64,000 nt of DNA from Candidatus Latescibacterota bacterium (GTDB lineage Bacteria > Latescibacterota > CBDEFO01). Where the stretch lies: contig CBDEFO010000007.1 of assembly GCA_965237525.1 (NCBI GenBank), positions 32,001 to 96,000 on the forward strand, in the 5' to 3' direction. Positions 1 to 64,000 of this stretch are shown piece by piece. The position numbers were made by a program, and so were the translations under genes. Every line of letters starts with the position of its first letter. Position 1 is the first letter of the stretch. The notes under the pieces are model-generated. The model ran no database searches. It had not been told where the DNA came from and was given only the letters and a program-made list of their open reading frames with translations.

Positions 1-108
1 GCTCAAATTGGCGAGGTGGGAACCTTGGTAAACTGTGTCCAAGAATCCAAGTAAAGCTTCTCCTAACTATTGCTGATCGTTGTGGAATTTCGAACAGGAG
101 GACTCGAT

Positions 109-1107
109 ATGGCGAAAGATAAAATCAGGTGGGGTGTGTTGGGATGTGCCCGCATCGCTCTGAATTCTTTTCTTCCAGCATTAACAAGGTCCGAAACAGG
201 GAGCCTAGCCGCCATCGCCAGCCGTGACAGATCCAAGGCCGAAGCTGAGGGCGAGAAATTCGGGGCGGAGAGGTTCTACGGAAGCTACGAGGAGCTTTTG
301 GACTCTGGTGGCATAGATGTCCTCTATATTCCATTGCCCAACAATATGCACAAAGAATACACCCTCAAGGCTGCGCAAAGGGGCATACACGTCCTTTGCG
401 AAAAGCCGTTTGCTATAAACCAAAAGGAAGCCCTGGAAATGAAGGAAGCCTGCCGAAAAAATAGGGTCCGACTTATGAACGCCTTTATGTGGCACTTGGA
501 CCCCATGAATCAGCGGGCGCTTGAGATAGTACGTTTGGGAGAGATAGGAAAGATAAAATATATGAACGCTGCCTTTACCTCCAATTTCCCTAGACAGGAC
601 GATATCCGCCTGCAAAGAAAGATGGGAGGGGGGTCGCTTCTGGACGCCGGGGTCTATTGTGTCAACACCTTTCGACGTTTTATGAGGAAGGAACCGGTCG
701 AAGTGGTGGGCCTATCTGTTACTCCTACGCTCAAAGCAGACGTGGATGAGACATTTAGCGGCCTACTCCGCTTTGATGAAGATGAGATAGCTGCATTCGT
801 CGCCAGCTTCAGAATGAGCAGCGAGCACCGATACGAGATAGTAGGCGAAAAGGGGAGAATACGTTCTCCCAGCGGTCCGTGGCACCGTAAAGAACCGAAT
901 AGGATAGAGGTCATAACAGATGACAACGTCAGGGAGGAGAACTTCGAGGAGAACGATCCGTTCAAAAACGAAATCGAGTATTTTACAGGGTGTATTCAGT
1001 CCGATAAGGAGCCTGACCCAGGCGGAGAGGACGGTTACCTTGAAATGAAAGTGCTGGATACTCTTGTGGAGTCTGCTCTGATGGGAAAGAAGGTTGAGAT
1101 AAAATGA
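109..1107 (+). CDS. Gfo/Idh/MocA family NAD(P)-dependent oxidoreductase
   Basis: GVLGCARIA Rossmann start, HVLCEKP and GGGSLLDAGVY motifs; AGGAGG RBS before ATG 109. Confidence 0.9.
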   Translation: MAKDKIRWGVLGCARIALNSFLPALTRSETGSLAAIASRDRSKAEAEGEKFGAERFYGSYEELLDSGGIDVLYIPLPNNMHKEYTLKAAQRGIHVLCEKPFAINQKEALEMKEACRKNRVRLMNAFMWHLDPMNQRALEIVRLGEIGKIKYMNAAFTSNFPRQDDIRLQRKMGGGSLLDAGVYCVNTFRRFMRKEPVEVVGLSVTPTLKADVDETFSGLLRFDEDEIAAFVASFRMSSEHRYEIVGEKGRIRSPSGPWHRKEPNRIEVITDDNVREENFEENDPFKNEIEYFTGCIQSDKEPDPGGEDGYLEMKVLDTLVESALMGKKVEIK

Positions 1108-1121
1108 CGTTTACATTGTTG

Positions 1122-1144
1122 CCCCCGATAGATTCAATCGGGGG
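1122..1144. repeat. 23-bp palindrome (CCCCGATAGATTCAATCGGGG family), likely also a terminator between convergent genes
   Basis: CCCCCGATAGATTCAATCGGGGG; relatives at 26705, 27063, 48783 and 63788-63832. Confidence 0.75.
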
Positions 1145-2450
1145 TTCAATCGTTGTATGTACCTAACTGACGATACTCATTAAGCTTGTTTCTTAAGGTT
1201 CTGACGCTAATCCCGAGAACCTCTGAAGTTTTATCTTTGTGACTGTTTTGTTCTTTTAAGGTCTCCAGTATGAGGGTCTGTTCCACTTCTTTCAGAGTCT
1301 TGCCAGTCAGGTTGAATTTATTCCCGTTATGGGACGCAGGACGTGTCCTTTCGAACCGGAAGTCTTTGGGGGTTAGGATCTCAACTTTGCTCATCACAAC
1401 TGCCCGCTCTATGCTGTTTTCCAATTCCCTGATGTTCCCCGGCCAATCCATCTCTAACAAAAGATCCAACGCCTCATCCGAAAGCCCGTTAATTCTTTTT
1501 CCGTTCTCCTTGCTGTACTTGTTCATAAAGAACTCAGCCAGAAGCGGTATATCCTCTTTCCTCTCTCTTAAAGAAACCGGGAAGAGCGGGATTACGTTAA
1601 GTCTGTAGAAAAGGTCTTCTCGGAACCTTCCTGCCTCTATCTCCTGGTTTAGGTCTCTGTTGGAGGTGGCTATTATCCTCACATCCACGCTTACGCTCTT
1701 TTCCCCTCCGACCCTCTCAAACTCTCTTTCCTGAAGCACGCGCAGGAGCTTCCCCTGAAGCGACGGAGTTATCTCACTGACTTCATCTAAGAGCAGTGTC
1801 CCGCCGTGTGCCATCTCGAACTTCCCCTTAGTCTGACGGATGGCACCTGTGAAGGCACCTTTCTCATGCCCGAACAGTTCGCTTTCCACCAGGCCTTCGG
1901 GCAGGGCAGCACAGTTTATCTTGATGAAGGGGTTGTCTCTCCTGTTGCTGTTGTAGTGGATAGCCTTGGCTATGACCTCCTTGCCTGTCCCGCTCTCCCC
2001 TTGTATGAGGATAGTGGCTCTGGTGGATGCCGCCACCTCTATAGTCTCAAAGACCTCTTGCATCTTTGGGCTCGTTCCGACTATTATGTTGTCGAACCTG
2101 TACTTACCCCTCAGTTCCGATCTAAGGTATCTGTTTTCGTCTATGAGCTTTTTGAGTTCGAATATCTTAGAGACTCTGACTTCTATCTCGTCAGCTGAAA
2201 AGGGCTTGGTAACGTAATTGCGGGCGCCGTCTTTCATCGCCTCGACAGCGTTGTTTATCGTTCCGTAGGCTGTTACTATTATGACATCTGTGGAGGGAGA
2301 AATCTCTTTCGCCGCGTGTAATACTTCCATCCCGTCTGCGCCCGGCATCTTCAAATCTGTCAATATCAGATCGTAGGAACCTGATGTGATCTTGCTAATC
2401 GCTTGTTTTCCATCTGCTGCAAGATCGATCTGGAAACTCTTTCTTTCTAA

Positions 2451-3969
2451 AAGCCTTGTGAAATAGTTATGTCCCAGGCAGCGTCTGAAGCGCCGATTAT
2501 GGGTCAAAGAGTAGCATATCGTATCGTTTTGCTGTGGAATAAGCAAAATAGTCTTATCAGAGTTCTGGTCAGCAAGGAATAGGAGCTGTTTGAAGAACAG
2601 GATGCACTGTCTTTGGCAGACAGGGCACACATAGACGCTTTCCCCCTTCTTATGAAAGATACAAGCCTCTTGAGATTCTGTACTGTTGCAACAAGATTCA
2701 ACTGTTCATTCAGTGAGGCTGGTCCTCTGTAACGGGCTCGTCCCATACCGTGTTGTTGCCTGGCTTCAGCAAAGATATGTTCACTGCGTTTACGGAGTCT
2801 CCGGGAGAGTTTGTAGTCAGCTGTTAATGAGATAGACCGTGCATGATTTCTGGCTTTCGCCTCTCGCACTTTTCTATCCCGTTCGGCCTGAATATGTGCT
2901 GAATTTGTCTTGTTTTTCCATGTAGGAATCGGTTCAATCTTCTCATCGGCTCGCAGAGGAATATGGGGTATGATTCCCCGGTCAAGTACATCAGCGATAA
3001 AATTACCAGAACCGTAACCGGTATCGGCACTAAGTGTCTGAATGTCTTTGGGCATGGTGTATGTTTCAAGGTCATCTACCATCTTAAGGGCACTTTCGGG
3101 CTCTGCTGTCCCTGTCGCCTGCGTGCCCTGAGTCTCAAGGATTACTCTGCTTTTTGTGTCGATCAGATCATGGCCCATAAACGAGAGAAAAGCCCCTTTG
3201 CCCTTCGATTTGCTGTATAAGCGCGCGTCGGGGTCTGTAGTCGAACGGTGTGTTTGGTTCGTCCACTTTTCACCATGAAAGTCTTTATCCTGAGGATGCC
3301 CGGACCTACCCTTTGTCTTATCACCTTCAAAACCGATTCCCTTGAGATAATCATCAAGAGAAACAGGGGGTTCTATCGGCTCAATACTTTTCACTGAAGC
3401 ATCAGCTTGTATCTGAGTGCCGTCGACACTAAGGTGTTTACCGCTTACAAGACCGACATCTATGCAACACTGGACTACCTGACGCATTATCCGTTCAAAC
3501 AACCCACTGGATGCCCACTTGTGATTGCGAAGCTTGTTGATCGTGCTCCTATCCGGAACCGCATCATCAAATGTCTGATGACAAAACAACCGATATGCCG
3601 CATGCATCCCCACTTCCTGACAGAGCCGATTCTCACTCAAATTATACAGATAGCCAATAAGGATCATTCGAACAACTAATTCAGGATCAATACCGGGTCT
3701 GCCATTGTCAGGGCAATAACAATCTGATACAACGTCTCGTACAAATGAAAAATCAACTGCCTCATCAATCTGACGAAGGATATGATCCTCGGGAACTAAA
3801 TCCTCCATCTGAAAATAGTGAAACATCGGATTTGTCTGTTCCTGCTCTTGTGGGGTCATTGTTTCCTCCATGTATAATATTATCAATAACATAATATAAT
3901 ACATCGGAGCTGCTTTATCAATGCTTGTTCTATACTACTTTCTGAATCTAAGGGTTTTTCACAAGGCTT
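2451..3969 (-). mobile_element. IS1182/IS5-like insertion sequence, copy 1 (1519 bp)
   Basis: IRs AAGCCTTGTGAAA / TTTCACAAGGCTT; CTAA duplicated at 2447-2450 and 3970-3973. Confidence 0.95.
2504..3859 (-). CDS. DDE transposase (IS1182/IS5-like), intact
   Basis: DHILRQID...GRPGIDP N-terminal block, SVDGTQIQADAS, STTDPDA, ADTGYG, RSEHIFAEARQQHG; GGAGG RBS before ATG 3859. Confidence 0.9.
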   Translation of the reverse strand: MTPQEQEQTNPMFHYFQMEDLVPEDHILRQIDEAVDFSFVRDVVSDCYCPDNGRPGIDPELVVRMILIGYLYNLSENRLCQEVGMHAAYRLFCHQTFDDAVPDRSTINKLRNHKWASSGLFERIMRQVVQCCIDVGLVSGKHLSVDGTQIQADASVKSIEPIEPPVSLDDYLKGIGFEGDKTKGRSGHPQDKDFHGEKWTNQTHRSTTDPDARLYSKSKGKGAFLSFMGHDLIDTKSRVILETQGTQATGTAEPESALKMVDDLETYTMPKDIQTLSADTGYGSGNFIADVLDRGIIPHIPLRADEKIEPIPTWKNKTNSAHIQAERDRKVREAKARNHARSISLTADYKLSRRLRKRSEHIFAEARQQHGMGRARYRGPASLNEQLNLVATVQNLKRLVSFIRRGKASMCALSAKDSASCSSNSSYSLLTRTLIRLFCLFHSKTIRYATL

Positions 3970-4130
3970 CTAAGACTTCTTTGAGAAAATCTCTCATTAG
4001 TGGCTCATCATCTACTACGAGGATGCATCCTTCCGACATGTCTGCTCCTTATTTACGATGGGCCCGATAATTAGTCTTATTATTCTTCTATTTCCCCAAA
4101 GAGTTCCTGAATACTTTTGGGGGACCTTAG

Positions 4131-4303
4131 CGGCGAGCTAAATGAGAATGCTTTGCTGAACCTTCGGAGATTCTGCACTTGGCTCTGGGCTAAAGGTTCT
4201 GCACTTCGGCTTGTGATGATGCAGCCTGCTCTTGTCTTCAGTCACTGCGAAGTGCCAGACCGCGACCCCTTAAGGAGTTGCCAAGCAGAACCGATCTCAA
4301 AAG
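4131..4303. repeat. Non-coding leader element A (homologous to elements B and C)
   Basis: Colinear blocks shared with 6720-6874. Confidence 0.6.
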
Positions 4304-4465
4304 CTTTCTCCTGCTGCAAGACAGAGTGATCGTTCGACGTGTTTGGGGGTTGTCCCTCATTACAATGCAGGGCTCAGGACGGTTTCACAGGATCGGGAAA
4401 AATCTTTTCTTATTCTGTAAATGTATCTAAAAATCAGTGTAATTGTCAAGAGCTTTCAAAGGATT

Positions 4466-5674
4466 CTATGCATAACAAGGAAGAGTGACCACCAATGTGG
4501 CTCCCACTCCTGGCTTGCTTTCTACTTCCACCGAGCCGTCATGCGACCGCAGTATCTTTTCGACTATAGCCAATCCCAAACCTGTTCCCTTCTGTTTGGT
4601 GGTGAAGAAGGGGCTGAATATCTGATCTCTGTCCTTGTGCAAGATCCCCGGCCCTGTGTCTGATATTTTCACGCTTGCGAAATCCTGATGCCCGTCGCTG
4701 TGAGATTCTACTTCTACATTTAGCCTTCCGCCCTTAGGCATCGCGTGGAAGGCGTTCTTAAAGAGGTTAGAAAGGGCCTGTAGCATTAGTTCAGGATCGG
4801 CCTCAACATATATTGCTTTTTGAGGGAAATCCCTTATTATCTCAAATTGTTGCAGGGCTTCCTCTGTCTCTGTTTGAACGCTTAAGAGGGCGCTTTCTAC
4901 TGTTGAAGCAATATCTAACTTTTCCTTCTTCGGCTCCAGGGGACTTGTAAAGACTAGAAGATTATGAATGATCCCCTCCAGGCTGGACACACCTTGGATA
5001 ATCTTTCTGGCCATCTTATTTCTGGGGTCATCCCTTCCCAGGTCTCTCTCCAGAAGGCTGGCAAAGCCTCCTATCCCACAGAGCGGATTACGTATTTCGT
5101 GTGCGATCAGCGCAGCCATTTCACCCAAAACAGCAAGCGTCCTTGCCTTTTGGATTCTTTGCTCTAAGTTCCTCAGAACAGCGATGTCCCTTAATATCTC
5201 CACGGCTCCTAAGATCTTTCCGTTGTTGTCAGTTACCAAAGATGTGCTGAATTCTACCGGCAGACTCTCTCCTGTTTTGGTTACGATCAACTTTTCCTGA
5301 CCTGCCGCCAGGTGGTCCGATACTAGGGTATACAAGGGTGTGTCTTTGTAGTCCAGAGAGTCCCCGAAAAGATCAAGGTATTTGGAGTTTAGGGCTTCAT
5401 CCGATGAGTATCCCGTGATTTCCTCAGCCTTCTTGTTAAAAAGAGTGATTTTTCCTTCCAGGTCTACAACCAGCACAGCGGCGTTAATGCTCTCCAGGAT
5501 GCTGTCGAGGTAATCGGTTGCATTTTGGTCATTCTGAGCTGGTCCTTCTTCGTGACTCTTATTGCCTAGTTTGAAATTGACATCTGCCAGTTTCTGGGCC
5601 AGTTCCAGATAGTCGGTCCTTAATTTGTCCATCGTGCTGTTGAAGCTCATGAAAGTTTCTTCAAAGGGCTTCAT
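4466..5674 (-). CDS. PAS-domain sensor histidine kinase (FleS/AtoS-like)
   Basis: PAS, H-box AHEIRNPL, N-box NLFKNA, DTGPGI, F-box and GTGLGL. Confidence 0.92.
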   Translation of the reverse strand: MKPFEETFMSFNSTMDKLRTDYLELAQKLADVNFKLGNKSHEEGPAQNDQNATDYLDSILESINAAVLVVDLEGKITLFNKKAEEITGYSSDEALNSKYLDLFGDSLDYKDTPLYTLVSDHLAAGQEKLIVTKTGESLPVEFSTSLVTDNNGKILGAVEILRDIAVLRNLEQRIQKARTLAVLGEMAALIAHEIRNPLCGIGGFASLLERDLGRDDPRNKMARKIIQGVSSLEGIIHNLLVFTSPLEPKKEKLDIASTVESALLSVQTETEEALQQFEIIRDFPQKAIYVEADPELMLQALSNLFKNAFHAMPKGGRLNVEVESHSDGHQDFASVKISDTGPGILHKDRDQIFSPFFTTKQKGTGLGLAIVEKILRSHDGSVEVESKPGVGATLVVTLPCYA

Positions 5675-5692
5675 CTTAAGTAGCCTTTCCGA

Positions 5693-5850
5693 TTAGATAC
5701 CCGCTAGTACCCGTTCTATTTTCTCCTTCGACACGCAAGCTATAGAAGGTTTGATCACATAGTTGTTCACGCCCGCTTTCATAGCTTCTACTATATACTC
5801 CGGGATGCTCCCTGTGTTGTCATAGGTATAGCTAGATCCTTCAAGTCACC
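5693..5850 (-). pseudogene. CheY-like receiver, C-terminal remnant
   Basis: Reads DLKDLAIPMTT / EYIVEAMKAGVNNYVIKP...KEKIERVLAGI* across a frameshift; no N-terminal half. Confidence 0.6.
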
Positions 5851-5895
5851 GTCGCCGTTTCGCCGGTCCCTCAGCAAGCTATCAGGCAATCTGTT

Positions 5896-6349
5896 TTATA
5901 CTTTCCAGGCGATCCTCGGACGCCTTGAGTTTTTCCAAGTGGATGCGATTTTCCTGAAACTGTATCTTTGTGTTGCCATCTCGTACTGCTTTACAGACCG
6001 CTCCACCGTATGCAACACCTCTGGTATGCCGAACGGCTTCACTATGTAGTCATATGCTCCCTCTCTCAGCGCCTCCACCGCAGAGTTGTAGCTCGGATAG
6101 GCGGTCATTATTATTACGGGGATTTCCTCATCTTTTGCGCCTATGGCCGACGTGACTTCCAGTCCGTCTACTCCCGGCATCTTGAGATCCACTAACGCGG
6201 TGTGAAATGTCTCTTCTTTAATCATCTCGATCGCCTCTTGGCCATTTTTCAGCTAAAAGGACGCTGTAGCCTCGACTGGTCAAAGAGCGACGCAGAAGAT
6301 CTCTTATCAAGAGCTCGTCGTCTACTACCAAAACTGTCGTGATTTCCAC
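5896..6349 (-). pseudogene. Response regulator receiver protein, frameshifted
   Basis: GTG 6349 with AGGAGG gives VLVVDDE; one extra base in the T5 run 6245-6249 separates it from DLKMPGVDG...YIVKPF. Confidence 0.8.
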
Positions 6350-6629
6350 AGTCCTCACCTCCTTTCTATAATCTCTGCCAATCCACTATACCTTTGATCG
6401 GAAAAGCTCCGCTTTCAGAAAGGTCTCTAGTGTGTGACATATCTCTTTCAATGCCCTTTGTGTCAGTTGTGCAATGAATTCGAGGTTCGACCAACCTGGG
6501 GTGGTACTTCACATTTGACTTTTCCACTTTCAGGTTTAAGCCTTGCAGACTTAAGCCTGTATGGAATTAAATATCAGCTCAAAATAGTCCGGACAAATTG
6601 TAGAGATACAAAATAGTAAAGAGGTTCAC

Positions 6630-6874
6630 TTAGATAGCTTGGCACACGTCGCTACTTCTTGGCTTGCTGGCAATTATTGCCCCTGAGAAACGAGGTGGCA
6701 GCAGCGCACGGAGTACCCACGGCGCCTGAAAATGAGACTGCTTGGCTTCGTCCCTCTGTTCATTGCAGTAAAGCTTGTGGTCTCTTGCCTGCACTACCCA
6801 GCAGGCGCCGCCGCCCCGACCCCGTCAGGAGTTGCGACCCCGCAGGAGACGCTAATCGGAACGAATCTCAAAGG
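6630..6874. repeat. Non-coding leader element B
   Basis: Left part matches element C and right part matches element A. Confidence 0.6.
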
Positions 6875-6933
6875 AGATCCCTGTCTAATTATGTCCGATA
6901 AGTTTTGTCAAGCTACTTAGCTGTCTTGTTGCC

Positions 6934-7290
6934 TCAGTGCAGAAGATCGTCTACTACCTTCTTAACAGTGTCTATGTCGAACGGTTTCTGCAAAAAGCCG
7001 TCAGCTTTACACCTCTTGATTTCCTCGAGGCTCTCTCCAACGCCGAGAGCAGCTATAATAACTACGGGCAGCTCTGGAGATTTCTCCTTGATAGTCCTGA
7101 GGAGGGTAAGTCCATCCATCCTGGGCATGTATATATCCGTGATAACCAGTCCGAACTTTCTGTTTTCCATCGTGTGGAGGGCCTCCTGACCATCGCAGGC
7201 AGTAGCGACCGTGTATCCTGATTCTCCTAACACGGCAGTGAGTACCTCTACTATCCCTTCCTCATCATCGACTACCAAAATATCTTCCAT
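6934..7290 (-). CDS. Single-domain response regulator
   Basis: ILVVDDE, TDIYMPRMDG, FLQKPF. Confidence 0.88.
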   Translation of the reverse strand: MEDILVVDDEEGIVEVLTAVLGESGYTVATACDGQEALHTMENRKFGLVITDIYMPRMDGLTLLRTIKEKSPELPVVIIAALGVGESLEEIKRCKADGFLQKPFDIDTVKKVVDDLLH

Positions 7291-7304
7291 CCTCTTTCCC
7301 TTTA

Positions 7305-8000
7305 TCACGATCCAGTCTCGTTCTCACTTTTGTCTTCTCTTTCCTTAGACTCAGACTTTTCTACATCTATCATGGTTACTCCACCGTGATATTCCACTAC
7401 CTCCGCTTTGATAAGCTCAGATAACTTCCATACTACATCGTGTATCTTAAGGCAGGACTCCTGGATAGCCTTCAATCTTGAGACGGTGTTACTCTTTCCG
7501 GAATTCGAGTTTGCCAAAAGGAGCTGGGCGTTTCCCAAAATGACGTTCAGAGGGTTGTTTATCTCGTGATTCAAGGTAACTGCAGTACTGCTGATTGCTT
7601 CTGTTTGTGCTAACTGGATGAGTTCATCTACCGATGTTTTGAAGTTCAATGCTCCCTCTACAGCGGACACTAAGGCCTTCTCTTTAACAAGCTTAGTTAC
7701 GTAACTACAAGCAACGTCTGAAATGACCTGAGCCTCCGTTTCTTCTGCAGTCTTGGGAATAATAGATAAGATGGGTGTTAAGGGACTATTTTTCCTAATT
7801 TGCTTTATGATTTCTCCTTTGCTTTCTGCGTCTGCATCAACCACGAACAGACTAAAGTCATCGCTGTATTGGGTGTTCTGGTCCTCTTCTACACTTGAGA
7901 TCCCAATTACATCGTATTTTCGTTCTTTCAGGAGTCCTTCGATTCGTCTTTGAGTCGAATTCCCCGCTCCGATGACCAATATCTTTGTCTGATGTGACAA
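7305..8000 (-). CDS. Degenerate receiver domain plus HisKA dimerisation domain (no ATPase domain)
   Basis: Receiver-like N-terminus lacking the DD pocket; TLNHEINNPL H-box. Confidence 0.7.
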   Translation of the reverse strand: MSHQTKILVIGAGNSTQRRIEGLLKERKYDVIGISSVEEDQNTQYSDDFSLFVVDADAESKGEIIKQIRKNSPLTPILSIIPKTAEETEAQVISDVACSYVTKLVKEKALVSAVEGALNFKTSVDELIQLAQTEAISSTAVTLNHEINNPLNVILGNAQLLLANSNSGKSNTVSRLKAIQESCLKIHDVVWKLSELIKAEVVEYHGGVTMIDVEKSESKEREDKSENETGS

Positions 8001-8129
8001 AATTTAACCTTTCTGAACGAACTGAGACACTGCGGTCACCTGAAATCTTTAAAATAAAATGAAACACAGTCGCAAGATGTGGGGTTGAACAAACGATACC
8101 AGATCAAGAAGTGGCACCAAAATTCAGCA

Positions 8130-8263
8130 TTAGATAGTTTACGCACCGGGGCACTTCGTGCTTTGCTGCCTGCTCTCCCCAGCAAAGCACCCACGGCGCT
8201 CAGCCCTTGGGACGACTACTTCGTGGCTTGTTGCTTCCACATCTTAACTATGCCCGCACTGCC
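8130..8263. repeat. Non-coding leader element C
   Basis: TTAGATAG, ACCCACGGCGC, CTACTTCnTGGCTTGnTG and TGCCYGCACTRCC shared with element B. Confidence 0.6.
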
Positions 8264-8444
8264 ACGGAGCCTCGCGCCTACGCGGTGTTCGATCAGTGCT
8301 CGCTTATTTCCAAAACGAAAACTACTTCACCCTGGCACTATACCTGAATCAGTAGCATTTGACAATGTGATCTCAATAAAACCGGCTCAATTGAATTCTG
8401 GGTTATATACCCAGAGAGAGGGTTGTTTACTAAAACAGTTCAGA

Positions 8445-9127
8445 TCAAGTTGCCAAAAATAACACAACAACGCGCCGGTTTTTCACCTGATTTTCCAGGA
8501 TGGGAGAGCCATCCTCGGCGTTGTGGGGGACTTCGGGTCTCGTATCGGCGTACCCCACTACTCTCAGCCGCTCTGCAGGGACCCCCTTATCTATAAAGAA
8601 TTTGACTACACTGCTGGCTCTGGAGGCTGAAAGTTCCCAATTGGAGGGGAATATAGGCGAAGATATAGGTATGTTATCCGTATGTCCTTCAATAGCGATG
8701 TTGTAGGGGATCTTTTTTATCTCTTCTGCGATCTCTGATAAAATCGGCTTAGCCGTTTGCCGCAGAGTTGCTTTTCCCAACTTAAACAGGACACCCCCCT
8801 AAGGTTCAGGGCAACTCCTCTATTTGTCATCTTGACATCGACCTTATCCTCAAGTCCTTTATCCGCCACCACCTTAGTAATCTTCTGGTGGAGTTCTGGG
8901 AGAGATATTTGGATTTCCGCTTCATCTATCTCCCCCATAGCGCCCGCCATAGACTGAGCTACCTGACCAAATTTCACGGGGTTTATCTCAGACATCGCCA
9001 CAATGATTATGAAAAAGCACAGTACGAGCGTCACCATATCGGCATAGGATATGAGCCAGTCGTCGCCCTCATCCTCTGCTTTCCCCTGCGCTAAAGACAA
9101 ATCCTTGTCTTTGTCTGAATCATTCAT
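8445..9127 (-). pseudogene. motB: Flagellar stator MotB (OmpA-like PG-binding), frameshifted
   Basis: WLISYADMVTLVLCFF TM motif, IEGHTD, SNWELSASRA, NRRV; one base missing in the C6 run 8794-8799; no motA adjacent. Confidence 0.88.
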
Positions 9128-9174
9128 AAAGTAATCCTCATCTCAAGTAGATAGTAAGGAGTAGAGGTTATTTA

Positions 9175-11888
9175 TCAAATGAAATCGGTGCACTTCTCTT
9201 TCGATCTTTGATTGATCTTGAATGATAGGTTTTCGACAATCTTTGGTTTCTGTTCTTTTTCAAAATGGATGTATAATTGTTCTTCTTTTAGGTTCCATTC
9301 AGCCAGGACAAAGTAGTTGGTGTAAGAGGAGGGAAGAGATACTTTCTCATTTAGGACATCGATAAAGGCTTTATCTGTCTGTTCTGTGTCCTGTTTGACT
9401 TGTCTGATAAAATAGGTCTTAGGAATGAAATCTTTCTCGTTTGACTTCTCTTGCTTAGGTGGACGGTAGCCGGTGTATCTCTGTGATGAAAGATTAAACC
9501 ATTCTAACTTCTGATCAACTTCTTGTAAGCTTTTGAACTGAATTCTGTTCCAGAACTTCCTTGAAAATACAGAATTGTTGCCTTCTATAGATGCTTGAGA
9601 AAAGGGCCTTCTGGGAACGGCAAATATCGGAATCACTTGATTTTTCAAGAGAAACTGCATTGCTTTGCTGACATTCCTTTTACCTGAAACACTGCCAATA
9701 GTCGCCGAGCAATTGTCCACCTTAACGAAATCTGGTTTTTCAAACCTGTCAAAGAAAGACTGACACTTCTCGATAAAGTTAGTTGCTGTTTGACCGTCAA
9801 CCCGCCGAAAATACCTTAACTTAGGCTCTTTCTTAAAGGAAAATCCAACGAAGTTGACCGGCTCAGTTCTGCCGGTAAGATACTTTTTACCAATAAAGTC
9901 TGATTCTAGGACTCTGCCTCCTAAAAGATAGTAAATGGTATACTCTGGATAACAAAGATAACGAGATGCACCCTTGTTTTTACCTTTCTTCCTTCTCTGG
10001 GAAAGTCCTAAATCTGAAAGCATTCTGCCGATAGTCGGCAACGACGGAGGAGGGGTGCTAGAATATCGATTCCTCCATTCTTGTTCAATAACAGTGGCTC
10101 CTGAATAGAACTGATAAGGATCGTCCTCTAAAAGCCTTGTGAAATAGTTATGTCCCAGGCAGCGTCTGAAGCGCCGATTATGGGTCAAAGAGAAGCATAT
10201 CGTATCGTTTTGCTGTGGAATAAGCAAAATAGTCTTATCAGAGTTCTGGTCAGCAAGGAACAGGAGCTGTTTGAAGAACAGGATGCACTGTCTTTGACAG
10301 GCAGGGCACACATAGACGCTTTCCCCCTTCTTATGAAAGATACAAGCCTCTTGAGATTCTGTACTGTTGCAACAAGATTCAACTGTTCATTCAGTGAGGC
10401 TGGTCCTCTATAACGGGCTCGTCCCATACCGTGTTGTTGCCTGGCTTCAGCAAAGATATGTTCACTGCGTTTACGGAGTCTCCGGGAGAGTTTGTAGTCA
10501 GCTGTTAATGAGATAGACCGTGCATGATTTCTGGCTTTCGCCTCTCGCACTTTTCTATCCCGTTCGGCCTGAATATGTGCTGGATTTGTCTTGTTTTTCC
10601 ATGTAGGAATCGGTTCAATCTTCTCATCGGCTCGCAGAGGAATATGGGGTATGATTCCCCGGTCAAGTACATCAGCGATAAAATTACCAGAACCGTAACC
10701 GGTATCGGCACTAAGTGTCTGAATGTCTTTGGGCATGGTCTATGTTTCAAGGTCATCTACCATCTTAAGGGCACTTTCGGGCTCTGCTGTCCCTGTCGCC
10801 TGCGTGCCCTGAGTCTCAAGGATTACTCTGCTTTTTGTGTCGATCAGATCATGGCCCATAAACGAGAGAAAAGCCCCTTTGCCCTTCGATTTGCTGTATA
10901 AGCGCGCGTCGGGGTCTGTAGTCGAACGGTGTGTTTGGTTCGTCCACTTTTCACCATGAAAGTCTTTATCCTGAGGATGCCCGGACCTACCCTTTGTCTT
11001 ATCACCTTCAAAACCGATTCCCTTGAGATAATCATCAAGAGAAACAGGGGGTTCTATCGGCTCAATACTTTTCACTGAAGCATCAGCTTGTATCTGAGTG
11101 CCGTCGACACTAAGGTGTTTACCGCTCACAAGACCGACATCTATGCAACACTGGACTACCTGACGCATTATCCGTTCAAACAACCCACTGGATGCCCACT
11201 TGTGATTGCGAAGCTTGTTGATCGTGCTCCTATCCGGAACCGCATCATCAAATGTCTGATGACAAAACAACCGATATGCCGCATGCATCCCCACTTCCTG
11301 ACAGAGCCGATTCTCACTCAAATTATACAGATAGCCAATAAGGATCATTCGAACAACTAATTCAGGATCAATACCGGGTCTGCCATTGTCAGGGCAATAA
11401 CAATCTGATACAACGTCTCGTACAAATGAAAAATCAACTGCCTCATCAATCTGACGAAGGATATGATCCTCGGGAACTAAATCCTCCATCTGAAAATAGT
11501 GAAACATCGGATTTGTCTGTTCCTGCTTTTGTGGGGTCATTGTTTCCTCCATGTATAATATTATCAATAACATAATATAATACATCGGAGCTGCTTTATC
11601 AATGCTTGTTTTATACTATTTTCTGAATCTAAGGGTTTTTCACAAGGCTTCTAAGCTATGGTAAATCTCTTTGATTCTCTGTTCGTCAACTTTAGCCAAT
11701 TTTCGCCTTTTTCCTTTTGGCCAACCCCGATTATCTATGGCAAAATCCTGATCCGGAGATTTAGTCCAAGCCGTAACGAAATCATTGGAAACTCTCGCTT
11801 GTTTGATAACTTCTCGCTTTGACATTTCTTTCTTAAAATACATCTCGTTGACTTCTTGTCTTAATACGGCCAATCTCTCTTTGTCCAT
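9175..11888 (-). pseudogene. IS-B transposase (HTH plus DDE integrase core), split by IS copy 2
   Basis: MDKERLAV...YHSL joins EDDPYQ... as in the 33494 copy; ESDFIG, VDNCS, PFSQASIEG. Confidence 0.88.
10132..11650 (-). mobile_element. IS1182/IS5-like copy 2; transposase 10185-11540 has an internal TAG
   Basis: Same IRs; CTAA at 10128-10131 and 11651-11654; TAC>TAG at 10740-10742. Confidence 0.95.
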
Positions 11889-11946
11889 AGGACTCCGTAG
11901 ATTAAAGTTAAGACAATCAACTCAACTTAATCTACTAATACTCTAA

Positions 11947-13465
11947 AAGCCTTGTGAAAAACCCTTAGATTCAGAAAATAGTATAAAACAAGCATTGATA
12001 AAGCAGCTCCGATGTATTATATTATGTTATTGATAATATTATACATGGAGGAAACAATGACCCCACAAAAGCAGGAACAGACAAATCCGATGTTTCACTA
12101 TTTTCAGATGGAGGATTTAGTTCCCGAGGATCATATCCTTCGTCAGATTGATGAGGCAGTTGATTTTTCATTTGTACGAGACGTTGTATCAGATTGTTAT
12201 TGCCCTGACAATGGCAGACCCGGTATTGATCCTGAATTAGTTGTTCGAATGATCCTTATTGGCTATCTGTATAATTTGAGTGAGAATCGGCTCTGTCAGG
12301 AAGTGGGGATGCATGCGGCATATCGGTTGTTTTGTCATCAGACATTTGATGATGCGGTTCCGGATAGGAGCACGATCAACAAGCTTCGCAATCACAAGTG
12401 GGCATCCAGTGGGTTGTTTGAACGGATAATGCGTCAGGTAGTCCAGTGTTGCATAGATGTCGGTCTTGTGAGCGGTAAACACCTTAGTGTCGACGGCACT
12501 CAGATACAAGCTGATGCTTCAGTGAAAAGTATTGAGCCGATAGAACCCCCTGTTTCTCTTGATGATTATCTCAAGGGAATCGGTTTTGAAGGTGATAAGA
12601 CAAAGGGTAGGTCCGGGCATCCTCAGGATAAAGACTTTCATGGTGAAAAGTGGACGAACCAAACACACCGTTCGACTACAGACCCCGACGCGCGCTTATA
12701 CAGCAAATCGAAGGGCAAAGGGGCTTTTCTCTCGTTTATGGGCCATGATCTGATCGACACAAAAAGCAGAGTAATCCTTGAGACTCAGGGCACGCAGGCG
12801 ACAGGGACAGCAGAGCCCGAAAGTGCCCTTAAGATGGTAGATGACCTTGAAACATACACCATGCCCAAAGACATTCAGACACTTAGTGCCGATACCGGTT
12901 ACGGTTCTGGTAATTTTATCGCTGATGTACTTGACCGGGGAATCATACCCCATATTCCTCTGCGAGCCGATGAGAAGATTGAACCGATTCCTACATGGAA
13001 AAACAAGACAAATCCAGCACATATTCAGGCCGAACGGGATAGAAAAGTGCGAGAGGCGAAAGCCAGAAATCATGCACGGTCTATCTCATTAACAGCTGAC
13101 TACAAACTCTCCCGGAGACTCCGTAAACGCAGTGAACATATCTTTGCTGAAGCCAGGCAACAACACGGTATGGGACGAGCCCGTTATAGAGGACCAGCCT
13201 CACTGAATGAACAGTTGAATCTTGTTGCAACAGTACAGAATCTCAAGAGGCTTGTATCTTTCATAAGAAGGGGGAAAGCGTCTATGTGTGCCCTGTCTGT
13301 CAAAGACAGTGCATCCTGTTCTTCAAACAGCTCCTGTTCCTTGCTGACCAGAACTCTGATAAGACTATTTTGCTTATTCCACAGCAAAACGATACGATAT
13401 GCTTCTCTTTGACCCATAATCGGCGCTTCAGACGCTGCCTGGGACATAACTATTTCACAAGGTTT
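11947..13465 (+). mobile_element. IS1182/IS5-like copy 3, inserted in the left end of IS-B
   Basis: CTAA at 11943-11946 and 13466-13469; right IR has one substitution (TTTCACAAGGTTT); flanks rejoin to match 33392-33450. Confidence 0.95.
12057..13412 (+). CDS. DDE transposase (IS1182/IS5-like), intact
   Basis: Near-identical to the copy 1 transposase. Confidence 0.9.
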   Translation: MTPQKQEQTNPMFHYFQMEDLVPEDHILRQIDEAVDFSFVRDVVSDCYCPDNGRPGIDPELVVRMILIGYLYNLSENRLCQEVGMHAAYRLFCHQTFDDAVPDRSTINKLRNHKWASSGLFERIMRQVVQCCIDVGLVSGKHLSVDGTQIQADASVKSIEPIEPPVSLDDYLKGIGFEGDKTKGRSGHPQDKDFHGEKWTNQTHRSTTDPDARLYSKSKGKGAFLSFMGHDLIDTKSRVILETQGTQATGTAEPESALKMVDDLETYTMPKDIQTLSADTGYGSGNFIADVLDRGIIPHIPLRADEKIEPIPTWKNKTNPAHIQAERDRKVREAKARNHARSISLTADYKLSRRLRKRSEHIFAEARQQHGMGRARYRGPASLNEQLNLVATVQNLKRLVSFIRRGKASMCALSVKDSASCSSNSSCSLLTRTLIRLFCLFHSKTIRYASL

Positions 13466-13527
13466 CTAAACAAAGATCAAATTAGGTGCACCGATTTCAT
13501 TTGATATTCAACCAGTAAACAGTAGAT

Positions 13528-13663
13528 AGGGCACCTCACTTAGAAGGAATTGTCAGACAGGAATGTCTGACCCACCTTTTTATATATGTTGGTAGAACAG
13601 ACATTCTTGTCTGTTCTTATCTGTTCTATTTGGATCTCTATAATCCTATTTTACACCGATACT
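13528..13663. repeat. REP doublet (REPIN-like) unit
   Basis: GTCAGACAGGAATGTCTGACCCACC...GGTAGAACAGACATTCTTGTCTGTTC; repeated at 19577-19720 and inverted at 26965-27030. Confidence 0.8.
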
Positions 13664-13812
13664 TCACACTCACTCCAAGAACTAAACATAACTCTACAGA
13701 TCGCAAAATCCAAATAGAAAATTGCATTCCTCAATTTTCAGTTGACTTTGCTTCGAGCGTTTCTTAAATTCTTCGAGAACCGAGAAGAGAGAGGACTTAC
13801 GTTCTTTTCTAA

Positions 13813-15331
13813 AAGCCTTGTGAAATAGTTATGTCCCAGGCAGCGTCTGAAGCGGCGATTATGGGTCAAAGAGTAGCATATCGTATCGTTTTGCTGTGGA
13901 ATAAGCAAAATAGTCTTATCAGAGTTCTGGTCAGCAAGGAATAGGAGCTGTTTGAAGAACAGGATGCACTGTCTTTGACAGACAGGGCACACATAGACGC
14001 TTTCCCCCTTCTTATGAAAGATACAAGCCTCTTGAGATTCTGTACTGTTGCAACAAGATTCAACTGTTCATTCAGTGAGGCTGGTCCTCTATAACGGGCT
14101 CGTCCCATACCGTGTTGTTGCCTGGCTTCAGCAAAGATATGTTCACTGCGTTTACGGAGTCTCCGGGAGAGTTTGTAGTCAGCTGTTAATGAGATAGACC
14201 GTGCATGATTTCTGGCTTTCGCCTCTCGCACTTTTCTATCCCGTTCGGCCTGAATATGTGCTGAATTTGTCTTGTTTTTCCATGTAGGAATCGGTTCAAT
14301 CTTCTCATCGGCTCGCAGAGGAATATGGGGTATGATTCCCCGGTCAAGTACATCAGCGATAAAATTACCAGAACCGTAACCGGTATCGGCACTAAGTGTC
14401 TGAATGTCTTTGGGCATGGTGTATGTTTCAAGGTCATCTACCATCTTAAGGGCACTTTCGGGCTCTGCTGTCCCTGTCGCCTGCGTGCCCTGAGTCTCAA
14501 GGATTACTCTGCTTTTTGTGTCGATCAGATCATGGCCCATAAACGAGAGAAAAGCCCCTTTGCCCTTCGATTTGCTGTATAAGCGCGCGTCGGGGTCTGT
14601 AGTCGAACGGTGTGTTTGGTTCGTCCACTTTTCACCATGAAAGTCTTTATCCTGAGGATGCCCGGACCTACCCTTTGTCTTATCACCTTCAAAACCGATT
14701 CCCTTGAGATAATCATCAAGAGAAACAGGGGGTTCTATCGGCTCAATACTTTTCACTGAAGCATCAGCTTGTATCTGAGTGCCGTCGACACTAAGGTGTT
14801 TACCGCTCACAAGACCGACATCTATGCAACACTGGACTACCTGACGCATTATCCGTTCAAACAACCCACTGGATGCCCACTTGTGATTGCGAAGCTTGTT
14901 GATCGTGCTCCTATCCGGAACCGCATCCTCAAATGTCTGATGACAAAACAACCGATATGCCGCATGCATCCCCACTTCCTGACAGAGCCGATTCTCACTC
15001 AAATTATACAGATAGCCAATAAGGATCATTCGAACAACTAATTCAGGATCAATACCGGGTCTGCCATTGTCAGGGCAATAACAATCTGATACAACGTCTC
15101 GTACAAATGAAAAATCAACTGCCTCATCAATCTGACGAAGGATATGATCCTCGGGAACTAAATCCTCCATCTGAAAATAGTGAAACACCGGATTTGTCTG
15201 TTCCTGCTTTTGTGGGGTCATTGTTTCCTCCATGTATAATATTATCAATAACATAATATAATACATCGGAGCTGCTTTATCAATGCTTGTTCTATACTAC
15301 TTTCTGAATCTAAGGGTTTTTCACAAGGCTT
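13813..15331 (-). mobile_element. IS1182/IS5-like copy 4
   Basis: IRs intact; CTAA at 13809-13812 and 15332-15335. Confidence 0.95.
13866..15221 (-). CDS. DDE transposase (IS1182/IS5-like), intact
   Basis: Near-identical to copies 1 and 3. Confidence 0.9.
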   Translation of the reverse strand: MTPQKQEQTNPVFHYFQMEDLVPEDHILRQIDEAVDFSFVRDVVSDCYCPDNGRPGIDPELVVRMILIGYLYNLSENRLCQEVGMHAAYRLFCHQTFEDAVPDRSTINKLRNHKWASSGLFERIMRQVVQCCIDVGLVSGKHLSVDGTQIQADASVKSIEPIEPPVSLDDYLKGIGFEGDKTKGRSGHPQDKDFHGEKWTNQTHRSTTDPDARLYSKSKGKGAFLSFMGHDLIDTKSRVILETQGTQATGTAEPESALKMVDDLETYTMPKDIQTLSADTGYGSGNFIADVLDRGIIPHIPLRADEKIEPIPTWKNKTNSAHIQAERDRKVREAKARNHARSISLTADYKLSRRLRKRSEHIFAEARQQHGMGRARYRGPASLNEQLNLVATVQNLKRLVSFIRRGKASMCALSVKDSASCSSNSSYSLLTRTLIRLFCLFHSKTIRYATL

Positions 15332-15373
15332 CTAATGCTATCAATCTTTGAGGAAAGAGAGGAGGACATAGAA

Positions 15374-16171
15374 ATGCCTGCAGAAAAAAAGAGGATAGGC
15401 ATAATTGGATATGGACAGATCGGCTCCTACGTTTACGAACAGATCACCCAAAGACCGCAAATGGGGCTTGAGATAGCATTTGTCTATAATCGATCTCCCG
15501 AACGAGTCAAAAATCTTCCTGATGAGGTCATCTTGGATGAGCTGGAAGATTTTGAAAAGACGAATCCCGATCTGGTTGTGGAGTTGGCGCATTCTGACAT
15601 CACCAGAGAGTACGGTCAGATGATATTAGAAAGCACAGATTACTTAATACTCTCGGTAACAGTTATGGCTGACAGAGAACTTGAGGAGCACCTCTTTGAA
15701 GTGTGCCAGAAAAATGGCACTTGCCTTTACATACCACACGGAGGAGTAATCGGATTAGATACGATAAATGAAGGGCGAGAGGTGTGGGATGAAGTCAGGG
15801 GACTGATGAGGAAGAATCCCGAGAATCTGGACTTCAGTAGAACTGATCTTGACCCCGATAGCATTACATCAGCGACAGTCTTGTACGAGGGTCCCGTGAG
15901 GGATATATGTCCCAGGTTTCCCAGAAATGTTAACACTCTAGCTGCGCTTGCGCTGGGAGGGATAGGATTCGATCGGACGCACGCAACTTTGATAGCAGAT
16001 CCCTCTCTGGACGTGGCCATCGTCGAGGTGTACGCTTACAGTGATGAGGTCAACTGCGAGATAAAGCGGATAGAGCCGATCAAGGGTGTCACCGGAACGT
16101 TCATATTGACTTCTACTTTGGAGACGATAAAAAGGGTCGAGGTGGCAAAAAGCGGTATTCAGATCTGTTAG
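15374..16171 (+). CDS. Aspartate dehydrogenase (NadX)-like protein
   Basis: GIIGYGQIG, VVELA, IPHGGVIGLD, FPRNVNT; GAGGAGG RBS. Confidence 0.8.
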   Translation: MPAEKKRIGIIGYGQIGSYVYEQITQRPQMGLEIAFVYNRSPERVKNLPDEVILDELEDFEKTNPDLVVELAHSDITREYGQMILESTDYLILSVTVMADRELEEHLFEVCQKNGTCLYIPHGGVIGLDTINEGREVWDEVRGLMRKNPENLDFSRTDLDPDSITSATVLYEGPVRDICPRFPRNVNTLAALALGGIGFDRTHATLIADPSLDVAIVEVYAYSDEVNCEIKRIEPIKGVTGTFILTSTLETIKRVEVAKSGIQIC

Positions 16172-17721
16172 AGGATCGGTCCGAGTATCCACGGGTTGAA
16201 TTCCTCTTCACCGACTCCGTTTAGTTCGCTCTTGGTCCTCTTGCCTGATGCGACTTCTATTATCTCGTTGAGTATTATATGTCCTGCGTCTTGAACCTCC
16301 ACTCCTTCGAGTACAACTCCGGCGTTTATGTCCATATCGTCTATCATGTGATTATAGAGTCTTGAGTTGGTAGCTATCTTAATGGACGGTGAGGGCTTAA
16401 ACCCAAAGACAGAGCCTCTTCCCGTCGTAAAGGTCACTATGTTAGCGCCTCCTGCTACCATCCCTGTTACAGAGACAGGATCGTAGCCGGGGGTATCCAT
16501 TACGACGAATCCTTTCTGTGTGACCTGCTCGGCGTAGAGGTAGACTTCGTTCAGAGGAGTGGTGCCGCCCTTTGCTATGGCTCCGAGAGATTTTTCGTAG
16601 ATGGTGGTGATCCCACCTTCTTTATTTCCCGGTGCGGGGTTGTTGTTGATCTCCGCTCCGAGGACGGACGTGTAATGCTCCCACCATTTGATCCTTTCGA
16701 CGAGCTTCCTGCCGACCTTTTCGTTTTTTGCCCTCTTGATCAGCAGGTGTTCTGCACCGTATATCTCCGGCGTTTCCGCAAGAATGACTGTGCCTCTGTA
16801 TCTTACCAGTTCGTCCGCTGCAGCGCCTAAGGCTGGATTTGCGGTGATGCCGGAGTAGGCGTCGCTCCCACCGCACTCTGTGGCGAGCACGAGTTTGGAT
16901 ATAGGCTGCTCTGTTCTTCTTGCGCGGTCGGCTTCGGGAAGGAGTTCAAGTATGGCTTTACTTGCGTTTTCGATAGTCTTTCTAATTCCTCCGCTCTCCT
17001 GAATTGTGATGATTTTGGGGTATCGCTTTTGGGGAGACTCTATCTGTAAGAGTCCCTGGGATTCTACGAGGTCTTTTGCCTGGTTCGATTCGCAGCCGAG
17101 CCCGACTATTATATAGCCTGCGACGTTAGGATGTCTGGCAAATCCGGCAAGTGTCCTTTGAAGCTGTCGATGATCCTCGCCGCCGATTTTCAATGCACAG
17201 CCGTTTTTGTGCGTGATGGGTATCACGCCGTCCACGTTCGGATAATCTTTCAGTATTTCGTCCGTAAAGCGGTCACAGATGTAGCGGGACGTAGAGCTTG
17301 AACAGTTGACTGTAGAGGTGACCGCAAGGTAGTTTCTGGTTCCGACCTTTCCGTCCTCCCTTTTGTAGCCCATGAAGGTCCTCATATCCTCTTGTGGATA
17401 GAAGTCATCCGGAGCGATCTCTGTGGCGTATTCGTAGGATTGGTCAAGCTCCTGGACTTCCAGGTTGTGAGTGTGAACGTGTTCGCCTCTATAGATGTTC
17501 TCTGTCGCAAATCCTATTATCTGTCCGTACTTCCTGACCGGGATGCCTTTGGAGATATCGCAAAGGGCTATCTTGTGTCCGGGCAAAATGTTGACTTTGG
17601 GGACGATATTTTTTCCGTCGTATTTGAGCGTCACTTCAGGGGTGATGACTTCTTTTGCGACAGCTACGTCGTCTCCCTCTTTAAGGATAATGGCTTTTTC
17701 TATAAGATCGTAGGATGGCAT
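16168..17721 (-). CDS. UxaA/GarD-family altronate or galactarate dehydratase
   Basis: SAF domain (GHKIA, KYGQIIG, HVHTHN), GTRNY, ECGGSD, NNPAPGNKEGG. Confidence 0.9.
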   Translation of the reverse strand: MPSYDLIEKAIILKEGDDVAVAKEVITPEVTLKYDGKNIVPKVNILPGHKIALCDISKGIPVRKYGQIIGFATENIYRGEHVHTHNLEVQELDQSYEYATEIAPDDFYPQEDMRTFMGYKREDGKVGTRNYLAVTSTVNCSSSTSRYICDRFTDEILKDYPNVDGVIPITHKNGCALKIGGEDHRQLQRTLAGFARHPNVAGYIIVGLGCESNQAKDLVESQGLLQIESPQKRYPKIITIQESGGIRKTIENASKAILELLPEADRARRTEQPISKLVLATECGGSDAYSGITANPALGAAADELVRYRGTVILAETPEIYGAEHLLIKRAKNEKVGRKLVERIKWWEHYTSVLGAEINNNPAPGNKEGGITTIYEKSLGAIAKGGTTPLNEVYLYAEQVTQKGFVVMDTPGYDPVSVTGMVAGGANIVTFTTGRGSVFGFKPSPSIKIATNSRLYNHMIDDMDINAGVVLEGVEVQDAGHIILNEIIEVASGKRTKSELNGVGEEEFNPWILGPIL

Positions 17722-17746
17722 TCTTTTTTCTCCTTATGTAAATCTA

Positions 17747-17775
17747 TTGACAAAGGTTTAATAAATCTTTATACT
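17747..17775 (+). promoter_or_regulatory. Sigma70 promoter of the MNT-HEPN operon
   Basis: TTGACA-17 bp-TATACT. Confidence 0.75.
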
Positions 17776-17828
17776 TCCCCACTATGGGAGGTTGTAGCTT
17801 TTACTACAGACAGCTTGGGAAAAGACAT

Positions 17829-18212
17829 ATGATGAAAGCCCGAAAAACTGAGAAAGTCAACGAAGAGTTGATCCGAAGGGTAACTGAGCGTATCGTCAAG
17901 GAATATGACCCTGATAAGATCATTTTATACGGGTCGTTAGCCTGGGGAAAATCTAACAAAGATTGTGACCTTGATCTTTTCATTATCAAGGATTCTCCTT
18001 TGAGACGAGATCTAAGGTCTACGGAGATATCTAAGCTCTTCTTTCCCCGCCGATTCGGATTGGATGTGCTTGTCTATACTCCAGAGGAGATAGAAAGACG
18101 TTTAAAGTTAGGCGATTTTTTTGTCAAGAGGATTATAGAACACGGAGTAGTCCTGTATGACCGAAAAACATCTGATACTGGTTGGGGAATGGATCTACAA
18201 GGGCAACAATGA
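17829..18212 (+). CDS. Minimal nucleotidyltransferase (MNT) antitoxin
   Basis: IILYGSLAWG...DCDLDL, DVLVYTPEE; start codon uncertain. Confidence 0.85.
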   Translation: MMKARKTEKVNEELIRRVTERIVKEYDPDKIILYGSLAWGKSNKDCDLDLFIIKDSPLRRDLRSTEISKLFFPRRFGLDVLVYTPEEIERRLKLGDFFVKRIIEHGVVLYDRKTSDTGWGMDLQGQQ

Positions 18213-18555
18213 CCTGCGAAACGCTCAAATAGTCATACAAGATGACGATCCTCCTACCGATACTGTCTGTTTTCATTGTCAGCAGGCGGTGGAAAAGTAC
18301 CTGAAAGCTTTTCTCATCTCTAACGCCCAGGAACCTCCCAGGCACCACGATCTGATCGAACTTTTGTCTTTGTGCATCGATATTGATAAAGACTTCCACA
18401 AAATACGGGACGAAGCTGAACTCCTCACAAAATATGGACTTATACCGCGTTATCCGTCTGACCCTCCTATCTATTATGCCAAATATGAAGCTGAAGAAGC
18501 AATAGAAAAGGCTAAGATCGCTGTGGATTTTGTAACCTCCAAGATTAAAAGGTAA
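18157..18555 (+). CDS. HEPN-domain toxin
   Basis: CFHCQQAVEKYLKAFL, HDL, RYP; overlaps the MNT gene. Confidence 0.88.
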   Translation: MTEKHLILVGEWIYKGNNDLRNAQIVIQDDDPPTDTVCFHCQQAVEKYLKAFLISNAQEPPRHHDLIELLSLCIDIDKDFHKIRDEAELLTKYGLIPRYPSDPPIYYAKYEAEEAIEKAKIAVDFVTSKIKR

Positions 18556-18629
18556 CTATTTGTATCCGAGCACCACGAGGACGGTTTTCTTTTTGTTCTC
18601 CTTATGTAAATCTATTGACAAAGGTCTAA

Positions 18630-19514
18630 TTACCAACGGATATTCTTAATGGCGTCGCGGGCCTGATTTATATAAAGCCACCATTTATCGAGCCAAGGTG
18701 TATGTATCCCCTTGGCATGAGCGGATTCAACCAAGATTGCGCGGATACTCCTTAATTCATGGCTGATTGGATTATCGGATTCTGGCCCTTTGAAACGAAG
18801 ATTGTCGGCTGCGAGGAGATCCAGCATCGTTTCAATTCTAGGAGCTAATAGACTTCCTGTCGGCGTCTGTACAGCCGCATAATGCAGCTACTTCGCATTG
18901 GGATACGGCTTCCCATCGAGGATCATAGCCGCTTTAAGGGCATGGGTTAGGACTTCTGTAAGGGACACAAGGACTGCAACAGCATCCCTGCGCTCCATAG
19001 GATTATCACCGGCTCGATGATAACCACGCATTTCGACATAGTGATAAAAGAAGAATGCAAAGCGAGCCTCATCGCGCATTGGCTTACGAGCACGGGCGAT
19101 CAACTCTTTAACATCGTCTGTGTTATCTATGATGATCTTTGCCTGTTGGAGTTCATAGATCAGCGGCATAACGCCCCTTTTTAGACGATCTGAAAAATCG
19201 TCTACAGACTCAGCATTCAGATGCCCGGGTTTTCCCTCAAGCTCAAAATCGAAAAACCGCGTCTCAGAGATAGAATCGAGTTCAGCAAGGTCTGTATCCG
19301 CTTGGAGAAACAACAGATCGAGGTCCGAAAACGGATCATCGATTCCCCATGTGGTTGAGCTATGAAGAACTACAGCCGCTCTACTATAAAATCTTCCAAG
19401 GACAGAGTGTTCATTAAGGAATTCCGGTAGAAACTTATATAATCTGTCTGTCCAATAACTCTCGGTATCTTTTTCCCGGGTTAGCTCTGTCATTAAGATA
19501 CTCATCTTCTTCAT
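18630..19514 (-). pseudogene. Nucleotidyltransferase-like (DUF4037-like) protein with an in-frame TAG
   Basis: HSSTTWGIDDPFSDLDL; PYPNAK-TAG-LHY continues in frame into ORF 18630-18827. Confidence 0.6.
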
Positions 19515-19576
19515 TAGAGGATTCGCTATATTCCTTGATCCCAATCGTAAATTACTTTGATGTTGATTTGGAAAAC

Positions 19577-19720
19577 AGGGACACCTCACTTAGAGTGAAT
19601 TGCCAGACAGGAATGTCTGACCCACCTTTTTTTATATGTCGGTAGAACAGACATTCTTGTCTGTTCCTATCTGTCCTAATTTAGTCTATAATCACCTCTA
19701 GGCTATTTTGACCCGATACT
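19577..19720. repeat. REP doublet unit, second copy
   Basis: Aligns with 13528-13663 including the flanks. Confidence 0.8.
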
Positions 19721-19741
19721 CAAGATCATTTTGGAAAGTGA

Positions 19742-20497
19742 CTACTTGTACCTCAGCACCACGATCTGCAGCTTTTCTGGCATCTCGTCCTTCGAGATAT
19801 TAAGAGTGTTGCTATCGGCCCTCTTTACGTTGTCCCTTCCCTTTATAAAGGAGTCTATAGTCTCAAGTCCGATCTTCAGGACGTCTGCCTTGTAGTGCAT
19901 GGGGAGTATGACCATTCTGGGTTTAAGTTGGTCTATGACCTGATGCGCTCCTTTGGCGTCTATCGTATAGACTCCGCCTACAGGAATCATAACTACATCG
20001 GGTGTTCCGATAGCTTTGAGGTCTTGATCTCTTAGTAAGTGTCCAAGATCGCCGAGGTGGACGACTTTTAGATCGTCAACTTGAAAGATGAAGATGGAGT
20101 TTTTGCCCCTGTCCTTACCTTCGTTATCGTCGTGATAGACGGGAACATTGTAGATCTTTACGTCTTTGACCTGTGTTTCGATGCCCACCCAGTCCGCTCT
20201 CGTATTGTCCGGTCCTTTGAGCCCGCGCAGGACTCTTGGGTTTCCTCTGGCAAGTTGTACGTTGGTGTGGTCGAAGTGTTCGTGGCTGACCGTGACTGCA
20301 TCAGGTGAAACGCCGGGCAGATCGTATCCCATGCCCTCTGGAATGGGGTCCAAAAGTATCTGTGTGCCCTTGGATGAGGTTATAAGATAGCACGATTGTC
20401 CGAACCATTGGAGGGTTACGCTCTTATCGTCTATCTGGACGGCATAGGCCAAGAATACGATAAGGATTGTGAGACCAACTGCAACGAAGCTTATCAT
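19742..20497 (-). CDS. Exported metallo-beta-lactamase-fold hydrolase
   Basis: Hydrophobic N-terminus, SHEHFDH, HLGD, PMHY. Confidence 0.88.
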   Translation of the reverse strand: MISFVAVGLTILIVFLAYAVQIDDKSVTLQWFGQSCYLITSSKGTQILLDPIPEGMGYDLPGVSPDAVTVSHEHFDHTNVQLARGNPRVLRGLKGPDNTRADWVGIETQVKDVKIYNVPVYHDDNEGKDRGKNSIFIFQVDDLKVVHLGDLGHLLRDQDLKAIGTPDVVMIPVGGVYTIDAKGAHQVIDQLKPRMVILPMHYKADVLKIGLETIDSFIKGRDNVKRADSNTLNISKDEMPEKLQIVVLRYK

Positions 20498-20539
20498 CTT
20501 TTAAAGCCTCCTTCGCTTCGAGATTGAAACGGTGATCGC

Positions 20540-20621
20540 GCATAACGCTCCGCCTGTTGCCGACGGTCCGAAGGACTGTCGGCAACAGGCGTCAGCCGAA
20601 GCTGAAGTCTGGCTGTTAGGA
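20540..20621. other. attC-like palindromic site
   Basis: GCATAAC...19-bp stem...GTTAGGA. Confidence 0.45.
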
Positions 20622-20655
20622 GAAGTCCCGTTAATCCCGGAGTCCAGGTTTAATC

Positions 20656-21093
20656 TTACTTTGGTTTGCCAGAGACGGTCAACGGGCCGTTGCGACCAAC
20701 GTTAGCCCACGTGGCGACTGCAATGGTTTCCTGATCGCTTTCGTTTGCTCCTGATATAACCGTACCTGCTGGAATATAAGCAATGTGACCGGAACGTATT
20801 TCGGACTTTTGACCATTGAGCCAAACAGTTAGCTTCCCCGAGTAAACGATCAAACTTTCGTCAAATACTGGATGATGGTGTTCTGTGATTCTTGCTCCCG
20901 GAGATAAACGCAGAGCTTTGGATGCCATATTGTCAGTTTCCCAGAGAACTGTACTGGTTAGCTCTCTCTCCTTTGGTTCAGTGAGCTCCGTAACATCGAA
21001 GAGACTGACCTTAAGTTTGCTTTCTGTTTGAGGTGTAGCTCCTATTAGCAGCGCACATACGCCGATGAAGATGATTTTGATATACATATACAC
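20656..21093 (-). CDS. Exported cupin-domain protein
   Basis: Signal peptide, EHHHP..DE, YIPAG. Confidence 0.75.
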   Translation of the reverse strand: MYMYIKIIFIGVCALLIGATPQTESKLKVSLFDVTELTEPKERELTSTVLWETDNMASKALRLSPGARITEHHHPVFDESLIVYSGKLTVWLNGQKSEIRSGHIAYIPAGTVISGANESDQETIAVATWANVGRNGPLTVSGKPK

Positions 21094-21102
21094 CTCCTCT
21101 GT

Positions 21103-21759
21103 TTAGTATTGCCTTGAGGGACAGAGTTCCGCTATATTGCATTCGCGACATTTGGGAGACCTTGCTTGGCAGGTTTTCCTGCCGTGATCTATCAGAAGGT
21201 GCGAAAAGAGGGTCCATTCTTCTTTTGGCACGATTTCCATAAGGTCACCTTCGATCTTGTCAGGATTCTGGTTTTCCGTTATGCCGAGTCTCTGGGAGAT
21301 CCTCTTTACGTGTGTGTCCACCACGACTCCAGGGATGCCGAAGGCGTTGCCAAGGACGACATTAGCGGTCTTTCTGCCGACTCCTCCGAGTTTTGTGAGT
21401 TCCTCCATGGTGGAGGGCACCTCTCCGTTGTGTCTTTCTACAATAGCCCCACAGCACATCTTTATACTTTTGGTTTTGTTCCTGAAGAAGCCTGTGGGAT
21501 GGATTTCCCTTTCAAGTTCCAGGACGTCCACGTCTGCGTAGTCCTGGGCGGTTTTATATTTTTTGAAAAGCTCTACTGTGACCTTGTTGACTCTCTCGTC
21601 CGTGCATTGGGCAGAAAGGATTGTGGCTATCAGCAGTTCTAGAGGATCGGAAAAGTTTAAGGCTGTACCTGAGTCGGGGAATTCGCCGTTGAGCATGGCG
21701 ATGATCTTTTTTGTGCGTTCTTTTTGGGCTTCTTTACTCTCCATTACATTACCCTCCAT
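21103..21759 (-). CDS. nth: Endonuclease III
   Basis: LSAQCTD, GVGRKTAN HhH, VDTHV, C-x6-C-x2-C-x5-C. Confidence 0.95.
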   Translation of the reverse strand: MEGNVMESKEAQKERTKKIIAMLNGEFPDSGTALNFSDPLELLIATILSAQCTDERVNKVTVELFKKYKTAQDYADVDVLELEREIHPTGFFRNKTKSIKMCCGAIVERHNGEVPSTMEELTKLGGVGRKTANVVLGNAFGIPGVVVDTHVKRISQRLGITENQNPDKIEGDLMEIVPKEEWTLFSHLLIDHGRKTCQARSPKCRECNIAELCPSRQY

Positions 21760-21789
21760 TAAATTACTCTAATCTACATTTGAGCAGAT

Positions 21790-22190
21790 CTATCTCTCCT
21801 TGAGTTTTTCTGTGTGCAATCTTAAAAGTTCCACTTCTTCTATCAGTTTTCTCTCCCGAAGGACCCTGTCTACTTTAGCTGACATTTCACCCAGACTGAA
21901 GGGCTTGACGATGAAGTCGCTGGATCCCTCACGCATGACGTCCATAAAGGTATATTCTTCTCCCAGAGCTGCCATGATGATCACTTCGACGTGAGCGTTG
22001 TGTTCTTTTACTGTTTTGAGGAGTTCTATGCCGTCCATGCCGGGCATTCTGAGGTCAGTTATAACTATATGGAGTAGTCCCCGTCCCTGATAAGCTGAAA
22101 AGCTGAATTTCCATCTGCAGCCACCTGGGTATCGTGCCCAAGGGCCTCCAGAAAATCACCGACCATATTGAGGACACCTGGGTCTGCCCC
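21790..22190 (-). pseudogene. Response regulator receiver, truncated and frameshifted
   Basis: DPGVLNMVGDFLEALGHDTQVAADG in one frame and ITDLRMPGMDG...FIVKPF in another; no start found. Confidence 0.7.
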
Positions 22191-23672
22191 CTAATGTCTA
22201 CTGTCTGATGACGAATCTGTGTTGCGCCTTTCTGTCATATTTCCTATGCTCTTTTTTATTGCCTTTCCTCCTTTTATAACTGTTCTGGAGGCTTTGACCA
22301 CGGGTCTGAACCAGAAATGGGCAAACTCCGTAATGCCATCTGCGGGAGTAAAGCCGTCTATGTGTCTCAGGACCCTCATGACGTGTCCTACGGTCTTAAC
22401 CTGTGGCTCGTCTATCCTTCGGAGCAGGATCACGGACAGGGACCGGGTGATAGCTGAGAGTATAAAGAGGAAATGCAGCCCGTAGAGGGTGTAGAAGAAG
22501 AGGGAGATTTTGTATTCGATCAGGACCACGGCCAAGGCTCCGCCTATTATAGGTGATAAAGAGCCGGAGATATTCTGGACGAGCTTGTGACTTGAGATGT
22601 ACATCGCCTTGTTTTCGTCGGGAGAGAGCTTCAGGACAAGGTTGAACGTGGTAAGCTGCTGTCCTGAGTTGAAACAGCGGACTAGGTGTACAAGGAAGAG
22701 GAGTATATAGCTTCCGGGTGAAACGAAGACCCAGAGTACGGGAAATATCGCTTTTACCGTGGCGCAGAAGGTGAGTATCGGCTTGTTGCCGAATTTATCT
22801 GCGAGGCGCCCCCAAAATCCTACTGCGTATAGACTTGCAATCTCTCCTACGGCTGTCAGGACAGCTATCCAGAGGTAAGGGACTTCGAGATATTTGATCA
22901 TATAGACCATAAAGAAGGGACCGGCAAATCCGACGCTCAAGTTCCAGGACATGTCGTACACCAGGAGTCTTCTGAAGGCACTGTTCCGGAAGGGGAGTCT
23001 GAAGGTCTGGAGGAAACTTAATTTCTCACGGCTCTTTACCAGTTTTGGCTCAGGGACAGCCCGTAAGGTTAAAATAGAGGCGAGGCTAAATGCGACGCCC
23101 GCTGCAAAGATGATCTGAAATCCCAGGATCTCACCTGCCGGCCCCGCTGTTCTCCAGTAGTCGATGAACAATCCGGCCAAGATTCCGATGATAATGTCCG
23201 AGGCTCCTAACGCCCTTATCCTGCTCGAAAAATATCTGCCCCTTATGCTTTCAGGAATCAGATCTGAAAGCCATGACACCCTGGAGACAAAGCCTATGGG
23301 GCCTACAAGGCCCGGAAATGCTATAATAATTATAAAGAGCCATATTCTAAGGTTGGGATAAGAACTCGCTACAACCCAGGGGAGGGCAACTATGAAGATC
23401 CTTGGGAGTCTGGAGAGGGTAAAGGAAAGGAGGCAGACTTTTTTTCTGCTTTCTATTCGTTCTATTATGTGATTGCTGAAAATCTGTGTGGAACTGAAGA
23501 GCAAAGGGAGCGAGGACAGGAGTCCTATGTGAAACTCCGATGCTCCTAATGCAAGCGCAAAACCGACTGTAAAGATACTATTGCTTCCCGCTATTGCCGC
23601 CATCGCACCCACCAGCGCGGCCTCGATAAGCAGCAGCTTCATTCCACGTTTTCGTTCCTGCTCTGTAATCAA
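22191..23672 (-). CDS. MFS transporter
   Basis: About 12 TM segments, WGRLADKFGNK loop motif. Confidence 0.85.
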   Translation of the reverse strand: MITEQERKRGMKLLLIEAALVGAMAAIAGSNSIFTVGFALALGASEFHIGLLSSLPLLFSSTQIFSNHIIERIESRKKVCLLSFTLSRLPRIFIVALPWVVASSYPNLRIWLFIIIIAFPGLVGPIGFVSRVSWLSDLIPESIRGRYFSSRIRALGASDIIIGILAGLFIDYWRTAGPAGEILGFQIIFAAGVAFSLASILTLRAVPEPKLVKSREKLSFLQTFRLPFRNSAFRRLLVYDMSWNLSVGFAGPFFMVYMIKYLEVPYLWIAVLTAVGEIASLYAVGFWGRLADKFGNKPILTFCATVKAIFPVLWVFVSPGSYILLFLVHLVRCFNSGQQLTTFNLVLKLSPDENKAMYISSHKLVQNISGSLSPIIGGALAVVLIEYKISLFFYTLYGLHFLFILSAITRSLSVILLRRIDEPQVKTVGHVMRVLRHIDGFTPADGITEFAHFWFRPVVKASRTVIKGGKAIKKSIGNMTERRNTDSSSDSRH

Positions 23673-23703
23673 TCCTCAGCCTATCTTCATGAATGTGTAA
23701 CAG

Positions 23704-24298
23704 TTACCACTGGGTCAGGTTCTCAGCCAGAACGCGGTACTGTCCCTCGTGAGCTTGGGGCTGGAGGTGGACTTTCTTCATGTAGTTGAGGGGCCCCGGC
23801 TATGTGTTCAAAGTCCCTGGACAACGCTTCGAGCAAGTGCGCTCCCGGCATGTAGAGCACCCGATTGATCTGGGCAGCGGAAAGATAAGATCTCTTTCCC
23901 TCCACCATATAGAAGTCCAAAATTGACCTTTTCTCCACGTTCTCCCGGAATATGCCTGTCATAAAGAGCGTATAGTCCCTTATGTGTCTCCTTATCTCCC
24001 ACTCCCTGGAGGGATTGAAACTTTCATCTGTGACATCGGAGGACTGAGATGCCTCTATAAGCATTTCCACGACCAGTTCCAGTCTTGTGTCCTCCGAGTG
24101 CTTGATCCGATAGAGCGCGTCGGTGCGGGCAAACCTCGTCAGCATGTCGCAGATATATTCCATTATCTCGGTGTTCCAAATTCTCAACTCCGAGAAGCTC
24201 ATCTGTATGAACCTGGAGAAGAAGCGCCTCAAAGACGGTTGGGGGATGTCATCAGGAGAGCCTGATCCTCCCACGTTGAAAGGATTCTCGACTTTCAT
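23704..24298 (-). pseudogene. Hypothetical protein with a probable 3' frameshift
   Basis: Removing one base in the G4 run 23790-23793 gives ...IAGALNYMKK...LTQW*. Confidence 0.5.
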
Positions 24299-24638
24299 CT
24301 TTCATCCGCTCCTTTCAGCCAAATAATATCATCCTTACTGGGGGGTACTATAAAATGTAATTCCAAAAGGCCCCATCGTCAAGTGTTTTCCTGTCATCTT
24401 CGGGTTGCCTGGCCATAACCGTTGTCATTTGGGCATAGCCCGCAAATTCCGTCGGATCAAGCTGTTGCTTGCCAATTCCTTATGTCGTTGCCAGAAGTGT
24501 CCCTTCGGAGTCTGCTATTTGGGCAAAGTCTTTGAGATCCTCTGAGGTATCCTCTCCTCTGGATTCAAATATTATAGTGATAATATCTTATGTAATATCA
24601 AATGTTTATGATTCAGTATCCTCTTACTTTGGAGGCAA

Positions 24639-24654
24639 CGGCATGTGTTTTGCG
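24639..24654 (+). promoter_or_regulatory. Sigma54-type -24/-12 promoter upstream of groES
   Basis: CGGCATG-TGTT-TTGCG, GG-N10-GC spacing. Confidence 0.55.
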
Positions 24655-24752
24655 CTGTGATAATCGTAGCACGTAAGCGAGCCATCAAAGATATAAAGAG
24701 GAATTCCGCCATTGTGGCCATGTCTCAAACAATTTAACAATGGAGGTTAAGT

Positions 24753-25040
24753 ATGAAGGTGAGGCCCCTATCAGACAGAATTTTAGTCAAGCGGATCGAG
24801 GAAGGGGAGGTTCAAAAGGGGGGGATAATCATCCCTGATACTGCCAAAGAGACGCCTCAAGAGGGCGAGGTGATCGCTACTGGTCCCGGAAGGACAGGAG
24901 ACGATGGGAAGCGCATCCCCATGGAACTTAAAGTGGGGAACAGGGTTCTCGTGGGCAAGTATTCCGGCACAGAAGTCAACGTAGACGGTGAGGAGCATTT
25001 AATGATGCGCGAGGACGATGTCCTTGCTGTAATAGAATAG
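24753..25040 (+). CDS. groES: Co-chaperonin GroES
   Basis: [26 protein letters not shown]. Confidence 0.98.
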
Positions 25041-25057
25041 GGGAAGGAGGAAAATAA

Positions 25058-26686
<1,629 letters not shown>

Positions 26687-26689
<3 letters not shown>

Positions 26690-26862
26690 GTAAGTAGACA
26701 GTAGCCCCCGATTGAGTTTCTCGGGGGTGGGCAGTAGACAGGGCAAAACCAAGTAGACAGCAAACAGCAAACAGTAGACAGGGAAGGCACTGCCACGTCC
26801 CACCCCATCCAAGTGCTTGTCCCCCTTACCAAGGGGGACCACAGGGGGTCCCAGTAGACGGG
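26687..26862 (+). repeat. AGTAGAC heptamer arrays interleaved with palindromes
   Basis: TAAGTAAGTAGACAGTAG, CAGTAGACAGGG, AAGTAGACAGCAAACAGCAAACAGTAGACAGGG; palindromes at 26705-26727 and 26820-26838. Confidence 0.8.
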
Positions 26863-26913
26863 GCACAGCCTCTCATCCCTGTATGCTGTCTTAATAGAAT
26901 CAGGGTAGAAGGG

Positions 26914-26950
26914 AAGCCCGGTGTTATCCAAAGCGCCGGGCTTTTTGTTT
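26914..26950 (+). terminator. Intrinsic terminator after groEL
   Basis: AAGCCCGGTG...CGCCGGGCTT stem followed by TTTGTTT. Confidence 0.75.
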
Positions 26951-26964
26951 GCCCGCAACTGGAC

Positions 26965-27030
26965 AGGACAGACAAGAATGTCCGTCCTACCAACATATTA
27001 ACTCTTGTGGGTCACACATTCCTGTCTGAC
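26965..27030. repeat. REP doublet, third (inverted) copy
   Basis: GGACAGACAAGAATGTCCGTCCTACC...GTGGGTCACACATTCCTGTCTGAC. Confidence 0.75.
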
Positions 27031-27052
27031 ACCGTTGAGGTCGATAGAATCA

Positions 27053-27195
27053 GAGATTGCTTCCCCCGGATAGATTCAATCGCAGGCGCTCGCAATGACG
27101 GTGTAGGGGGCTCGCATGAAAGCTATCGGCTTGAAATATGACATTGTCCACGCTGGGGTCATTGCGAGGGGGATGAAATCCCCCGAAGCAATCTC
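27053..27195. repeat. Inverted pair of GAGATTGCTTC...CTCGCAATGAC palindromic elements
   Basis: 27053-27099 and its reverse complement at 27158-27195. Confidence 0.8.
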
Positions 27196-27249
27196 GCTCT
27201 ATTTTGTACGAGAAATACAACCTTCCCGAATCACAAGTTAAAACTCTTG

Positions 27250-27278
27250 TTGACATTTACACTAAAGTTTTATATATT
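27250..27278 (+). promoter_or_regulatory. Sigma70 promoter, probably the ancestral prfB promoter
   Basis: TTGACA-17 bp-TATATT. Confidence 0.65.
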
Positions 27279-27402
27279 CACTGCAAATTTGTGCCTTTAG
27301 CGAGTCCCGACTTCTTATGAGCTATGGACAGGAGGATCACAAAAATACTTATTAAGATGTGACCCCTGTCACAAGCAAGATAAAGTTGATTTGGTATATT
27401 AA

Positions 27403-28921
27403 AAGCCTTGTGAAAAACCCTTAGATTCAGAAAGTAGTATAGAACAAGCATTGATAAAGCAGTTCCGATGTATTATATTATGTTATTGATAATATTATAC
27501 ATGGAGGAAACAATGACCCCACAAAAGCAGGAACAGACAAATCCGATGTTTCACTATTTTCAGATGGAGGATTTAGTTCCCGAGGATCATATCCTTCGTC
27601 AGATTGATGAGGCAGTTGATTTTTCATTTGTACGAGACGTTGTATCAGATTGTTATTGCCCTGACAATGGCAGACCCGGTATTGATCCTGAATTAGTTGT
27701 TCGAATGATCCTTATTGGCTATCTGTATAATTTGAGTGAGAATCGGCTCTGTCAGGAAGTGGGGATGCATGCGGCATATCGGTTGTTTTGTCATCAGACA
27801 TTTGATGATGCGGTTCCGGATAGGAGCACGATCAACAAGCTTCGCAATCACAAGTGGGCATCCAGTGGGTTGTTTGAACGGATAATGCGTCAGGTAGTCC
27901 AGTGTTGCATAGATGTCGGTGTTGTGAGCGGTAAACACCTTAGTGTCGACGGCACTCAGATACAAGCTGATGCTTCAGTGAAAAGTATTGAGCCGATAGA
28001 ACCCCCTTTTTCTCTTGATGATTATCTCAAGGGAATCGGTTTTGAAGGTGATAAGACAAAGGGTAGGTCCGGGCATCCTCAGGATAAAGACTTTCATGGT
28101 GAAAAGTGGACGAACCAAACACACCGTTCGACTACAGACCCCGACGCGCGCTTATACAGCAAATCGAAGGGCAAAGGGGCTTTTCTCTCGTTTATGGGCC
28201 ATGATCTGATCGACACAAAAAGCAGAGTAATCCTTGAGACTCAGGGCACGCAGGCGACAGGGACAGCAGAGCCCGAAAGTGCCCTTAAGATGGTAGATGA
28301 CCTTGAAACATAGACCATGCCCAAAGACATTCAGACACTTAGTGCCGATACCGGTTACGGTTCTGGTAATTTTATCGCTGATGTACTTGACCGGGGAATC
28401 ATACCCCATATTCCTCTGCGAGCCGATGAGAAGATTGAACCGATTCCTACATGGAAAAACAAGACAAATTCAGCACATATTCAGGCCGAACGGGATAGAA
28501 AAGTGCGAGAGGCGAAAGCCAGAAATCATGCACGGTCTATCTCATTAACAGCTGACTACAAACTCTCCCGGAGACTCCGTAAACGCAGTGAACATATCTT
28601 TGCTGAAGCCAGGCAACAACACGGTATGGGACGAGCCCGTTATAGAGGACCAGCCTCACTGAATGAACAGTTGAATCTTGTTGCAACAGTACAGAATCTC
28701 AAGAGGCTTGCATCTTTCATAAGAAGGGGGAAAGCGTCTATGTGTGCCCTGTCTGTCAAAGACAGTGCATCCTGTTCTTCAAACAGCTCCTGTTCCTTGC
28801 TGACCAGAACTCTGATAAGACTATTTTACTTATTCCACAGCAAAACGATACGATATGCTACTCTTTGACCCATAATCGGCGCTTCAGACGCTGCCTGGGA
28901 CATAACTATTTCACAAGGCTT
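27403..28921 (+). mobile_element. IS1182/IS5-like copy 5; transposase 27513-28868 has an internal TAG
   Basis: IRs intact; TTAA at 27399-27402 and 28922-28925; TAG at 28311-28313. Confidence 0.95.
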
Positions 28922-28943
28922 TTAAGTTGTGCTAATTTCCTAA

Positions 28944-30589
28944 CCCGAATAATTAACGAGAAAAGGCAGGGCATTAATTAAGGGATTGAATTGTATTATA
29001 GTTAGGTAGTATAATTACAAAAACAATCCCGAAAATTAAAGAGGCACTGCCATGAATGAAGATATACAAGTTTCGCTTAAGTTGAAAGACGTTTCTGGCA
29101 AGAAAGTGACTGTAGATTTCACCGGTGGAGATGTGACATCCGATGCTGGAGTCCTTGCTTTGAAAGAAGTTGCAAAGAAAATTGGGATCATAGAACACCT
29201 TGCAGAGGCTATAGGTGATGATCGTCATCAAAGCTATGTACAGCATCATATCGGGGAACTCCTGAATCAACGTATTTTTCAGATTATATGTGGTTATGAA
29301 GATACTAACGATTCAGATTATCTGAGGGCCGATCCTGGGTTCAAGGTCTCCTGCGACAGGCTCCCCTCTGAGGCCCATTTGGCAAGTCAGCCCACTATGA
29401 GTCGTTTTGAAAACTCCATCTGCTCCAAAGACCTCTACAAAATAGAAGAGGTATTCGTAGATCGGTTCATAGATTCATATGAAAAACCACCAAAGGGTAT
29501 CATTCTGGATATTGATGATACTGATGATATTACCCACGGCGCCCAACAGTTGCAATTGTTCAATGCTTACCACAATGACTACTGCTTTATGCCCCTTTTT
29601 ATCTTTGAGGGGAAAAGCGGTAAACTTATAACGAGCATCTTACGTCCTGGCAGACGACCTTGTGGCAGAGAAATTCGTGCGATAATCAAAAGATCATCAA
29701 AAGAATAAGAGCCGCCTGGCCCAAAGTGGGCATCATCATTCGTGGTGATTGTCACTTTGCTTCTTGTGAACTCTACCTGTGGTGCGAAAGCCATAATGTC
29801 CATTATCTCGTGGGTCTTTCAAAGAACGCCGTACTTAAAGTATACCCTGAATCTGCTCTGAAGACAGCACATCAGAGATATTCTGATTCTGGCAAGAAGG
29901 TACGTGTTTTCAAAGAAGTAGGCTATCAGGCTAGGAGCTGGCACAAACCAAGAAGAGTGATAATAATGGCCGAAGTCTCTGATATGGGCGAGAATCTCCG
30001 CTTTGTGGTCACCAGTCTGGAAAGCTCCCAACCATCGTTCCTCTATGAAACGGCCTACTGTGGCCGAGGACAGATGGAGAACTTTATCAAGGAGCACAAA
30101 GTCGCTCTCAAAAGTGGCCGTACATCGTGCCACAGCTTCCTGGCAAACAGTCTTCGCCTTATGCTTCACAGCGCCGCCTATGTTATTCTGCATAGGTTCA
30201 CAGAGAAAGCTCTTGCTGGCACCTCCTTTGCCAATGCTCAATTCGATACCATAAGGCTGCGATTACTCAAGATCGGGGCGGAAGTTCGGGAGCTAAAGAC
30301 TAAAGTGCATTTCATATTGCCCTCTTCCTACCCATTGAAAGATGTCTTTGCAACGATGTGCAATAAAATAGCTTTCATAACATAGAGTAAGACTTATCTG
30401 ATTTAATTACATAGAGATACTCTTTCACGCAAGGAATAAGCATGTCCTTTTCGGCACTATACGCCAAATCTGATCAGTATTCCAAAGATGCTTTGCCACT
30501 TGCTGTCGCCTTGCACCGCTCAAATATCCAGTTACCCTTTATTCTGAGGTCAAATTCATTTTTTAAACGAAGTTTATGAATTAATCGGG
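28944..30589 (+). mobile_element. IS1380-family element
   Basis: IRs CCCGAATAATT / AATTAATCGGG; CTAA at 28940-28943 and 30590-30593. Confidence 0.88.
29052..30385 (+). pseudogene. IS1380 transposase, frameshifted
   Basis: FTGGDVTSDAG, GYEDTND, ASQPTMSRFEN, LDIDDT, RGD, YCGRGQMENFIKE; one A short in the run 29688-29691. Confidence 0.88.
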
Positions 30590-30611
30590 CTAAAGACCGT
30601 AAGGAGGCAAA

Positions 30612-31698
30612 ATGGGAGACGAACTGCTGGAAAGTAAACTCGGAGAATGCAGGAAGAAACTGGACAATCTAAGGAGTTATCTTTGACTTAGGTTCTAAGG
30701 AGGAGGAAATATCCCGGTTAGAATCCAAAATGTCAGAGCCGAACTTCTGGAACGACAGAGAGGCAGCTCGAAAGACGATAGACCGCTTCAACGTCCTTAA
30801 GAAGCCCGTTTTGAAGTGGCGGACCTTAAACTCTGAGTACGAAGATCTGGAGGTGCTCTATCAGCTTGATGTTGAAAAGCACGAAGTGGAGGCGGAACTC
30901 GGTAAATTAGAAGATGGCATAGAGGAGTTAGAGCTCCAAAGGATGCTGGGCGGTCAGGACGACCCAAGGGACGCCATACTTACGATCCATCCTGGCGCGG
31001 GAGGGACCGAATCTTCCGACTGGGCCAATATGCTGATGAGGATGTACCTCAAATGGATTGAGAATCACGGCTTTAAAAGCAGCATTTTAGATATTCAGCC
31101 CGGGGACGAGGCAGGCATCAGAAACGCCACTATCGAAGTTAAAGGGGAACACGCCTACGGCTATCTCAAGGCCGAAGCGGGCGTGCATCGGCTCGTAAGG
31201 ATTTCTCCCTTCGACGCCAACAGCAGGAGACATACATCTTTTGCCTCCGTCTTTGTCTATCCCGAAGCCGACAGCGAAATCGAGGTAGACATAAACGACA
31301 AAGATCTTAAGATAGAGACCTTTCGCTCAAGCGGAGCAGGGGGCCAGCACGTCAACAAGACTGACTCTGCAATTAGGATAACTCATCTTCCGACTGGCAT
31401 TACAGTTCAGTGTCAGGCGGAAAGGTCTCAGCACAGGAACAAAAGCACGGCGATGAAGGTACTTATGTCGAGGCTCTATCAGCACTATAAGGAGGAGGAA
31501 AAAAAGAAGATGGAGAAGATAGAAAGCCAAAAAAAGAGCATAGAGTGGGGAAGTCAGATAAGATCTTACGTTTTCCATCCCTACAATATGGTCAAGGATC
31601 ACCGAACAGGGGTCGAGACGAGCAATACTCAATCTGTCATGGACGGAGAAATAGACGAGTTTATAAGGGAATATCTTATTCAGTACCCAAATGAGTAA
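30612..31698 (+). CDS. prfB: Peptide chain release factor 2 with programmed +1 frameshift
   Basis: ATG 30612; internal SD AGGAG then CTT TGA C (30681-30687); the +1 frame contains SPF and GGQ. Confidence 0.97.
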
Positions 31699-31744
31699 AC
31701 TGGTACTCCATACCTTTCACAATATAGATTTTCTAAACGAATCC

Positions 31745-31773
31745 TTGACTTTGTGTCAAGGTTTTCTTATATT
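31745..31773 (+). promoter_or_regulatory. Sigma70 promoter of lysS
   Basis: TTGACT-17 bp-TATATT. Confidence 0.6.
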
Positions 31774-31878
31774 TTATGGGCTTTAAGAGTCCCTAGTACT
31801 TGCACCATTCTGATCCGTCCGCATGGGGGTATCGAAGAACTTTTGGGCGCAAAACGAAGATTTTGACAGGAGACTGGA

Positions 31879-33375
31879 TTGAACGAAGAGAGGCACCTGA
31901 TAAAACAGAGGCTCGAAAAGTTATTGAAGATTAAGGAGAAAGGAGTAAATCCTTATCCGTACAGATTTGAAGTAACACACTTATCCTCTGAAGTTATTAG
32001 GAACTCAGAAAATCTGGAGACGTCAAAATCAGCAGTGGCAGTAGCAGGAAGGTTGATGTCTATCAGAAGCCATGGCAAGACCGGGTTTGGACACATTCAG
32101 GACGAAGACGGAAAGATTCAGATATACTTCCGCAAGGACACCCTGGGCGACGATCAGTTCGGTCTGTATGAGCTCTTTGACATAGGCGATATTGTAGGCA
32201 TAAGAGGAAAGGTCTTTAAAACCCGCACGGGAGAGATAACCTTATCGGCTCAGGAAGTGGAGCTTCTCTGCAAATCCATCCGCCCTCTGCCCATTCCCAA
32301 GGATAAGATCCAAGATGGAAGGAGAATAGTCTATGACGAATTCTCCGACAAGGAGCAAAGATACCGTCAACGCTACCTGGATGTGATACTAAACCCCGAC
32401 GTTCGGGAGGTCTTCTTAAAGCGGGATCGGATCATCTGGGAGTTGGAAAAGTATCTCCGCGAAAAGGGGTTTGTAAGGATGGAAACACCGATACTTCAGC
32501 CGCTCTACGGCGGAGCATCGGCAAGACCCTTTACCACCTATCACAACGCCCTTGGTCTTACGCTCTACCTTCGAATCTCCGACGAACTCTATCTCAAACG
32601 TCTCATTGTGGGGGGCTACGGTAAGGTCTACGAGTTTTGCCAGGATTTCCGAAACGAGGGGATGGATCGGGAGCATAATCCAGAATTCACACTTTTGGAA
32701 CTATATCTGGCTTACGCGGACTACAACGATATCATGGAGATAGCTGAGGAGATGATCTCTCAGACTGCGGAGGAGGTAGTTGGCTCCATGCAGGTCGAAT
32801 ACCAGGGCCAAAAGATAGATTTTTCGCCTCCCTGGAATAGAGTCAAGATGTCTGACGCGATTAGGGAGCATACGGGACTCGATCTATTTGGCTCTTCAGA
32901 GGGGGACTTGAAGAGTATTTGTAAGGACCTGAATGTGGAGGTAGATTCGAGCATAGGAGTCGGTAAGATGATAGATAAGATCTTCGACCAGTACGTCAAA
33001 GATCACCTCGTACAGCCCACGTTTATAACGGACTATCCCCTGGAGACGGCGCCCCTTGCCAAAAGGCACAGAGATGACCCCCTCTTAGCAGAGCGCTTCG
33101 AGCCTTTTGTCTGTGGAATGGAGATAGGAAACGCCTTTTCGGAACTGAATGACCCGATAGACCAAAAAAAGAGGTTCGAAGAGCAGATGAGGCTGAAAGA
33201 GCAGGGCGATGAGGAGGCTCAAGTCCTGGACGAGGACTATATAAAGGCGATGGAGTACGGGATGCCTCCCACTGGAGGATTGGGAATAAGCATAGATAGA
33301 TTGGTGATGTTGCTCACAGACTCTCCATCTATAAGAGACGTTATCTTATTTCCTCAGATGAGGCCCGAAGGGTAA
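31879..33375 (+). CDS. lysS: Lysine--tRNA ligase (class II)
   Basis: YRQRYLD, GGASARPF, FRNEG..HNPEFT, GMPPTGGLG. Confidence 0.97.
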   Translation: MNEERHLIKQRLEKLLKIKEKGVNPYPYRFEVTHLSSEVIRNSENLETSKSAVAVAGRLMSIRSHGKTGFGHIQDEDGKIQIYFRKDTLGDDQFGLYELFDIGDIVGIRGKVFKTRTGEITLSAQEVELLCKSIRPLPIPKDKIQDGRRIVYDEFSDKEQRYRQRYLDVILNPDVREVFLKRDRIIWELEKYLREKGFVRMETPILQPLYGGASARPFTTYHNALGLTLYLRISDELYLKRLIVGGYGKVYEFCQDFRNEGMDREHNPEFTLLELYLAYADYNDIMEIAEEMISQTAEEVVGSMQVEYQGQKIDFSPPWNRVKMSDAIREHTGLDLFGSSEGDLKSICKDLNVEVDSSIGVGKMIDKIFDQYVKDHLVQPTFITDYPLETAPLAKRHRDDPLLAERFEPFVCGMEIGNAFSELNDPIDQKKRFEEQMRLKEQGDEEAQVLDEDYIKAMEYGMPPTGGLGISIDRLVMLLTDSPSIRDVILFPQMRPEG

Positions 33376-33391
33376 ACAAGTAGACAGTAGC

Positions 33392-34695
33392 GGTTGAATA
33401 TCAAATGAAATCGGTGCACCTAATTTGATCTTTGTTTAGAGTATTAGTAGATTAAGTTGAGTTGATTGTCTTAACTTTAATCTACGGAGTCCTATGGACA
33501 AAGAGAGATTGGCCGTATTAAGACAAGAAGTCAACGAGATGTATTTTAAGAAAGAAATGTCAAAGCGAGAAGTTATCAAACAAGCGAGAGTTTCCAATGA
33601 TTTCGTTACGGCTTGGACTAAATCTCTGGATCAGGATTTTGCCATGGATAATCGGGGTTGGCCAAAAGGAAAAAGGCGAAAATTGGCTAAAGTTGACGAA
33701 CAGAGAATCAAAGAGATTTACCATAGCTTAGAGGACGATCCTTATCAGTTCTATTCAGGAGCCACTGTTATTGAACAAGAATGGAGGAATCGATATTCTA
33801 GCACCCCTCCTCCGTCGTTGCCGACTATCGGCAGAATGCTTTCAGATTTAGGACTTTCCCAGAGAAGGAAGAAAGGTAAAAACAAGGGTGCATCTCGTTA
33901 TCTTTGTTATCCAGAGTATACCATTTACTATCTTTTAGGAGGCAGAGTCCTAGAATCAGACTTTATTGGTAAAAAGTATCTTACCGGCAGAACTGAGCCG
34001 GTCAACTTCGTTGGATTTTCCTTTTTAAGAAAGAGCCTAAGTTAAGGTATTTTCGGCGGGTTGACGGTCAAACAGCAACTAACTTTATCGAGAAGTGTCA
34101 GTCTTTCTTTGACAGGTTTGAAAAACCAGATTTCGTTAAGGTGGACAATTGCTCGGCGACTATTGGCAGTGTTTCAGGTAAAAGGAATGTCAGCAAAGCA
34201 ATGCAGTTTCTCTTGAAAAATCAAGTGATTCCGATATTTGCCGTTCCCAGAAGGCCCTTTTCTCAAGCATCTATAGAAGGCAACAATTCTGTATTTTCAA
34301 GGAAGTTCTGGAACAGAATTCAGTTCAAAAGCTTACAAGAAGTTGATCAGAAGTTAGAATGGTTTAATCTTTCATCACAGAGATACACCGGCTACCGTCC
34401 ACCTAAGCAAGAGAAGTCAAACGAGAAAGATTTCATTCCCAAGACCTATTTTATCAGACAAGTCAAACAGGACACAGAACAGACAGATAAAGCCTTTATC
34501 GATGTCCTAAATGAGAAAGTATCTCTTCCCTCCTCTTACACCAACTACTTTGTCCTGGCTGAATGGAACCTAAAAGAAGAACAATTATACATCCATTTTG
34601 AAAAAGAACAGAAACCAAAGATTGTCGAAAACCTATCATTCAAGATCAATCAAAGATCGAAAGAGAAGTGCACCGATTTCATTTGATAAATAACC
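33392..34695 (+). mobile_element. IS-B copy 2 (IS481-like); transposase 33494-34686 frameshifted
   Basis: 28-bp IRs; two extra T at 34022-34026 relative to copy 1. Confidence 0.9.
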
Positions 34696-34769
34696 AGTAG
34701 TCAGTAAACAGGGAAAGGCAAAGACAGTAGGGGTGAGGTTACCTCGCCCAGTAGACAAGAGCACCTCAT

Positions 34770-35159
34770 ATGGACGCCGCGGACAAAATATTAAACGATG
34801 CCTGGCAAGAGGCCAGAAAAGGAATTTGAGGAAAGCAAGAGAGCCGATAATTATATTCTGATGCGAGATGCCTGTGAGAAGGCGTGGGGGGCGATTGTTC
34901 AAGCGAGTAAACACCCTCTTTCAAAAGATGGACGTTACGCCCCTTCCCAAGAGCCACAGGGATAGAAGAATAAGGATACGGGAGTTAGAAAAGGAAAAAC
35001 GAACTTATCAAGGAAAAGGCGCTCTTTGACAGATTTATGGCAAGAGACTACTTCTTGTATCAGAAAGCCTTCTAGGATGAGGATCTTGTCCCTTAGGAGA
35101 TCGAAAACGAGTTTTCAAGGGTCGAGGGGTTTATAAGGGATGTTGAGGAGATGGAATAA
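34770..35159 (+). pseudogene. PaREP1/HEPN-like gene remnant
   Basis: RDACEKAWGAIVQA, PKSHRDRR; several frameshifts and TAG stops. Confidence 0.55.
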
Positions 35160-35234
35160 CGCCTTTTTAAACCCTTGAACGAATATGAGTATCGGGTTGA
35201 AATAGTAGATGGCATACAGGGATGGGAGGCGGTG

Positions 35235-35272
35235 CCCTGTCTACTGTCTACTGTCTACTGTCTACTTACTTA
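35235..35272 (-). repeat. Heptamer array (GTCTACT)4 immediately before the lolC/E start
   Basis: CCCTGTCTACTGTCTACTGTCTACTGTCTACTTACTTA then G ATG. Confidence 0.9.
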
Positions 35273-35273
35273 G

Positions 35274-36515
35274 ATGTCCTATGAATTCTTCATAGCCAAA
35301 AGATACCTCAAGTCCAAACGCAAGACGGGTTTTATATCGGCTGTAGCATACATATCTGTGGGTGGCGTGGCAGTGGGCGTGGCCGCTCTGATCATAACCT
35401 TATCCATAATGAACGGATTTTCTTCGGAGATCAGAAATAGGTTTATAGGCTGGGACGCCCATTTGAGGGTTGTAGCATACTATGCGGGGGCGATCGAAGA
35501 TTATGAAGGGATAGAAAAGGAGATCGAAAAGACAGATGATGTTATGGGAGTCTCCCCGTACGTCTATGGGAAGGCAGTAATCCTAAGAAAGGGGAAACCC
35601 CATATCTCCGACGGAGTACACGTAAAGGGTGTGGCCGAAGAAGGCATAAAAAGGACATCGAATATAGAGCAAAATATAATTGATGGAGATCTTGATCTCG
35701 GCAAGTTAGACAAGTCCAATATATATGGCATCACAATAGGATATGCGCTTGCAAATAGGCTAAAGGTGGTAATTGAGGATACTGTCTTCATCTTCAACCC
35801 TCAGGGTCTGGGAGCGGGTGCTTCGTTTGGAACACCTAAGTATTATGCATTTAGAATAAGCGGGCTCTTTGAAACCGGAATTTACGATTTAGACTCATCC
35901 TGGGTTATCATTTCCATAGAATCGGCTCAACGGATATTTGAACTTAAAGATGGCGTAACGGGTGTTGAGGTCAAGCTGGATGATATGGACCTGACCGACG
36001 ATGTGGCGAACAAGATAAGAGAAAAGCTGAGCTATCCCTACAACGTCATAACCTGGAATCAACTCAACAGGACACTATACAATTGGATGGAGATAGAAAA
36101 GAGGGCGTCATTTGTAGTCTTGAGCCTTATAATCGTAGTGGCGGCCTTCAGTATAACGAGCACTCTGGTTATGATTGTCCTTGAAAAGACGAAGGAGATT
36201 GGAATTTTGAAATCTATGGGAGCTACGTCCCGAAGCATAAAGAAGATATTTGTGTTTAACGGATTGTCCGTCGGAACACTGGGAATTTTTATAGGCAATA
36301 TAATAGGATATACCCTCTGTTGGGCTCAGGAAAAGTTTAAGATTGTGTCGCTCCCTGCCGATATTTATATTATAAGCGCTGTTCCGGTCGATGTGCGATT
36401 GATGGATTTCGTCTTAATATCCACAGCGGCTTTGTTCATCTGCCTTATGGCCTCTGTCTACCCGGCGTTTAAGGCATCGTCTCTGGACCCTGTAGAGGCT
36501 ATAAGATACGAGTGA
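35274..36515 (+). CDS. Lipoprotein-releasing ABC permease LolC/E
   Basis: FIAKRYL, SIMNGF, EIGILKSMGA, DPVEAIRYE. Confidence 0.93.
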   Translation: MSYEFFIAKRYLKSKRKTGFISAVAYISVGGVAVGVAALIITLSIMNGFSSEIRNRFIGWDAHLRVVAYYAGAIEDYEGIEKEIEKTDDVMGVSPYVYGKAVILRKGKPHISDGVHVKGVAEEGIKRTSNIEQNIIDGDLDLGKLDKSNIYGITIGYALANRLKVVIEDTVFIFNPQGLGAGASFGTPKYYAFRISGLFETGIYDLDSSWVIISIESAQRIFELKDGVTGVEVKLDDMDLTDDVANKIREKLSYPYNVITWNQLNRTLYNWMEIEKRASFVVLSLIIVVAAFSITSTLVMIVLEKTKEIGILKSMGATSRSIKKIFVFNGLSVGTLGIFIGNIIGYTLCWAQEKFKIVSLPADIYIISAVPVDVRLMDFVLISTAALFICLMASVYPAFKASSLDPVEAIRYE

Positions 36516-36546
36516 TAAATAAAGATCGTTAGCCAGAGCGCGCTAA

Positions 36547-37251
36547 ATGGGGGACATAATACTAAAAGCTTTCGACCTTAAAAAGACCTATTGGACAGGT
36601 AACAGCACTTTAGAGGTCCTCAAGGGGATAAGCATAGAGATTAGAAAAGGAGAAGTCCTAGCGGTAACGGGACCTTCAGGCGTCGGTAAGAGTACTTTGC
36701 TCCATATATTGGGAGCTTTGGACAGACCTACAAGTGGAAGCGTCGAGATAGATGCCCAAGATGTATTCTCGCTTTCGGACGATCAGCTTGCAGACTTTAG
36801 AAACAAGAGTTCGGGATTTGTCTTTCAGTTTCATCATCTCTTGCCAGAGTTTACAGCACTGGAAAACGTGATGATGCCGCTTTTAATCTGTGGTGCAAGC
36901 TTCGATAGCGCCCAGAAGACCGCAGGAGAACTTTTGAAAAGAGTAGGACTTGAAAACAGGCTAACGCACAAACCGTCTGAACTTTCGGGCGGAGAGCTTC
37001 AGAGGACGGCAGTAGCCCGAGCTCTTGTGAATAGACCCTTGGTGGTATTTGCCGATGAGCCTTCGGGAAATCTGGATCAGGAAAACAGCCAGGCGCTTCA
37101 CGATCTGATGTGGGAACTATCAAAATCGCTTAATCAATCTTTTGTGATCGTAACTCACGATCTGGAATTAGCCGATAGGGCCGATAGGAAGATAAGCTTG
37201 GCAGATGGAAGAATCACTTGTGAAACTCATGGGATATTAGATGAAATGTGA
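36547..37251 (+). CDS. lolD: Lipoprotein-releasing ABC ATPase
   Basis: GPSGVGKST, GFVFQFHHLL, LSGGE, ADEPSGNLD. Confidence 0.92.
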   Translation: MGDIILKAFDLKKTYWTGNSTLEVLKGISIEIRKGEVLAVTGPSGVGKSTLLHILGALDRPTSGSVEIDAQDVFSLSDDQLADFRNKSSGFVFQFHHLLPEFTALENVMMPLLICGASFDSAQKTAGELLKRVGLENRLTHKPSELSGGELQRTAVARALVNRPLVVFADEPSGNLDQENSQALHDLMWELSKSLNQSFVIVTHDLELADRADRKISLADGRITCETHGILDEM

Positions 37252-37780
37252 AAGCTGCGGTCAGAACGAAGCTACAGTTCTATACCAAGAGGTGAGCATG
37301 GAGGAGCTGCGGCAGAAAGCTCTCTCCCATATCTGCTCTGAGTGTGCACAGAAATATGGGTTGTCCGTTCTAAAAAAGGAATCCAGCAAGCTCTCGGCAG
37401 AAGAGATCCTTTCAGGACTTATTCAAAGGCAAAAAGAGGATAAGGACAAAGACCTTAAGTGTCCTGAGTGCGATTTTACATACGGAGAGTTCAAAAAGTC
37501 TGGGCGCGTCGGATGTGGGAACTGTTACTCTGCCTTTTCATCCCAGTTGGAAAAGTTGATAGATAACATCCAAAGGGCAGTAAAGCACAAAGGAAAGATC
37601 CCTCAAAAGCCGAAAGAGAGCAGTGGACTCTCCTCCAGATCAGATGAACTTTTATACTCACAGATAGAACAGCACATCTTAAGACTGCAGGACCAGCTCA
37701 AAGAAGCTGTCGAAACACAAGAGTTCGAAAAAGCCGCCCTCTTAAGGGATACGATAGCTGAATTGAAAAAAGAAAAATGA
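37241..37780 (+). CDS. mcsA: McsB activator (CxxC motifs plus UVR domain)
   Basis: Four CxxC, GRVGC..CY..F, HKGKIP, EFEKAALLRD. Confidence 0.9.
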   Translation: MKCESCGQNEATVLYQEVSMEELRQKALSHICSECAQKYGLSVLKKESSKLSAEEILSGLIQRQKEDKDKDLKCPECDFTYGEFKKSGRVGCGNCYSAFSSQLEKLIDNIQRAVKHKGKIPQKPKESSGLSSRSDELLYSQIEQHILRLQDQLKEAVETQEFEKAALLRDTIAELKKEK

Positions 37781-38856
37781 CACTCCAAGATCTAGTGAAA
37801 AATATGGCTCGCTGGCTCGACTGTTCGGGAGAGAAATCCGATATAGTCGTCTCCAGCAGAGTGAGGCTTGCCCGCAATATCAGATCAATTCCTTTTGCCC
37901 ATCGCGCTACAGATTCCCAACAGCGCTTGGTAATAGACAAAGTACTTGACGCCAACGCTAAGACAGACTGTCTTGCCGATGCCTCGTTCTACAACACGGG
38001 TGAACTTTCGGACCTGGACAGGCAGATTCTGGTCGAGCGGCACCTCATAAGTCCCGCCTTGGCTGAGCAGAGGGGACAGTGGGGTGTTCTGGTCGGGGTG
38101 GATGAGTCCCTAAGCGTTATGATAAACGAGGAGGACCACCTCAGAATCCAGGTTATCGTATCGGGATTCCAACCCCAGAGGGCATGGGAACTTTGTGACA
38201 GGGCCGACGCGGAACTCTCCCAATCTCTGGACTATTCGTTCTCAAGAAAATTGGGGTACCACACAGCATGCCCGACGAACCTGGGAACGGGACTCAGGGC
38301 ATCCATGCTCATACACCTCCCCGGACTCGTCCTGACGCAGGATATGGATAAAGTTGTAAGAGGAATCACACAGTTGGGATTTACGGCCAGGGGCTTCTAC
38401 GGGGAAGGTACAGAGGTTATGGGAAATCTGGTCCAGATGTCAAATCAAGTTACATTAGGGATCTCAGAAAAGGAGATATTAGATGATCTGGAGACAGTCT
38501 GCAGTCAGGTCGTTGAGTACGAGCATCTCTCAAGAGAGGCATTGCTTAAAGAAGCCAAACATCAAATAGAGGACAAAATCTGGAGGGCTTATACTATACT
38601 GCAAAACGCCAGGGTGCTGACAACGCAAGAGTTTATGAACATGGCATCGGCCGTGAGGTTGGGATGCAGCATGGGCATCCTATCCAAGCGTAACAGTAGA
38701 TTCATTGTTCGGCTATTAAACGAGCTGATGGTGACAACACAGCCCTCACATCTTCATAAGGCAACAGGAAAGTGTATGGAGCCTTCAGAAAGGGATATTT
38801 TAAGAGCCAAAATAGTCCGCGAAAGACTGGTAAGGGGACGCAATAAATCCTCATGA
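37777..38856 (+). CDS. mcsB: Protein arginine kinase
   Basis: SSRVRLARN, ERHLIS, NEEDHLR, CPTNLGTGLRAS. Confidence 0.95.
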   Translation: MTLQDLVKNMARWLDCSGEKSDIVVSSRVRLARNIRSIPFAHRATDSQQRLVIDKVLDANAKTDCLADASFYNTGELSDLDRQILVERHLISPALAEQRGQWGVLVGVDESLSVMINEEDHLRIQVIVSGFQPQRAWELCDRADAELSQSLDYSFSRKLGYHTACPTNLGTGLRASMLIHLPGLVLTQDMDKVVRGITQLGFTARGFYGEGTEVMGNLVQMSNQVTLGISEKEILDDLETVCSQVVEYEHLSREALLKEAKHQIEDKIWRAYTILQNARVLTTQEFMNMASAVRLGCSMGILSKRNSRFIVRLLNELMVTTQPSHLHKATGKCMEPSERDILRAKIVRERLVRGRNKSS

Positions 38857-38913
38857 TTAAAAAAGAAATACAATAAAATCGCAATCGATGTAATTTCTTC
38901 CGGGAGCGTCCAG

Positions 38914-41391
38914 ATGAATTACAGGGAAATCTTTTCAGATAGAGCAATAAAGGTAATGCAATACGCGCGGTCGGAGTCCGCTCGATTAGGGCATCACTAC
39001 GTCGGCACAGAACATATCCTTTTGGGCATGATCAAGGAGGGCAAAGGTAAGGGGGTTACTGCCCTTATCAATTTAGGGGTCGATCTGGAAAAGGCAAAGC
39101 AGGCCATAGAGGAATATGCACCTCCGTCTGGGGGACAGGCCGTAGTGGGTCAAGAGATACCGTTCACGCCGCGCGCCATAGCCAGTTACGAGGCGGCCTC
39201 CAATGAAGCCAAGGAGATGAAGGTCTCAAAAGCGGGTACGGAACATCTGCTCTTAGGACTCATAGGCGACAAAAGTAGTATAGGGTCTCAGATCCTCCAG
39301 AGCCACGGTGTGGACTACAAAACGGCTAAAGAGGAAGTCATCGCTGTAGTCTCCGGAAAATCCTCCGGCAGGAAAGAGAGGAAAAAGAGCAAGACTCCGT
39401 TTCTGGACCACTTCGGCAGGGACCTGACTCAGCTTGCCAAAGAGGGAAAACTAGATCCCATAATCGGGAGAGAAAATGAGATCCAACGTCTGTCCCAGGT
39501 CCTAAGCAGAAGGAAGAAGAATAACCCCGCTCTGATAGGAGAGCCTGGAGTCGGCAAGACTGCTATCGTTGAGGGTCTGGCACAGAAGATAGTGTCCAAA
39601 ATGGTTCCCCAGATCCTTGTAGATAAAAGGGTCGTAACCATGGATATGGGAAGTCTGGTTGCCGGAACCAAATACAGAGGGATGTTCGAGGAACGAATGA
39701 AGGCGATCATGAACGAGATCCAGCAGAGCGACGAAGTGATTATCTTCATAGATGAGCTCCATACCATAGTCGGAGCAGGCAGCGCTGAGGGCACACTGGA
39801 TGCCTCGAATATGTTCAAGCCTGCACTTTCCAGGGGCGAAATACAGTGCATAGGTGCTACGACGCTCGACGAATATAGAAAATATATAGAGAAGGATGGA
39901 GCCTTAGAACGACGTTTCCAGACGATTATGGTCGATCCGCCCTCTGTGGAGGACACAGTCGAGATCATTAAAGGATTAAAGGAGTCCTACGAGTCTCATC
40001 ACAAGGTCAAGTACAGCGACAAGGCAGTAAGCGCAGCGGCAGTTCTATCCGACAGATACATAAGCGGCCGCTACCTTCCCGATAAAGCGATAGATGTCAT
40101 AGACGAAGCCGGATCCCGAGCCCATTTAGCCAAAATGAATCCTCCTCAACATATAAGAGACCTGGAACTGAAGATCGAAGAGATAAGAAAAAAGAAGGAC
40201 GACGTGGTGCAAGCACAGGACTATGAGCAGGCGGCAAACCTGAGAGACGAACAGATGACTCTGGAGGATAGACTCGAAAGAGAAAGGGAAGAATGGGAGG
40301 AAAGAATAAAAGATGAGATAACAACGGTCACAGAGGACGATATGGCCGATGTCATCTCACACATGACAGGGATACCGATCTTCCGTCTGGCCAAATCTGA
40401 ATCTGCGAAGCTCATAGGAATGGAGGAAGAGCTCAAAAAGGAAGTCGTGGGCCAGGATGAAGCTGTTACCGCTATATCTAAGGCTGTAAGGAGAACAAGA
40501 TCAGGGCTGAAAGACCCGAACAGACCGATAGGTTCATTTGTGTTCCTCGGGCCTACTGGATGCGGCAAGACACATCTTGCCAAAACCCTAGCCAAGTATC
40601 TCTTCGAGGACGAAGATACCCTGATAAGAGTCGATATGTCCGAGTTTATGGAGAAGTTTTCCGTCTCCAGGCTCGTCGGCGCCCCTCCCGGATACGTGGG
40701 CTACGATGAGGGTGGACAGCTTACCGAAAAGGTGAGGCGCAAGCCCTACTCCGTCGTCCTTTTGGACGAGATAGAAAAGGCCCATCCCGATGTCTTCAAC
40801 ATCCTACTGCAGGTCCTTGACGAAGGACACCTGACCGACAACTTCGGAAGGAAAGTAGATTTCAAAAACACGATTTTGATCTTAACGTCCAACCTCGGCA
40901 CCAGAGGGATAGGCAAAGGGACGACTATTGGATTCCAGAAGGCAGGATCCAAATCAGCCAGAGAGCAGTTGGAAGACACGGTCAAAGAGGAAGTCAAAAA
41001 GACCTTCAACCCTGAGTTTTTGAACCGACTGGATGAGACTATAATCTTTCAGTCGCTCGGAAAGAAAGAGATCCTCCAGATCATTGACATTATGATGAAA
41101 GAGATCATCGAGAGGACATCGGAGAAAGAGATTTCAGTGGTCCTGACCCAGGGGGCTAAGAAGCTGTTAGCTAAGAAGGGATTTGATCCCACCTTCGGAG
41201 CGCGCCATTTAAAAAGAACGATCCAAAAGATGGTCGAAGATCCCCTGGCAGAGGAAATGCTTCTGGGAAAGTTCAGCCCAGGAAGCAGGGTCAAGATCTC
41301 CAAGAAAGGGGACGAACTAGTCTTTTCTGAGGTTCAGAAGGATAACCTGGACGAGGAAGTAGAGGACAAAGAAACTGTGGAGAGCAACTGA
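38914..41391 (+). CDS. clpC: ATP-dependent Clp protease ATPase subunit
   Basis: Clp_N repeats, two Walker A motifs (GEPGVGKT, GPTGCGKT), UVR middle domain, IGF loop. Confidence 0.96.
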   Translation: MNYREIFSDRAIKVMQYARSESARLGHHYVGTEHILLGMIKEGKGKGVTALINLGVDLEKAKQAIEEYAPPSGGQAVVGQEIPFTPRAIASYEAASNEAKEMKVSKAGTEHLLLGLIGDKSSIGSQILQSHGVDYKTAKEEVIAVVSGKSSGRKERKKSKTPFLDHFGRDLTQLAKEGKLDPIIGRENEIQRLSQVLSRRKKNNPALIGEPGVGKTAIVEGLAQKIVSKMVPQILVDKRVVTMDMGSLVAGTKYRGMFEERMKAIMNEIQQSDEVIIFIDELHTIVGAGSAEGTLDASNMFKPALSRGEIQCIGATTLDEYRKYIEKDGALERRFQTIMVDPPSVEDTVEIIKGLKESYESHHKVKYSDKAVSAAAVLSDRYISGRYLPDKAIDVIDEAGSRAHLAKMNPPQHIRDLELKIEEIRKKKDDVVQAQDYEQAANLRDEQMTLEDRLEREREEWEERIKDEITTVTEDDMADVISHMTGIPIFRLAKSESAKLIGMEEELKKEVVGQDEAVTAISKAVRRTRSGLKDPNRPIGSFVFLGPTGCGKTHLAKTLAKYLFEDEDTLIRVDMSEFMEKFSVSRLVGAPPGYVGYDEGGQLTEKVRRKPYSVVLLDEIEKAHPDVFNILLQVLDEGHLTDNFGRKVDFKNTILILTSNLGTRGIGKGTTIGFQKAGSKSAREQLEDTVKEEVKKTFNPEFLNRLDETIIFQSLGKKEILQIIDIMMKEIIERTSEKEISVVLTQGAKKLLAKKGFDPTFGARHLKRTIQKMVEDPLAEEMLLGKFSPGSRVKISKKGDELVFSEVQKDNLDEEVEDKETVESN

Positions 41392-41413
41392 CGGAGGCTC
41401 TGAAAGGGTTCAG

Positions 41414-44400
41414 ATGAAGATCAAGAAGAAAATCCTGCTTTGGGGGCTCTCCGTTCTGTGCCTCGTTGTGATCTTCTTCGTTTCCTTTTTATACTACGGG
41501 TGGGGCTTCATTAATCTGGAAGAAAAAGTCAACAGCTTTATAGTGGAAAGAGTCTCCCCTTTGGTGGGCGGAACGCTGTATGTGAAAAGTTACAGGCTGG
41601 GTCTAGGATCTATAGTCCTTTACGATGTAAAGGCCGAATTGTACAACTTCAAATCGAGCCTTCAAATCGAAAAAGTAGTGGTCAAGTACGATCTGATCCA
41701 CGCTATGCTGCACTCCTTCAATTTTGAGGAGGGCTTAAGGGAGATCGTTCTTAACCGCCCACAGTTGACTCTCCAGCTTGCAGCAGATGAATCCCAGGTG
41801 CAAAGTGAAGATTTATCGTCAGTAGGCAGCCCGGATTTAGGCTTGAAGGTCAAGATCGTTCAGGGAAGCTTGGCCCTTGTGGGCCCTTTAAACGCAGTCC
41901 GCTCCTCTCCTCTCAAGGAAATCAAAGGGACAGTAGATATTGATAGTAATGGCAGGGCCACTATAGACCTTGAAGGAATGACCCCGAATGGAGGAGGTGC
42001 AAAATTAGACGGTTGGATCGAGCTTATGGGAAATGGATATGATCTTCAGGCATCGGTCGATTCATCCGATATATCCGGCACGTGGGTTGAGGCTTTTACA
42101 GAGGATATTTACGATCAAGCTGGCCAAATAGGATTTCGGTGCAGGCTTTCCCGGAGTGCTGAGGCAGGGGGAAAGCCGTTTTTGTATGGGGAAGGCCAGA
42201 TTAGCAACCTATCAGCCATGGTAAAACCGATACGACAGAGAATAGACTCCTTGAACGTCTCGTGGAAAGTTGAGGGTGATTCGCTCGTGATCAAGGAGGC
42301 TGAAGGTCTCTTGTGGAACACAAGACTTAATGCATCGGGAAACTTGAAGCTTTCGGGTGATCAAGAAACCGATATGGAATTTCGGTTCGCCGATGTTGAT
42401 TTAGAAAAAATGGTCGCTCTTCTAGCCCCGCAAGAAGAAAAGATCATCTGCGGAAGAGGTACCAGTCTGATCAGAGTGGACGGGCCACTTAAAGACCCCA
42501 GAGTGGTGGGAAAGTTCAAAGCCGAAAGCGCCTACTTAAAAAAAGATATCGAGATTTATGACCTGAATATCGATTTCAGAGTAAAGGAGCAGTCAATAGT
42601 TATAGATGACATAAAGACATCCTTGGGGAAAAGTAGACTTTGGGGTTTTGGCTCTATAGCGTTGAAAGATGATGAGAAAGGACAGATTAGTATTGCTCTG
42701 AAGTCCGATGATTTCAACGCAGAAGACGGAATTAGCTTCTTCGGATGGGAGGATGTCAAGGGAAAAGGGAGTCTGAACTTTGAACTATCCGGCGACATCA
42801 GTAACCTCAGGTGGTCCCTGCGGTATGTTCCCCAAGTACTGACTATAGGTGGGATAGACCTTCCCGCTCAGACGAACAATGTTGACTACAACGGAAAAGA
42901 TATTCACTTTGAATCTTCAGGCAAGGCTTGGAAAATCGTTGGCGTCCTGTCCGACCCGTTTGGACAAACTCCGCGGCTGGACGCAGACCTTGAGATAGAC
43001 GAACTTTTGACCCGTGTCAAGGAGATAGGAGGGGAAAATGTAGAAGGAGAAATAAAGCTGAAGGGAGCACTTTCCTCTATCGAGGCACGTGGACAACTCA
43101 ATCTCTGGACAGGTGACAGGGACGACGGGAGGTTATACGTCCAAGGGAGGTTCTACGACCTTTTTAAAGACACAAGACGGATAGAAGTCAAAGTCGACGC
43201 AGCTGGACTGAGGGTTTACGAGGGGAAGATAGATTTAACTTCCCAGGTATCTGAAGAAATAGATAAGATTCAACTGGACATTGGGACCAAAGATAAGAAG
43301 GTCCATTTTGTGGGATCTGTAGATCGGCGCGAAGGGGAGAGCATAACCGGAGAACTTTCGATAGGAGACTTTCCCACCAGCGATCTTTTGGGCTTCCTAG
43401 GATTTGAAGATACACCTTTAGAGGGCCAGATCGATGGGAGGGCATTAATTTCAGGAAGAATTGATAGCCTTCAGGTTATGGGCGCTTTAGAGATATCCGA
43501 TGCACGCATCAACAACGCCGATTCTATTAAAGCTGTGGTCGACCTGGATTGGGACAATGACGTTTTGAATATTCATAATTATTTCCTCTTCCAGAACGAA
43601 AAGATGATATTCAGTGGAAGAGGAAACTGGAGGAACGCAGGGAACTTTGACCTGAGGGCCAAGTCAGAAGAGATGGACCTTTCTACTCTGCTGGCACTCT
43701 TAGGAGCCAGCAAAGTAGAGGCTTCGGGTGCGGTCAAATTGGATGCTAACTTTATAAGTAGAGAGGATACATCAGCCGCAAAGGTGGAGTTTTCTGGAGA
43801 AGGTGGCCACATCTTCGGCGTGCCCTTCGACAGGATGGCTGCTCTTTTGAGAGGAGATCTTGCGAGGCTTGAGATACATGATTTCAAAATAGAAAAGGAC
43901 GAAAAATATAGAGTGTCAATCGCAGGCGAACTCCCCTTCATAAGAGCCAAAGAGGACCGAGAGAAGCTGTTGAACGTAAATGTGGAGGCGGCAGGCGATC
44001 TTTTGTCTTTTGCCTTCAGGTCAGCATTTATAGAAGAGGCCTCGGGAAATGCCAGCGCGTCCTTTAGAATCGGAGGCCAATGGAAGGAACCATATATAGA
44101 ACAGGCGGAAATTAGCTTTTCCGGAGGTCAGTTGAAGCCTTCTACATTTGTAAGACAGGTGGATGACTTGAAGGGACGTCTCGTGCTCGAACCCGGCTCA
44201 AACTTCCTCATTATGCAAGGCATATCAGGCAGAGTCGGTTCCGATATGATATTCGTAAAGAACGTACAAGCTGCTCTTGCCAAAGGGCAAAATATCCCTC
44301 ATTTTGTGATAAAAAGCTTGGGGGATCTCAACCTGGGCGTTCTAATAATAGAGACCTCTAAAGACGGCATAGAGATTAACATCCCGCCTCTGATGGATCA

Positions 44401-45496
44401 AGGGAAGGGGAAGTTCTTCTTCCTCCCAAGGGCCGCAGGGGAGCACTTTTACGTCGGCGGCCCCAAAGAATCTCCTCTGGTCAGGGGAAGGCTGGAGGGG
44501 AAAAATGGCGAGTTTACGTATCCCTTCCTCGAACCTGAATCCGAAAGTCCCATTTTCGATTTCGTCGAAATCGTAAACTGGGACATGCTGGCAGTAGCCA
44601 AAAACGGCGTCGAATATTTCAGAGAAATTCCATCCCTCGTCCGCGGAGTCCAAGCAGGGCGAGCAAGGGCCCGTATACAGGAGGGAAGCTACCTGGATTT
44701 TCAAGGGATCGACCAAGACGGTTCGTTCTATGTGACAGGGAAGGTAAGTTCGGTCAAAGGAACCATCAGCCTTTTAGATACCGAGTTTAATCTCTCAGAA
44801 GAGACAGGGGCAGAAGTGGATACTAAATACGGTGAGTATGCACGGTTCTACGGCAAGGCTTCAACCACCGTCTATGACGACTCGACAGGAGTCCCTACCC
44901 AGATATATTTGGAACTCTACGCCCTGGACCAATACACCAGGACAGAACTGGATAAGGCTCATTGGGAAGATTTTCGCTTCAAGCTCACATCGTTAGACCC
45001 TGCTGATGACTCCCAGGAGAAGATATTGGCCCAATTAGGATACGTCAGCGGAAATTACGACAAAAAGGCGATAGACGCTATGGCGATGATGAGCGACACC
45101 ATCTTCAGGAGACACATAGCCCATCCAGTAGAAAGGGGCTTAAGGTCGTCGCTGGGAATAGATGTGTTAAGAATAAGACCCCTTTTGGCATCAAATCTGT
45201 TCGGGAAAGAAGAAGGAATCTTTAAAGGAGCACAGAATGTGGGAACGTGGAGGTTCCTCCGAGGGAGCAGACTCACAGTGGGAGAATACCTGGGAGACCG
45301 CTGGTTCCTGTCCTACACGGGATTACTGGATACAGGCGCCGATAGCCTGCAAAGAGACGCTTTAGGCATCAAGCACAGCTTAGGTTTAGAATATCTGATA
45401 AAGGCCAGAACCAGATTAGAGCTTAAATATTACTACGACGATATTGTCCGGGAAAACGACAGACGGCTAAATATAAGGCACGAGTTCGATTTTTAG
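41414..45496 (+). CDS. TamB/AsmA-like large periplasmic beta-strand protein
   Basis: N-terminal TM anchor, 1360 aa of beta-rich repeats, directly upstream of bamA. Confidence 0.7.
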   Translation: MKIKKKILLWGLSVLCLVVIFFVSFLYYGWGFINLEEKVNSFIVERVSPLVGGTLYVKSYRLGLGSIVLYDVKAELYNFKSSLQIEKVVVKYDLIHAMLHSFNFEEGLREIVLNRPQLTLQLAADESQVQSEDLSSVGSPDLGLKVKIVQGSLALVGPLNAVRSSPLKEIKGTVDIDSNGRATIDLEGMTPNGGGAKLDGWIELMGNGYDLQASVDSSDISGTWVEAFTEDIYDQAGQIGFRCRLSRSAEAGGKPFLYGEGQISNLSAMVKPIRQRIDSLNVSWKVEGDSLVIKEAEGLLWNTRLNASGNLKLSGDQETDMEFRFADVDLEKMVALLAPQEEKIICGRGTSLIRVDGPLKDPRVVGKFKAESAYLKKDIEIYDLNIDFRVKEQSIVIDDIKTSLGKSRLWGFGSIALKDDEKGQISIALKSDDFNAEDGISFFGWEDVKGKGSLNFELSGDISNLRWSLRYVPQVLTIGGIDLPAQTNNVDYNGKDIHFESSGKAWKIVGVLSDPFGQTPRLDADLEIDELLTRVKEIGGENVEGEIKLKGALSSIEARGQLNLWTGDRDDGRLYVQGRFYDLFKDTRRIEVKVDAAGLRVYEGKIDLTSQVSEEIDKIQLDIGTKDKKVHFVGSVDRREGESITGELSIGDFPTSDLLGFLGFEDTPLEGQIDGRALISGRIDSLQVMGALEISDARINNADSIKAVVDLDWDNDVLNIHNYFLFQNEKMIFSGRGNWRNAGNFDLRAKSEEMDLSTLLALLGASKVEASGAVKLDANFISREDTSAAKVEFSGEGGHIFGVPFDRMAALLRGDLARLEIHDFKIEKDEKYRVSIAGELPFIRAKEDREKLLNVNVEAAGDLLSFAFRSAFIEEASGNASASFRIGGQWKEPYIEQAEISFSGGQLKPSTFVRQVDDLKGRLVLEPGSNFLIMQGISGRVGSDMIFVKNVQAALAKGQNIPHFVIKSLGDLNLGVLIIETSKDGIEINIPPLMDQGKGKFFFLPRAAGEHFYVGGPKESPLVRGRLEGKNGEFTYPFLEPESESPIFDFVEIVNWDMLAVAKNGVEYFREIPSLVRGVQAGRARARIQEGSYLDFQGIDQDGSFYVTGKVSSVKGTISLLDTEFNLSEETGAEVDTKYGEYARFYGKASTTVYDDSTGVPTQIYLELYALDQYTRTELDKAHWEDFRFKLTSLDPADDSQEKILAQLGYVSGNYDKKAIDAMAMMSDTIFRRHIAHPVERGLRSSLGIDVLRIRPLLASNLFGKEEGIFKGAQNVGTWRFLRGSRLTVGEYLGDRWFLSYTGLLDTGADSLQRDALGIKHSLGLEYLIKARTRLELKYYYDDIVRENDRRLNIRHEFDF

Positions 45497-45556
45497 GCAT
45501 TTTCAGTTTTTCCCGCCTCCTATTTCAAAGACGGAGTATGCGAAAGCGAGGCTTGT

Positions 45557-47863
45557 ATGAAGGGCCGGATACTTATATTTACAATATCAATGATCTTGAT
45601 CACAGAGATCTTTTTTCCTTCCCTATCTCTATCTCAGTTAGGGTCTACAAGAATCTCTAAGATCAGCGTTGAGGGCAACGTCCGCTCAAACGAATCTTTA
45701 ATTGTGAGCGCATCGGGACTACGGCATGGGCAGTATGTTACGCGTGAGGATATCCGGGACGCGATACGGGATCTCTACGCTTTGGGCCTCTTCCACGATA
45801 TAAAGGTCCTTAAAGAGGAAGATGAAAACGGAGAAACGGTGCTGACGTTAGAAGTAAAAGAATATCCAGCGCTCAAGGAGCTCAGGTTCGAGGGGAACGA
45901 TAAGATAAAGGATAAGGACCTAGAAAAGACCGTAGGGTTTATAAAGGAACAGGTTATAAGCCCCAAGGATTTAAAGGACGCCGAAATAAAGATAAGATCA
46001 ATGTATGAGGATAAGGGATACCTCCTGGCAGAAGTAGATCATAATCTATTCAAGTCGGGCGAACTCGGAGAGATTATACTCGGCTTCAATATCCGCGAAG
46101 GGGTCAAGGTGCAGGTCAAAAGGATAGGGATATTTGGGAATGAGAAAATTAACGATTCTGACATTAGCAAGCAGATGGAGATCAAAGAGGACAGATGGTG
46201 GAGGGGAGGCGACTTCAAAAGGGATGTGTACAGAGAAGACCTCAGGAAGATAGAGATCTTTTACAGGAGCAATGGCTACAGGGACGCTGAGATACTGCGT
46301 GACAGCCTCTACTATGATGGGACTAGGGAGGGCCTGTACATAGATATTTACGTCCAGGAGGGGACACTATACCGATTCGGAGAGGTCACGTGGGAGGGGA
46401 ATACATTTATCAGCAACGATGAGATCTCAAAGCAGGTGGTTGCAAAAAGAGGACAGTCTTACGAGGAGTTTAAATACCTGATGACGCGCCAGAACATATC
46501 CTCAGCGTATCAGGAGACCGGCTATCTCAACATCAGAGTTATCCCCGAAATTGTAGATCTGGAAGGAAAGGTAAACATACACTTTAAGATCCTGGAAGGC
46601 AATCCTTCAAGGGTTAAAATCGTCAAGATTAAAGGGAATACCAAGACGAAAGAAAAGGTAATACGAAGAGAACTCTCCGTCAAGCCAGGACAGGTCTTTA
46701 GACGTTCAGAACTGGAGAGGAGCGTACGGGACATATATATCCTCGGATACTTCAAAAACGTTGAGCCCAAGCACGAAGTATTAGAAAACGGGGACGTAAA
46801 CATAGAGTTTGACGTGGAGGAAAGGCACACAGGGACGGCGTCCATGGGTGCGGGATTCAGCGAAAGAGATAGACTTGTGGGAACCATAGGTCTATCGGTA
46901 CCCAACTTTCTGGGCAACGGTCAAAAGCTCGACTTCAACTGGGATTTCGGAACCAGAAGAGAACTTCTAAGGATAGGATTTACAGAGCCGTGGCTCTTTG
47001 ACACGCCTACCTCAGGATCGTTTAACATATTCAAGAGCAAAAGCCAGTTCTTCAGCAACGGTACAGATGAATTCGATCTGAAGCGGCAGGGTGTCTCGGT
47101 GTCGATGGGCAGGAAACTCGGATGGCCCGATAGCTTCTCAAGGGGCGTGATAAGATACAGGTTCGAGGAAGAAAGGTTCGGTAATTTCTCAGCGGAATAC
47201 ACAGGGACCTTTAAAGATAGAAAACCTACCAAAACGGCTACCTTGAGCGCAACTTATATCAGGGACAGCCGCGATCTTCCCCTCTTTCCCACAAAGGGCT
47301 CTATAGTCTCGTACACTCCGGAGTTTGGAGGCGAGTTCCTCGGTGGCGACGCCGATTACTACAAGCATTTTTTAGATGGCAATTTCTTCTTTGGCACACT
47401 CTGGAAGTTCGTGCTAAACGTCAGAACAAGGGTCGGGTTCGTCAAGACATTTGCGGACGACATAGATAACATCCCGTTTACCGAGAAGTTTACACCGGGA
47501 GGAATTGACATAGTAGATGGCATGATCAGGGGCTACTCCGACAGATCTGTGGGACCAAGAGAGGACGGATTTAGACAGGGAGGTAATTCGATGTTGATCT
47601 TCAACATAGAATATCGGTTCCCCGTAGTCGATCAGCAGATGTACGGGATATTCTTCGCCGACGCTGGAAACGCCTGGAAACATCCTTCTGATCTGGACAT
47701 TGGAAGCCTCAAACGTTCCGCAGGCTTCGGCATAAGGTTCATGGCTCCCATAATAGGCTTGATCGGATTCGACTTTGCCTACGGATTCGACAGGGAAGAA
47801 GTGGACGGTGCGCTGCCCGAGTGGAAGACACACTTCCAGTTTGGTCCACAACTGCAGTATTAG
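45557..47863 (+). CDS. bamA: Outer membrane protein assembly factor
   Basis: POTRA repeats (GN..T..VIRRE), IRGY motif, C-terminal barrel. Confidence 0.95.
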   Translation: MKGRILIFTISMILITEIFFPSLSLSQLGSTRISKISVEGNVRSNESLIVSASGLRHGQYVTREDIRDAIRDLYALGLFHDIKVLKEEDENGETVLTLEVKEYPALKELRFEGNDKIKDKDLEKTVGFIKEQVISPKDLKDAEIKIRSMYEDKGYLLAEVDHNLFKSGELGEIILGFNIREGVKVQVKRIGIFGNEKINDSDISKQMEIKEDRWWRGGDFKRDVYREDLRKIEIFYRSNGYRDAEILRDSLYYDGTREGLYIDIYVQEGTLYRFGEVTWEGNTFISNDEISKQVVAKRGQSYEEFKYLMTRQNISSAYQETGYLNIRVIPEIVDLEGKVNIHFKILEGNPSRVKIVKIKGNTKTKEKVIRRELSVKPGQVFRRSELERSVRDIYILGYFKNVEPKHEVLENGDVNIEFDVEERHTGTASMGAGFSERDRLVGTIGLSVPNFLGNGQKLDFNWDFGTRRELLRIGFTEPWLFDTPTSGSFNIFKSKSQFFSNGTDEFDLKRQGVSVSMGRKLGWPDSFSRGVIRYRFEEERFGNFSAEYTGTFKDRKPTKTATLSATYIRDSRDLPLFPTKGSIVSYTPEFGGEFLGGDADYYKHFLDGNFFFGTLWKFVLNVRTRVGFVKTFADDIDNIPFTEKFTPGGIDIVDGMIRGYSDRSVGPREDGFRQGGNSMLIFNIEYRFPVVDQQMYGIFFADAGNAWKHPSDLDIGSLKRSAGFGIRFMAPIIGLIGFDFAYGFDREEVDGALPEWKTHFQFGPQLQY

Positions 47864-47995
47864 AAAATAGTGCTGTCTGGGATGGATGGATGAAGTGGCG
47901 GCAACAAACCACGAAGTGATCTGACGACATAACACACCTTTTTCGCAAGACAATTCCTCAATGCTTTTGGGGACCCCCTCAAGGAGAGAATCGCT

Positions 47996-48565
47996 ATGCG
48001 TTCCAAAGTTCTTTTAAAAAGGTCTATCTTTACCACCGCTGTGGCGTCTACCGTTGTTCTGTTCTGGGCTGTTTTCTCCCATGCCGCTGATCTGAAGGTT
48101 GCCTACATCAACTCGGAGCGCATACTCTCAGACTATAAGGCCCTTGCTGAAGTTCAGCAAGAACTGGACAGATACAAGGATCAGTGGGAGAAAGAGGCCG
48201 AAAAGAAGCAGAGGGAGTTAGAACGTCTCAAGGAGGAATATGAGGTACAGCGGTTGCTTATGAGCGAGGAGAAGAGAAAAGAGCTTGAAAGGGATGGGGA
48301 GGCTAAGGCCCAGGCCCTTCAGAAGTTCGTGGATGAGTTCCTCTCCCCAGGGGGGAAGTATGCTCAAAAGAACATAGAGCTCTCCAAGCCGATCTACGAT
48401 GAGATAAACTCCTTAATAAAGAATATAGGGGAAGAGGAGGACTACGACTTTATCTTCGACTCACCGGGCCTGCTCTTCGCAAAACCCCAATATGACATAA
48501 CCGACCGGATATTAGAGGAACTGGACAAAGAGATCCCCACGTCCAAGGAGTCCCAATCAGAATAG
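47996..48565 (+). CDS. skp: OmpH/Skp chaperone
   Basis: KVAYIN, coiled coil, YDFIFD, DITDRIL. Confidence 0.9.
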   Translation: MRSKVLLKRSIFTTAVASTVVLFWAVFSHAADLKVAYINSERILSDYKALAEVQQELDRYKDQWEKEAEKKQRELERLKEEYEVQRLLMSEEKRKELERDGEAKAQALQKFVDEFLSPGGKYAQKNIELSKPIYDEINSLIKNIGEEEDYDFIFDSPGLLFAKPQYDITDRILEELDKEIPTSKESQSE

Positions 48566-48587
48566 GACTTAAAAATCGTCTTAGCCC

Positions 48588-49670
48588 ATGCAAATGAGAT
48601 TAGACCAAATCGTCAGCCTGGTCGGGGGAGAGATCCTGGGAGATGGCGGCACACTAATATCGGGAGTCGCGGGCATAGATGACGCCGAACAAGGCGATAT
48701 TACCTTCCTTTCCAATCCCCAATATCGCCGTTATCTCAAATCCACAAAGGCCTCTGCCTTGATCCTCCCGTCCACATCTTCTTCCCCGATTGAATCTATC
48801 GGGGATAGCCCCCATAAAGATGAAGATTCCATTTCTATCCCCGTTATCCTTTCTGAAAACCCCTATTACTGCTTCGCCCAGGTTATGCGACTCTTCCACA
48901 CACAGGAGGATGAATATCCCAAGGAGATACACCTCACTGCTCAAGTGGCCAAGACCGCCCAGATCGGCGCTGGTATATATATAGGTCCTCACGTCTGTGT
49001 GGAAGAGGGAGCAAAGATCGAAGATGGAGTTAGAATCTGTGCAAATTCCATCATAGGAAAAAACTGCAAAATAGGCCAGGGGACTCTGATATATCCAAAC
49101 GTGACGATCTACAAGGAAATACAGATCGGAAAGGACGTGATAATACACTCCGGAGCTGTTATAGGGAGCGACGGTTTCGGGTTTGCCCCGGATAATGGCA
49201 AATATCACAAGGTCCCGCAGGTAGGTACTGTGATCATCGAAGATGACGCTGAGATAGGAGCTAATACCACGATAGATCGTGCAACAATGGGCGTTACACG
49301 GATAGGAAAAGGAACCAAGATCGACAACCTGGTTCAGATAGCCCACAATGTGGAGATAGCTGCGGACACCGTTATTGCCGCCCAGGCAGGGGTTTCTGGG
49401 AGTACAAAGATCGGGAGAAAGTGCCAGATTGGTGGCCAAGTTGGCTTCGTAGGTCATATTGAATTGGGAGACGAATCGATAGTAGGTGCGCAATCGGGAA
49501 TAGCCAAATCGTTCCCCGAAAAGTCGTTCATAACAGGAAGTCCCGCAAGATCAATAGAAATAGTCAGAAAGACAGAGGCCTATCAGAGCAAGATCCCCGA
49601 CCTTTTAAAGAGAGTCAAGCAGTTGGAAAAACAGATGGAAGAACTCAAAGAGGAGTTGAGGGACGGATAA
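48588..49670 (+). CDS. lpxD: UDP-3-O-acylglucosamine N-acyltransferase
   Basis: [28 protein letters not shown]; hexapeptide repeats. Confidence 0.96.
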
Positions 49671-49671
49671 G

Positions 49672-51081
49672 ATGCTCAAGAATCAGCGCACTATAGCAAA
49701 AGAGGTATCGTGCTCTGGCACGGGTCTGCACACCGGCTCGGAAGTCAAGGCTACGTTTAAACCGTCAGGAATCAATACAGGTGTGACGTTTGTGCGCACA
49801 GATCTTCCTATGAATCCCGAGATTCCAGCGGATATAGACCACGTAGTAGATACATCAAGGGGGACAACCATAGGAATTGACAACGCCAAAGTTCACACAG
49901 TAGAGCACCTCCTGGCCGCTCTGGCAGGATTGGGAATAGACAACGTCACAGTAGAGATAAGTTCCAGCGAGCCCCCGGTCGGCGACGGCAGCGCGATGAT
50001 CTTTGTTGAGTCCCTGCAGAAGGCAGGATTTGTGGAGCAGGACTCTCCTAAAGACTACATCATCATAGAGGAGATGATCAGATACTCCGAGCCCGATGGC
50101 GGTCCCGAATTGGTGGTTTTACCCTCAGACGACTTCAAGGTCACCTTTATGAGCGCTCCTGACACGCCGGCTGTAGAAGCCCAATATACAGGTATGTTCT
50201 CACTGGAGGACGAGTTCATAGTGGACTACGCACCGGCGCGCACCTTTTGTCTGTTGAGTGAACTTAAGACCCTAAGAGAGCAAAACCTCATCAGGGGAGG
50301 TAGCCTCTCTAACGCCCTTGTCATCGCGGATGTCACTAGTAGTGAGGAGGAACTCGACGAACTCAAGGATCTTTTTGGAATTACCGAGCAAGTAACGGTG
50401 GGCCAGAACGGTCTCATCAACGGAGTGGAACTTCGCTTCCCCAACGAATTCTGTCGCCACAAAGTCCTCGACCTTACGGGAGACCTCTTTCTTTTGGGTG
50501 CTCCTATCCGGGGGCACGTCATGGCGGTCAGCTCAGGGCACAGGTCGAACATAGAATTTGCTACAATGATCAGAAAAATCTATGAGAAAAGAAAGATAGC
50601 CAAAGAGTACGACCACGCCAAGAGCGACAAATTCCTCTTCGACATAAGAGCCATCCGAAAGATTATGCCTCATCGCTATCCCTTCCTCATGATCGACAGA
50701 ATAATATATATGCTCCCAGGGGAAAAGGTGGTGGGTATAAAGAACGTCACGATCAACGAACAGTTCTTCACAGGACACTTCCCGACCGATCCTGTTATGC
50801 CAGCTGTCCTTCAGATAGAGGCTATGGCTCAAGTGGGGGGCATATTATTCCTGAGCACAGTGGACGATCCCGAAAAGAAACTGGTCTATTTCTTGGGAGT
50901 CGATAAGGCTAAGTTCAGAAAGCCTGTAGTTCCGGGAGATCAAATTCGCTTTGAGCTAGACATGATCAGGCTTCGGCGCACAACCTGCAAGATGCAGGGC
51001 AAAGCCTGTGTGGACGGAGATTTAGTAGCTGAAGCCGAGCTTACGGCAATGCTCGTGGATAAAGAAAATCCTCCTCACTGA
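49672..51081 (+). CDS. lpxC-fabZ: Bifunctional LpxC-FabZ fusion
   Basis: GTGLHTG, TVEHLLA, RHKVLD, then PHRYPFL and GHFP. Confidence 0.95.
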   Translation: MLKNQRTIAKEVSCSGTGLHTGSEVKATFKPSGINTGVTFVRTDLPMNPEIPADIDHVVDTSRGTTIGIDNAKVHTVEHLLAALAGLGIDNVTVEISSSEPPVGDGSAMIFVESLQKAGFVEQDSPKDYIIIEEMIRYSEPDGGPELVVLPSDDFKVTFMSAPDTPAVEAQYTGMFSLEDEFIVDYAPARTFCLLSELKTLREQNLIRGGSLSNALVIADVTSSEEELDELKDLFGITEQVTVGQNGLINGVELRFPNEFCRHKVLDLTGDLFLLGAPIRGHVMAVSSGHRSNIEFATMIRKIYEKRKIAKEYDHAKSDKFLFDIRAIRKIMPHRYPFLMIDRIIYMLPGEKVVGIKNVTINEQFFTGHFPTDPVMPAVLQIEAMAQVGGILFLSTVDDPEKKLVYFLGVDKAKFRKPVVPGDQIRFELDMIRLRRTTCKMQGKACVDGDLVAEAELTAMLVDKENPPH

Positions 51082-51169
51082 ACCTCCCTATTGCCCTGAT
51101 TCATCCTACCGCTTATCGTAAAGGCGGGGTAACCCCGTCCTCCACTTGATTCATCATCAGAGGCGAGAA

Positions 51170-51961
51170 TTGGAAATACACAAGTTTGCCCAATTAAGCC
51201 CCCAAGCCCAGTTGGACCAGGATGTCTCTATAGGTCCCTTCTCCCTGATCGAAGCGGGAGTAACCATAGGATCAGGGACTAATATAGGCTCGAATGTTCT
51301 GATAGCCAAAGGCTCCATAATAGGCCGGGATTGTTCCATCCATCACGGCGCTGTAGTAGGTTCTGTACCCCAGGATTTGAAATTTCACGGCGAAGAGACG
51401 ACGCTGGAAATGGGAGACAGGACGGTTATAAGAGAATACGCCACACTAAACCGCGGGACGTCGCACCGGATGAAGACCAGAATTGGGAGTGATTGCCTCC
51501 TAATGGCGTACGTCCATGTGGCTCACGACTGCATAATCAAAGACAACGTCGTCATTTCTAACTGCACGCAGATGGCAGGTCACGTGACTGTGGAAGACTA
51601 TGTCAGGCTGTCGGGATGCGTGCTGATTCAACAATTCAGCAGGATAGGACAACATAGCTTCGTATCCGGGGGGTGCCGCATAACTAAGGATGTGCCACCG
51701 TTCATAAAAGCCTCCGGAGATCCGCCAAGTCCCGTCGGACTCAACGTCGGCAAGGGACAGACCGGTCCTGTGGGATTGGAAATGCACGGTATATCGAAGG
51801 AGGCTGTAGAGATTTTGAAGAAAGCATACAAGATCATCTTCAGGTCTGATATGAACACGACGCAGGCTATAGAGACAGTGAAAGCAGAGATCGAACAGAC
51901 AGAAGAGGTGAAGGCTCTTATAGAGTTTATAGAAAGCAGCGAAAGAGGAATAATAAAATAG
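51170..51961 (+). CDS. lpxA: UDP-GlcNAc O-acyltransferase
   Basis: PQDLKF, IREY, HVAHDC, AGHV, KDVPPF; TTG start inferred. Confidence 0.93.
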   Translation: MEIHKFAQLSPQAQLDQDVSIGPFSLIEAGVTIGSGTNIGSNVLIAKGSIIGRDCSIHHGAVVGSVPQDLKFHGEETTLEMGDRTVIREYATLNRGTSHRMKTRIGSDCLLMAYVHVAHDCIIKDNVVISNCTQMAGHVTVEDYVRLSGCVLIQQFSRIGQHSFVSGGCRITKDVPPFIKASGDPPSPVGLNVGKGQTGPVGLEMHGISKEAVEILKKAYKIIFRSDMNTTQAIETVKAEIEQTEEVKALIEFIESSERGIIK

Positions 51962-52019
51962 TAAACAGGGTATCCTCTCTCATCCGCGTATGCTATCTAC
52001 TTGCTCTGGAGGTGCTAAG

Positions 52020-52844
52020 ATGAGCCGGTTAAGAGTTGTCAGCCAAGAGAGAAAAAGAGAAATAGAAAGAAGAATCGATACGGAAAGACTCTTTGCGGTT
52101 ATCGGCACTACAGGCAATATAACAGATCAGGTCGCAGGGATCGCCGATGGACTCTATGAGGGGGGAGTTTCAACTTCTGAGATCACCTGCAGAGCCGCAA
52201 CGTGGTTGAATCACTTGGAAGCCCTTCAAAACTATAAGGATACAAAAAATCCTGACGTAATAGTCGCTGTCGGGACAAACACGGATATTTTTTCGGTCCA
52301 CCAGGCGATGCAAAACGGAGCAGAAGTGATTGTAGCTTCCCACGGACTTATGCCATATTCAAATCGCGCCGCCGTACCTCCCGAAAGGAGATCTCATCTA
52401 ACCGATCTGGAGACGTTCATTCAGAATCACGAGGAGGAGATCAAAGGGCTATACAAAGAGGAATTGGGAGAAGTTGACGCTTACGCCCTGATGATGGACC
52501 CGATAATGTACGTCAGCACGCGCGGGGGCATTATCATACCTGCTTCGAGCCACGCTCCGGACGGGCTGAAAGCCGTGAAGATGCGCGGTGCGAACTACCA
52601 GAAGTTGTATCCGACTCAGAGATACACGCCAGCTGAACTTGCCGAGACGTTCAAGGCGGTGACTCCGTTCGACAACTTAAGAGTCGTACTGACAGGCGGG
52701 CTGGATAAGGACAACATGGTGCCCTGGCTTAAAGTCCCCTACGTCATAGCAGCAGGTATGAGCTATCTGGCGAAGGGGACCCCAAGAGAGATTAGGGAAA
52801 AAGCGAAAAGCTCAAGAGAGATAGTAAAATCTTTAGAGGAATAG
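52020..52844 (+). CDS. Divergent KDPG/KHG aldolase (Eda-like)
   Basis: EITCR, AVGT, KLYP Schiff-base position, TGG; convergent with kdgK. Confidence 0.65.
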   Translation: MSRLRVVSQERKREIERRIDTERLFAVIGTTGNITDQVAGIADGLYEGGVSTSEITCRAATWLNHLEALQNYKDTKNPDVIVAVGTNTDIFSVHQAMQNGAEVIVASHGLMPYSNRAAVPPERRSHLTDLETFIQNHEEEIKGLYKEELGEVDAYALMMDPIMYVSTRGGIIIPASSHAPDGLKAVKMRGANYQKLYPTQRYTPAELAETFKAVTPFDNLRVVLTGGLDKDNMVPWLKVPYVIAAGMSYLAKGTPREIREKAKSSREIVKSLEE

Positions 52845-52856
52845 ACCTCCAGAAGA

Positions 52857-52908
52857 TAGTAGACAGTTGTCAGGGCCACCTCCTCCCTTCCCTGTTTGCT
52901 GTCTACTG
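52857..52908. repeat. Inverted heptamer-array hairpin between convergent genes
   Basis: TAGTAGACAGTTGTCAGGG...CCCTGTTTGCTGTCTACTG. Confidence 0.75.
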
Positions 52909-52910
52909 AT

Positions 52911-54017
52911 TTATCGCCTGGCTCTTACCCCCCCTCCTTTCTGAGCGCGGGCGATTTCTTTTTCGATCTCTGTCTGTGTCACCATCGTCGTGTCCCCAGG
53001 GGTTAGTTGCACCAGAGCGCCGTGTGCCGCGCCCCACTCGACCGCCTCTTTCAGACCCTTTCCCCCAAGCAGAGCAGCAGCAGTCCCGGAGACGAAGGAA
53101 TCGCCTCCGCCCGTTCGGTCTTTGATCTGGACGCCATCCCGCTGTGTTGCTTGATACAACTTCCGTCCCGATACGGAATACAAAATGGCGCCCCAGTTAA
53201 TCGCATCTGCAGAGATGGCCCCACGAAGCGTGGTTCCGATTAACTTGAGATTGGGAAAATCCTCGGCCACCCTTACCACCATCTTTTCGTAGGCTTCTAT
53301 CTTCAGGCTGGTGTAGTCCTGGCCCACCTCCTCTATCTCGTAGCCCAACGCCGCCTGGAAATCCTCCTCATTTCCGACGAGAAAATCTACGTACTGCACA
53401 AGTTCCCTATTGATACTTTGTGCCTTCTTCTGATCGGGCTGGAGACTCGATCTGTAGTTCAGATCAAAAGATACAAATGTGCCGGCCTCCCTTGCCGCCA
53501 TTACAGCCTCCTTTGCCACCTCGGGGGCCGTATCGGATATTAGGGTATATATCCCGCCTGTATGGAACCACCGGACGCCCCTGTGGGAGAAGAGTCCACT
53601 CCAATCTACGTCTCCCCCTTTCAACTGGCGGGCTGAGGTGTGCGCCCTGTAGTACTCGGTCACCGACGGCAGCAGTCCCTTACCGCTCCAGGTGAAGTTT
53701 ATGCCGTTGCACACCATTCCGATGCCGTCGAAATTCAACCAGACGATGTGGCTTGTATCTACGCCCGCTTCCCTCAGCTGAGCTTCAATATTTCGCCCTA
53801 CGCCGTCGTCCACCAGAGCGGTGACCACAGATGTTCTCATGCCGAAAGAGTAGCTCAATCCTTCAGCGACGTTCAGCTCACCGCCCCCGTGCCATGCCTT
53901 GAAAGTTCTGGACTTTCGTGTTGGAACATCCCCCGGATCCAATCTCAACATGACTTCACCGAGCGAGACCGCATCGTAGTCGCACTGTTCATCAGATCTG
54001 ATCGTCAATTCTGCCAT
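52911..54017 (-). CDS. kdgK: PfkB-family 2-dehydro-3-deoxygluconokinase
   Basis: GEVMLRL, GGGELNVA, FDLNYR, DRTGGGDSF. Confidence 0.85.
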   Translation of the reverse strand: MAELTIRSDEQCDYDAVSLGEVMLRLDPGDVPTRKSRTFKAWHGGGELNVAEGLSYSFGMRTSVVTALVDDGVGRNIEAQLREAGVDTSHIVWLNFDGIGMVCNGINFTWSGKGLLPSVTEYYRAHTSARQLKGGDVDWSGLFSHRGVRWFHTGGIYTLISDTAPEVAKEAVMAAREAGTFVSFDLNYRSSLQPDQKKAQSINRELVQYVDFLVGNEEDFQAALGYEIEEVGQDYTSLKIEAYEKMVVRVAEDFPNLKLIGTTLRGAISADAINWGAILYSVSGRKLYQATQRDGVQIKDRTGGGDSFVSGTAAALLGGKGLKEAVEWGAAHGALVQLTPGDTTMVTQTEIEKEIARAQKGGGVRARR

Positions 54018-54265
54018 TTTTCATCCCTCCAAATTTCAAAGAAAAGACACTCTTGGCTTCAAGCTGCTCTAGCTTGCAAATATACGAATTTAGTTGAACA
54101 GAGTGCAAGGGGAAAATCCGTTTCAGACCAAAATGCAATCTAATTTAGGTTGGCTTCGGAATCTCTGCGTATCATAGAGGCATCTCCTCCCCTCACTGTT
54201 AGCTGCCTGCTGGGTGAACACACGGGTCCCCTCAACTCCCTGCTCCGGAGTGGACAGGACCCGAA

Positions 54266-54298
54266 TCTGACAACAATGTCCGACAAAAATGTCCGATG
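54266..54298. promoter_or_regulatory. Tandem palindromic boxes, candidate sigma54 enhancer (UAS)
   Basis: GACAACAATGTCC GACAAAAATGTCC about 110-135 bp upstream of the -24 box. Confidence 0.5.
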
Positions 54299-54402
54299 TA
54301 AGTACTGATATTCGATAGGGACAAGCATAGTGATAGTCAAAGTCCTGAATATCTGTTAGCAACTACAACGTTTATGGCCGTCTCCTCAAACGTTTTCGTC
54401 TC

Positions 54403-54418
54403 TGGCACGTCTTTTGCA
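54403..54418 (+). promoter_or_regulatory. Sigma54 promoter
   Basis: TGGCACG-TCTT-TTGCA, exact consensus. Confidence 0.8.
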
Positions 54419-54563
54419 CTACTTAGGGAATGAAACACAGCTAAAGATTCTCGGCAGACTGGCAAGGGCAAGTGCTCTTACCCCCCTCAGCACAGATGCC
54501 CTCTTAGGTCTGCCGAGAATAACGGTGATGTCCCTAAAAGGGCGGAGAATTTAGGAGAGAAGA

Positions 54564-55220
54564 ATGCCAGTTATCCAGATTCGGAATTTGGACACTTCAG
54601 AAATGAAGGACGAGGAACTTATGGCAGGGTTGTCAGACGGAGATATGTCCTGCTTTACAGGGATTGTCGAAAGATACAGGGATAGATTGATAAACTTCCT
54701 TTTCCGGTTCGTAGGGGATCGCGAGACAGCCGAGGATATAGTCCAAGAGACGTTTCTGAGGGTCTTCAAAAAGAGAAGTTCGAACGCCGACATAATGAAC
54801 TTTTCAACATGGATATTTACGATTGCGAGCAACTTGGCCAAGACAGAACTCAGACGCAGAAAAAGGTGGAAATCTATATCTATAGATGCAGGCGATCATG
54901 AAACACAAGTTCGGATAGAGGTTGCCGATGACTCACAAAGGCCTGACAACCTTGCTGAGTCGAGAATACTGGACGATATTGTGCACGACGCCATACGTTC
55001 ACTACCTCCTAAATATCGTCAGGCCATCCTGATGAGGGACGTCCAGGGATTATCTTACGAGGAGATTTCAAGGATAACTGAATGCCCGGTAGGGACTATC
55101 AAATCGAGAGCAAACAGAAGCAGACTCAGGCTTCAGCGTAAACTCAGGAAGTTCAAGGATGAGATCCCTCCCTTGACTGATAGGGTCTATGCTCTGGTCC
55201 CCGAAAAGGTGATGAGGTGA
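54564..55220 (+). CDS. ECF sigma factor (RpoE-like)
   Basis: AEDIVQETF, FSTWIFTIASN, LSYEEI...GTIKSR. Confidence 0.92.
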   Translation: MPVIQIRNLDTSEMKDEELMAGLSDGDMSCFTGIVERYRDRLINFLFRFVGDRETAEDIVQETFLRVFKKRSSNADIMNFSTWIFTIASNLAKTELRRRKRWKSISIDAGDHETQVRIEVADDSQRPDNLAESRILDDIVHDAIRSLPPKYRQAILMRDVQGLSYEEISRITECPVGTIKSRANRSRLRLQRKLRKFKDEIPPLTDRVYALVPEKVMR

Positions 55221-55242
55221 GCCCTCAAAAAGGGTGAGGATA

Positions 55243-55809
55243 ATGAACAAATTTCGAAGAAAGACTGTGCCTTTATTGATCCTGCTATCTGTTGCATTTA
55301 CTCCGAAAGCTGGATCGGCGTCACAGCAAGATTCCAGATCGATTGTCCTGGATCGGAAGGGCAACAGGTTTGAGGTATCAAATCTTCTTTTAGGGGGACG
55401 TAACGATCTGGTCTTTACAGCGGGAAAGCAGAGATACAGGATTAAGTTTAATCAGATAAGAAAAGTAGAGCTTCAGGGGCATAGCGCAGATGAGAAGAAA
55501 TCGATAGTGGTAACACTCAGGGATGGCAAAGTACTGAGTGGAGCCATATTTGCAGATACGAATACGCCCAACACGAGCGGCTCTATCAGATTTAGAGTGA
55601 GTAAGACGCTTTCAGGTGAGACAAAGTTGGGAAAGTTTTCCCTGTCCCTCAAGGACGTCAGGCAGATAGTCTTTCGCCACGATGAAAGTATAAGATATTG
55701 CCCGGTGGATCAAAAGAGGTTCGTCGACTCGGAATTCAACTTTTGTCCATATCACGGCGATAGGCTTGTTACAGGGAAGGATCTCGCTAGGGTAATCGTA
55801 GTGGAATGA
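55243..55809 (+). CDS. Exported hypothetical protein with a C-terminal CPVD...CPYHG motif
   Basis: Signal peptide-like N-terminus; directly follows the ECF sigma gene. Confidence 0.6.
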   Translation: MNKFRRKTVPLLILLSVAFTPKAGSASQQDSRSIVLDRKGNRFEVSNLLLGGRNDLVFTAGKQRYRIKFNQIRKVELQGHSADEKKSIVVTLRDGKVLSGAIFADTNTPNTSGSIRFRVSKTLSGETKLGKFSLSLKDVRQIVFRHDESIRYCPVDQKRFVDSEFNFCPYHGDRLVTGKDLARVIVVE

Positions 55810-56205
55810 TAAACTGCGCGTGATATATACAGCACAAGAGCGATCATCAAATACGATGGTCGCTCTTTTTCTTTGTACAACACGAGAAGCTTTACAAAAC
55901 CTTCTAATCTCATTCGGAAAGACAAAGTTTAAGTTTTGCAGAGAGATAACGATTTGTCCCAACGTATGTATTCGTAGAGGCGAGCTAACCCCGGCATACA
56001 TTCGGTTTGGGTTGCTTATTTCAGGGCCCACAGGGGCGAACCCATGCGGAGAAACTCCTGCAAAAATGCTACCTTTCCGAATCACAAAAAACCTTGTAAA
56101 GACTTCTGGACTTGGAGCGTGGTTGTTCGTATATTTTATACTTGGATTCAGTCTTTGAAAAGGCCCTAGCTCAAGTTATCTGACTGTTATTGATGGAGGA
56201 GAGCA

Positions 56206-56724
56206 ATGACACTCAAGATGTTAGGGAAAAGGATAGTGGAAGTGGCCTATTTAGAAGGGGATTTTGTGCTGAGTTCGGGTAAAAGGAGCAATTATTACCT
56301 GGACAAGTATCTCTTTCTGGGGCAGCCGGAGATATTGAAAGCCATAGCGACACATATAGCCCAAATGATCCCCGACAAAGTGGACAGAATAGCCGGCCCG
56401 GAACTCGGAGCGGTGCCTTTAGCGGCGGCTCTTTCTATCCAGACAGGCATACCATTTGTCATAGTCCGAAAGGAGGCAAAGGGATACGGCACAAGCGCAC
56501 AGGTGGAAGGAGGCATAAAGATAGGAGAATCACTAATCTTGATAGAGGACGTGGCAACTACGGGAAGTCAAGCTATCGCTGCAGCCGAACATCTGACACG
56601 GATAGGCAATAAAATCGTAAAAATAATATGTGTTATAGACAGGGAAGAAGGAGCAAAACAGAACGCTCAAGAGGCGGGATACACACTGGAATCCCTCTTT
56701 ACAAAGACTGGCTTGGGGATATAG
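56206..56724 (+). CDS. pyrE: Orotate phosphoribosyltransferase
   Basis: FVLSSG, RKEAKGYG, IEDVATTG. Confidence 0.93.
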   Translation: MTLKMLGKRIVEVAYLEGDFVLSSGKRSNYYLDKYLFLGQPEILKAIATHIAQMIPDKVDRIAGPELGAVPLAAALSIQTGIPFVIVRKEAKGYGTSAQVEGGIKIGESLILIEDVATTGSQAIAAAEHLTRIGNKIVKIICVIDREEGAKQNAQEAGYTLESLFTKTGLGI

Positions 56725-56764
56725 CGAGCGAACACAAGAGCGCACGCCTAATGCATTAACTATT

Positions 56765-57061
56765 CTACAAATACCCGAGGTCTTTCAGCAACTTCTTAAC
56801 AGTCTCTACATCCTCAGGCGCTAATTCTTGATTGACCGGCAGTTTGGATAAAGGATGATCAGGTCTGCCCCAGGATATTCCTGCCCAGACCCGTTCGTGT
56901 CCATAATACAACAGCATTTTCGACAGAAGTTCGAAGAATCCTATGCCCAACGATAACATCAACTGATTAGTAAAGATATAGACTATGACCATCGTCGTGA
57001 ATGTAGCAAGCACCCTCCAACTGATGGTCTTAACGATGCTCCTTTTGCTCGGTTCTTTCAT
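56765..57061 (-). CDS. DUF2061-like small membrane protein
   Basis: RSIVKTISWR, YYGHERVW. Confidence 0.8.
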   Translation of the reverse strand: MKEPSKRSIVKTISWRVLATFTTMVIVYIFTNQLMLSLGIGFFELLSKMLLYYGHERVWAGISWGRPDHPLSKLPVNQELAPEDVETVKKLLKDLGYL

Positions 57062-57111
57062 AGCTCCTCATTTAATGATGAAATGTTTTGCTATCCTATT
57101 AGCAATTGGAA

Positions 57112-57476
57112 GAGCCGAAGCCAACCTATAAGCCGAGTTCTGTCTCCAAAGGAGGGCGATCATCTGTCTGGGATGCCGATTCCTCGACACCTCAATGCGG
57201 TCTACCCAGAGGTCGAACGGGACGGGCAGCCCCTCCCTCTCTATTTGACCTTGCTTCCGATGGGGTTTAGCCTGCCGCTTCTGTCGCCAGAAGCTCGGTG
57301 AGCTCTTACCTCGCCTTTTCACCTTTGCCTGTGCCTAAGAAGGGCCATCGGCTGTGTGTTTTCTGTGCCACTTTCCATCGGGTTACCCCGCCTGGGAGTT
57401 ACCCAGCATCGTGCCCTTTGAAGCTCGGACTTTCCTCACTTTTAAAAAAGCGCGATCGCCCGGTTTGCTTCGACTC
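57112..57476 (-). ncRNA. rnpB: RNase P RNA (bacterial class A)
   Basis: GAGGAAAGTCCGAGC, GGAAAGTGGCACAGAAA, ACAGAACTCGGCTTA and a terminal P1 helix. Confidence 0.96.
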
Positions 57477-57675
57477 TTTTTCAGTCCTCAGTCCTAATCT
57501 ATGTAAAACGTAATTCGTAATAGTAGAGGCAGTTCTTATAAGCCAAAAGAAAGCAATAGGTTAAAGCACGACATTAGACTAATTTCAAAATCTCTCCCAA
57601 GCTCTTGTCTAACTATTACTTTTCAAGATACATTTCTTATTATGCAGTGTCCACATATTAGCTATAGAAAAGTAC

Positions 57676-58010
57676 GGCAGAGGACTCCCGGATTTAACTC
57701 GGAGATGAATGCTGCTAGTGCCCCCAGAAAGTTTAGTTTCCCAACGGACAAAACATTTCCTTTTTTTGTATTTTTATATTTCTCATAAGGCTGGGAGTGC
57801 CGGGCCTGCCGCTAAGGGCGACCTGCTCTTTAGCAGTAGAACAGGTCGAAGGTTCTGAAACCGAATCTTGGGAGCCCGTCTCTGACAATAACCATTAAGC
57901 GCCAGCTTCGAGAGAATTCACAGGCTGAGCGCGGCTTTCAGGTGCTAACGCTGACTGTTGGGTCGAGCGCTGCCTGATAAACCCCTTTATTTAACGGCGA
58001 GAGTCGTCAT
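57676..58010 (+). mobile_element. Possible non-autonomous IS200/IS605 derivative
   Basis: Degenerate subterminal hairpins at both ends, a GC-rich structured interior, no ORF. Confidence 0.4.
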
Positions 58011-58729
58011 CAGTTCATCTTATCTGCTTTCCAGACCAGTATCCTCCCACAACTTTCACACGCAATCACTCTGTCGTTTCTTCTGATTTCGCTGGCCCTC
58101 TGAGGTGGAAGTTGTCTAAAGCATCCTCCACAAGCTCCTTTCATTACTGGAACCACAGCAATACTTTTACCACGCCGAACCCTCTTGTAAACTGACAAAG
58201 CCCTCCTATCTACACCGTCCTGAACGATCTTTCCTTTGCCCTCCAAAGCGTCTATATCCCCGTCCAAAGACCGTAACTTTTCGGACAATTCGGAGATCTT
58301 GCTCGATTTTTCGGCATCCATTTCTGCGAGGGCTCCAGACTCAACCTCCATTTTAGTCTTCAGCTCTTCAATTCCCTCCATCGCTGCCAAGATCTCAGAT
58401 TCGCTAAGGTCGATCTTCTTCTGATAGGTCTGGATCTCCCCCTGCAGCGCGTCATATTCTCTGTTTGTCTTTATATTACGCTGGTAGAGTCGACCCTGGT
58501 GCTCCTTCAACTCCCCGTTGGCGACCTCCAACTCCCGCTCAAAGTGGCGCCTGTTCTTTTCAAGCTCCTGGGAATCTTCTTCCTTTTGGCACAAGGCCTC
58601 CTTCGCTGCCTTTAACTCCTGCCCCAAACGTTCTATTTCCTTGGGATACTCCTCTCTTGACTTCTTAAGATCGTCGATAGCGCTGTCTATCTCTTGAAGA
58701 TCTAAAAGCTTCGTAAGATTTTCTTTCAT
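58010..58729 (-). CDS. Coiled-coil C4 zinc-ribbon protein (DUF164-like)
   Basis: LLDLQEID, CGGC...CESCGRIL. Confidence 0.88.
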   Translation of the reverse strand: MKENLTKLLDLQEIDSAIDDLKKSREEYPKEIERLGQELKAAKEALCQKEEDSQELEKNRRHFERELEVANGELKEHQGRLYQRNIKTNREYDALQGEIQTYQKKIDLSESEILAAMEGIEELKTKMEVESGALAEMDAEKSSKISELSEKLRSLDGDIDALEGKGKIVQDGVDRRALSVYKRVRRGKSIAVVPVMKGACGGCFRQLPPQRASEIRRNDRVIACESCGRILVWKADKMN

Positions 58730-58762
58730 ACTCTACCCCCTTAAACTTACATAAGATAGCAT

Positions 58763-58792
58763 AAAAAAAGCGCACCATCTAAGTGCGCTTTT
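58763..58792 (-). terminator. Intrinsic terminator after the tRNAs
   Basis: AAAAGCGCAC...GTGCGCTTTT stem with a T tract on the minus strand. Confidence 0.75.
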
Positions 58793-58883
58793 GTATAACC
58801 CTCGACTTATGTTTATTAATCCGAATTTATAGCCGTTGCAAAGACCGCCTCGCCAGACTCCCGATCTTATCTTTTCATATAGA

Positions 58884-58960
58884 TGGTGGGCGATACTGGA
58901 CTCGAACCAGTGACCTCTGGTATGTGAAACCAGCGCTCTGACCAGCTGAGCTAACCGCCC
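58884..58960 (-). tRNA. tRNA-Val(CAC)
   Basis: Cloverleaf GGGCGGTTAGCTCAG...CTGGT-TTCACAT-ACCAG...GGTTCGAGTCC...CCCACCA. Confidence 0.95.
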
Positions 58961-59016
58961 CTGCCAGCCACGTTTAAAAAACATTCTATATGACCTTCTC
59001 CTTGAAGTATATATTT

Positions 59017-59093
59017 TGGTGGGTCCACTAGGACTCGAACCTAGGACCTACTGATTATGAGTCAGTTGCTCTAACCGACTGAGCTATGGACCC
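59017..59093 (-). tRNA. tRNA with CAT anticodon, probably tRNA-Ile2 (lysidine type)
   Basis: GGGTCCATAGCTCAG...ACTGACTCATAATCAGT...CCCACCA; paired G1-C72 excludes initiator tRNA; Ile2 vs elongator Met is inferred. Confidence 0.9.
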
Positions 59094-59127
59094 TCACTTT
59101 ATAATTTAACAAATCCCGATCAAAATT

Positions 59128-60921
59128 TCAAGATGTTTTTTTAATATCGATAAGAGAGCGTTTTCTCCTGTCCAAAGCGACATGCTCTCGAAGGAGCTCT
59201 GTTACTTTCTTATCGTCTCCTTCATTTTCAGCTTCTTTAATCTTTGCTTCGAGCTCTTCTATCCTCTTTTCTATAGACTTTCGCTGCAGTCTTCGTATGT
59301 GGTCATCTAAAGACTGTTCTATCTGAGATTCATCGAAGTCCTCCAAAGATATCTTTGAGATCAGCTTTGCAAGTTTTGAGTCTCTTGAATCCTCGCCCAA
59401 AGTCACTACGCCGACGTCTACACCCCTTTCTGACGCTTTAAATATCAGACTTGCTATCTGTCTGTGCGATTTCTCCGTGAAATCCTCCGGAGCTATCAGA
59501 TCCTTTGCCTCTCTGACTGCATCCTTGCAGTTTATCATTATCTTCAAAAGCTCTCTTTCCCATTTGGGTTCTGAGACGGTCACATCTTCTATTTCATCTG
59601 ACTCTGTCTTTTTGGCTGTCCTCCTTTTCGATTTGTCAATTATCCTCCCGACGGCCCTGTACAGAGTCTTTTCATCCACGCTGAACTCGTCAGCTATCCC
59701 CTTTATCAAGAGATTCCTCTTTATCTCGTCCTTAACCTTGGACACGCTCTCAGATAGAGAATTCAAGGCCTTGGTTTTCCCCTCCACATGTGAGAGCAAC
59801 CCCTCTTTTTTCATAAGATCTATCTTGTAGTCCAGAAAATAGCTCGCATTATTCAGGTGATCATAAAAGCTATCTTTTCCTCTATCCTTTATGAAACTGT
59901 CAGGGTCATATCCCATCGGCAGGGAAACTATCTCAGGGGTAAGGTCAGATCCCAGCAGGACATCCATCCCCCTCAAAGACGCCGAAGAGCCTGCGGCATC
60001 AGAGTCATAAACTATGATTACTCTGTCTGTATAGCGCGATAGCAATCTGGCCTGTTCGTAAGTAAAAGCGGTCCCCGAAGACGCAACTGCGTTGTCTATC
60101 CCCTCCTGAACGAGCCTTATGAGGTCCATATATCCCTCCACAACTATCGCAGACCCCTCTTTCCTTATGGAATCCTTGGCCTGATGGAGGCCGTACAGGA
60201 CCGATCCCTTGTGATATATTTCCGTATCGGGAGAGTTGAGATACTTGGGCTCCTGATCGTCGTCCAAAGTCCTCGCGCCGAAGCCTGTAACTTTTCCGCT
60301 TATCCCCACGATGGGAAACGTAATCCTGTCTCTGAATCTGTCGTAAAAGCCGCCGTCCTTCCTCGCAATTGCCAATCCCGCTCTTGCCAGGATCTCTCCT
60401 GAAAGCCCTCGCTTTTGCGCTTGTTTCAGAAGATCGTCCCAATCTGGAAGAGAATAGCCCAAAGAGAACCTTTGAACTGTCTCTTCGGACAATCCCCTCT
60501 CCCTCAGATAGGCACGCGCACCCTCGCTACGTTTGTCCTTCCATAGAAGATGGCAGAAATAGTCCTTTGCCAGTTGATTGGCTCTATATAGATCGTCATT
60601 AGAAGCCTTCTCACCCCTTCCGACAGATGGCAGGCTAATCCCAGTCCTTTCTGATAGAGACCTTACCGCCTCAAAAAAGCTCACCTTCTCAAGCTCCATT
60701 AGGAACGAAAAGACGTTTCCTCCAGAGCCGCAGCCGAAGCAATAGTACATCTGTTTTTCCGGACTTACGCTGAAGGAAGGGGTCTTTTCAGCGTGGAAGG
60801 GACAAAGAGCGGAGAAATTGCGCCCTCTCTTCTGCAGGGAGACATAATCGGACACCACTTCCACAATATCGACCGAATCCTTGATCCTCTCCACCAATTC
60901 GTCAGGAACCCTGTAAGCCAT
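59128..60921 (-). CDS. dnaG: DNA primase
   Basis: CPFH..KTPSF, CFGC, KYLNSP, VEGYMD, YDSDAAG, DPD. Confidence 0.97.
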   Translation of the reverse strand: MAYRVPDELVERIKDSVDIVEVVSDYVSLQKRGRNFSALCPFHAEKTPSFSVSPEKQMYYCFGCGSGGNVFSFLMELEKVSFFEAVRSLSERTGISLPSVGRGEKASNDDLYRANQLAKDYFCHLLWKDKRSEGARAYLRERGLSEETVQRFSLGYSLPDWDDLLKQAQKRGLSGEILARAGLAIARKDGGFYDRFRDRITFPIVGISGKVTGFGARTLDDDQEPKYLNSPDTEIYHKGSVLYGLHQAKDSIRKEGSAIVVEGYMDLIRLVQEGIDNAVASSGTAFTYEQARLLSRYTDRVIIVYDSDAAGSSASLRGMDVLLGSDLTPEIVSLPMGYDPDSFIKDRGKDSFYDHLNNASYFLDYKIDLMKKEGLLSHVEGKTKALNSLSESVSKVKDEIKRNLLIKGIADEFSVDEKTLYRAVGRIIDKSKRRTAKKTESDEIEDVTVSEPKWERELLKIMINCKDAVREAKDLIAPEDFTEKSHRQIASLIFKASERGVDVGVVTLGEDSRDSKLAKLISKISLEDFDESQIEQSLDDHIRRLQRKSIEKRIEELEAKIKEAENEGDDKKVTELLREHVALDRRKRSLIDIKKTS

Positions 60922-61084
60922 GATCTATTCTATCCTATGTCTTCCGGTCCATAGATCCTATCGGTCCAGGCATATTGTTTGATTCCGATTACAAATATTA
61001 AGCTAAATGTTCCAGACTTTCTCAAGGGAAATACGTGTTGTTGGATACTCTTGCTTAGAACTTGAATTCTCGTATCTTTTCCAA

Positions 61085-61649
61085 CTAATTCGATCCTTCT
61101 TGAACAGTTAAACGCCTGAATGCTTCAAGAGCAATAGATATGAGAGAGTCGACCACTTTTTTCTTCAACAGACCCTTTAACAGAAATCCGGGAACGAAAA
61201 AATCTGGTCTGGCTTTAAGAGAATAGGTTAAAACCGAACCCTTATCCGCCCTCTCCAATCCCCAGGAGCCCTCATAAAGCTTGAAATCTCCCTCTTTCTG
61301 CCGAAAAGTTATACCGAGCAAAAAAATCTTCCTTCACCTCAAGGAGTGCATGAATCTTACGGCTGAACAAGAAAAAATTTGCTATTCCCACCTGATCCAG
61401 GAGGATACCCCCATCGCTGTCAAATCCCAGGGAGTCACTGCTGACCATATCCGGCATAAAGGTCTCCAGGTTATCATAGTCCGTTATCACCTCCCACACT
61501 ATCCGATCGGGAGCGGCTATCTGAACCCTGCCCTCTACGTAGTATATGCCCTCGTGCTTTTCTATTTTTACATCAGCGTTTGGCTCAAAGTCCGATGCCT
61601 CTAAGGCAGCGGTCAAGAATAGGGAGATTAGGATTAGCGTTTTAGACAT
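61085..61649 (-). pseudogene. SRPBCC/polyketide cyclase family protein, frameshifted
   Basis: VWEVITDYDNL..FMP and GDFKLYEGSW lie in different frames that join at the A7 run 61320-61326. Confidence 0.7.
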
Positions 61650-61759
61650 CTTGCTTACGAATCTTCACTTTCGACTATCCCCCCTCAGTCTCGTATAAGT
61701 TCCGATTACGAAAATAAACAAAAAACCCACTAAAGTCAAAAGTATATTTAAGGGAACTG

Positions 61760-62065
61760 CGTGAATCCTCAATTCCCGAAACTTGCGCCCTCTCTCAGAA
61801 TTATCCCAATCCGTTCAACCCCCAAACAGTGATACATTATGATCTTCCTGTTGGAAGCCATGTTGATATATCTGTCTTCAATCTGATGGGACAGAAGGTC
61901 GCGACACTGGTGGATGGTCACAGATCAGCAGGTAGCTACTCTTTGGTCTGGGATGGCAAAGATAGTAATGGAAAGAGTCTTGCCAGCGGAGTCTATTTCT
62001 ATCGGATAGAGGCAGATGGCTCGGAGAGATTTGTGCAGACAAGGAAACTGGTCTTGATGAGGTAG
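61760..62065 (+). pseudogene. Orphan FlgD-Ig / T9SS-type C-terminal domain fragment
   Basis: LSQNYPNPFNP...WDGKD...SGVYFYR...KLVLMR with no upstream gene body. Confidence 0.75.
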
Positions 62066-62080
62066 ACTTTACTACGATCT

Positions 62081-62190
62081 ATAGGGGCAGACCCGTGTGT
62101 CTGCCCCTGAACATGCGCATAAATCGGGCGAACCACTTCGCGGCTAATTGCCATATCACTCTGTCCACTACCCCATGGCTTCGCCCCTAC
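62081..62190. repeat. GTAG-type REP cluster
   Basis: TAGGGGCAGACCCGTGTGTCTGCCCC...GGGCGAACC...GGCTTCGCCCCTAC. Confidence 0.65.
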
Positions 62191-62255
62191 ATTCATTAGG
62201 CGATACAATAGCCGAAGCTTGGTTTGACGGGCTTCGGCTATCTTCATTACTAAGT

Positions 62256-63725
62256 TCAAAAAAAGAACTCATCACTTGCTTGCCAGCGCGACAGCACGAT
62301 CTTCTGCCGGGTATAAAACATTACCCCTTCCGTGCCCTGGCAGTGCAAATCGCCGTAAAAAGACTGGTCCCAGCCTGAGAATGAAAACAAGGCCACGGGA
62401 GCAGGGACGCCCAGATTGACGCCGATCATCCCGCATTTTACCCCCATAGCGAACTGCCTTGCTGCGCTCCCGCTGCCCGTAAAGATGGTGGCAGCGTTGC
62501 CATAAGGAATGCGGTTGAACCACTCAATCGCCTCGCCGAGGGAAGAGGGATGCATCATGGACAAAACCGGTCCAAAAATTTCTTCGTAGAAGACCGGTTG
62601 CTCCGGAGTAACCTCGTCGAAGAGAGTAGGACTTACGAAAAAGCCCCTGTCGGGGATGCGATTCCGGCCATCCCCCACTACCCCTATCCCCTGGTCCGCA
62701 GCCCCATCGATGTAGGAGAAGATTCGATCCCGGGCCCCACCATTTATCACCGGCCCCATCTGGGCCTCTGGGTTAGCGACCGTATCCTCCACCTTAATCT
62801 TGTCCATCGCGGCGACAACCTGCTCCAGAAGCGGCTTCCCTGCCTTGCCGACGCCCATTAGTAGCGACCCCGCCATACATCGTTGCCCGGCACACCCAAA
62901 GGCAGACCCCATTATGGCCTTCACGGTTGGATCCGGATCGGCATCCGGCATGACCAGGAGTACGTTTTTCGCGCCGCCTGCTGACTGCACCCGTTTGCCA
63001 TGTTTACAAGCCAGCTCGTAGACGTGCTGCGCAACGGGCGACGAACCTACAAAACTGATGGCGGATATACCCGGATGGGTGCAGATCGCGTCCACTACGT
63101 CCACACCGCCGTGCACAATATTGAACACACCTTCCGGAAGCCCGGCCTCAATGAAGATTTCCGCCAGCCTGTTGGCCGTCAGGGGCACCTTTTCGCTGGG
63201 CTTGAGAATAAAGGTGTTGCCGCAGGCAATAGCCATTGGAAACATCCACATGGGCACCATGGCGGGGAAGTTAAAGGGCGTTATGCCGGCGCATACCCCG
63301 ATGGGCTCTCGCATAGTCTGTCCATCTATTCCCTCGGCCACCTGGGGCAAATTCTCGCCTTTGGTCAGGTGGGCAATATTGCAGGCGAATTCGACTACTT
63401 CCAGGCCTCGGCGCATGTCACCCTTGGCTTCTTCAAGGGTCTTCCCGTTTTCCCTGCATATGATCAGGCTGAGTTCAGAAAAGTTCGCTTCTAACAGTTC
63501 CCGGTAGCGGAACAGAACACGCGCTCTTGAAAGAGCTGGTGTCTTGGCCCAGGAGATAAAGGCTTTGCGGGCTGCCTCTACAGCTATATCTACTTCCCTG
63601 GCCCCGCACATCGGGATCTGGGCGATGACTTCGCCTGTGGAGGGATTGTAGACCTTGTCTAATTGTGTCACTTCAGGTTGGGACCACTTGTCGCCAACCA
63701 GGATAGGTACCACCGGGGGAGCCAT
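62256..63725 (-). CDS. mmsA: CoA-acylating (methyl)malonate-semialdehyde dehydrogenase
   Basis: ITPFNFPAM, LKPSEK, GGAKN, GCAGQRCMA, EEIFGPV. Confidence 0.93.
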   Translation of the reverse strand: MAPPVVPILVGDKWSQPEVTQLDKVYNPSTGEVIAQIPMCGAREVDIAVEAARKAFISWAKTPALSRARVLFRYRELLEANFSELSLIICRENGKTLEEAKGDMRRGLEVVEFACNIAHLTKGENLPQVAEGIDGQTMREPIGVCAGITPFNFPAMVPMWMFPMAIACGNTFILKPSEKVPLTANRLAEIFIEAGLPEGVFNIVHGGVDVVDAICTHPGISAISFVGSSPVAQHVYELACKHGKRVQSAGGAKNVLLVMPDADPDPTVKAIMGSAFGCAGQRCMAGSLLMGVGKAGKPLLEQVVAAMDKIKVEDTVANPEAQMGPVINGGARDRIFSYIDGAADQGIGVVGDGRNRIPDRGFFVSPTLFDEVTPEQPVFYEEIFGPVLSMMHPSSLGEAIEWFNRIPYGNAATIFTGSGSAARQFAMGVKCGMIGVNLGVPAPVALFSFSGWDQSFYGDLHCQGTEGVMFYTRQKIVLSRWQASDEFFF

Positions 63726-63787
63726 AGTGTCACCTCCTCTTTTCTATGTTATCAGATAACTAAGCTTGCTCTTTACCCTTTCCCCGA

Positions 63788-63832
63788 TCCCCGATTGAAT
63801 CCCCAATTGTCCCCGAATGAATCTATCGGGGA
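63788..63832. repeat. Nested copies of the CCCCGATTGAATCTATCGGGG palindrome
   Basis: TCCCCGATTGAAT followed by TCCCCGAATGAATCTATCGGGGA. Confidence 0.7.
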
Positions 63833-63869
63833 TCAGGGATAAGCCCAAAACAGGCGCTCAAATGAACAA

Positions 63870-64000
63870 TCATCCGATTCCTGTTTCACGCAGATAAGCA
63901 CGACTGCGTTTGGCAATGGGCAGCGGCTTGTCGAATGGTGCCGGATACATGTCCTGTTCGACAATCCCAAAGCCGTTGTAGTCGATTTCCCGAAGGACAT
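63870..64000 (-). CDS. IolE-like sugar dehydratase/isomerase, C-terminal part (runs off the window)
   Basis: IDYNGFGIVEQDMYPAPFDKPLPIAKRSRAYL; upstream of iolA/mmsA. Confidence 0.65.
   Translation of the reverse strand, partial: VLREIDYNGFGIVEQDMYPAPFDKPLPIAKRSRAYLRETGIG

What the first reader, a model, noticed from the sequence alone, without database searches (positions are those of the whole stretch)
9145..34713. A 1.3-kb integrase-core IS that lands in AGTAGAC heptamer arrays
Seen: both copies sit inside heptamer arrays, in opposite orientations relative to the array. Copy 1 reads AGTAGAT AGTAAGG AGTAGA [IS] AGTAAAC AGTAGAT AGGG and copy 2 reads AGTAGAC AGTAGC [IS] AGTAGTC AGTAAAC AGGG. 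The unit before the IS is 6 nt in both, like a 6-bp duplication with one mismatch. The ends are GGTT...AACC 28-bp IRs rather than the TGT...ACA typical of IS481, and the second D to E spacing is 43 aa. The arrays cover well under 1% of the window. Inference: a repeat-targeting IS using these arrays as safe havens.
Basis: partly seen in the sequence, partly recalled or inferred. Interest (0 to 1): 0.7.

Follow-up and report, generated by a model that had tools for sequence, protein, structure and literature searches.

The report
Jumping gene reading seven-base TA rhythm
This small bacterial jumping gene, with about 52 copies in one genome, inserts where the letters TA recur every seven bases; its transposase likely reads that spacing itself, which would explain why a third or more of its copies sit in the host's short seven-base repeat arrays while the rest sit in ordinary DNA.

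Summary
The element is real: 1302 bp, 28-bp GGTT...AACC inverted repeats, a 396-aa DDE transposase, 52 insertions in the genome. Both window copies are dead: copy 2 is frameshifted, and copy 1 is split by two IS1182-like elements. It is not array-specific: 17 (strict) to 22 (loose) of 52 copies lie in AGTAGAC arrays and 30 do not. The bias is still strong: arrays hold 0.4-0.9% of TA sites, and a co-resident IS has 0 of 273 ends there. Sites outside arrays give the rule: a 6-bp TA-centred duplication inside a palindromic YA-N5-TA-N5-TR target, i.e. TA every 7 bp. Homologues from many other hosts share it (YTAR-N3-YTAR-N3-YTAR), and some sit in other heptamer arrays. Within arrays, 15 of 15 hits are at a TA flanked in register on both sides (10.7% available). 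A same-genus genome without the intact IS has the same arrays, so they pre-exist. The motif explains about 20-fold of an 80-fold enrichment; 2-4-fold is unexplained. The transposases form their own clade between IS481 and IS21 and fail the IS481 cut-off. Repeat-targeting ISs are known; I found no report of period-7 readout. The scan had no earlier hit on this protein.

The parts
33392..34695 (+). IS copy 2 (1304 bp; the 1302-bp element plus 2 T), 28-bp IRs at 33392-33419 and 34668-34695
33494..34686 (+). Transposase gene of copy 2, frameshifted at about 34022 (183-aa and 181-aa ORFs instead of 396 aa)
33379..33391 (+). Left part of the heptamer array just after the lysS stop codon (33375); left duplication copy AGTAGC at 33386-33391
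   Evidence: empty allele in G001 and in runs X15/X16
34696..34713 (+). Right part of the array (AGTAGTC AGTAAAC AGGG); right duplication copy AGTAGT at 34696-34701
9166..13513 (-). IS copy 1 in three pieces: 13465-13513 (left end), 11650-11947 and 9166-10131; transposase gene interrupted
10130..11655 (-). IS1182/IS5-like element inserted in copy 1's transposase gene (ends approximate)
11945..13468 (+). Second IS1182/IS5-like element, inserted near nt 44-49 of copy 1 upstream of its ORF (ends approximate)
9146..9165 (+). Array half at copy 1's right end, upstream of a motB-like gene; in G001 it is contiguous with the left flank of copy C6:334912
13514..13531 (+). Array half at copy 1's left end; its hexamer (TTTACT in IS orientation) equals the right hexamer of copy C6:334912

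Best explanation
This is a recently expanded 1302-bp insertion sequence with a DDE transposase that makes a 6-bp TA-centred duplication at sites carrying further YA/TR steps 7 bp away on each side; the transposase dimer likely reads this 16-18-bp palindromic TA lattice directly, so the host's pre-existing heptamer arrays, which repeat TA every 7 bp, would be near-ideal targets without being recognised as repeats. Shown: the element, its copy number, the 6-bp duplication, the extended motif at non-array sites and across homologues, the array enrichment, and that arrays pre-exist. Inferred: direct readout by the transposase (the central TA as a kink point, outer TA steps touched by the predicted C-terminal beta domain); purifying selection adding to the intergenic bias; and later recombination or conversion between copies spoiling many duplications.
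For: 98 of 101 ends have TA at positions 3-4 of the flanking hexamer. Of 26 orthologue-level empty sites in G001, 20 differ by exactly +6 bp, 5 by 6 plus or minus a repeat unit (+13, -1, -2), and 1 is unclear (my count). Non-array half-sites have A at -6 in 48 of 56 (background 0.26, p 2e-20), and 26 of 30 in coding non-array sites alone (p 7e-12). Homologue flanks: T 65 and A 67 of 68 at the centre; among 61 TA-centred half-sites, A-6 56, T-7 50, Y-8 53, R-5 56. A matrix trained only on non-array sites ranks the canonical triple array site at the 99.9th percentile of 226,232 TA sites and raises the expected array share from 0.39% to 8.6%. Within arrays, 15 of 15 hits (strict) and 16 of 20 (loose) are at a TA with in-register TA on both sides, against 10.7% and 5.9% available. 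Orientation in arrays is 12 same, 10 opposite, as expected for a palindromic target. The co-resident IS1182-like element has 0 of 273 ends near arrays. The predicted fold matches IstA, TnsB, MuA and integrases, with a C-terminal beta-rich region.
Against: The matrix under-predicts: 8.6% (bootstrap 2.7-19.5%), or 16% intergenic-only (6-30%), against 17 of 52 = 33% observed (p 9e-7 and 0.002). Among perfect TA-N5-TA-N5-TA sites arrays are 95 of 629 available but 16 of 18 hits, so more than the three TA steps matters. Only 2 of 26 non-array sites have full TA on both sides (YA/TR on both sides: 12 of 26). The gene caller was crude (it labels 41% of array TA sites as coding). No second multi-copy genome was found to repeat the test. 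Homologue flanks come from short-read contigs and are often chimeric (8 of 35 two-ended loci show a perfect 6-bp duplication). There is no biochemical evidence.
Confidence: 0.68

Rival explanations
1. True array targeting: besides a loose motif, the transposase or a host protein bound to the heptamer/hairpin element recognises the repeat element itself (sequence, secondary structure or bound factor), as REP-targeting ISs do; non-array hits are spill-over.
For: A 2-4-fold excess remains over the non-array matrix; 16 of 18 perfect triple-TA hits are arrays. Older relic relatives also abut arrays (5 of 11 relic or unpaired ends listed for G000, by eye). This element tolerates G at -1 (14 of 42) where homologues avoid it (5 of 122; p 4e-6), matching the host's GTAG unit. 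10 of 61 homologue flanks are heptamer-periodic against 5.5% of control sites (p 0.002).
Against: 30 of 52 insertions are outside arrays and carry the same motif. Insertion falls in the arms at any internal unit and in both orientations, not at one fixed position. Host units differ between genomes while the TA lattice is constant. The training set excluded array-like sites, which biases the matrix downward.
Confidence: 0.2
2. Selection only: insertion is broad at TA sites and array copies survive because they are harmless.
For: 15 of 29 non-array insertions are in called genes against 73% expected; arrays often follow stop codons (43 of 217 within 40 nt, against 1.6% for random positions).
Against: Arrays are only about 1% of intergenic TA sites. 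The IS1182-like element with about 137 copies under the same selection has 0 of 273 ends near arrays. Selection would not pick internal in-register units.
Confidence: 0.05
3. The IS family builds the arrays: a 6-bp duplication plus a one-base excision footprint (terminal C/G) gives a 7-bp unit.
For: AGTAGA + C + AGTAGA is the canonical unit and the IS ends in C. Arrays and IS relatives were found only in this genus within the phylum sample.
Against: G001 has 124 array matches without an intact IS. There is no excess of hexamer-N-hexamer at TA outside the array family (2.3 per 10,000 against 2.1-2.8 for control dinucleotides). Among 21 G000-side 7-bp indels in 1.05 Mb aligned, the only exact tandem duplications are two array-unit gains. 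Other hosts' units have A or T as seventh base.
Confidence: 0.03

Closest known systems
IS481 family (IS481, ISLxc2; NCBIfam NF033577)
   Same: Single ORF with N-terminal HTH region and integrase-like DDE core; best HMM hit for 53 of 53 homologues; 6-bp duplication with central TA (NCTAGN for ISLxc2, PMC2516522 passages; mostly 6 bp, PMC10045372 passages).
   Different: 44 bits against a cut-off of 224; GGTT...AACC ends instead of TGT...ACA; own long-stem clade in a quick tree; extended +/-7 TA motif, which the passages I read do not describe for IS481.
REP-targeting ISs (IS1397, ISKpn1, IS621, ISPsy8, ISPpu9/10; the IS481-family element of Pseudomonas fluorescens SBW25)
   Same: An IS concentrated in a host intergenic repeat family (PMC1525189 and PMC11708052, passages).
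   Different: Those insert at a fixed position of a palindromic REP, often with all copies; here 33-42% of copies, at any internal unit of a tandem heptamer arm, explained mostly by a periodic motif; no Y1/RAYT gene in G000.
Tn5/IS50 target choice
   Same: [quoted passage not shown]
   Different: IS4-family enzyme with a 9-bp duplication; no natural host array of matching period is described in the passage read.
IS21 IstA / TnsB / MuA
   Same: Top structural matches; profile similarity equal to IS481's (E 1e-12 against 2e-13).
   Different: No IstB ATPase in the 1302-bp element; simple 28-bp IRs beginning GG.
ISGme8/ISGme9 of Geobacter metallireducens
   Same: ISs found at paired tandem octanucleotide-repeat sites (PMC2700814, passages and figure legends).
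   Different: Inserted at a fixed distance from the repeats, not inside them; family and mechanism not given in the text read; supplements not read.
Intergenic heptamer repeats (TAACTGA of Beggiatoaceae; STRR of cyanobacteria, the latter recalled)
   Same: Short intergenic 7-mer tandem sets, a few hundred per genome, function unknown (PMC4679880, abstract).
   Different: Different unit, often followed by a hairpin and sometimes an inverted arm, biased to gene 3' ends; no IS link in the abstract read.

Membership tests
IS481 family | Transposase passes the curated IS481 model (NF033577, 224 bits) | tested here: not met
   44 bits for P0001; best E 1e-17 among 53 aligned homologues; 21 more distant relatives reach at most 73 bits
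IS481 family | TGT...ACA termini | tested here: not met
   GGTT...AACC in all G000 copies; a GGTT-starting IR (searched for as such) at one or both ends of 44 of 45 homologue loci; two over-cut-off IS481 loci from the phylum start TGT
IS481 family | Single ORF with RNase H-fold DDE core | tested here: met
   D156/D217/E261 invariant and aligned with the IS481 profile; fold search
IS481 family | Mostly 6-bp target duplication, TA-centred | tested here: met
   28 of 49 two-ended copies perfect; +6 bp at 20 of 26 empty sites
IS481 family | Nests phylogenetically among IS481 members | tested here: inconclusive
   25 family sequences form one branch (SH-aLRT 95) apart from sampled IS481-like and IS21 proteins; quick tree, backbone unresolved, references from one phylum, 5 long rows probably mistranslated, no ISfinder references
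IS21 family | istA-istB operon with an AAA+ helper, about 2-2.6 kb | tested here: not met
   One ORF fills nt 103-1293 of 1302; 32 bits against a cut-off of 160
IS3 family | orfA/orfB frameshift, TG...CA ends, 3-5-bp duplication | tested here: not met
   41 of 43 uninterrupted copies have one 396-aa ORF; 6-bp duplication
REP-targeting IS | Essentially all copies at a fixed position of a REP | tested here: not met
   30 of 52 outside arrays; variable unit and orientation
Named ISfinder element or group (including ISNCY groups) | Match to an ISfinder entry | not testable with these tools
   ISfinder not available; no Pfam hit for P0001, no plasmid hit, no PDB sequence hit

The most novel reading that the evidence does not exclude
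An unclassified, widespread IS group has evolved to home to bacterial and archaeal intergenic heptamer arrays by reading their period rather than their sequence (YTAR every 7 bp), so it finds harmless gene-end sites in any host that has such arrays, and it retunes its inner preference to the host's unit (GTAG in this genome, YTAR elsewhere).
Probability: 0.3. Interest if true: 0.7.

Novelty: new variant of a known kind. Interest (0 to 1): 0.5.

Why it matters
It gives a simple, testable rule for how a minimal transposase can favour a host repeat family with no guide RNA, helper protein or repeat-specific motif: the spacing of its target contacts equals the repeat period. It defines an unannotated IS group (855 homologues, no Pfam call) with a readable target code, and links a mobile element to intergenic heptamer arrays, whose origin and role are open. 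It does not explain what the arrays are for, and repeat-targeting ISs as such are well known.

Tried and rejected
Arrays as IS footprints: rejected. Arrays as general IS hot spots or selection alone: rejected by the IS1182-like control; a first version of that control had wrong element boundaries and was discarded (top). Arrays as RAYT-served REPs: no PF01797 match in G000. A circle junction (right end joined to left end) was not seen in contigs of 4 runs; contigs drop rare forms, so this is no evidence. Whether copy 2's altered flank base is polymorphic between strains was not resolved. No second multi-copy genome: 2 of 401 and 2 of 168 genomes searched had a match, none besides G000 multi-copy and intact. 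The YTAR x3 count in five other hosts had an uninformative control (the reversed pattern scored higher); it shows only that heptamer arrays with that core exist there. No hits: PDB by sequence, plasmids, earlier findings by sequence. The protein atlas gave no result. The careful tree did not finish; the quick tree is reported. Four homologue loci were left out of alignment A2 after a stop-codon error. Literature searches found no paper describing an IS that inserts into heptamer arrays or a 7-bp-periodic TA target; the library lacks most subscription journals and ISfinder.

Full report
Copy 2 is window 33392-34695 (+) and copy 1 is 9166-13513 (-), with the quoted flanks and 28-bp GGTT...AACC inverted repeats, 25 of 28 bases matching. 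Neither copy is intact. Copy 1 is cut into three pieces by two 1.53-kb IS1182/IS5-like elements. Copy 2 has two extra T that truncate the ORF.

Copy number and protein. The genome has 50 left and 51 right ends, giving 52 insertions. Of 43 uninterrupted copies, 41 encode a 396-aa protein; the 1302-bp copies other than one with indels differ from the commonest sequence by 0-6 bases, so the expansion is recent. The protein has no Pfam hit. It scores 44 bits on the IS481 model (cut-off 224) and 32 on IS21 (cut-off 160). D156, D217 and E261 are invariant in 53 homologues. The predicted structure (pLDDT 84) matches IstA, TnsB, MuA and retroviral integrases. There are 855 homologues and 517 clusters at 50% identity. 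In a quick tree of 61 proteins, 25 family members form one branch (SH-aLRT 95) apart from sampled IS481-like and IS21 proteins. Profile similarity to the two families is about equal; the backbone is unresolved and five reference rows are probably mistranslated. It works like an IS481/IS21-type DDE element but fails the IS481 score and terminus tests.

Where it lands. 98 of 101 ends have TA at positions 3-4 of the adjacent hexamer, and 28 of 49 two-ended copies have a perfect 6-bp duplication. G001 (same genus, about 95% identical in aligned blocks) has only relics of the element. I held about 1.58 of its 4.54 Mb and found joined empty sites for 29 of 51 sites tried; 3 of these are low-identity paralogues. 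Of the other 26, 20 differ from G000 by exactly +6 bp, 5 by 6 plus or minus a repeat unit, and 1 is unclear (my count). Contigs of runs X15 and X16 show the same empty allele at copy 2.

Array share. With at most 1, 2 or 3 mismatches over hexamer plus neighbouring unit, 14, 17 or 22 of 52 insertions are in AGTAGAC arrays, against 0.17%, 0.39% or 0.93% of 226,232 TA sites. The loose set includes two doubtful cases (C7:9706, C3:246985) and misses one degenerate array (C6:431783). Thirty copies are outside arrays, 15 of 29 scored in called genes. It is specific: the IS1182-like element has 0 of 273 ends near arrays, this IS 26 of 101.

The arrays are host features. There are 221 in G000 against 15 expected. 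The 12-mer occurs 138 times in G000, 124 times in G001 and at most once in each of 39 other genomes. Arrays are present at the empty orthologues of most array insertions; one, C4:358347, lacks the whole repeat element in G001. 43 of 217 lie within 40 nt after a stop codon on the AGTAGAC strand, against 8 on the other strand and 1.6% for random positions. No RAYT-type gene was found, and there is no sign of 6+1 footprints.

The rule. Non-array sites give a palindromic motif: central TA, A at -6 and T at +7, pyrimidines at -7 and -8. A at -6 occurs in 48 of 56 half-sites (background 0.26) and in 26 of 30 from coding sites alone. The motif is TA repeated at a 7-bp period, which is what a TA-containing heptamer array offers. 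Homologues from other hosts agree: T 65 and A 67 of 68 distinct flanks at the centre, and among 61 TA-centred half-sites A-6 56, T-7 50, Y-8 53 and R-5 56, i.e. YTAR-N3-YTAR-N3-YTAR. Ten of those 61 are clearly heptamer-periodic (control 5.5%, p 0.002), with other units such as TTTCTAA, ATTAGCA and TTTAGAT; most are not. Inside G000 arrays, 15 of 15 strict hits fall on a TA with an in-register TA on both sides, though such sites are 95 of 884. Orientation is 12 same and 10 opposite.

What the rule does not explain. A matrix trained only on non-array sites puts the canonical array site at the 99.9th percentile and predicts 8.6% array hits (2.7-19.5%), or 16% among intergenic sites (6-30%), against 33% observed. 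Arrays are 95 of 629 perfect triple-TA sites but 16 of 18 hits there. The residual 2-4-fold may come from the biased training set, selection, non-additive contacts or real recognition of the repeat element. This element tolerates G before the central TA (14 of 42) where homologues avoid it (5 of 122). That fits the host's GTAG unit and hints at tuning, but it is one lineage and the hosts differ in base composition.

Imperfect duplications. They are commoner in arrays (14 of 21) than elsewhere (7 of 28; p 0.008). Some are flank swaps between copies: C1:101582 with C3:369764, and window copy 1 with C6:334912, whose halves are contiguous in G001. In others synteny is intact but one copy of the hexamer is altered. 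By my reading it is the left copy, at or including the base next to the IS, in 8 of 9 polarisable cases, and three share the same foreign hexamer. Gene conversion between copies (internal SNPs occur in mixed combinations) or retention of donor flank bases from a circle junction could do this; I could not separate them.

Comparison with what is known. IS481-family elements have TGT ends and NCTAGN duplications (PMC2516522, passages) and mostly 6-bp duplications (PMC10045372, passages). An IS481-family element targets REPs in P. fluorescens SBW25 (PMC11708052, passages). REP targeting spans five IS families, and Tn5 prefers clusters of overlapping consensus sites (PMC1525189, passages; original not held). 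ISGme8/9 sit near tandem octamer sites (PMC2700814, passages; supplements not read, and they may bear on this). Intergenic heptamer sets of unknown role are described (PMC4679880, abstract). ISs are generally biased to intergenic DNA (PMC13548323, passages). Nine searches found no report of insertion into heptamer arrays or of a period-7 TA target; ISfinder could not be checked.

Verdict. A real, unclassified IS481/IS21-like element whose extended target motif has the same period as its host's heptamer arrays. That most likely accounts for most of a strong but partial array bias. New variant of a known kind; interest 0.5.

Noticed in passing
window 2446-3974, 10130-11655, 11945-13468, 13808-15336, 27399-28925; genome-wide: An IS1182/IS5-like 1.53-kb element with about 137 copies (138 and 135 ends) and a YTA-flanked target; several copies carry in-frame stops; it repeatedly inserts at the same two spots of the studied IS (nt 44-53 and 337-341).
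   Followed up: partly
G000 C6:330154, C6:334912, C7:9706, C6:306899, C6:435794, C7:65392, C7:179981, C8:509751: The left copy of the target duplication is altered next to the IS while the right copy matches the G001 empty allele (8 of 9 polarisable cases); three share the foreign hexamer ACTACA. Unexplained.
   Followed up: partly
G000 C3:106472-106992, C4:279678, C6:357127, C8:34903-35387, C8:1336076-1336596, C8:1566017-1567789; L012, L013: About 500-bp internally deleted relics (MITE-like) of older sister elements, some shared with G001, several abutting AGTAGAC arrays; L013 is a 273-bp derivative with a 7-bp duplication.
   Followed up: partly
window 26693-26890 and 35204-35266: Composite repeat elements: AGTAGAC arms, AGGG...CCCT hairpins and nested CCCCGATTGAATCTATCGGGG-type palindromes; the nested palindrome varies between G000 and G001 and may be a separate mobile repeat.
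   Followed up: no
window 29052-30385: A split DDE_Tnp_1_4 (IS1380-like) transposase gene; G001 synteny breaks beside it at about 30590.
   Followed up: no
window 8445-9127: motB-like gene split into plug and OmpA-domain ORFs, directly downstream of copy 1's rearranged flank.
   Followed up: no
G000 C4:72839, C8:144688, C8:990184, C8:1042684, C8:1535339; G001 multiple sites: Other IS481-like transposases below the family cut-off; G001 has its own multi-copy one (11 or more near-identical matches), whose targets were not examined.
   Followed up: no
G045 (L013 host), G041 (L006 host): These hosts carry heptamer arrays with a YTAR core (TTAGCTT, TTAAGAT, TTAGAAA, TTAGGTT); G045 has several relic ends of the family.
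   Followed up: partly

Follow-up and report, generated by a model that had tools for sequence, protein, structure and literature searches.

Inward-facing AGTAGAC heptamer arrays as the inverted ends of intergenic hairpin elements in a Candidatus Latescibacterota genome

The window is a stretch of 64,000 nucleotides of DNA from a Candidatus Latescibacterota bacterium, the genome of which (here G000) is 96.6% complete and is set beside a second genome of the same genus (G001). Its intergenic spacers carry arrays of the heptamer AGTAGAC, here termed arms. A first-pass annotation had placed such motifs after the stop codons of groEL, lysS, lpxA, an Eda-like gene and kdgK, and reversed before lolC/E, and all of them are present at those positions. 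The features are as follows.

9146..9165, + strand: degenerate arm before the start of a motB-like gene, in the pyrimidine-rich form on the mRNA, adjoining an IS-B end
26693..26783, + strand: cluster of left arms, AGTAGAC/AGCAAAC units, 3' of the groEL stop (from sequence and folding)
26705-26727: palindrome of the CCCCGAT..ATCGGGG type, interrupting the groEL arm cluster
26853..26891, + strand: small second palindromic element with a left unit, a purine/pyrimidine core and a CCCTGTATGCTGTCT right arm
31879..33375, + strand: lysS, the upstream host gene (Pfam tRNA-synt_2)
33379..33391, + strand: outer left arm 3' of the lysS stop, split by the IS-B insertion; uninterrupted in G001
33392..34695, + strand: IS-B, 1304 bp, with 28-bp inverted ends and a transposase split into two ORFs
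34696..34713, + strand: remainder of the left arm beyond IS-B, two units and AGGG
34727..34749, + strand: GTAG-tagged REP-type hairpin, cargo
34770..35159, + strand: cargo, a broken ORF of DUF5618/PaREP1-like type that occurs once in the genome (weak matches)
35204..35221, + strand: local left arm; together with the lolC arm it makes a palindrome of 63 nt (from folding)
35235..35266, - strand: right arm made up of CCCT and four GTCTACT units; 7 nt separate it from the lolC/E ATG
35274..36515, + strand: lolC/E-type permease, the downstream host gene (Pfam FtsX/MacB_PCD)
51960..52001, no strand: complete 42-nt element between lpxA and the Eda-like gene, also present in G001
52858..52907, no strand: complete 50-nt palindromic element between the stops of the converging Eda-like and kdgK genes

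Between lysS and lolC/E the opposed arms enclose IS-B, a GTAG-type REP and the broken ORF, in agreement with the earlier description. IS-B, whose transposase gives only sub-threshold matches to IS481, IS630 and IS21, has a 6-bp target duplication (5/6 matching at this junction). Its movement depends on ends of its own, and it has inserted into arms. The broken ORF has a copy in G001 with weak matches to DUF5618 (E 0.003) and PaREP1 (E 0.048), both below the cut-off. The segment 35204-35266 is a self-contained palindrome (predicted -26.8 kcal/mol), with four reverse-complement units at 35239-35266 and the lolC/E ATG at 35274. Homologues of lolC/E align from residue 1-3, and the start indeed has no Shine-Dalgarno sequence (SD). 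In G001 the lysS-lolC junction exists as an IS-free allele with a 621-nt spacer.

At groEL the stop lies at 26689 and the arm begins at 26693; the small element downstream (26853..26891) is an 88% inverted match to 35207-35246. The lpxA stop is overlapped by the arm at 51960, and the second arm of that element ends up 18 nt before the eda start, leaving the gene its own GGAGG outside the 42-nt element. The 50-nt element runs from the Eda-like arm at 52858 to the end of the arm of kdgK (- strand) at 52907; in G001 both arms and interior are gone and unrelated repeats stand in their place. The motB arm, which lies outside the range of the finding, does precede its start in reverse complement as claimed, but it is degenerate and sits 18 nt from the ATG with a GAGG in between. 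The inverted 18-bp match between 26687-26704 at the groEL terminus and 35255-35272 is exact, but the 18-mer occurs six times in G000 and thus marks an element family, so that a specific pairing of groEL with lolC by this match is ruled out.

Genome-wide, AGTAGACAG occurs 499 times in G000, where uniform base use would predict about 35; among exact 7-mer doublets its heptamer ranks first (75/344). Only 54 of 388 AGTAGAC clusters lie within called genes, and the 7-nt tandem unit is over-represented in intergenic DNA. A search for the exact doublet in 31 genomes of the phylum found it in G000 and G001 only.

The arms are strongly oriented. At gene ends across G000, 248 point inward into the spacer and 20 outward, so that array orientation relative to the nearest stop or start is not random; arms 3' of stops number 171 and arms 5' of starts 77. 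Four control words of like composition gave ratios of 2:3, 1:3, 4:1 and 3:0 against 193:10 for the heptamer, and two further repeat words of G000 share the inward bias (32:5 and 25:2). The first-pass annotation had counted seven of seven arrays with the same polarity; the polarity stands genome-wide, but the seven cases are not independent, since the Eda-like and kdgK arms belong to one 50-nt palindrome and the lpxA arm has a partner that was not listed. Of neighbouring arms that face each other, 42/117 pairs are no more than 250 nt apart, and of those that face away, 2/116, which bears out the proposal of an element family and shows its termini to be inverted heptamer arrays. Inward pairs of at most 300 nt (n=84) have a median length of 94 nt and carry terminal inverted repeats in the manner of a MITE. 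In 64 of 175 cases the outer arm supplies or overlaps the stop codon. Among loci with the same heptamer in unrelated phyla, an opposed partner is found on the inner side at 66/105 and on the outer side at 0, with 19 of 124 loci left out for flanks that were too short.

Position after a stop and reversed position before a start are one geometry, in which an intergenic hairpin element is bounded by a pair of inverted ends. As the arms always read AGTAGAC inwards, a gene that touches the element from outside either ends or starts there, and the polarity requires no strand-specific function. A strand-specific signal as such is ruled out, because the inward geometry holds at convergent stops too: the arm rate there (37/548) equals that at tandem stops (134/2055, p 0.85), whereas divergent starts are depleted of arms (7/646 vs 70/2055, p 0.001).

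What these elements derive from is suggested by a site downstream of an xerD-like gene. There, 3' of the xerD-like stop, G001 has its sole TIGR02436 match, a degraded gene enclosed by AGTAGAC arms in a 541-nt spacer. In G000 the site measures 112 nt; its outer left arm and its right end match those of G001 but surround other repeats, so that the four-helix-bundle gene and REPs alternate between the two genomes, by gain or loss. The pair provides a direct link, and from it the AGTAGAC arrays are probably (at about 0.6) the ends of gene-less derivatives of mobile TIGR02436/PF05635 four-helix-bundle cassettes. Within the genus the link consists of this one degraded copy: G000 has neither a four-helix-bundle gene or relic nor a GxxExxY partner, and TIGR02436 is present in 52 of 151 genomes of the phylum. 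The elements of the window have inward arms abutting host stops or starts, as the cassettes do, and no TIGR02436/PF05635 gene; they are thus cassette derivatives and not full members.

The cassette architecture itself recurs elsewhere. In other genomes inverted arms were seen by eye at 9 of 13 four-helix-bundle matches, in four of five genomes, these having been chosen for carrying the heptamer and so not being a neutral sample. Among metagenome loci with a four-helix-bundle gene, inverted arms flank 43/69 under a shuffle null, with a 7-nt periodicity on both sides in 32/43; a cross-locus null gives 23/69, but is too strict as loci share heptamers, and the shuffle null is preferred. Cassettes whose heptamers lack GTAG have the same layout. 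The G000 copies share with these cassettes the architecture, and the same heptamer occurs in G001 and in Acidobacteria-labelled records; they differ in that nearly all of them have no gene and contain other repeats or IS instead. Neither a general link of four-helix-bundle genes to heptamer arms nor a loop-out coupling by such arms was found in the literature searched, which included few subscription journals.

The expected turnover of cargo between arms is observed: IS-B is absent from the G001 lysS-lolC spacer, the xerD interior is exchanged and the eda-kdgK element replaced. Element interiors are exchangeable and collect REP-type palindromes, IS-B and gene scraps, and many other REP families occupy the same spacers. 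Between G000 and G001, differences of at least 20 nt affect 58/166 spacers with arms and 134/669 without (p 8e-5); differences in multiples of 7 affect 11/166 and 13/669. Mobility is read from this turnover only, since target duplications at element ends (5, 3, 0, 1, 0 and 0 of 84 for 2, 3, 4, 5, 6 and 8 nt) are near chance with fuzzy ends, and the 13 discordant spacers listed include no clean pair of empty and filled sites. Genes inside inward pairs of up to 3 kb include no transposase with the same termini, IS-B having its own ends. Arms are a preferred landing site of this active IS and so help shape where mobile DNA accumulates.

Copying would most likely proceed by a copy-in step for which the heptamer arms are recognised in trans, putatively by a machinery that includes the four-helix-bundle protein or an enzyme of the host. 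Copies would survive where they do no harm, the existing SD usually lying outside the element and divergent promoter spacers being avoided. At the few junctions where an arm abuts an ATG without an SD (lysS-lolC among them, and about 1 in 6 tandem starts overall), pairing of the two arms on the mRNA may fold the cargo away, leaving about 10 nt between stop and start and making the insertion tolerable.

That last step had been proposed as one role of the arms, which would loop cargo out of operons and preserve coupling. As a general role of the family it is not supported, given equal arm rates at convergent and tandem stops and an SD of their own at 66/99 arm-adjacent starts (background 70%); at a minority of sites, the 15 starts within 10 nt of an arm, lolC included, it is plausible. 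Testing at hundreds of sites has in this way confined the coupling idea to a small, defined set of junctions that lack an SD. It is unlikely, if conceivable, that the arms were selected to pair on mRNA and keep termination-reinitiation coupling. The distance from arm to start is bimodal and all 15 close starts are SD-less and tandem, but the SD absence is partly built in, as the pyrimidine-rich arm fills the SD window, and their being all tandem does not differ significantly from what divergent starts show (p 0.59). Of the SD-less close starts, 7/13 have a partner arm at the upstream stop and 6/13 do not; among the more distant, mostly SD-bearing starts 21/73 have one (p 0.11). In the predicted fold of the 621-nt G001 allele the partner of the lolC arm is the lysS arm (P 0.80), with a duplex of -34.3 where the local partner gives -17.0. 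When the base-pair span is limited to 100-200 nt, however, the lolC arm pairs locally, and the groEL arm of G000 (-27.5) is predicted to bind it better than the lysS remnant does (-19.7). Looping in G000 would bring the lysS stop to 3+7 = 10 nt from the lolC ATG, not about 8 as first calculated. Twelve other relatives keep the gene pair: two overlap by 4 nt and two are 10-12 nt apart, as coupling would suggest, but 47-466 nt separate the genes in eight. Metagenome cassettes offer further encouragement, with 23/34 tandem starts within 12 nt of an arm and a median stop-to-start distance, stem subtracted, of 8 nt (n=24). A split ribosome-binding site, with the SD in the upstream tail, is not enriched (5/13, vs 235/390 in overlapping pairs and 495/1339 in background; 9/24 vs 29% in cassettes, p 0.18). 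There is no arm-arm covariation, own partners pairing no better than foreign arms (84 pairs, p 0.68 and 0.22), and no sense-strand excess of G·U, the G·U:A·C ratio being 60:52 in cassettes and 29:46 in G000, where the trend is opposite (p 0.064).

A bolder version holds that heptamer elements are widespread mobile "mRNA intervening sequences", moved with an Avd-like four-helix-bundle protein, targeting operon stop/start junctions and hiding themselves, with any REPs, IS or gene scraps acquired later, in a single long hairpin while ribosomes re-initiate on the SD-less gene. This is doubtful; if true, it would account for the surplus of 7-base repeats among bacteria, assign a function to the orphan TIGR02436 family and make lysS-lolC a case with 1.9 kb folded away.

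Three further readings are each less probable still. The pyrimidine-rich arm before a start could act as a single-stranded site for a protein (S1, a cold-shock or a four-helix-bundle protein) that replaces the SD, pairing being incidental. TAACTGA repeats that closely precede SD-less starts have been proposed to be such sites (PMC4679880), and the six SD-less close starts without an upstream partner would suit it, but the surplus of arms after stops, the SD at most arm-adjacent starts and the inverted pairs across phyla make it very improbable. The arms might also be a REP/REPIN-like family of the ordinary kind, with a GTAG tag and a RAYT as its copying enzyme, at most stabilising mRNA 3' ends, with heptamer runs from slippage. 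GTAG does lie inside AGTAGAC at the outer ends, the tandem and convergent locations close to 3' ends recall REPs (PMC3733652), copy number changes in 7-nt steps and other REP families share the spacers; this origin nevertheless has little chance of being correct, as Y1_Tnp (PF01797) has 0 matches in G000, single arms lack a short stem beside the tag and GTAG-less cassettes have the same layout. In predicted folds lone arm clusters are largely unpaired, and pairing runs from arm to arm. G000 also contains 205 words of the GTAGGG[GC]C type, despite the 0 PF01797 matches. Finally, arms serving as DNA recombination ends, with spacers swapping cargo by homologous or site-specific exchange, would fit the retained outer ends at xerD and the higher spacer turnover, but is a slim prospect given that inward pairs 250-3000 nt apart hold no dedicated recombinase or recurring cargo family, that eda-kdgK lost arms and interior together, and that IS-B moves independently of the arms.

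Polarised heptamer repeats are known in several bacteria, without agreed origin or function. The first-pass annotation knew of no described mechanism for the polarity; no mechanism is established, but the polarity itself has been published, for GGGAATC and, on the start side, TAACTGA. GGGAATC in Xanthomonas and GGGGA(C/T)T in Nostoc are intergenic, lie within 50 bp of a gene (sense after stops and antisense before starts), often overlap the stop and are under-represented between divergent genes, with 70-75 convergent GGGAATC pairs per Xanthomonas genome (PMC4692102). AGTAGAC shares this polarity, stop overlap and scarcity between divergent genes. The published repeats, however, are read as G-quadruplex formers and their loci are more stable than controls, whereas the AGTAGAC unit spectrum has no GGG run and its spacers are less stable; that paper has 0 matches to "four helix" (PMC4692102). 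TAACTGA repeats of Beggiatoaceae, Cyanobacteria and Bacteroidetes point toward start codons and often take the place of the SD (PMC4679880). They too are polarised heptamer arrays scattered sporadically across phyla, but are described as direct repeats and protein-binding sites, mostly on the start side, whereas AGTAGAC forms inverted pairs with the stop side dominant. Like GTAG REPs and REPINs, the AGTAGAC elements are short, palindromic and extragenic, often inverted dimers near 3' ends in mosaic spacers; REPs have a tag-adjacent stem and a RAYT (PMC3733652), whereas the arms are tandem heptamers with no RAYT match in G000 and without the 5-13 bp stem-loop directly after the tag that defines each REP unit. 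ORF-bearing 23S rRNA intervening sequences (S23p) have an inverted terminal stem around a four-helix-bundle ORF and a variable number of tandem heptamers upstream of it (PMC4990558). The single 23S gene of G000 (C8:1627996-1631145) holds no arm array. S23p sequences sit in rRNA and are excised by RNase III (PMC4990558), whereas the elements of the window lie between protein genes and contain no four-helix-bundle ORF.

In the genome that holds the window (G000; 4.58 Mb, 8 contigs), AGTAGACAG occurs 499 times, in 388 clusters, against ~35 copies expected under uniform base use. All the motifs quoted by the first-pass annotation are found in the window at the sequence level, and its labels groEL, lysS, lolC/E, lpxA, Eda-like, pfkB/kdgK and motB-like are backed by Pfam and NCBIfam. 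Genes were called with a custom dicodon model (4436 genes, those scoring at least 20 being used), and individual start sites may therefore be wrong. In nine instances AGTAGACAG runs antisense to a called gene inside its opening 150 nt, and its translation there is a stop-free LSTVYC peptide.

AGTAGAC-type heptamer arrays (arms) no more than 30 nt from a gene end, counted genome-wide with a slightly degenerate pattern, point into the spacer in 248 cases and outward in 20 (p 3e-51). The polarity noted in the window is thus non-random genome-wide; stop and start give no separate signal, since in both cases the arm is directed away from the gene beside it. Of the inward-facing pairs of neighbouring arms, 42/117 span at most 250 nt, against 2/116 of the outward-facing pairs, which makes the unit an imperfect palindrome. 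Its median length is 94 nt (84 pairs), and it runs from heptamer units and AGGG through a short core or other repeats to CCCT and the reversed units. The window contains two complete small elements:
51960-52001, complete small element
52858-52907, complete small element
Arm polarity is the geometry of inverted ends. The arm carries a TAG, and in 64 of 175 cases it provides or overlaps the stop, so that the stop-side signal is partly built in; the other 111 are independent of this. Control words lack a strong orientation bias, and two further repeat words in G000 are biased inward (32:5 and 25:2), so the bias is not special to the AGTAGAC heptamer.

Other repeats share these spacers. A near-identical block at 19566-19666 and 13513-13620 comprises a degenerate arm, a core and CAGACA..TGTCTG palindromes. 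A CCCGAT..ATCGGG palindrome (618 pattern matches in the genome; 26705-26727 in the window) has heptamer arms and other repeats among its insertion sites, and its presence differs between G000 and the same-genus relative G001. The exact heptamer doublet is confined to these two genomes of the 31 searched in the phylum. Among the matches listed, inward AGTAGAC pairs occur in records labelled Acidobacteria, Nitrospirae, Chloroflexi and others; for those listed outside the phylum, an opposed partner arm lies on the inner side in 66/105 and on the outer side in none.

The heptamer elements are tied to cassettes carrying a four-helix-bundle gene (TIGR02436/PF05635) between the arms, both in other taxa and at one orthologous site within the genus. 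In G001 a single TIGR02436 match, interrupted by a stop, lies between AGTAGAC arms downstream of a gene that we take to be xerD-like. A 40-residue piece of this relic weakly matches PF05635 (E 0.004) and bAvd (E 0.039); diversity-generating retroelements use Avd as their accessory protein. Profile matching found no such gene in G000, where REP-type hairpins fill the orthologous site between the retained outer left arm and right end (spacer of 112 nt, vs 541 nt in G001). Two of the AGTAGAC loci listed from other phyla have a four-helix-bundle-like ORF, recognised by eye, just inside the array. PF05635 occurs at 13 places in four of five heptamer-carrying genomes; of the 12 scored, nine have inverted heptamer arms on both sides and three have one arm (two of these at contig ends). 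The heptamer differs by locus, and the arms abut the stop and start of the neighbours, presumably yebC-ruvC, ybaB-recR, nuoD-nuoH, rpoA-rplQ and pyk-mutL. An independent sample comprised 80 metagenome loci, of which 11 with short flanks were dropped; inverted arms are significant at 43 of the remaining 69 (34 tandem, 3 convergent, 6 unclear). How the elements would move, and what they may do at the RNA level, is inferred.

Armed spacers turn over. Across 1150 orthologous spacers of G000 and G001 (~96.5% identity; 2.8 of the 4.54 Mb of G001 examined), arms are present in both genomes in 114, in G000 only in 27 and in G001 only in 29, some of this discordance being a pattern-threshold effect. 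Lengths differ by at least 20 nt in 58/166 armed vs 134/669 armless spacers (p 8e-5). The lysS-lolC spacer of G001 is 621 nt and lacks the insertion sequence IS-B, and the eda-kdgK spacer there is filled by unrelated repeats. The groEL (24753-26689) and prfB-lysS-lolC regions lie ~80 kb apart in G001, inverted relative to each other; their junction in G000 holds IS copies (27468-30385).

33392-34695, IS-B, 1304 bp, ~50 near-identical copies in G000
C7:180083-181273 (contig C7 of G000), one-ORF form of IS-B

No family HMM matched IS-B over cut-off. Its ends (52 right, 48 left) show a 6 bp target duplication with consensus NNTA[G/C/A]N. Its insertion split the lysS arm in its usual target manner, and IS-B is therefore cargo moved by its own ends. 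An arm is present at 11/52 right-end flanks, vs 1.6% expected for intergenic target words, and at AGTAG/TCTAC targets 11 of 17 insertions are in arms, vs 11% (p 2e-7); this excess may reflect insertion preference or survival bias. The motB-like ORF (8717-9127; only 136 aa, matching only the N-terminal part of MotB profiles) adjoins an IS-B end. A DUF772/DDE IS (143 blast matches; window copies at 2504-3904, 10185-11585, 12012-13412, 13866-15266 and 27468-28868) inserts repeatedly within IS-B at two fixed offsets, after ~nt 49 and ~341, and these nested stacks are absent from syntenic G001 DNA.

The first-pass annotation proposed that the arms loop cargo out at the RNA level, keeping the neighbouring genes translationally coupled, or else act as recombination ends. 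Arms are equally frequent at convergent (37/548) and tandem stops (134/2055; p 0.85), and arm-adjacent starts retain a Shine-Dalgarno sequence (SD) near the background rate (66/99 vs 1825/2607). Swapped arms pair as well as an element's own, mismatches show no sense-strand G·U bias (29:46 in 51 G000 elements, 60:52 in 34 cassettes), and upstream tails are not enriched in the SD that loop-out would reposition. Coupling is therefore not what the heptamer family is for in G000.

The same proposal fares better at a minority of sites. Arm-to-start distances are bimodal: 15/99 are at most 10 nt, all SD-less and in tandem pairs (two resemble chance pattern matches), and the rest are 12-40 nt, most of those starts having an SD that lies outside the element. 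SD loss beside an arm is, however, partly built in, and the upstream stop carries a partner arm for 7/13 SD-less close starts vs 21/73 others (p 0.11). The equilibrium fold predicted for G001 joins the lolC arm to the lysS arm (mean P 0.80); in G000 the predicted partner of the lolC arm is the 13-nt lysS-arm remnant before IS-B (P 0.38; local partner 0.03). With the pair span capped at 100-200 nt, as a crude proxy for co-transcriptional folding, the lolC arm is predicted to take local partners. Among 12 other relatives keeping the adjacency, two have a 4-nt overlap of lysS and lolC and two more a gap of 10-12 nt. In the metagenome cassettes, 23/34 tandem starts lie within 12 nt of an arm, with one SD among them, and 19/29 cassette genes have their own SD; the downstream SD frequency (6/34) differs weakly from that of other ORFs at the same loci (12/30; p 0.057). 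With the stem removed, the stop-to-start distance has a median of 8 nt in 24 SD-less cases, leaving out two without an upstream ORF, one with an SD and seven with the arm more than 16 nt away. The original observation thus stands and its interpretation survives in part: coupling is still a plausible explanation for the tolerance of a minority of insertions, those at SD-less junctions. That heptamer-armed elements would be mobile “mRNA intervening sequences”, hiding cargo in a hairpin at operon stop/start junctions, is unlikely, with a probability of about 0.2.

Neither a general link between heptamer arms and four-helix-bundle cassettes nor loop-out coupling by such repeats was found in the literature searched. 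An rRNA intervening sequence that combines a terminal stem with a four-helix-bundle ORF and tandem heptamers is described in PMC4990558. G000 has a single 23S rRNA gene (contig C8:1627996-1631145), 3150 nt long where the model has 2925 positions; the apparent extra stretch, placed by eye near nt 1280-1410, lacks heptamer arms. GTAG REPs are defined in PMC3733652, and for the TAACTGA arrays that PMC4679880 reports upstream of SD-less starts its authors propose protein binding. The four-helix-bundle tie is absent from the papers searched. The polarity is already published: the GGGAATC heptamers of PMC4692102 share with the AGTAGAC arms the same stop/start polarity, the inverted pairs and the scarcity between divergent genes.
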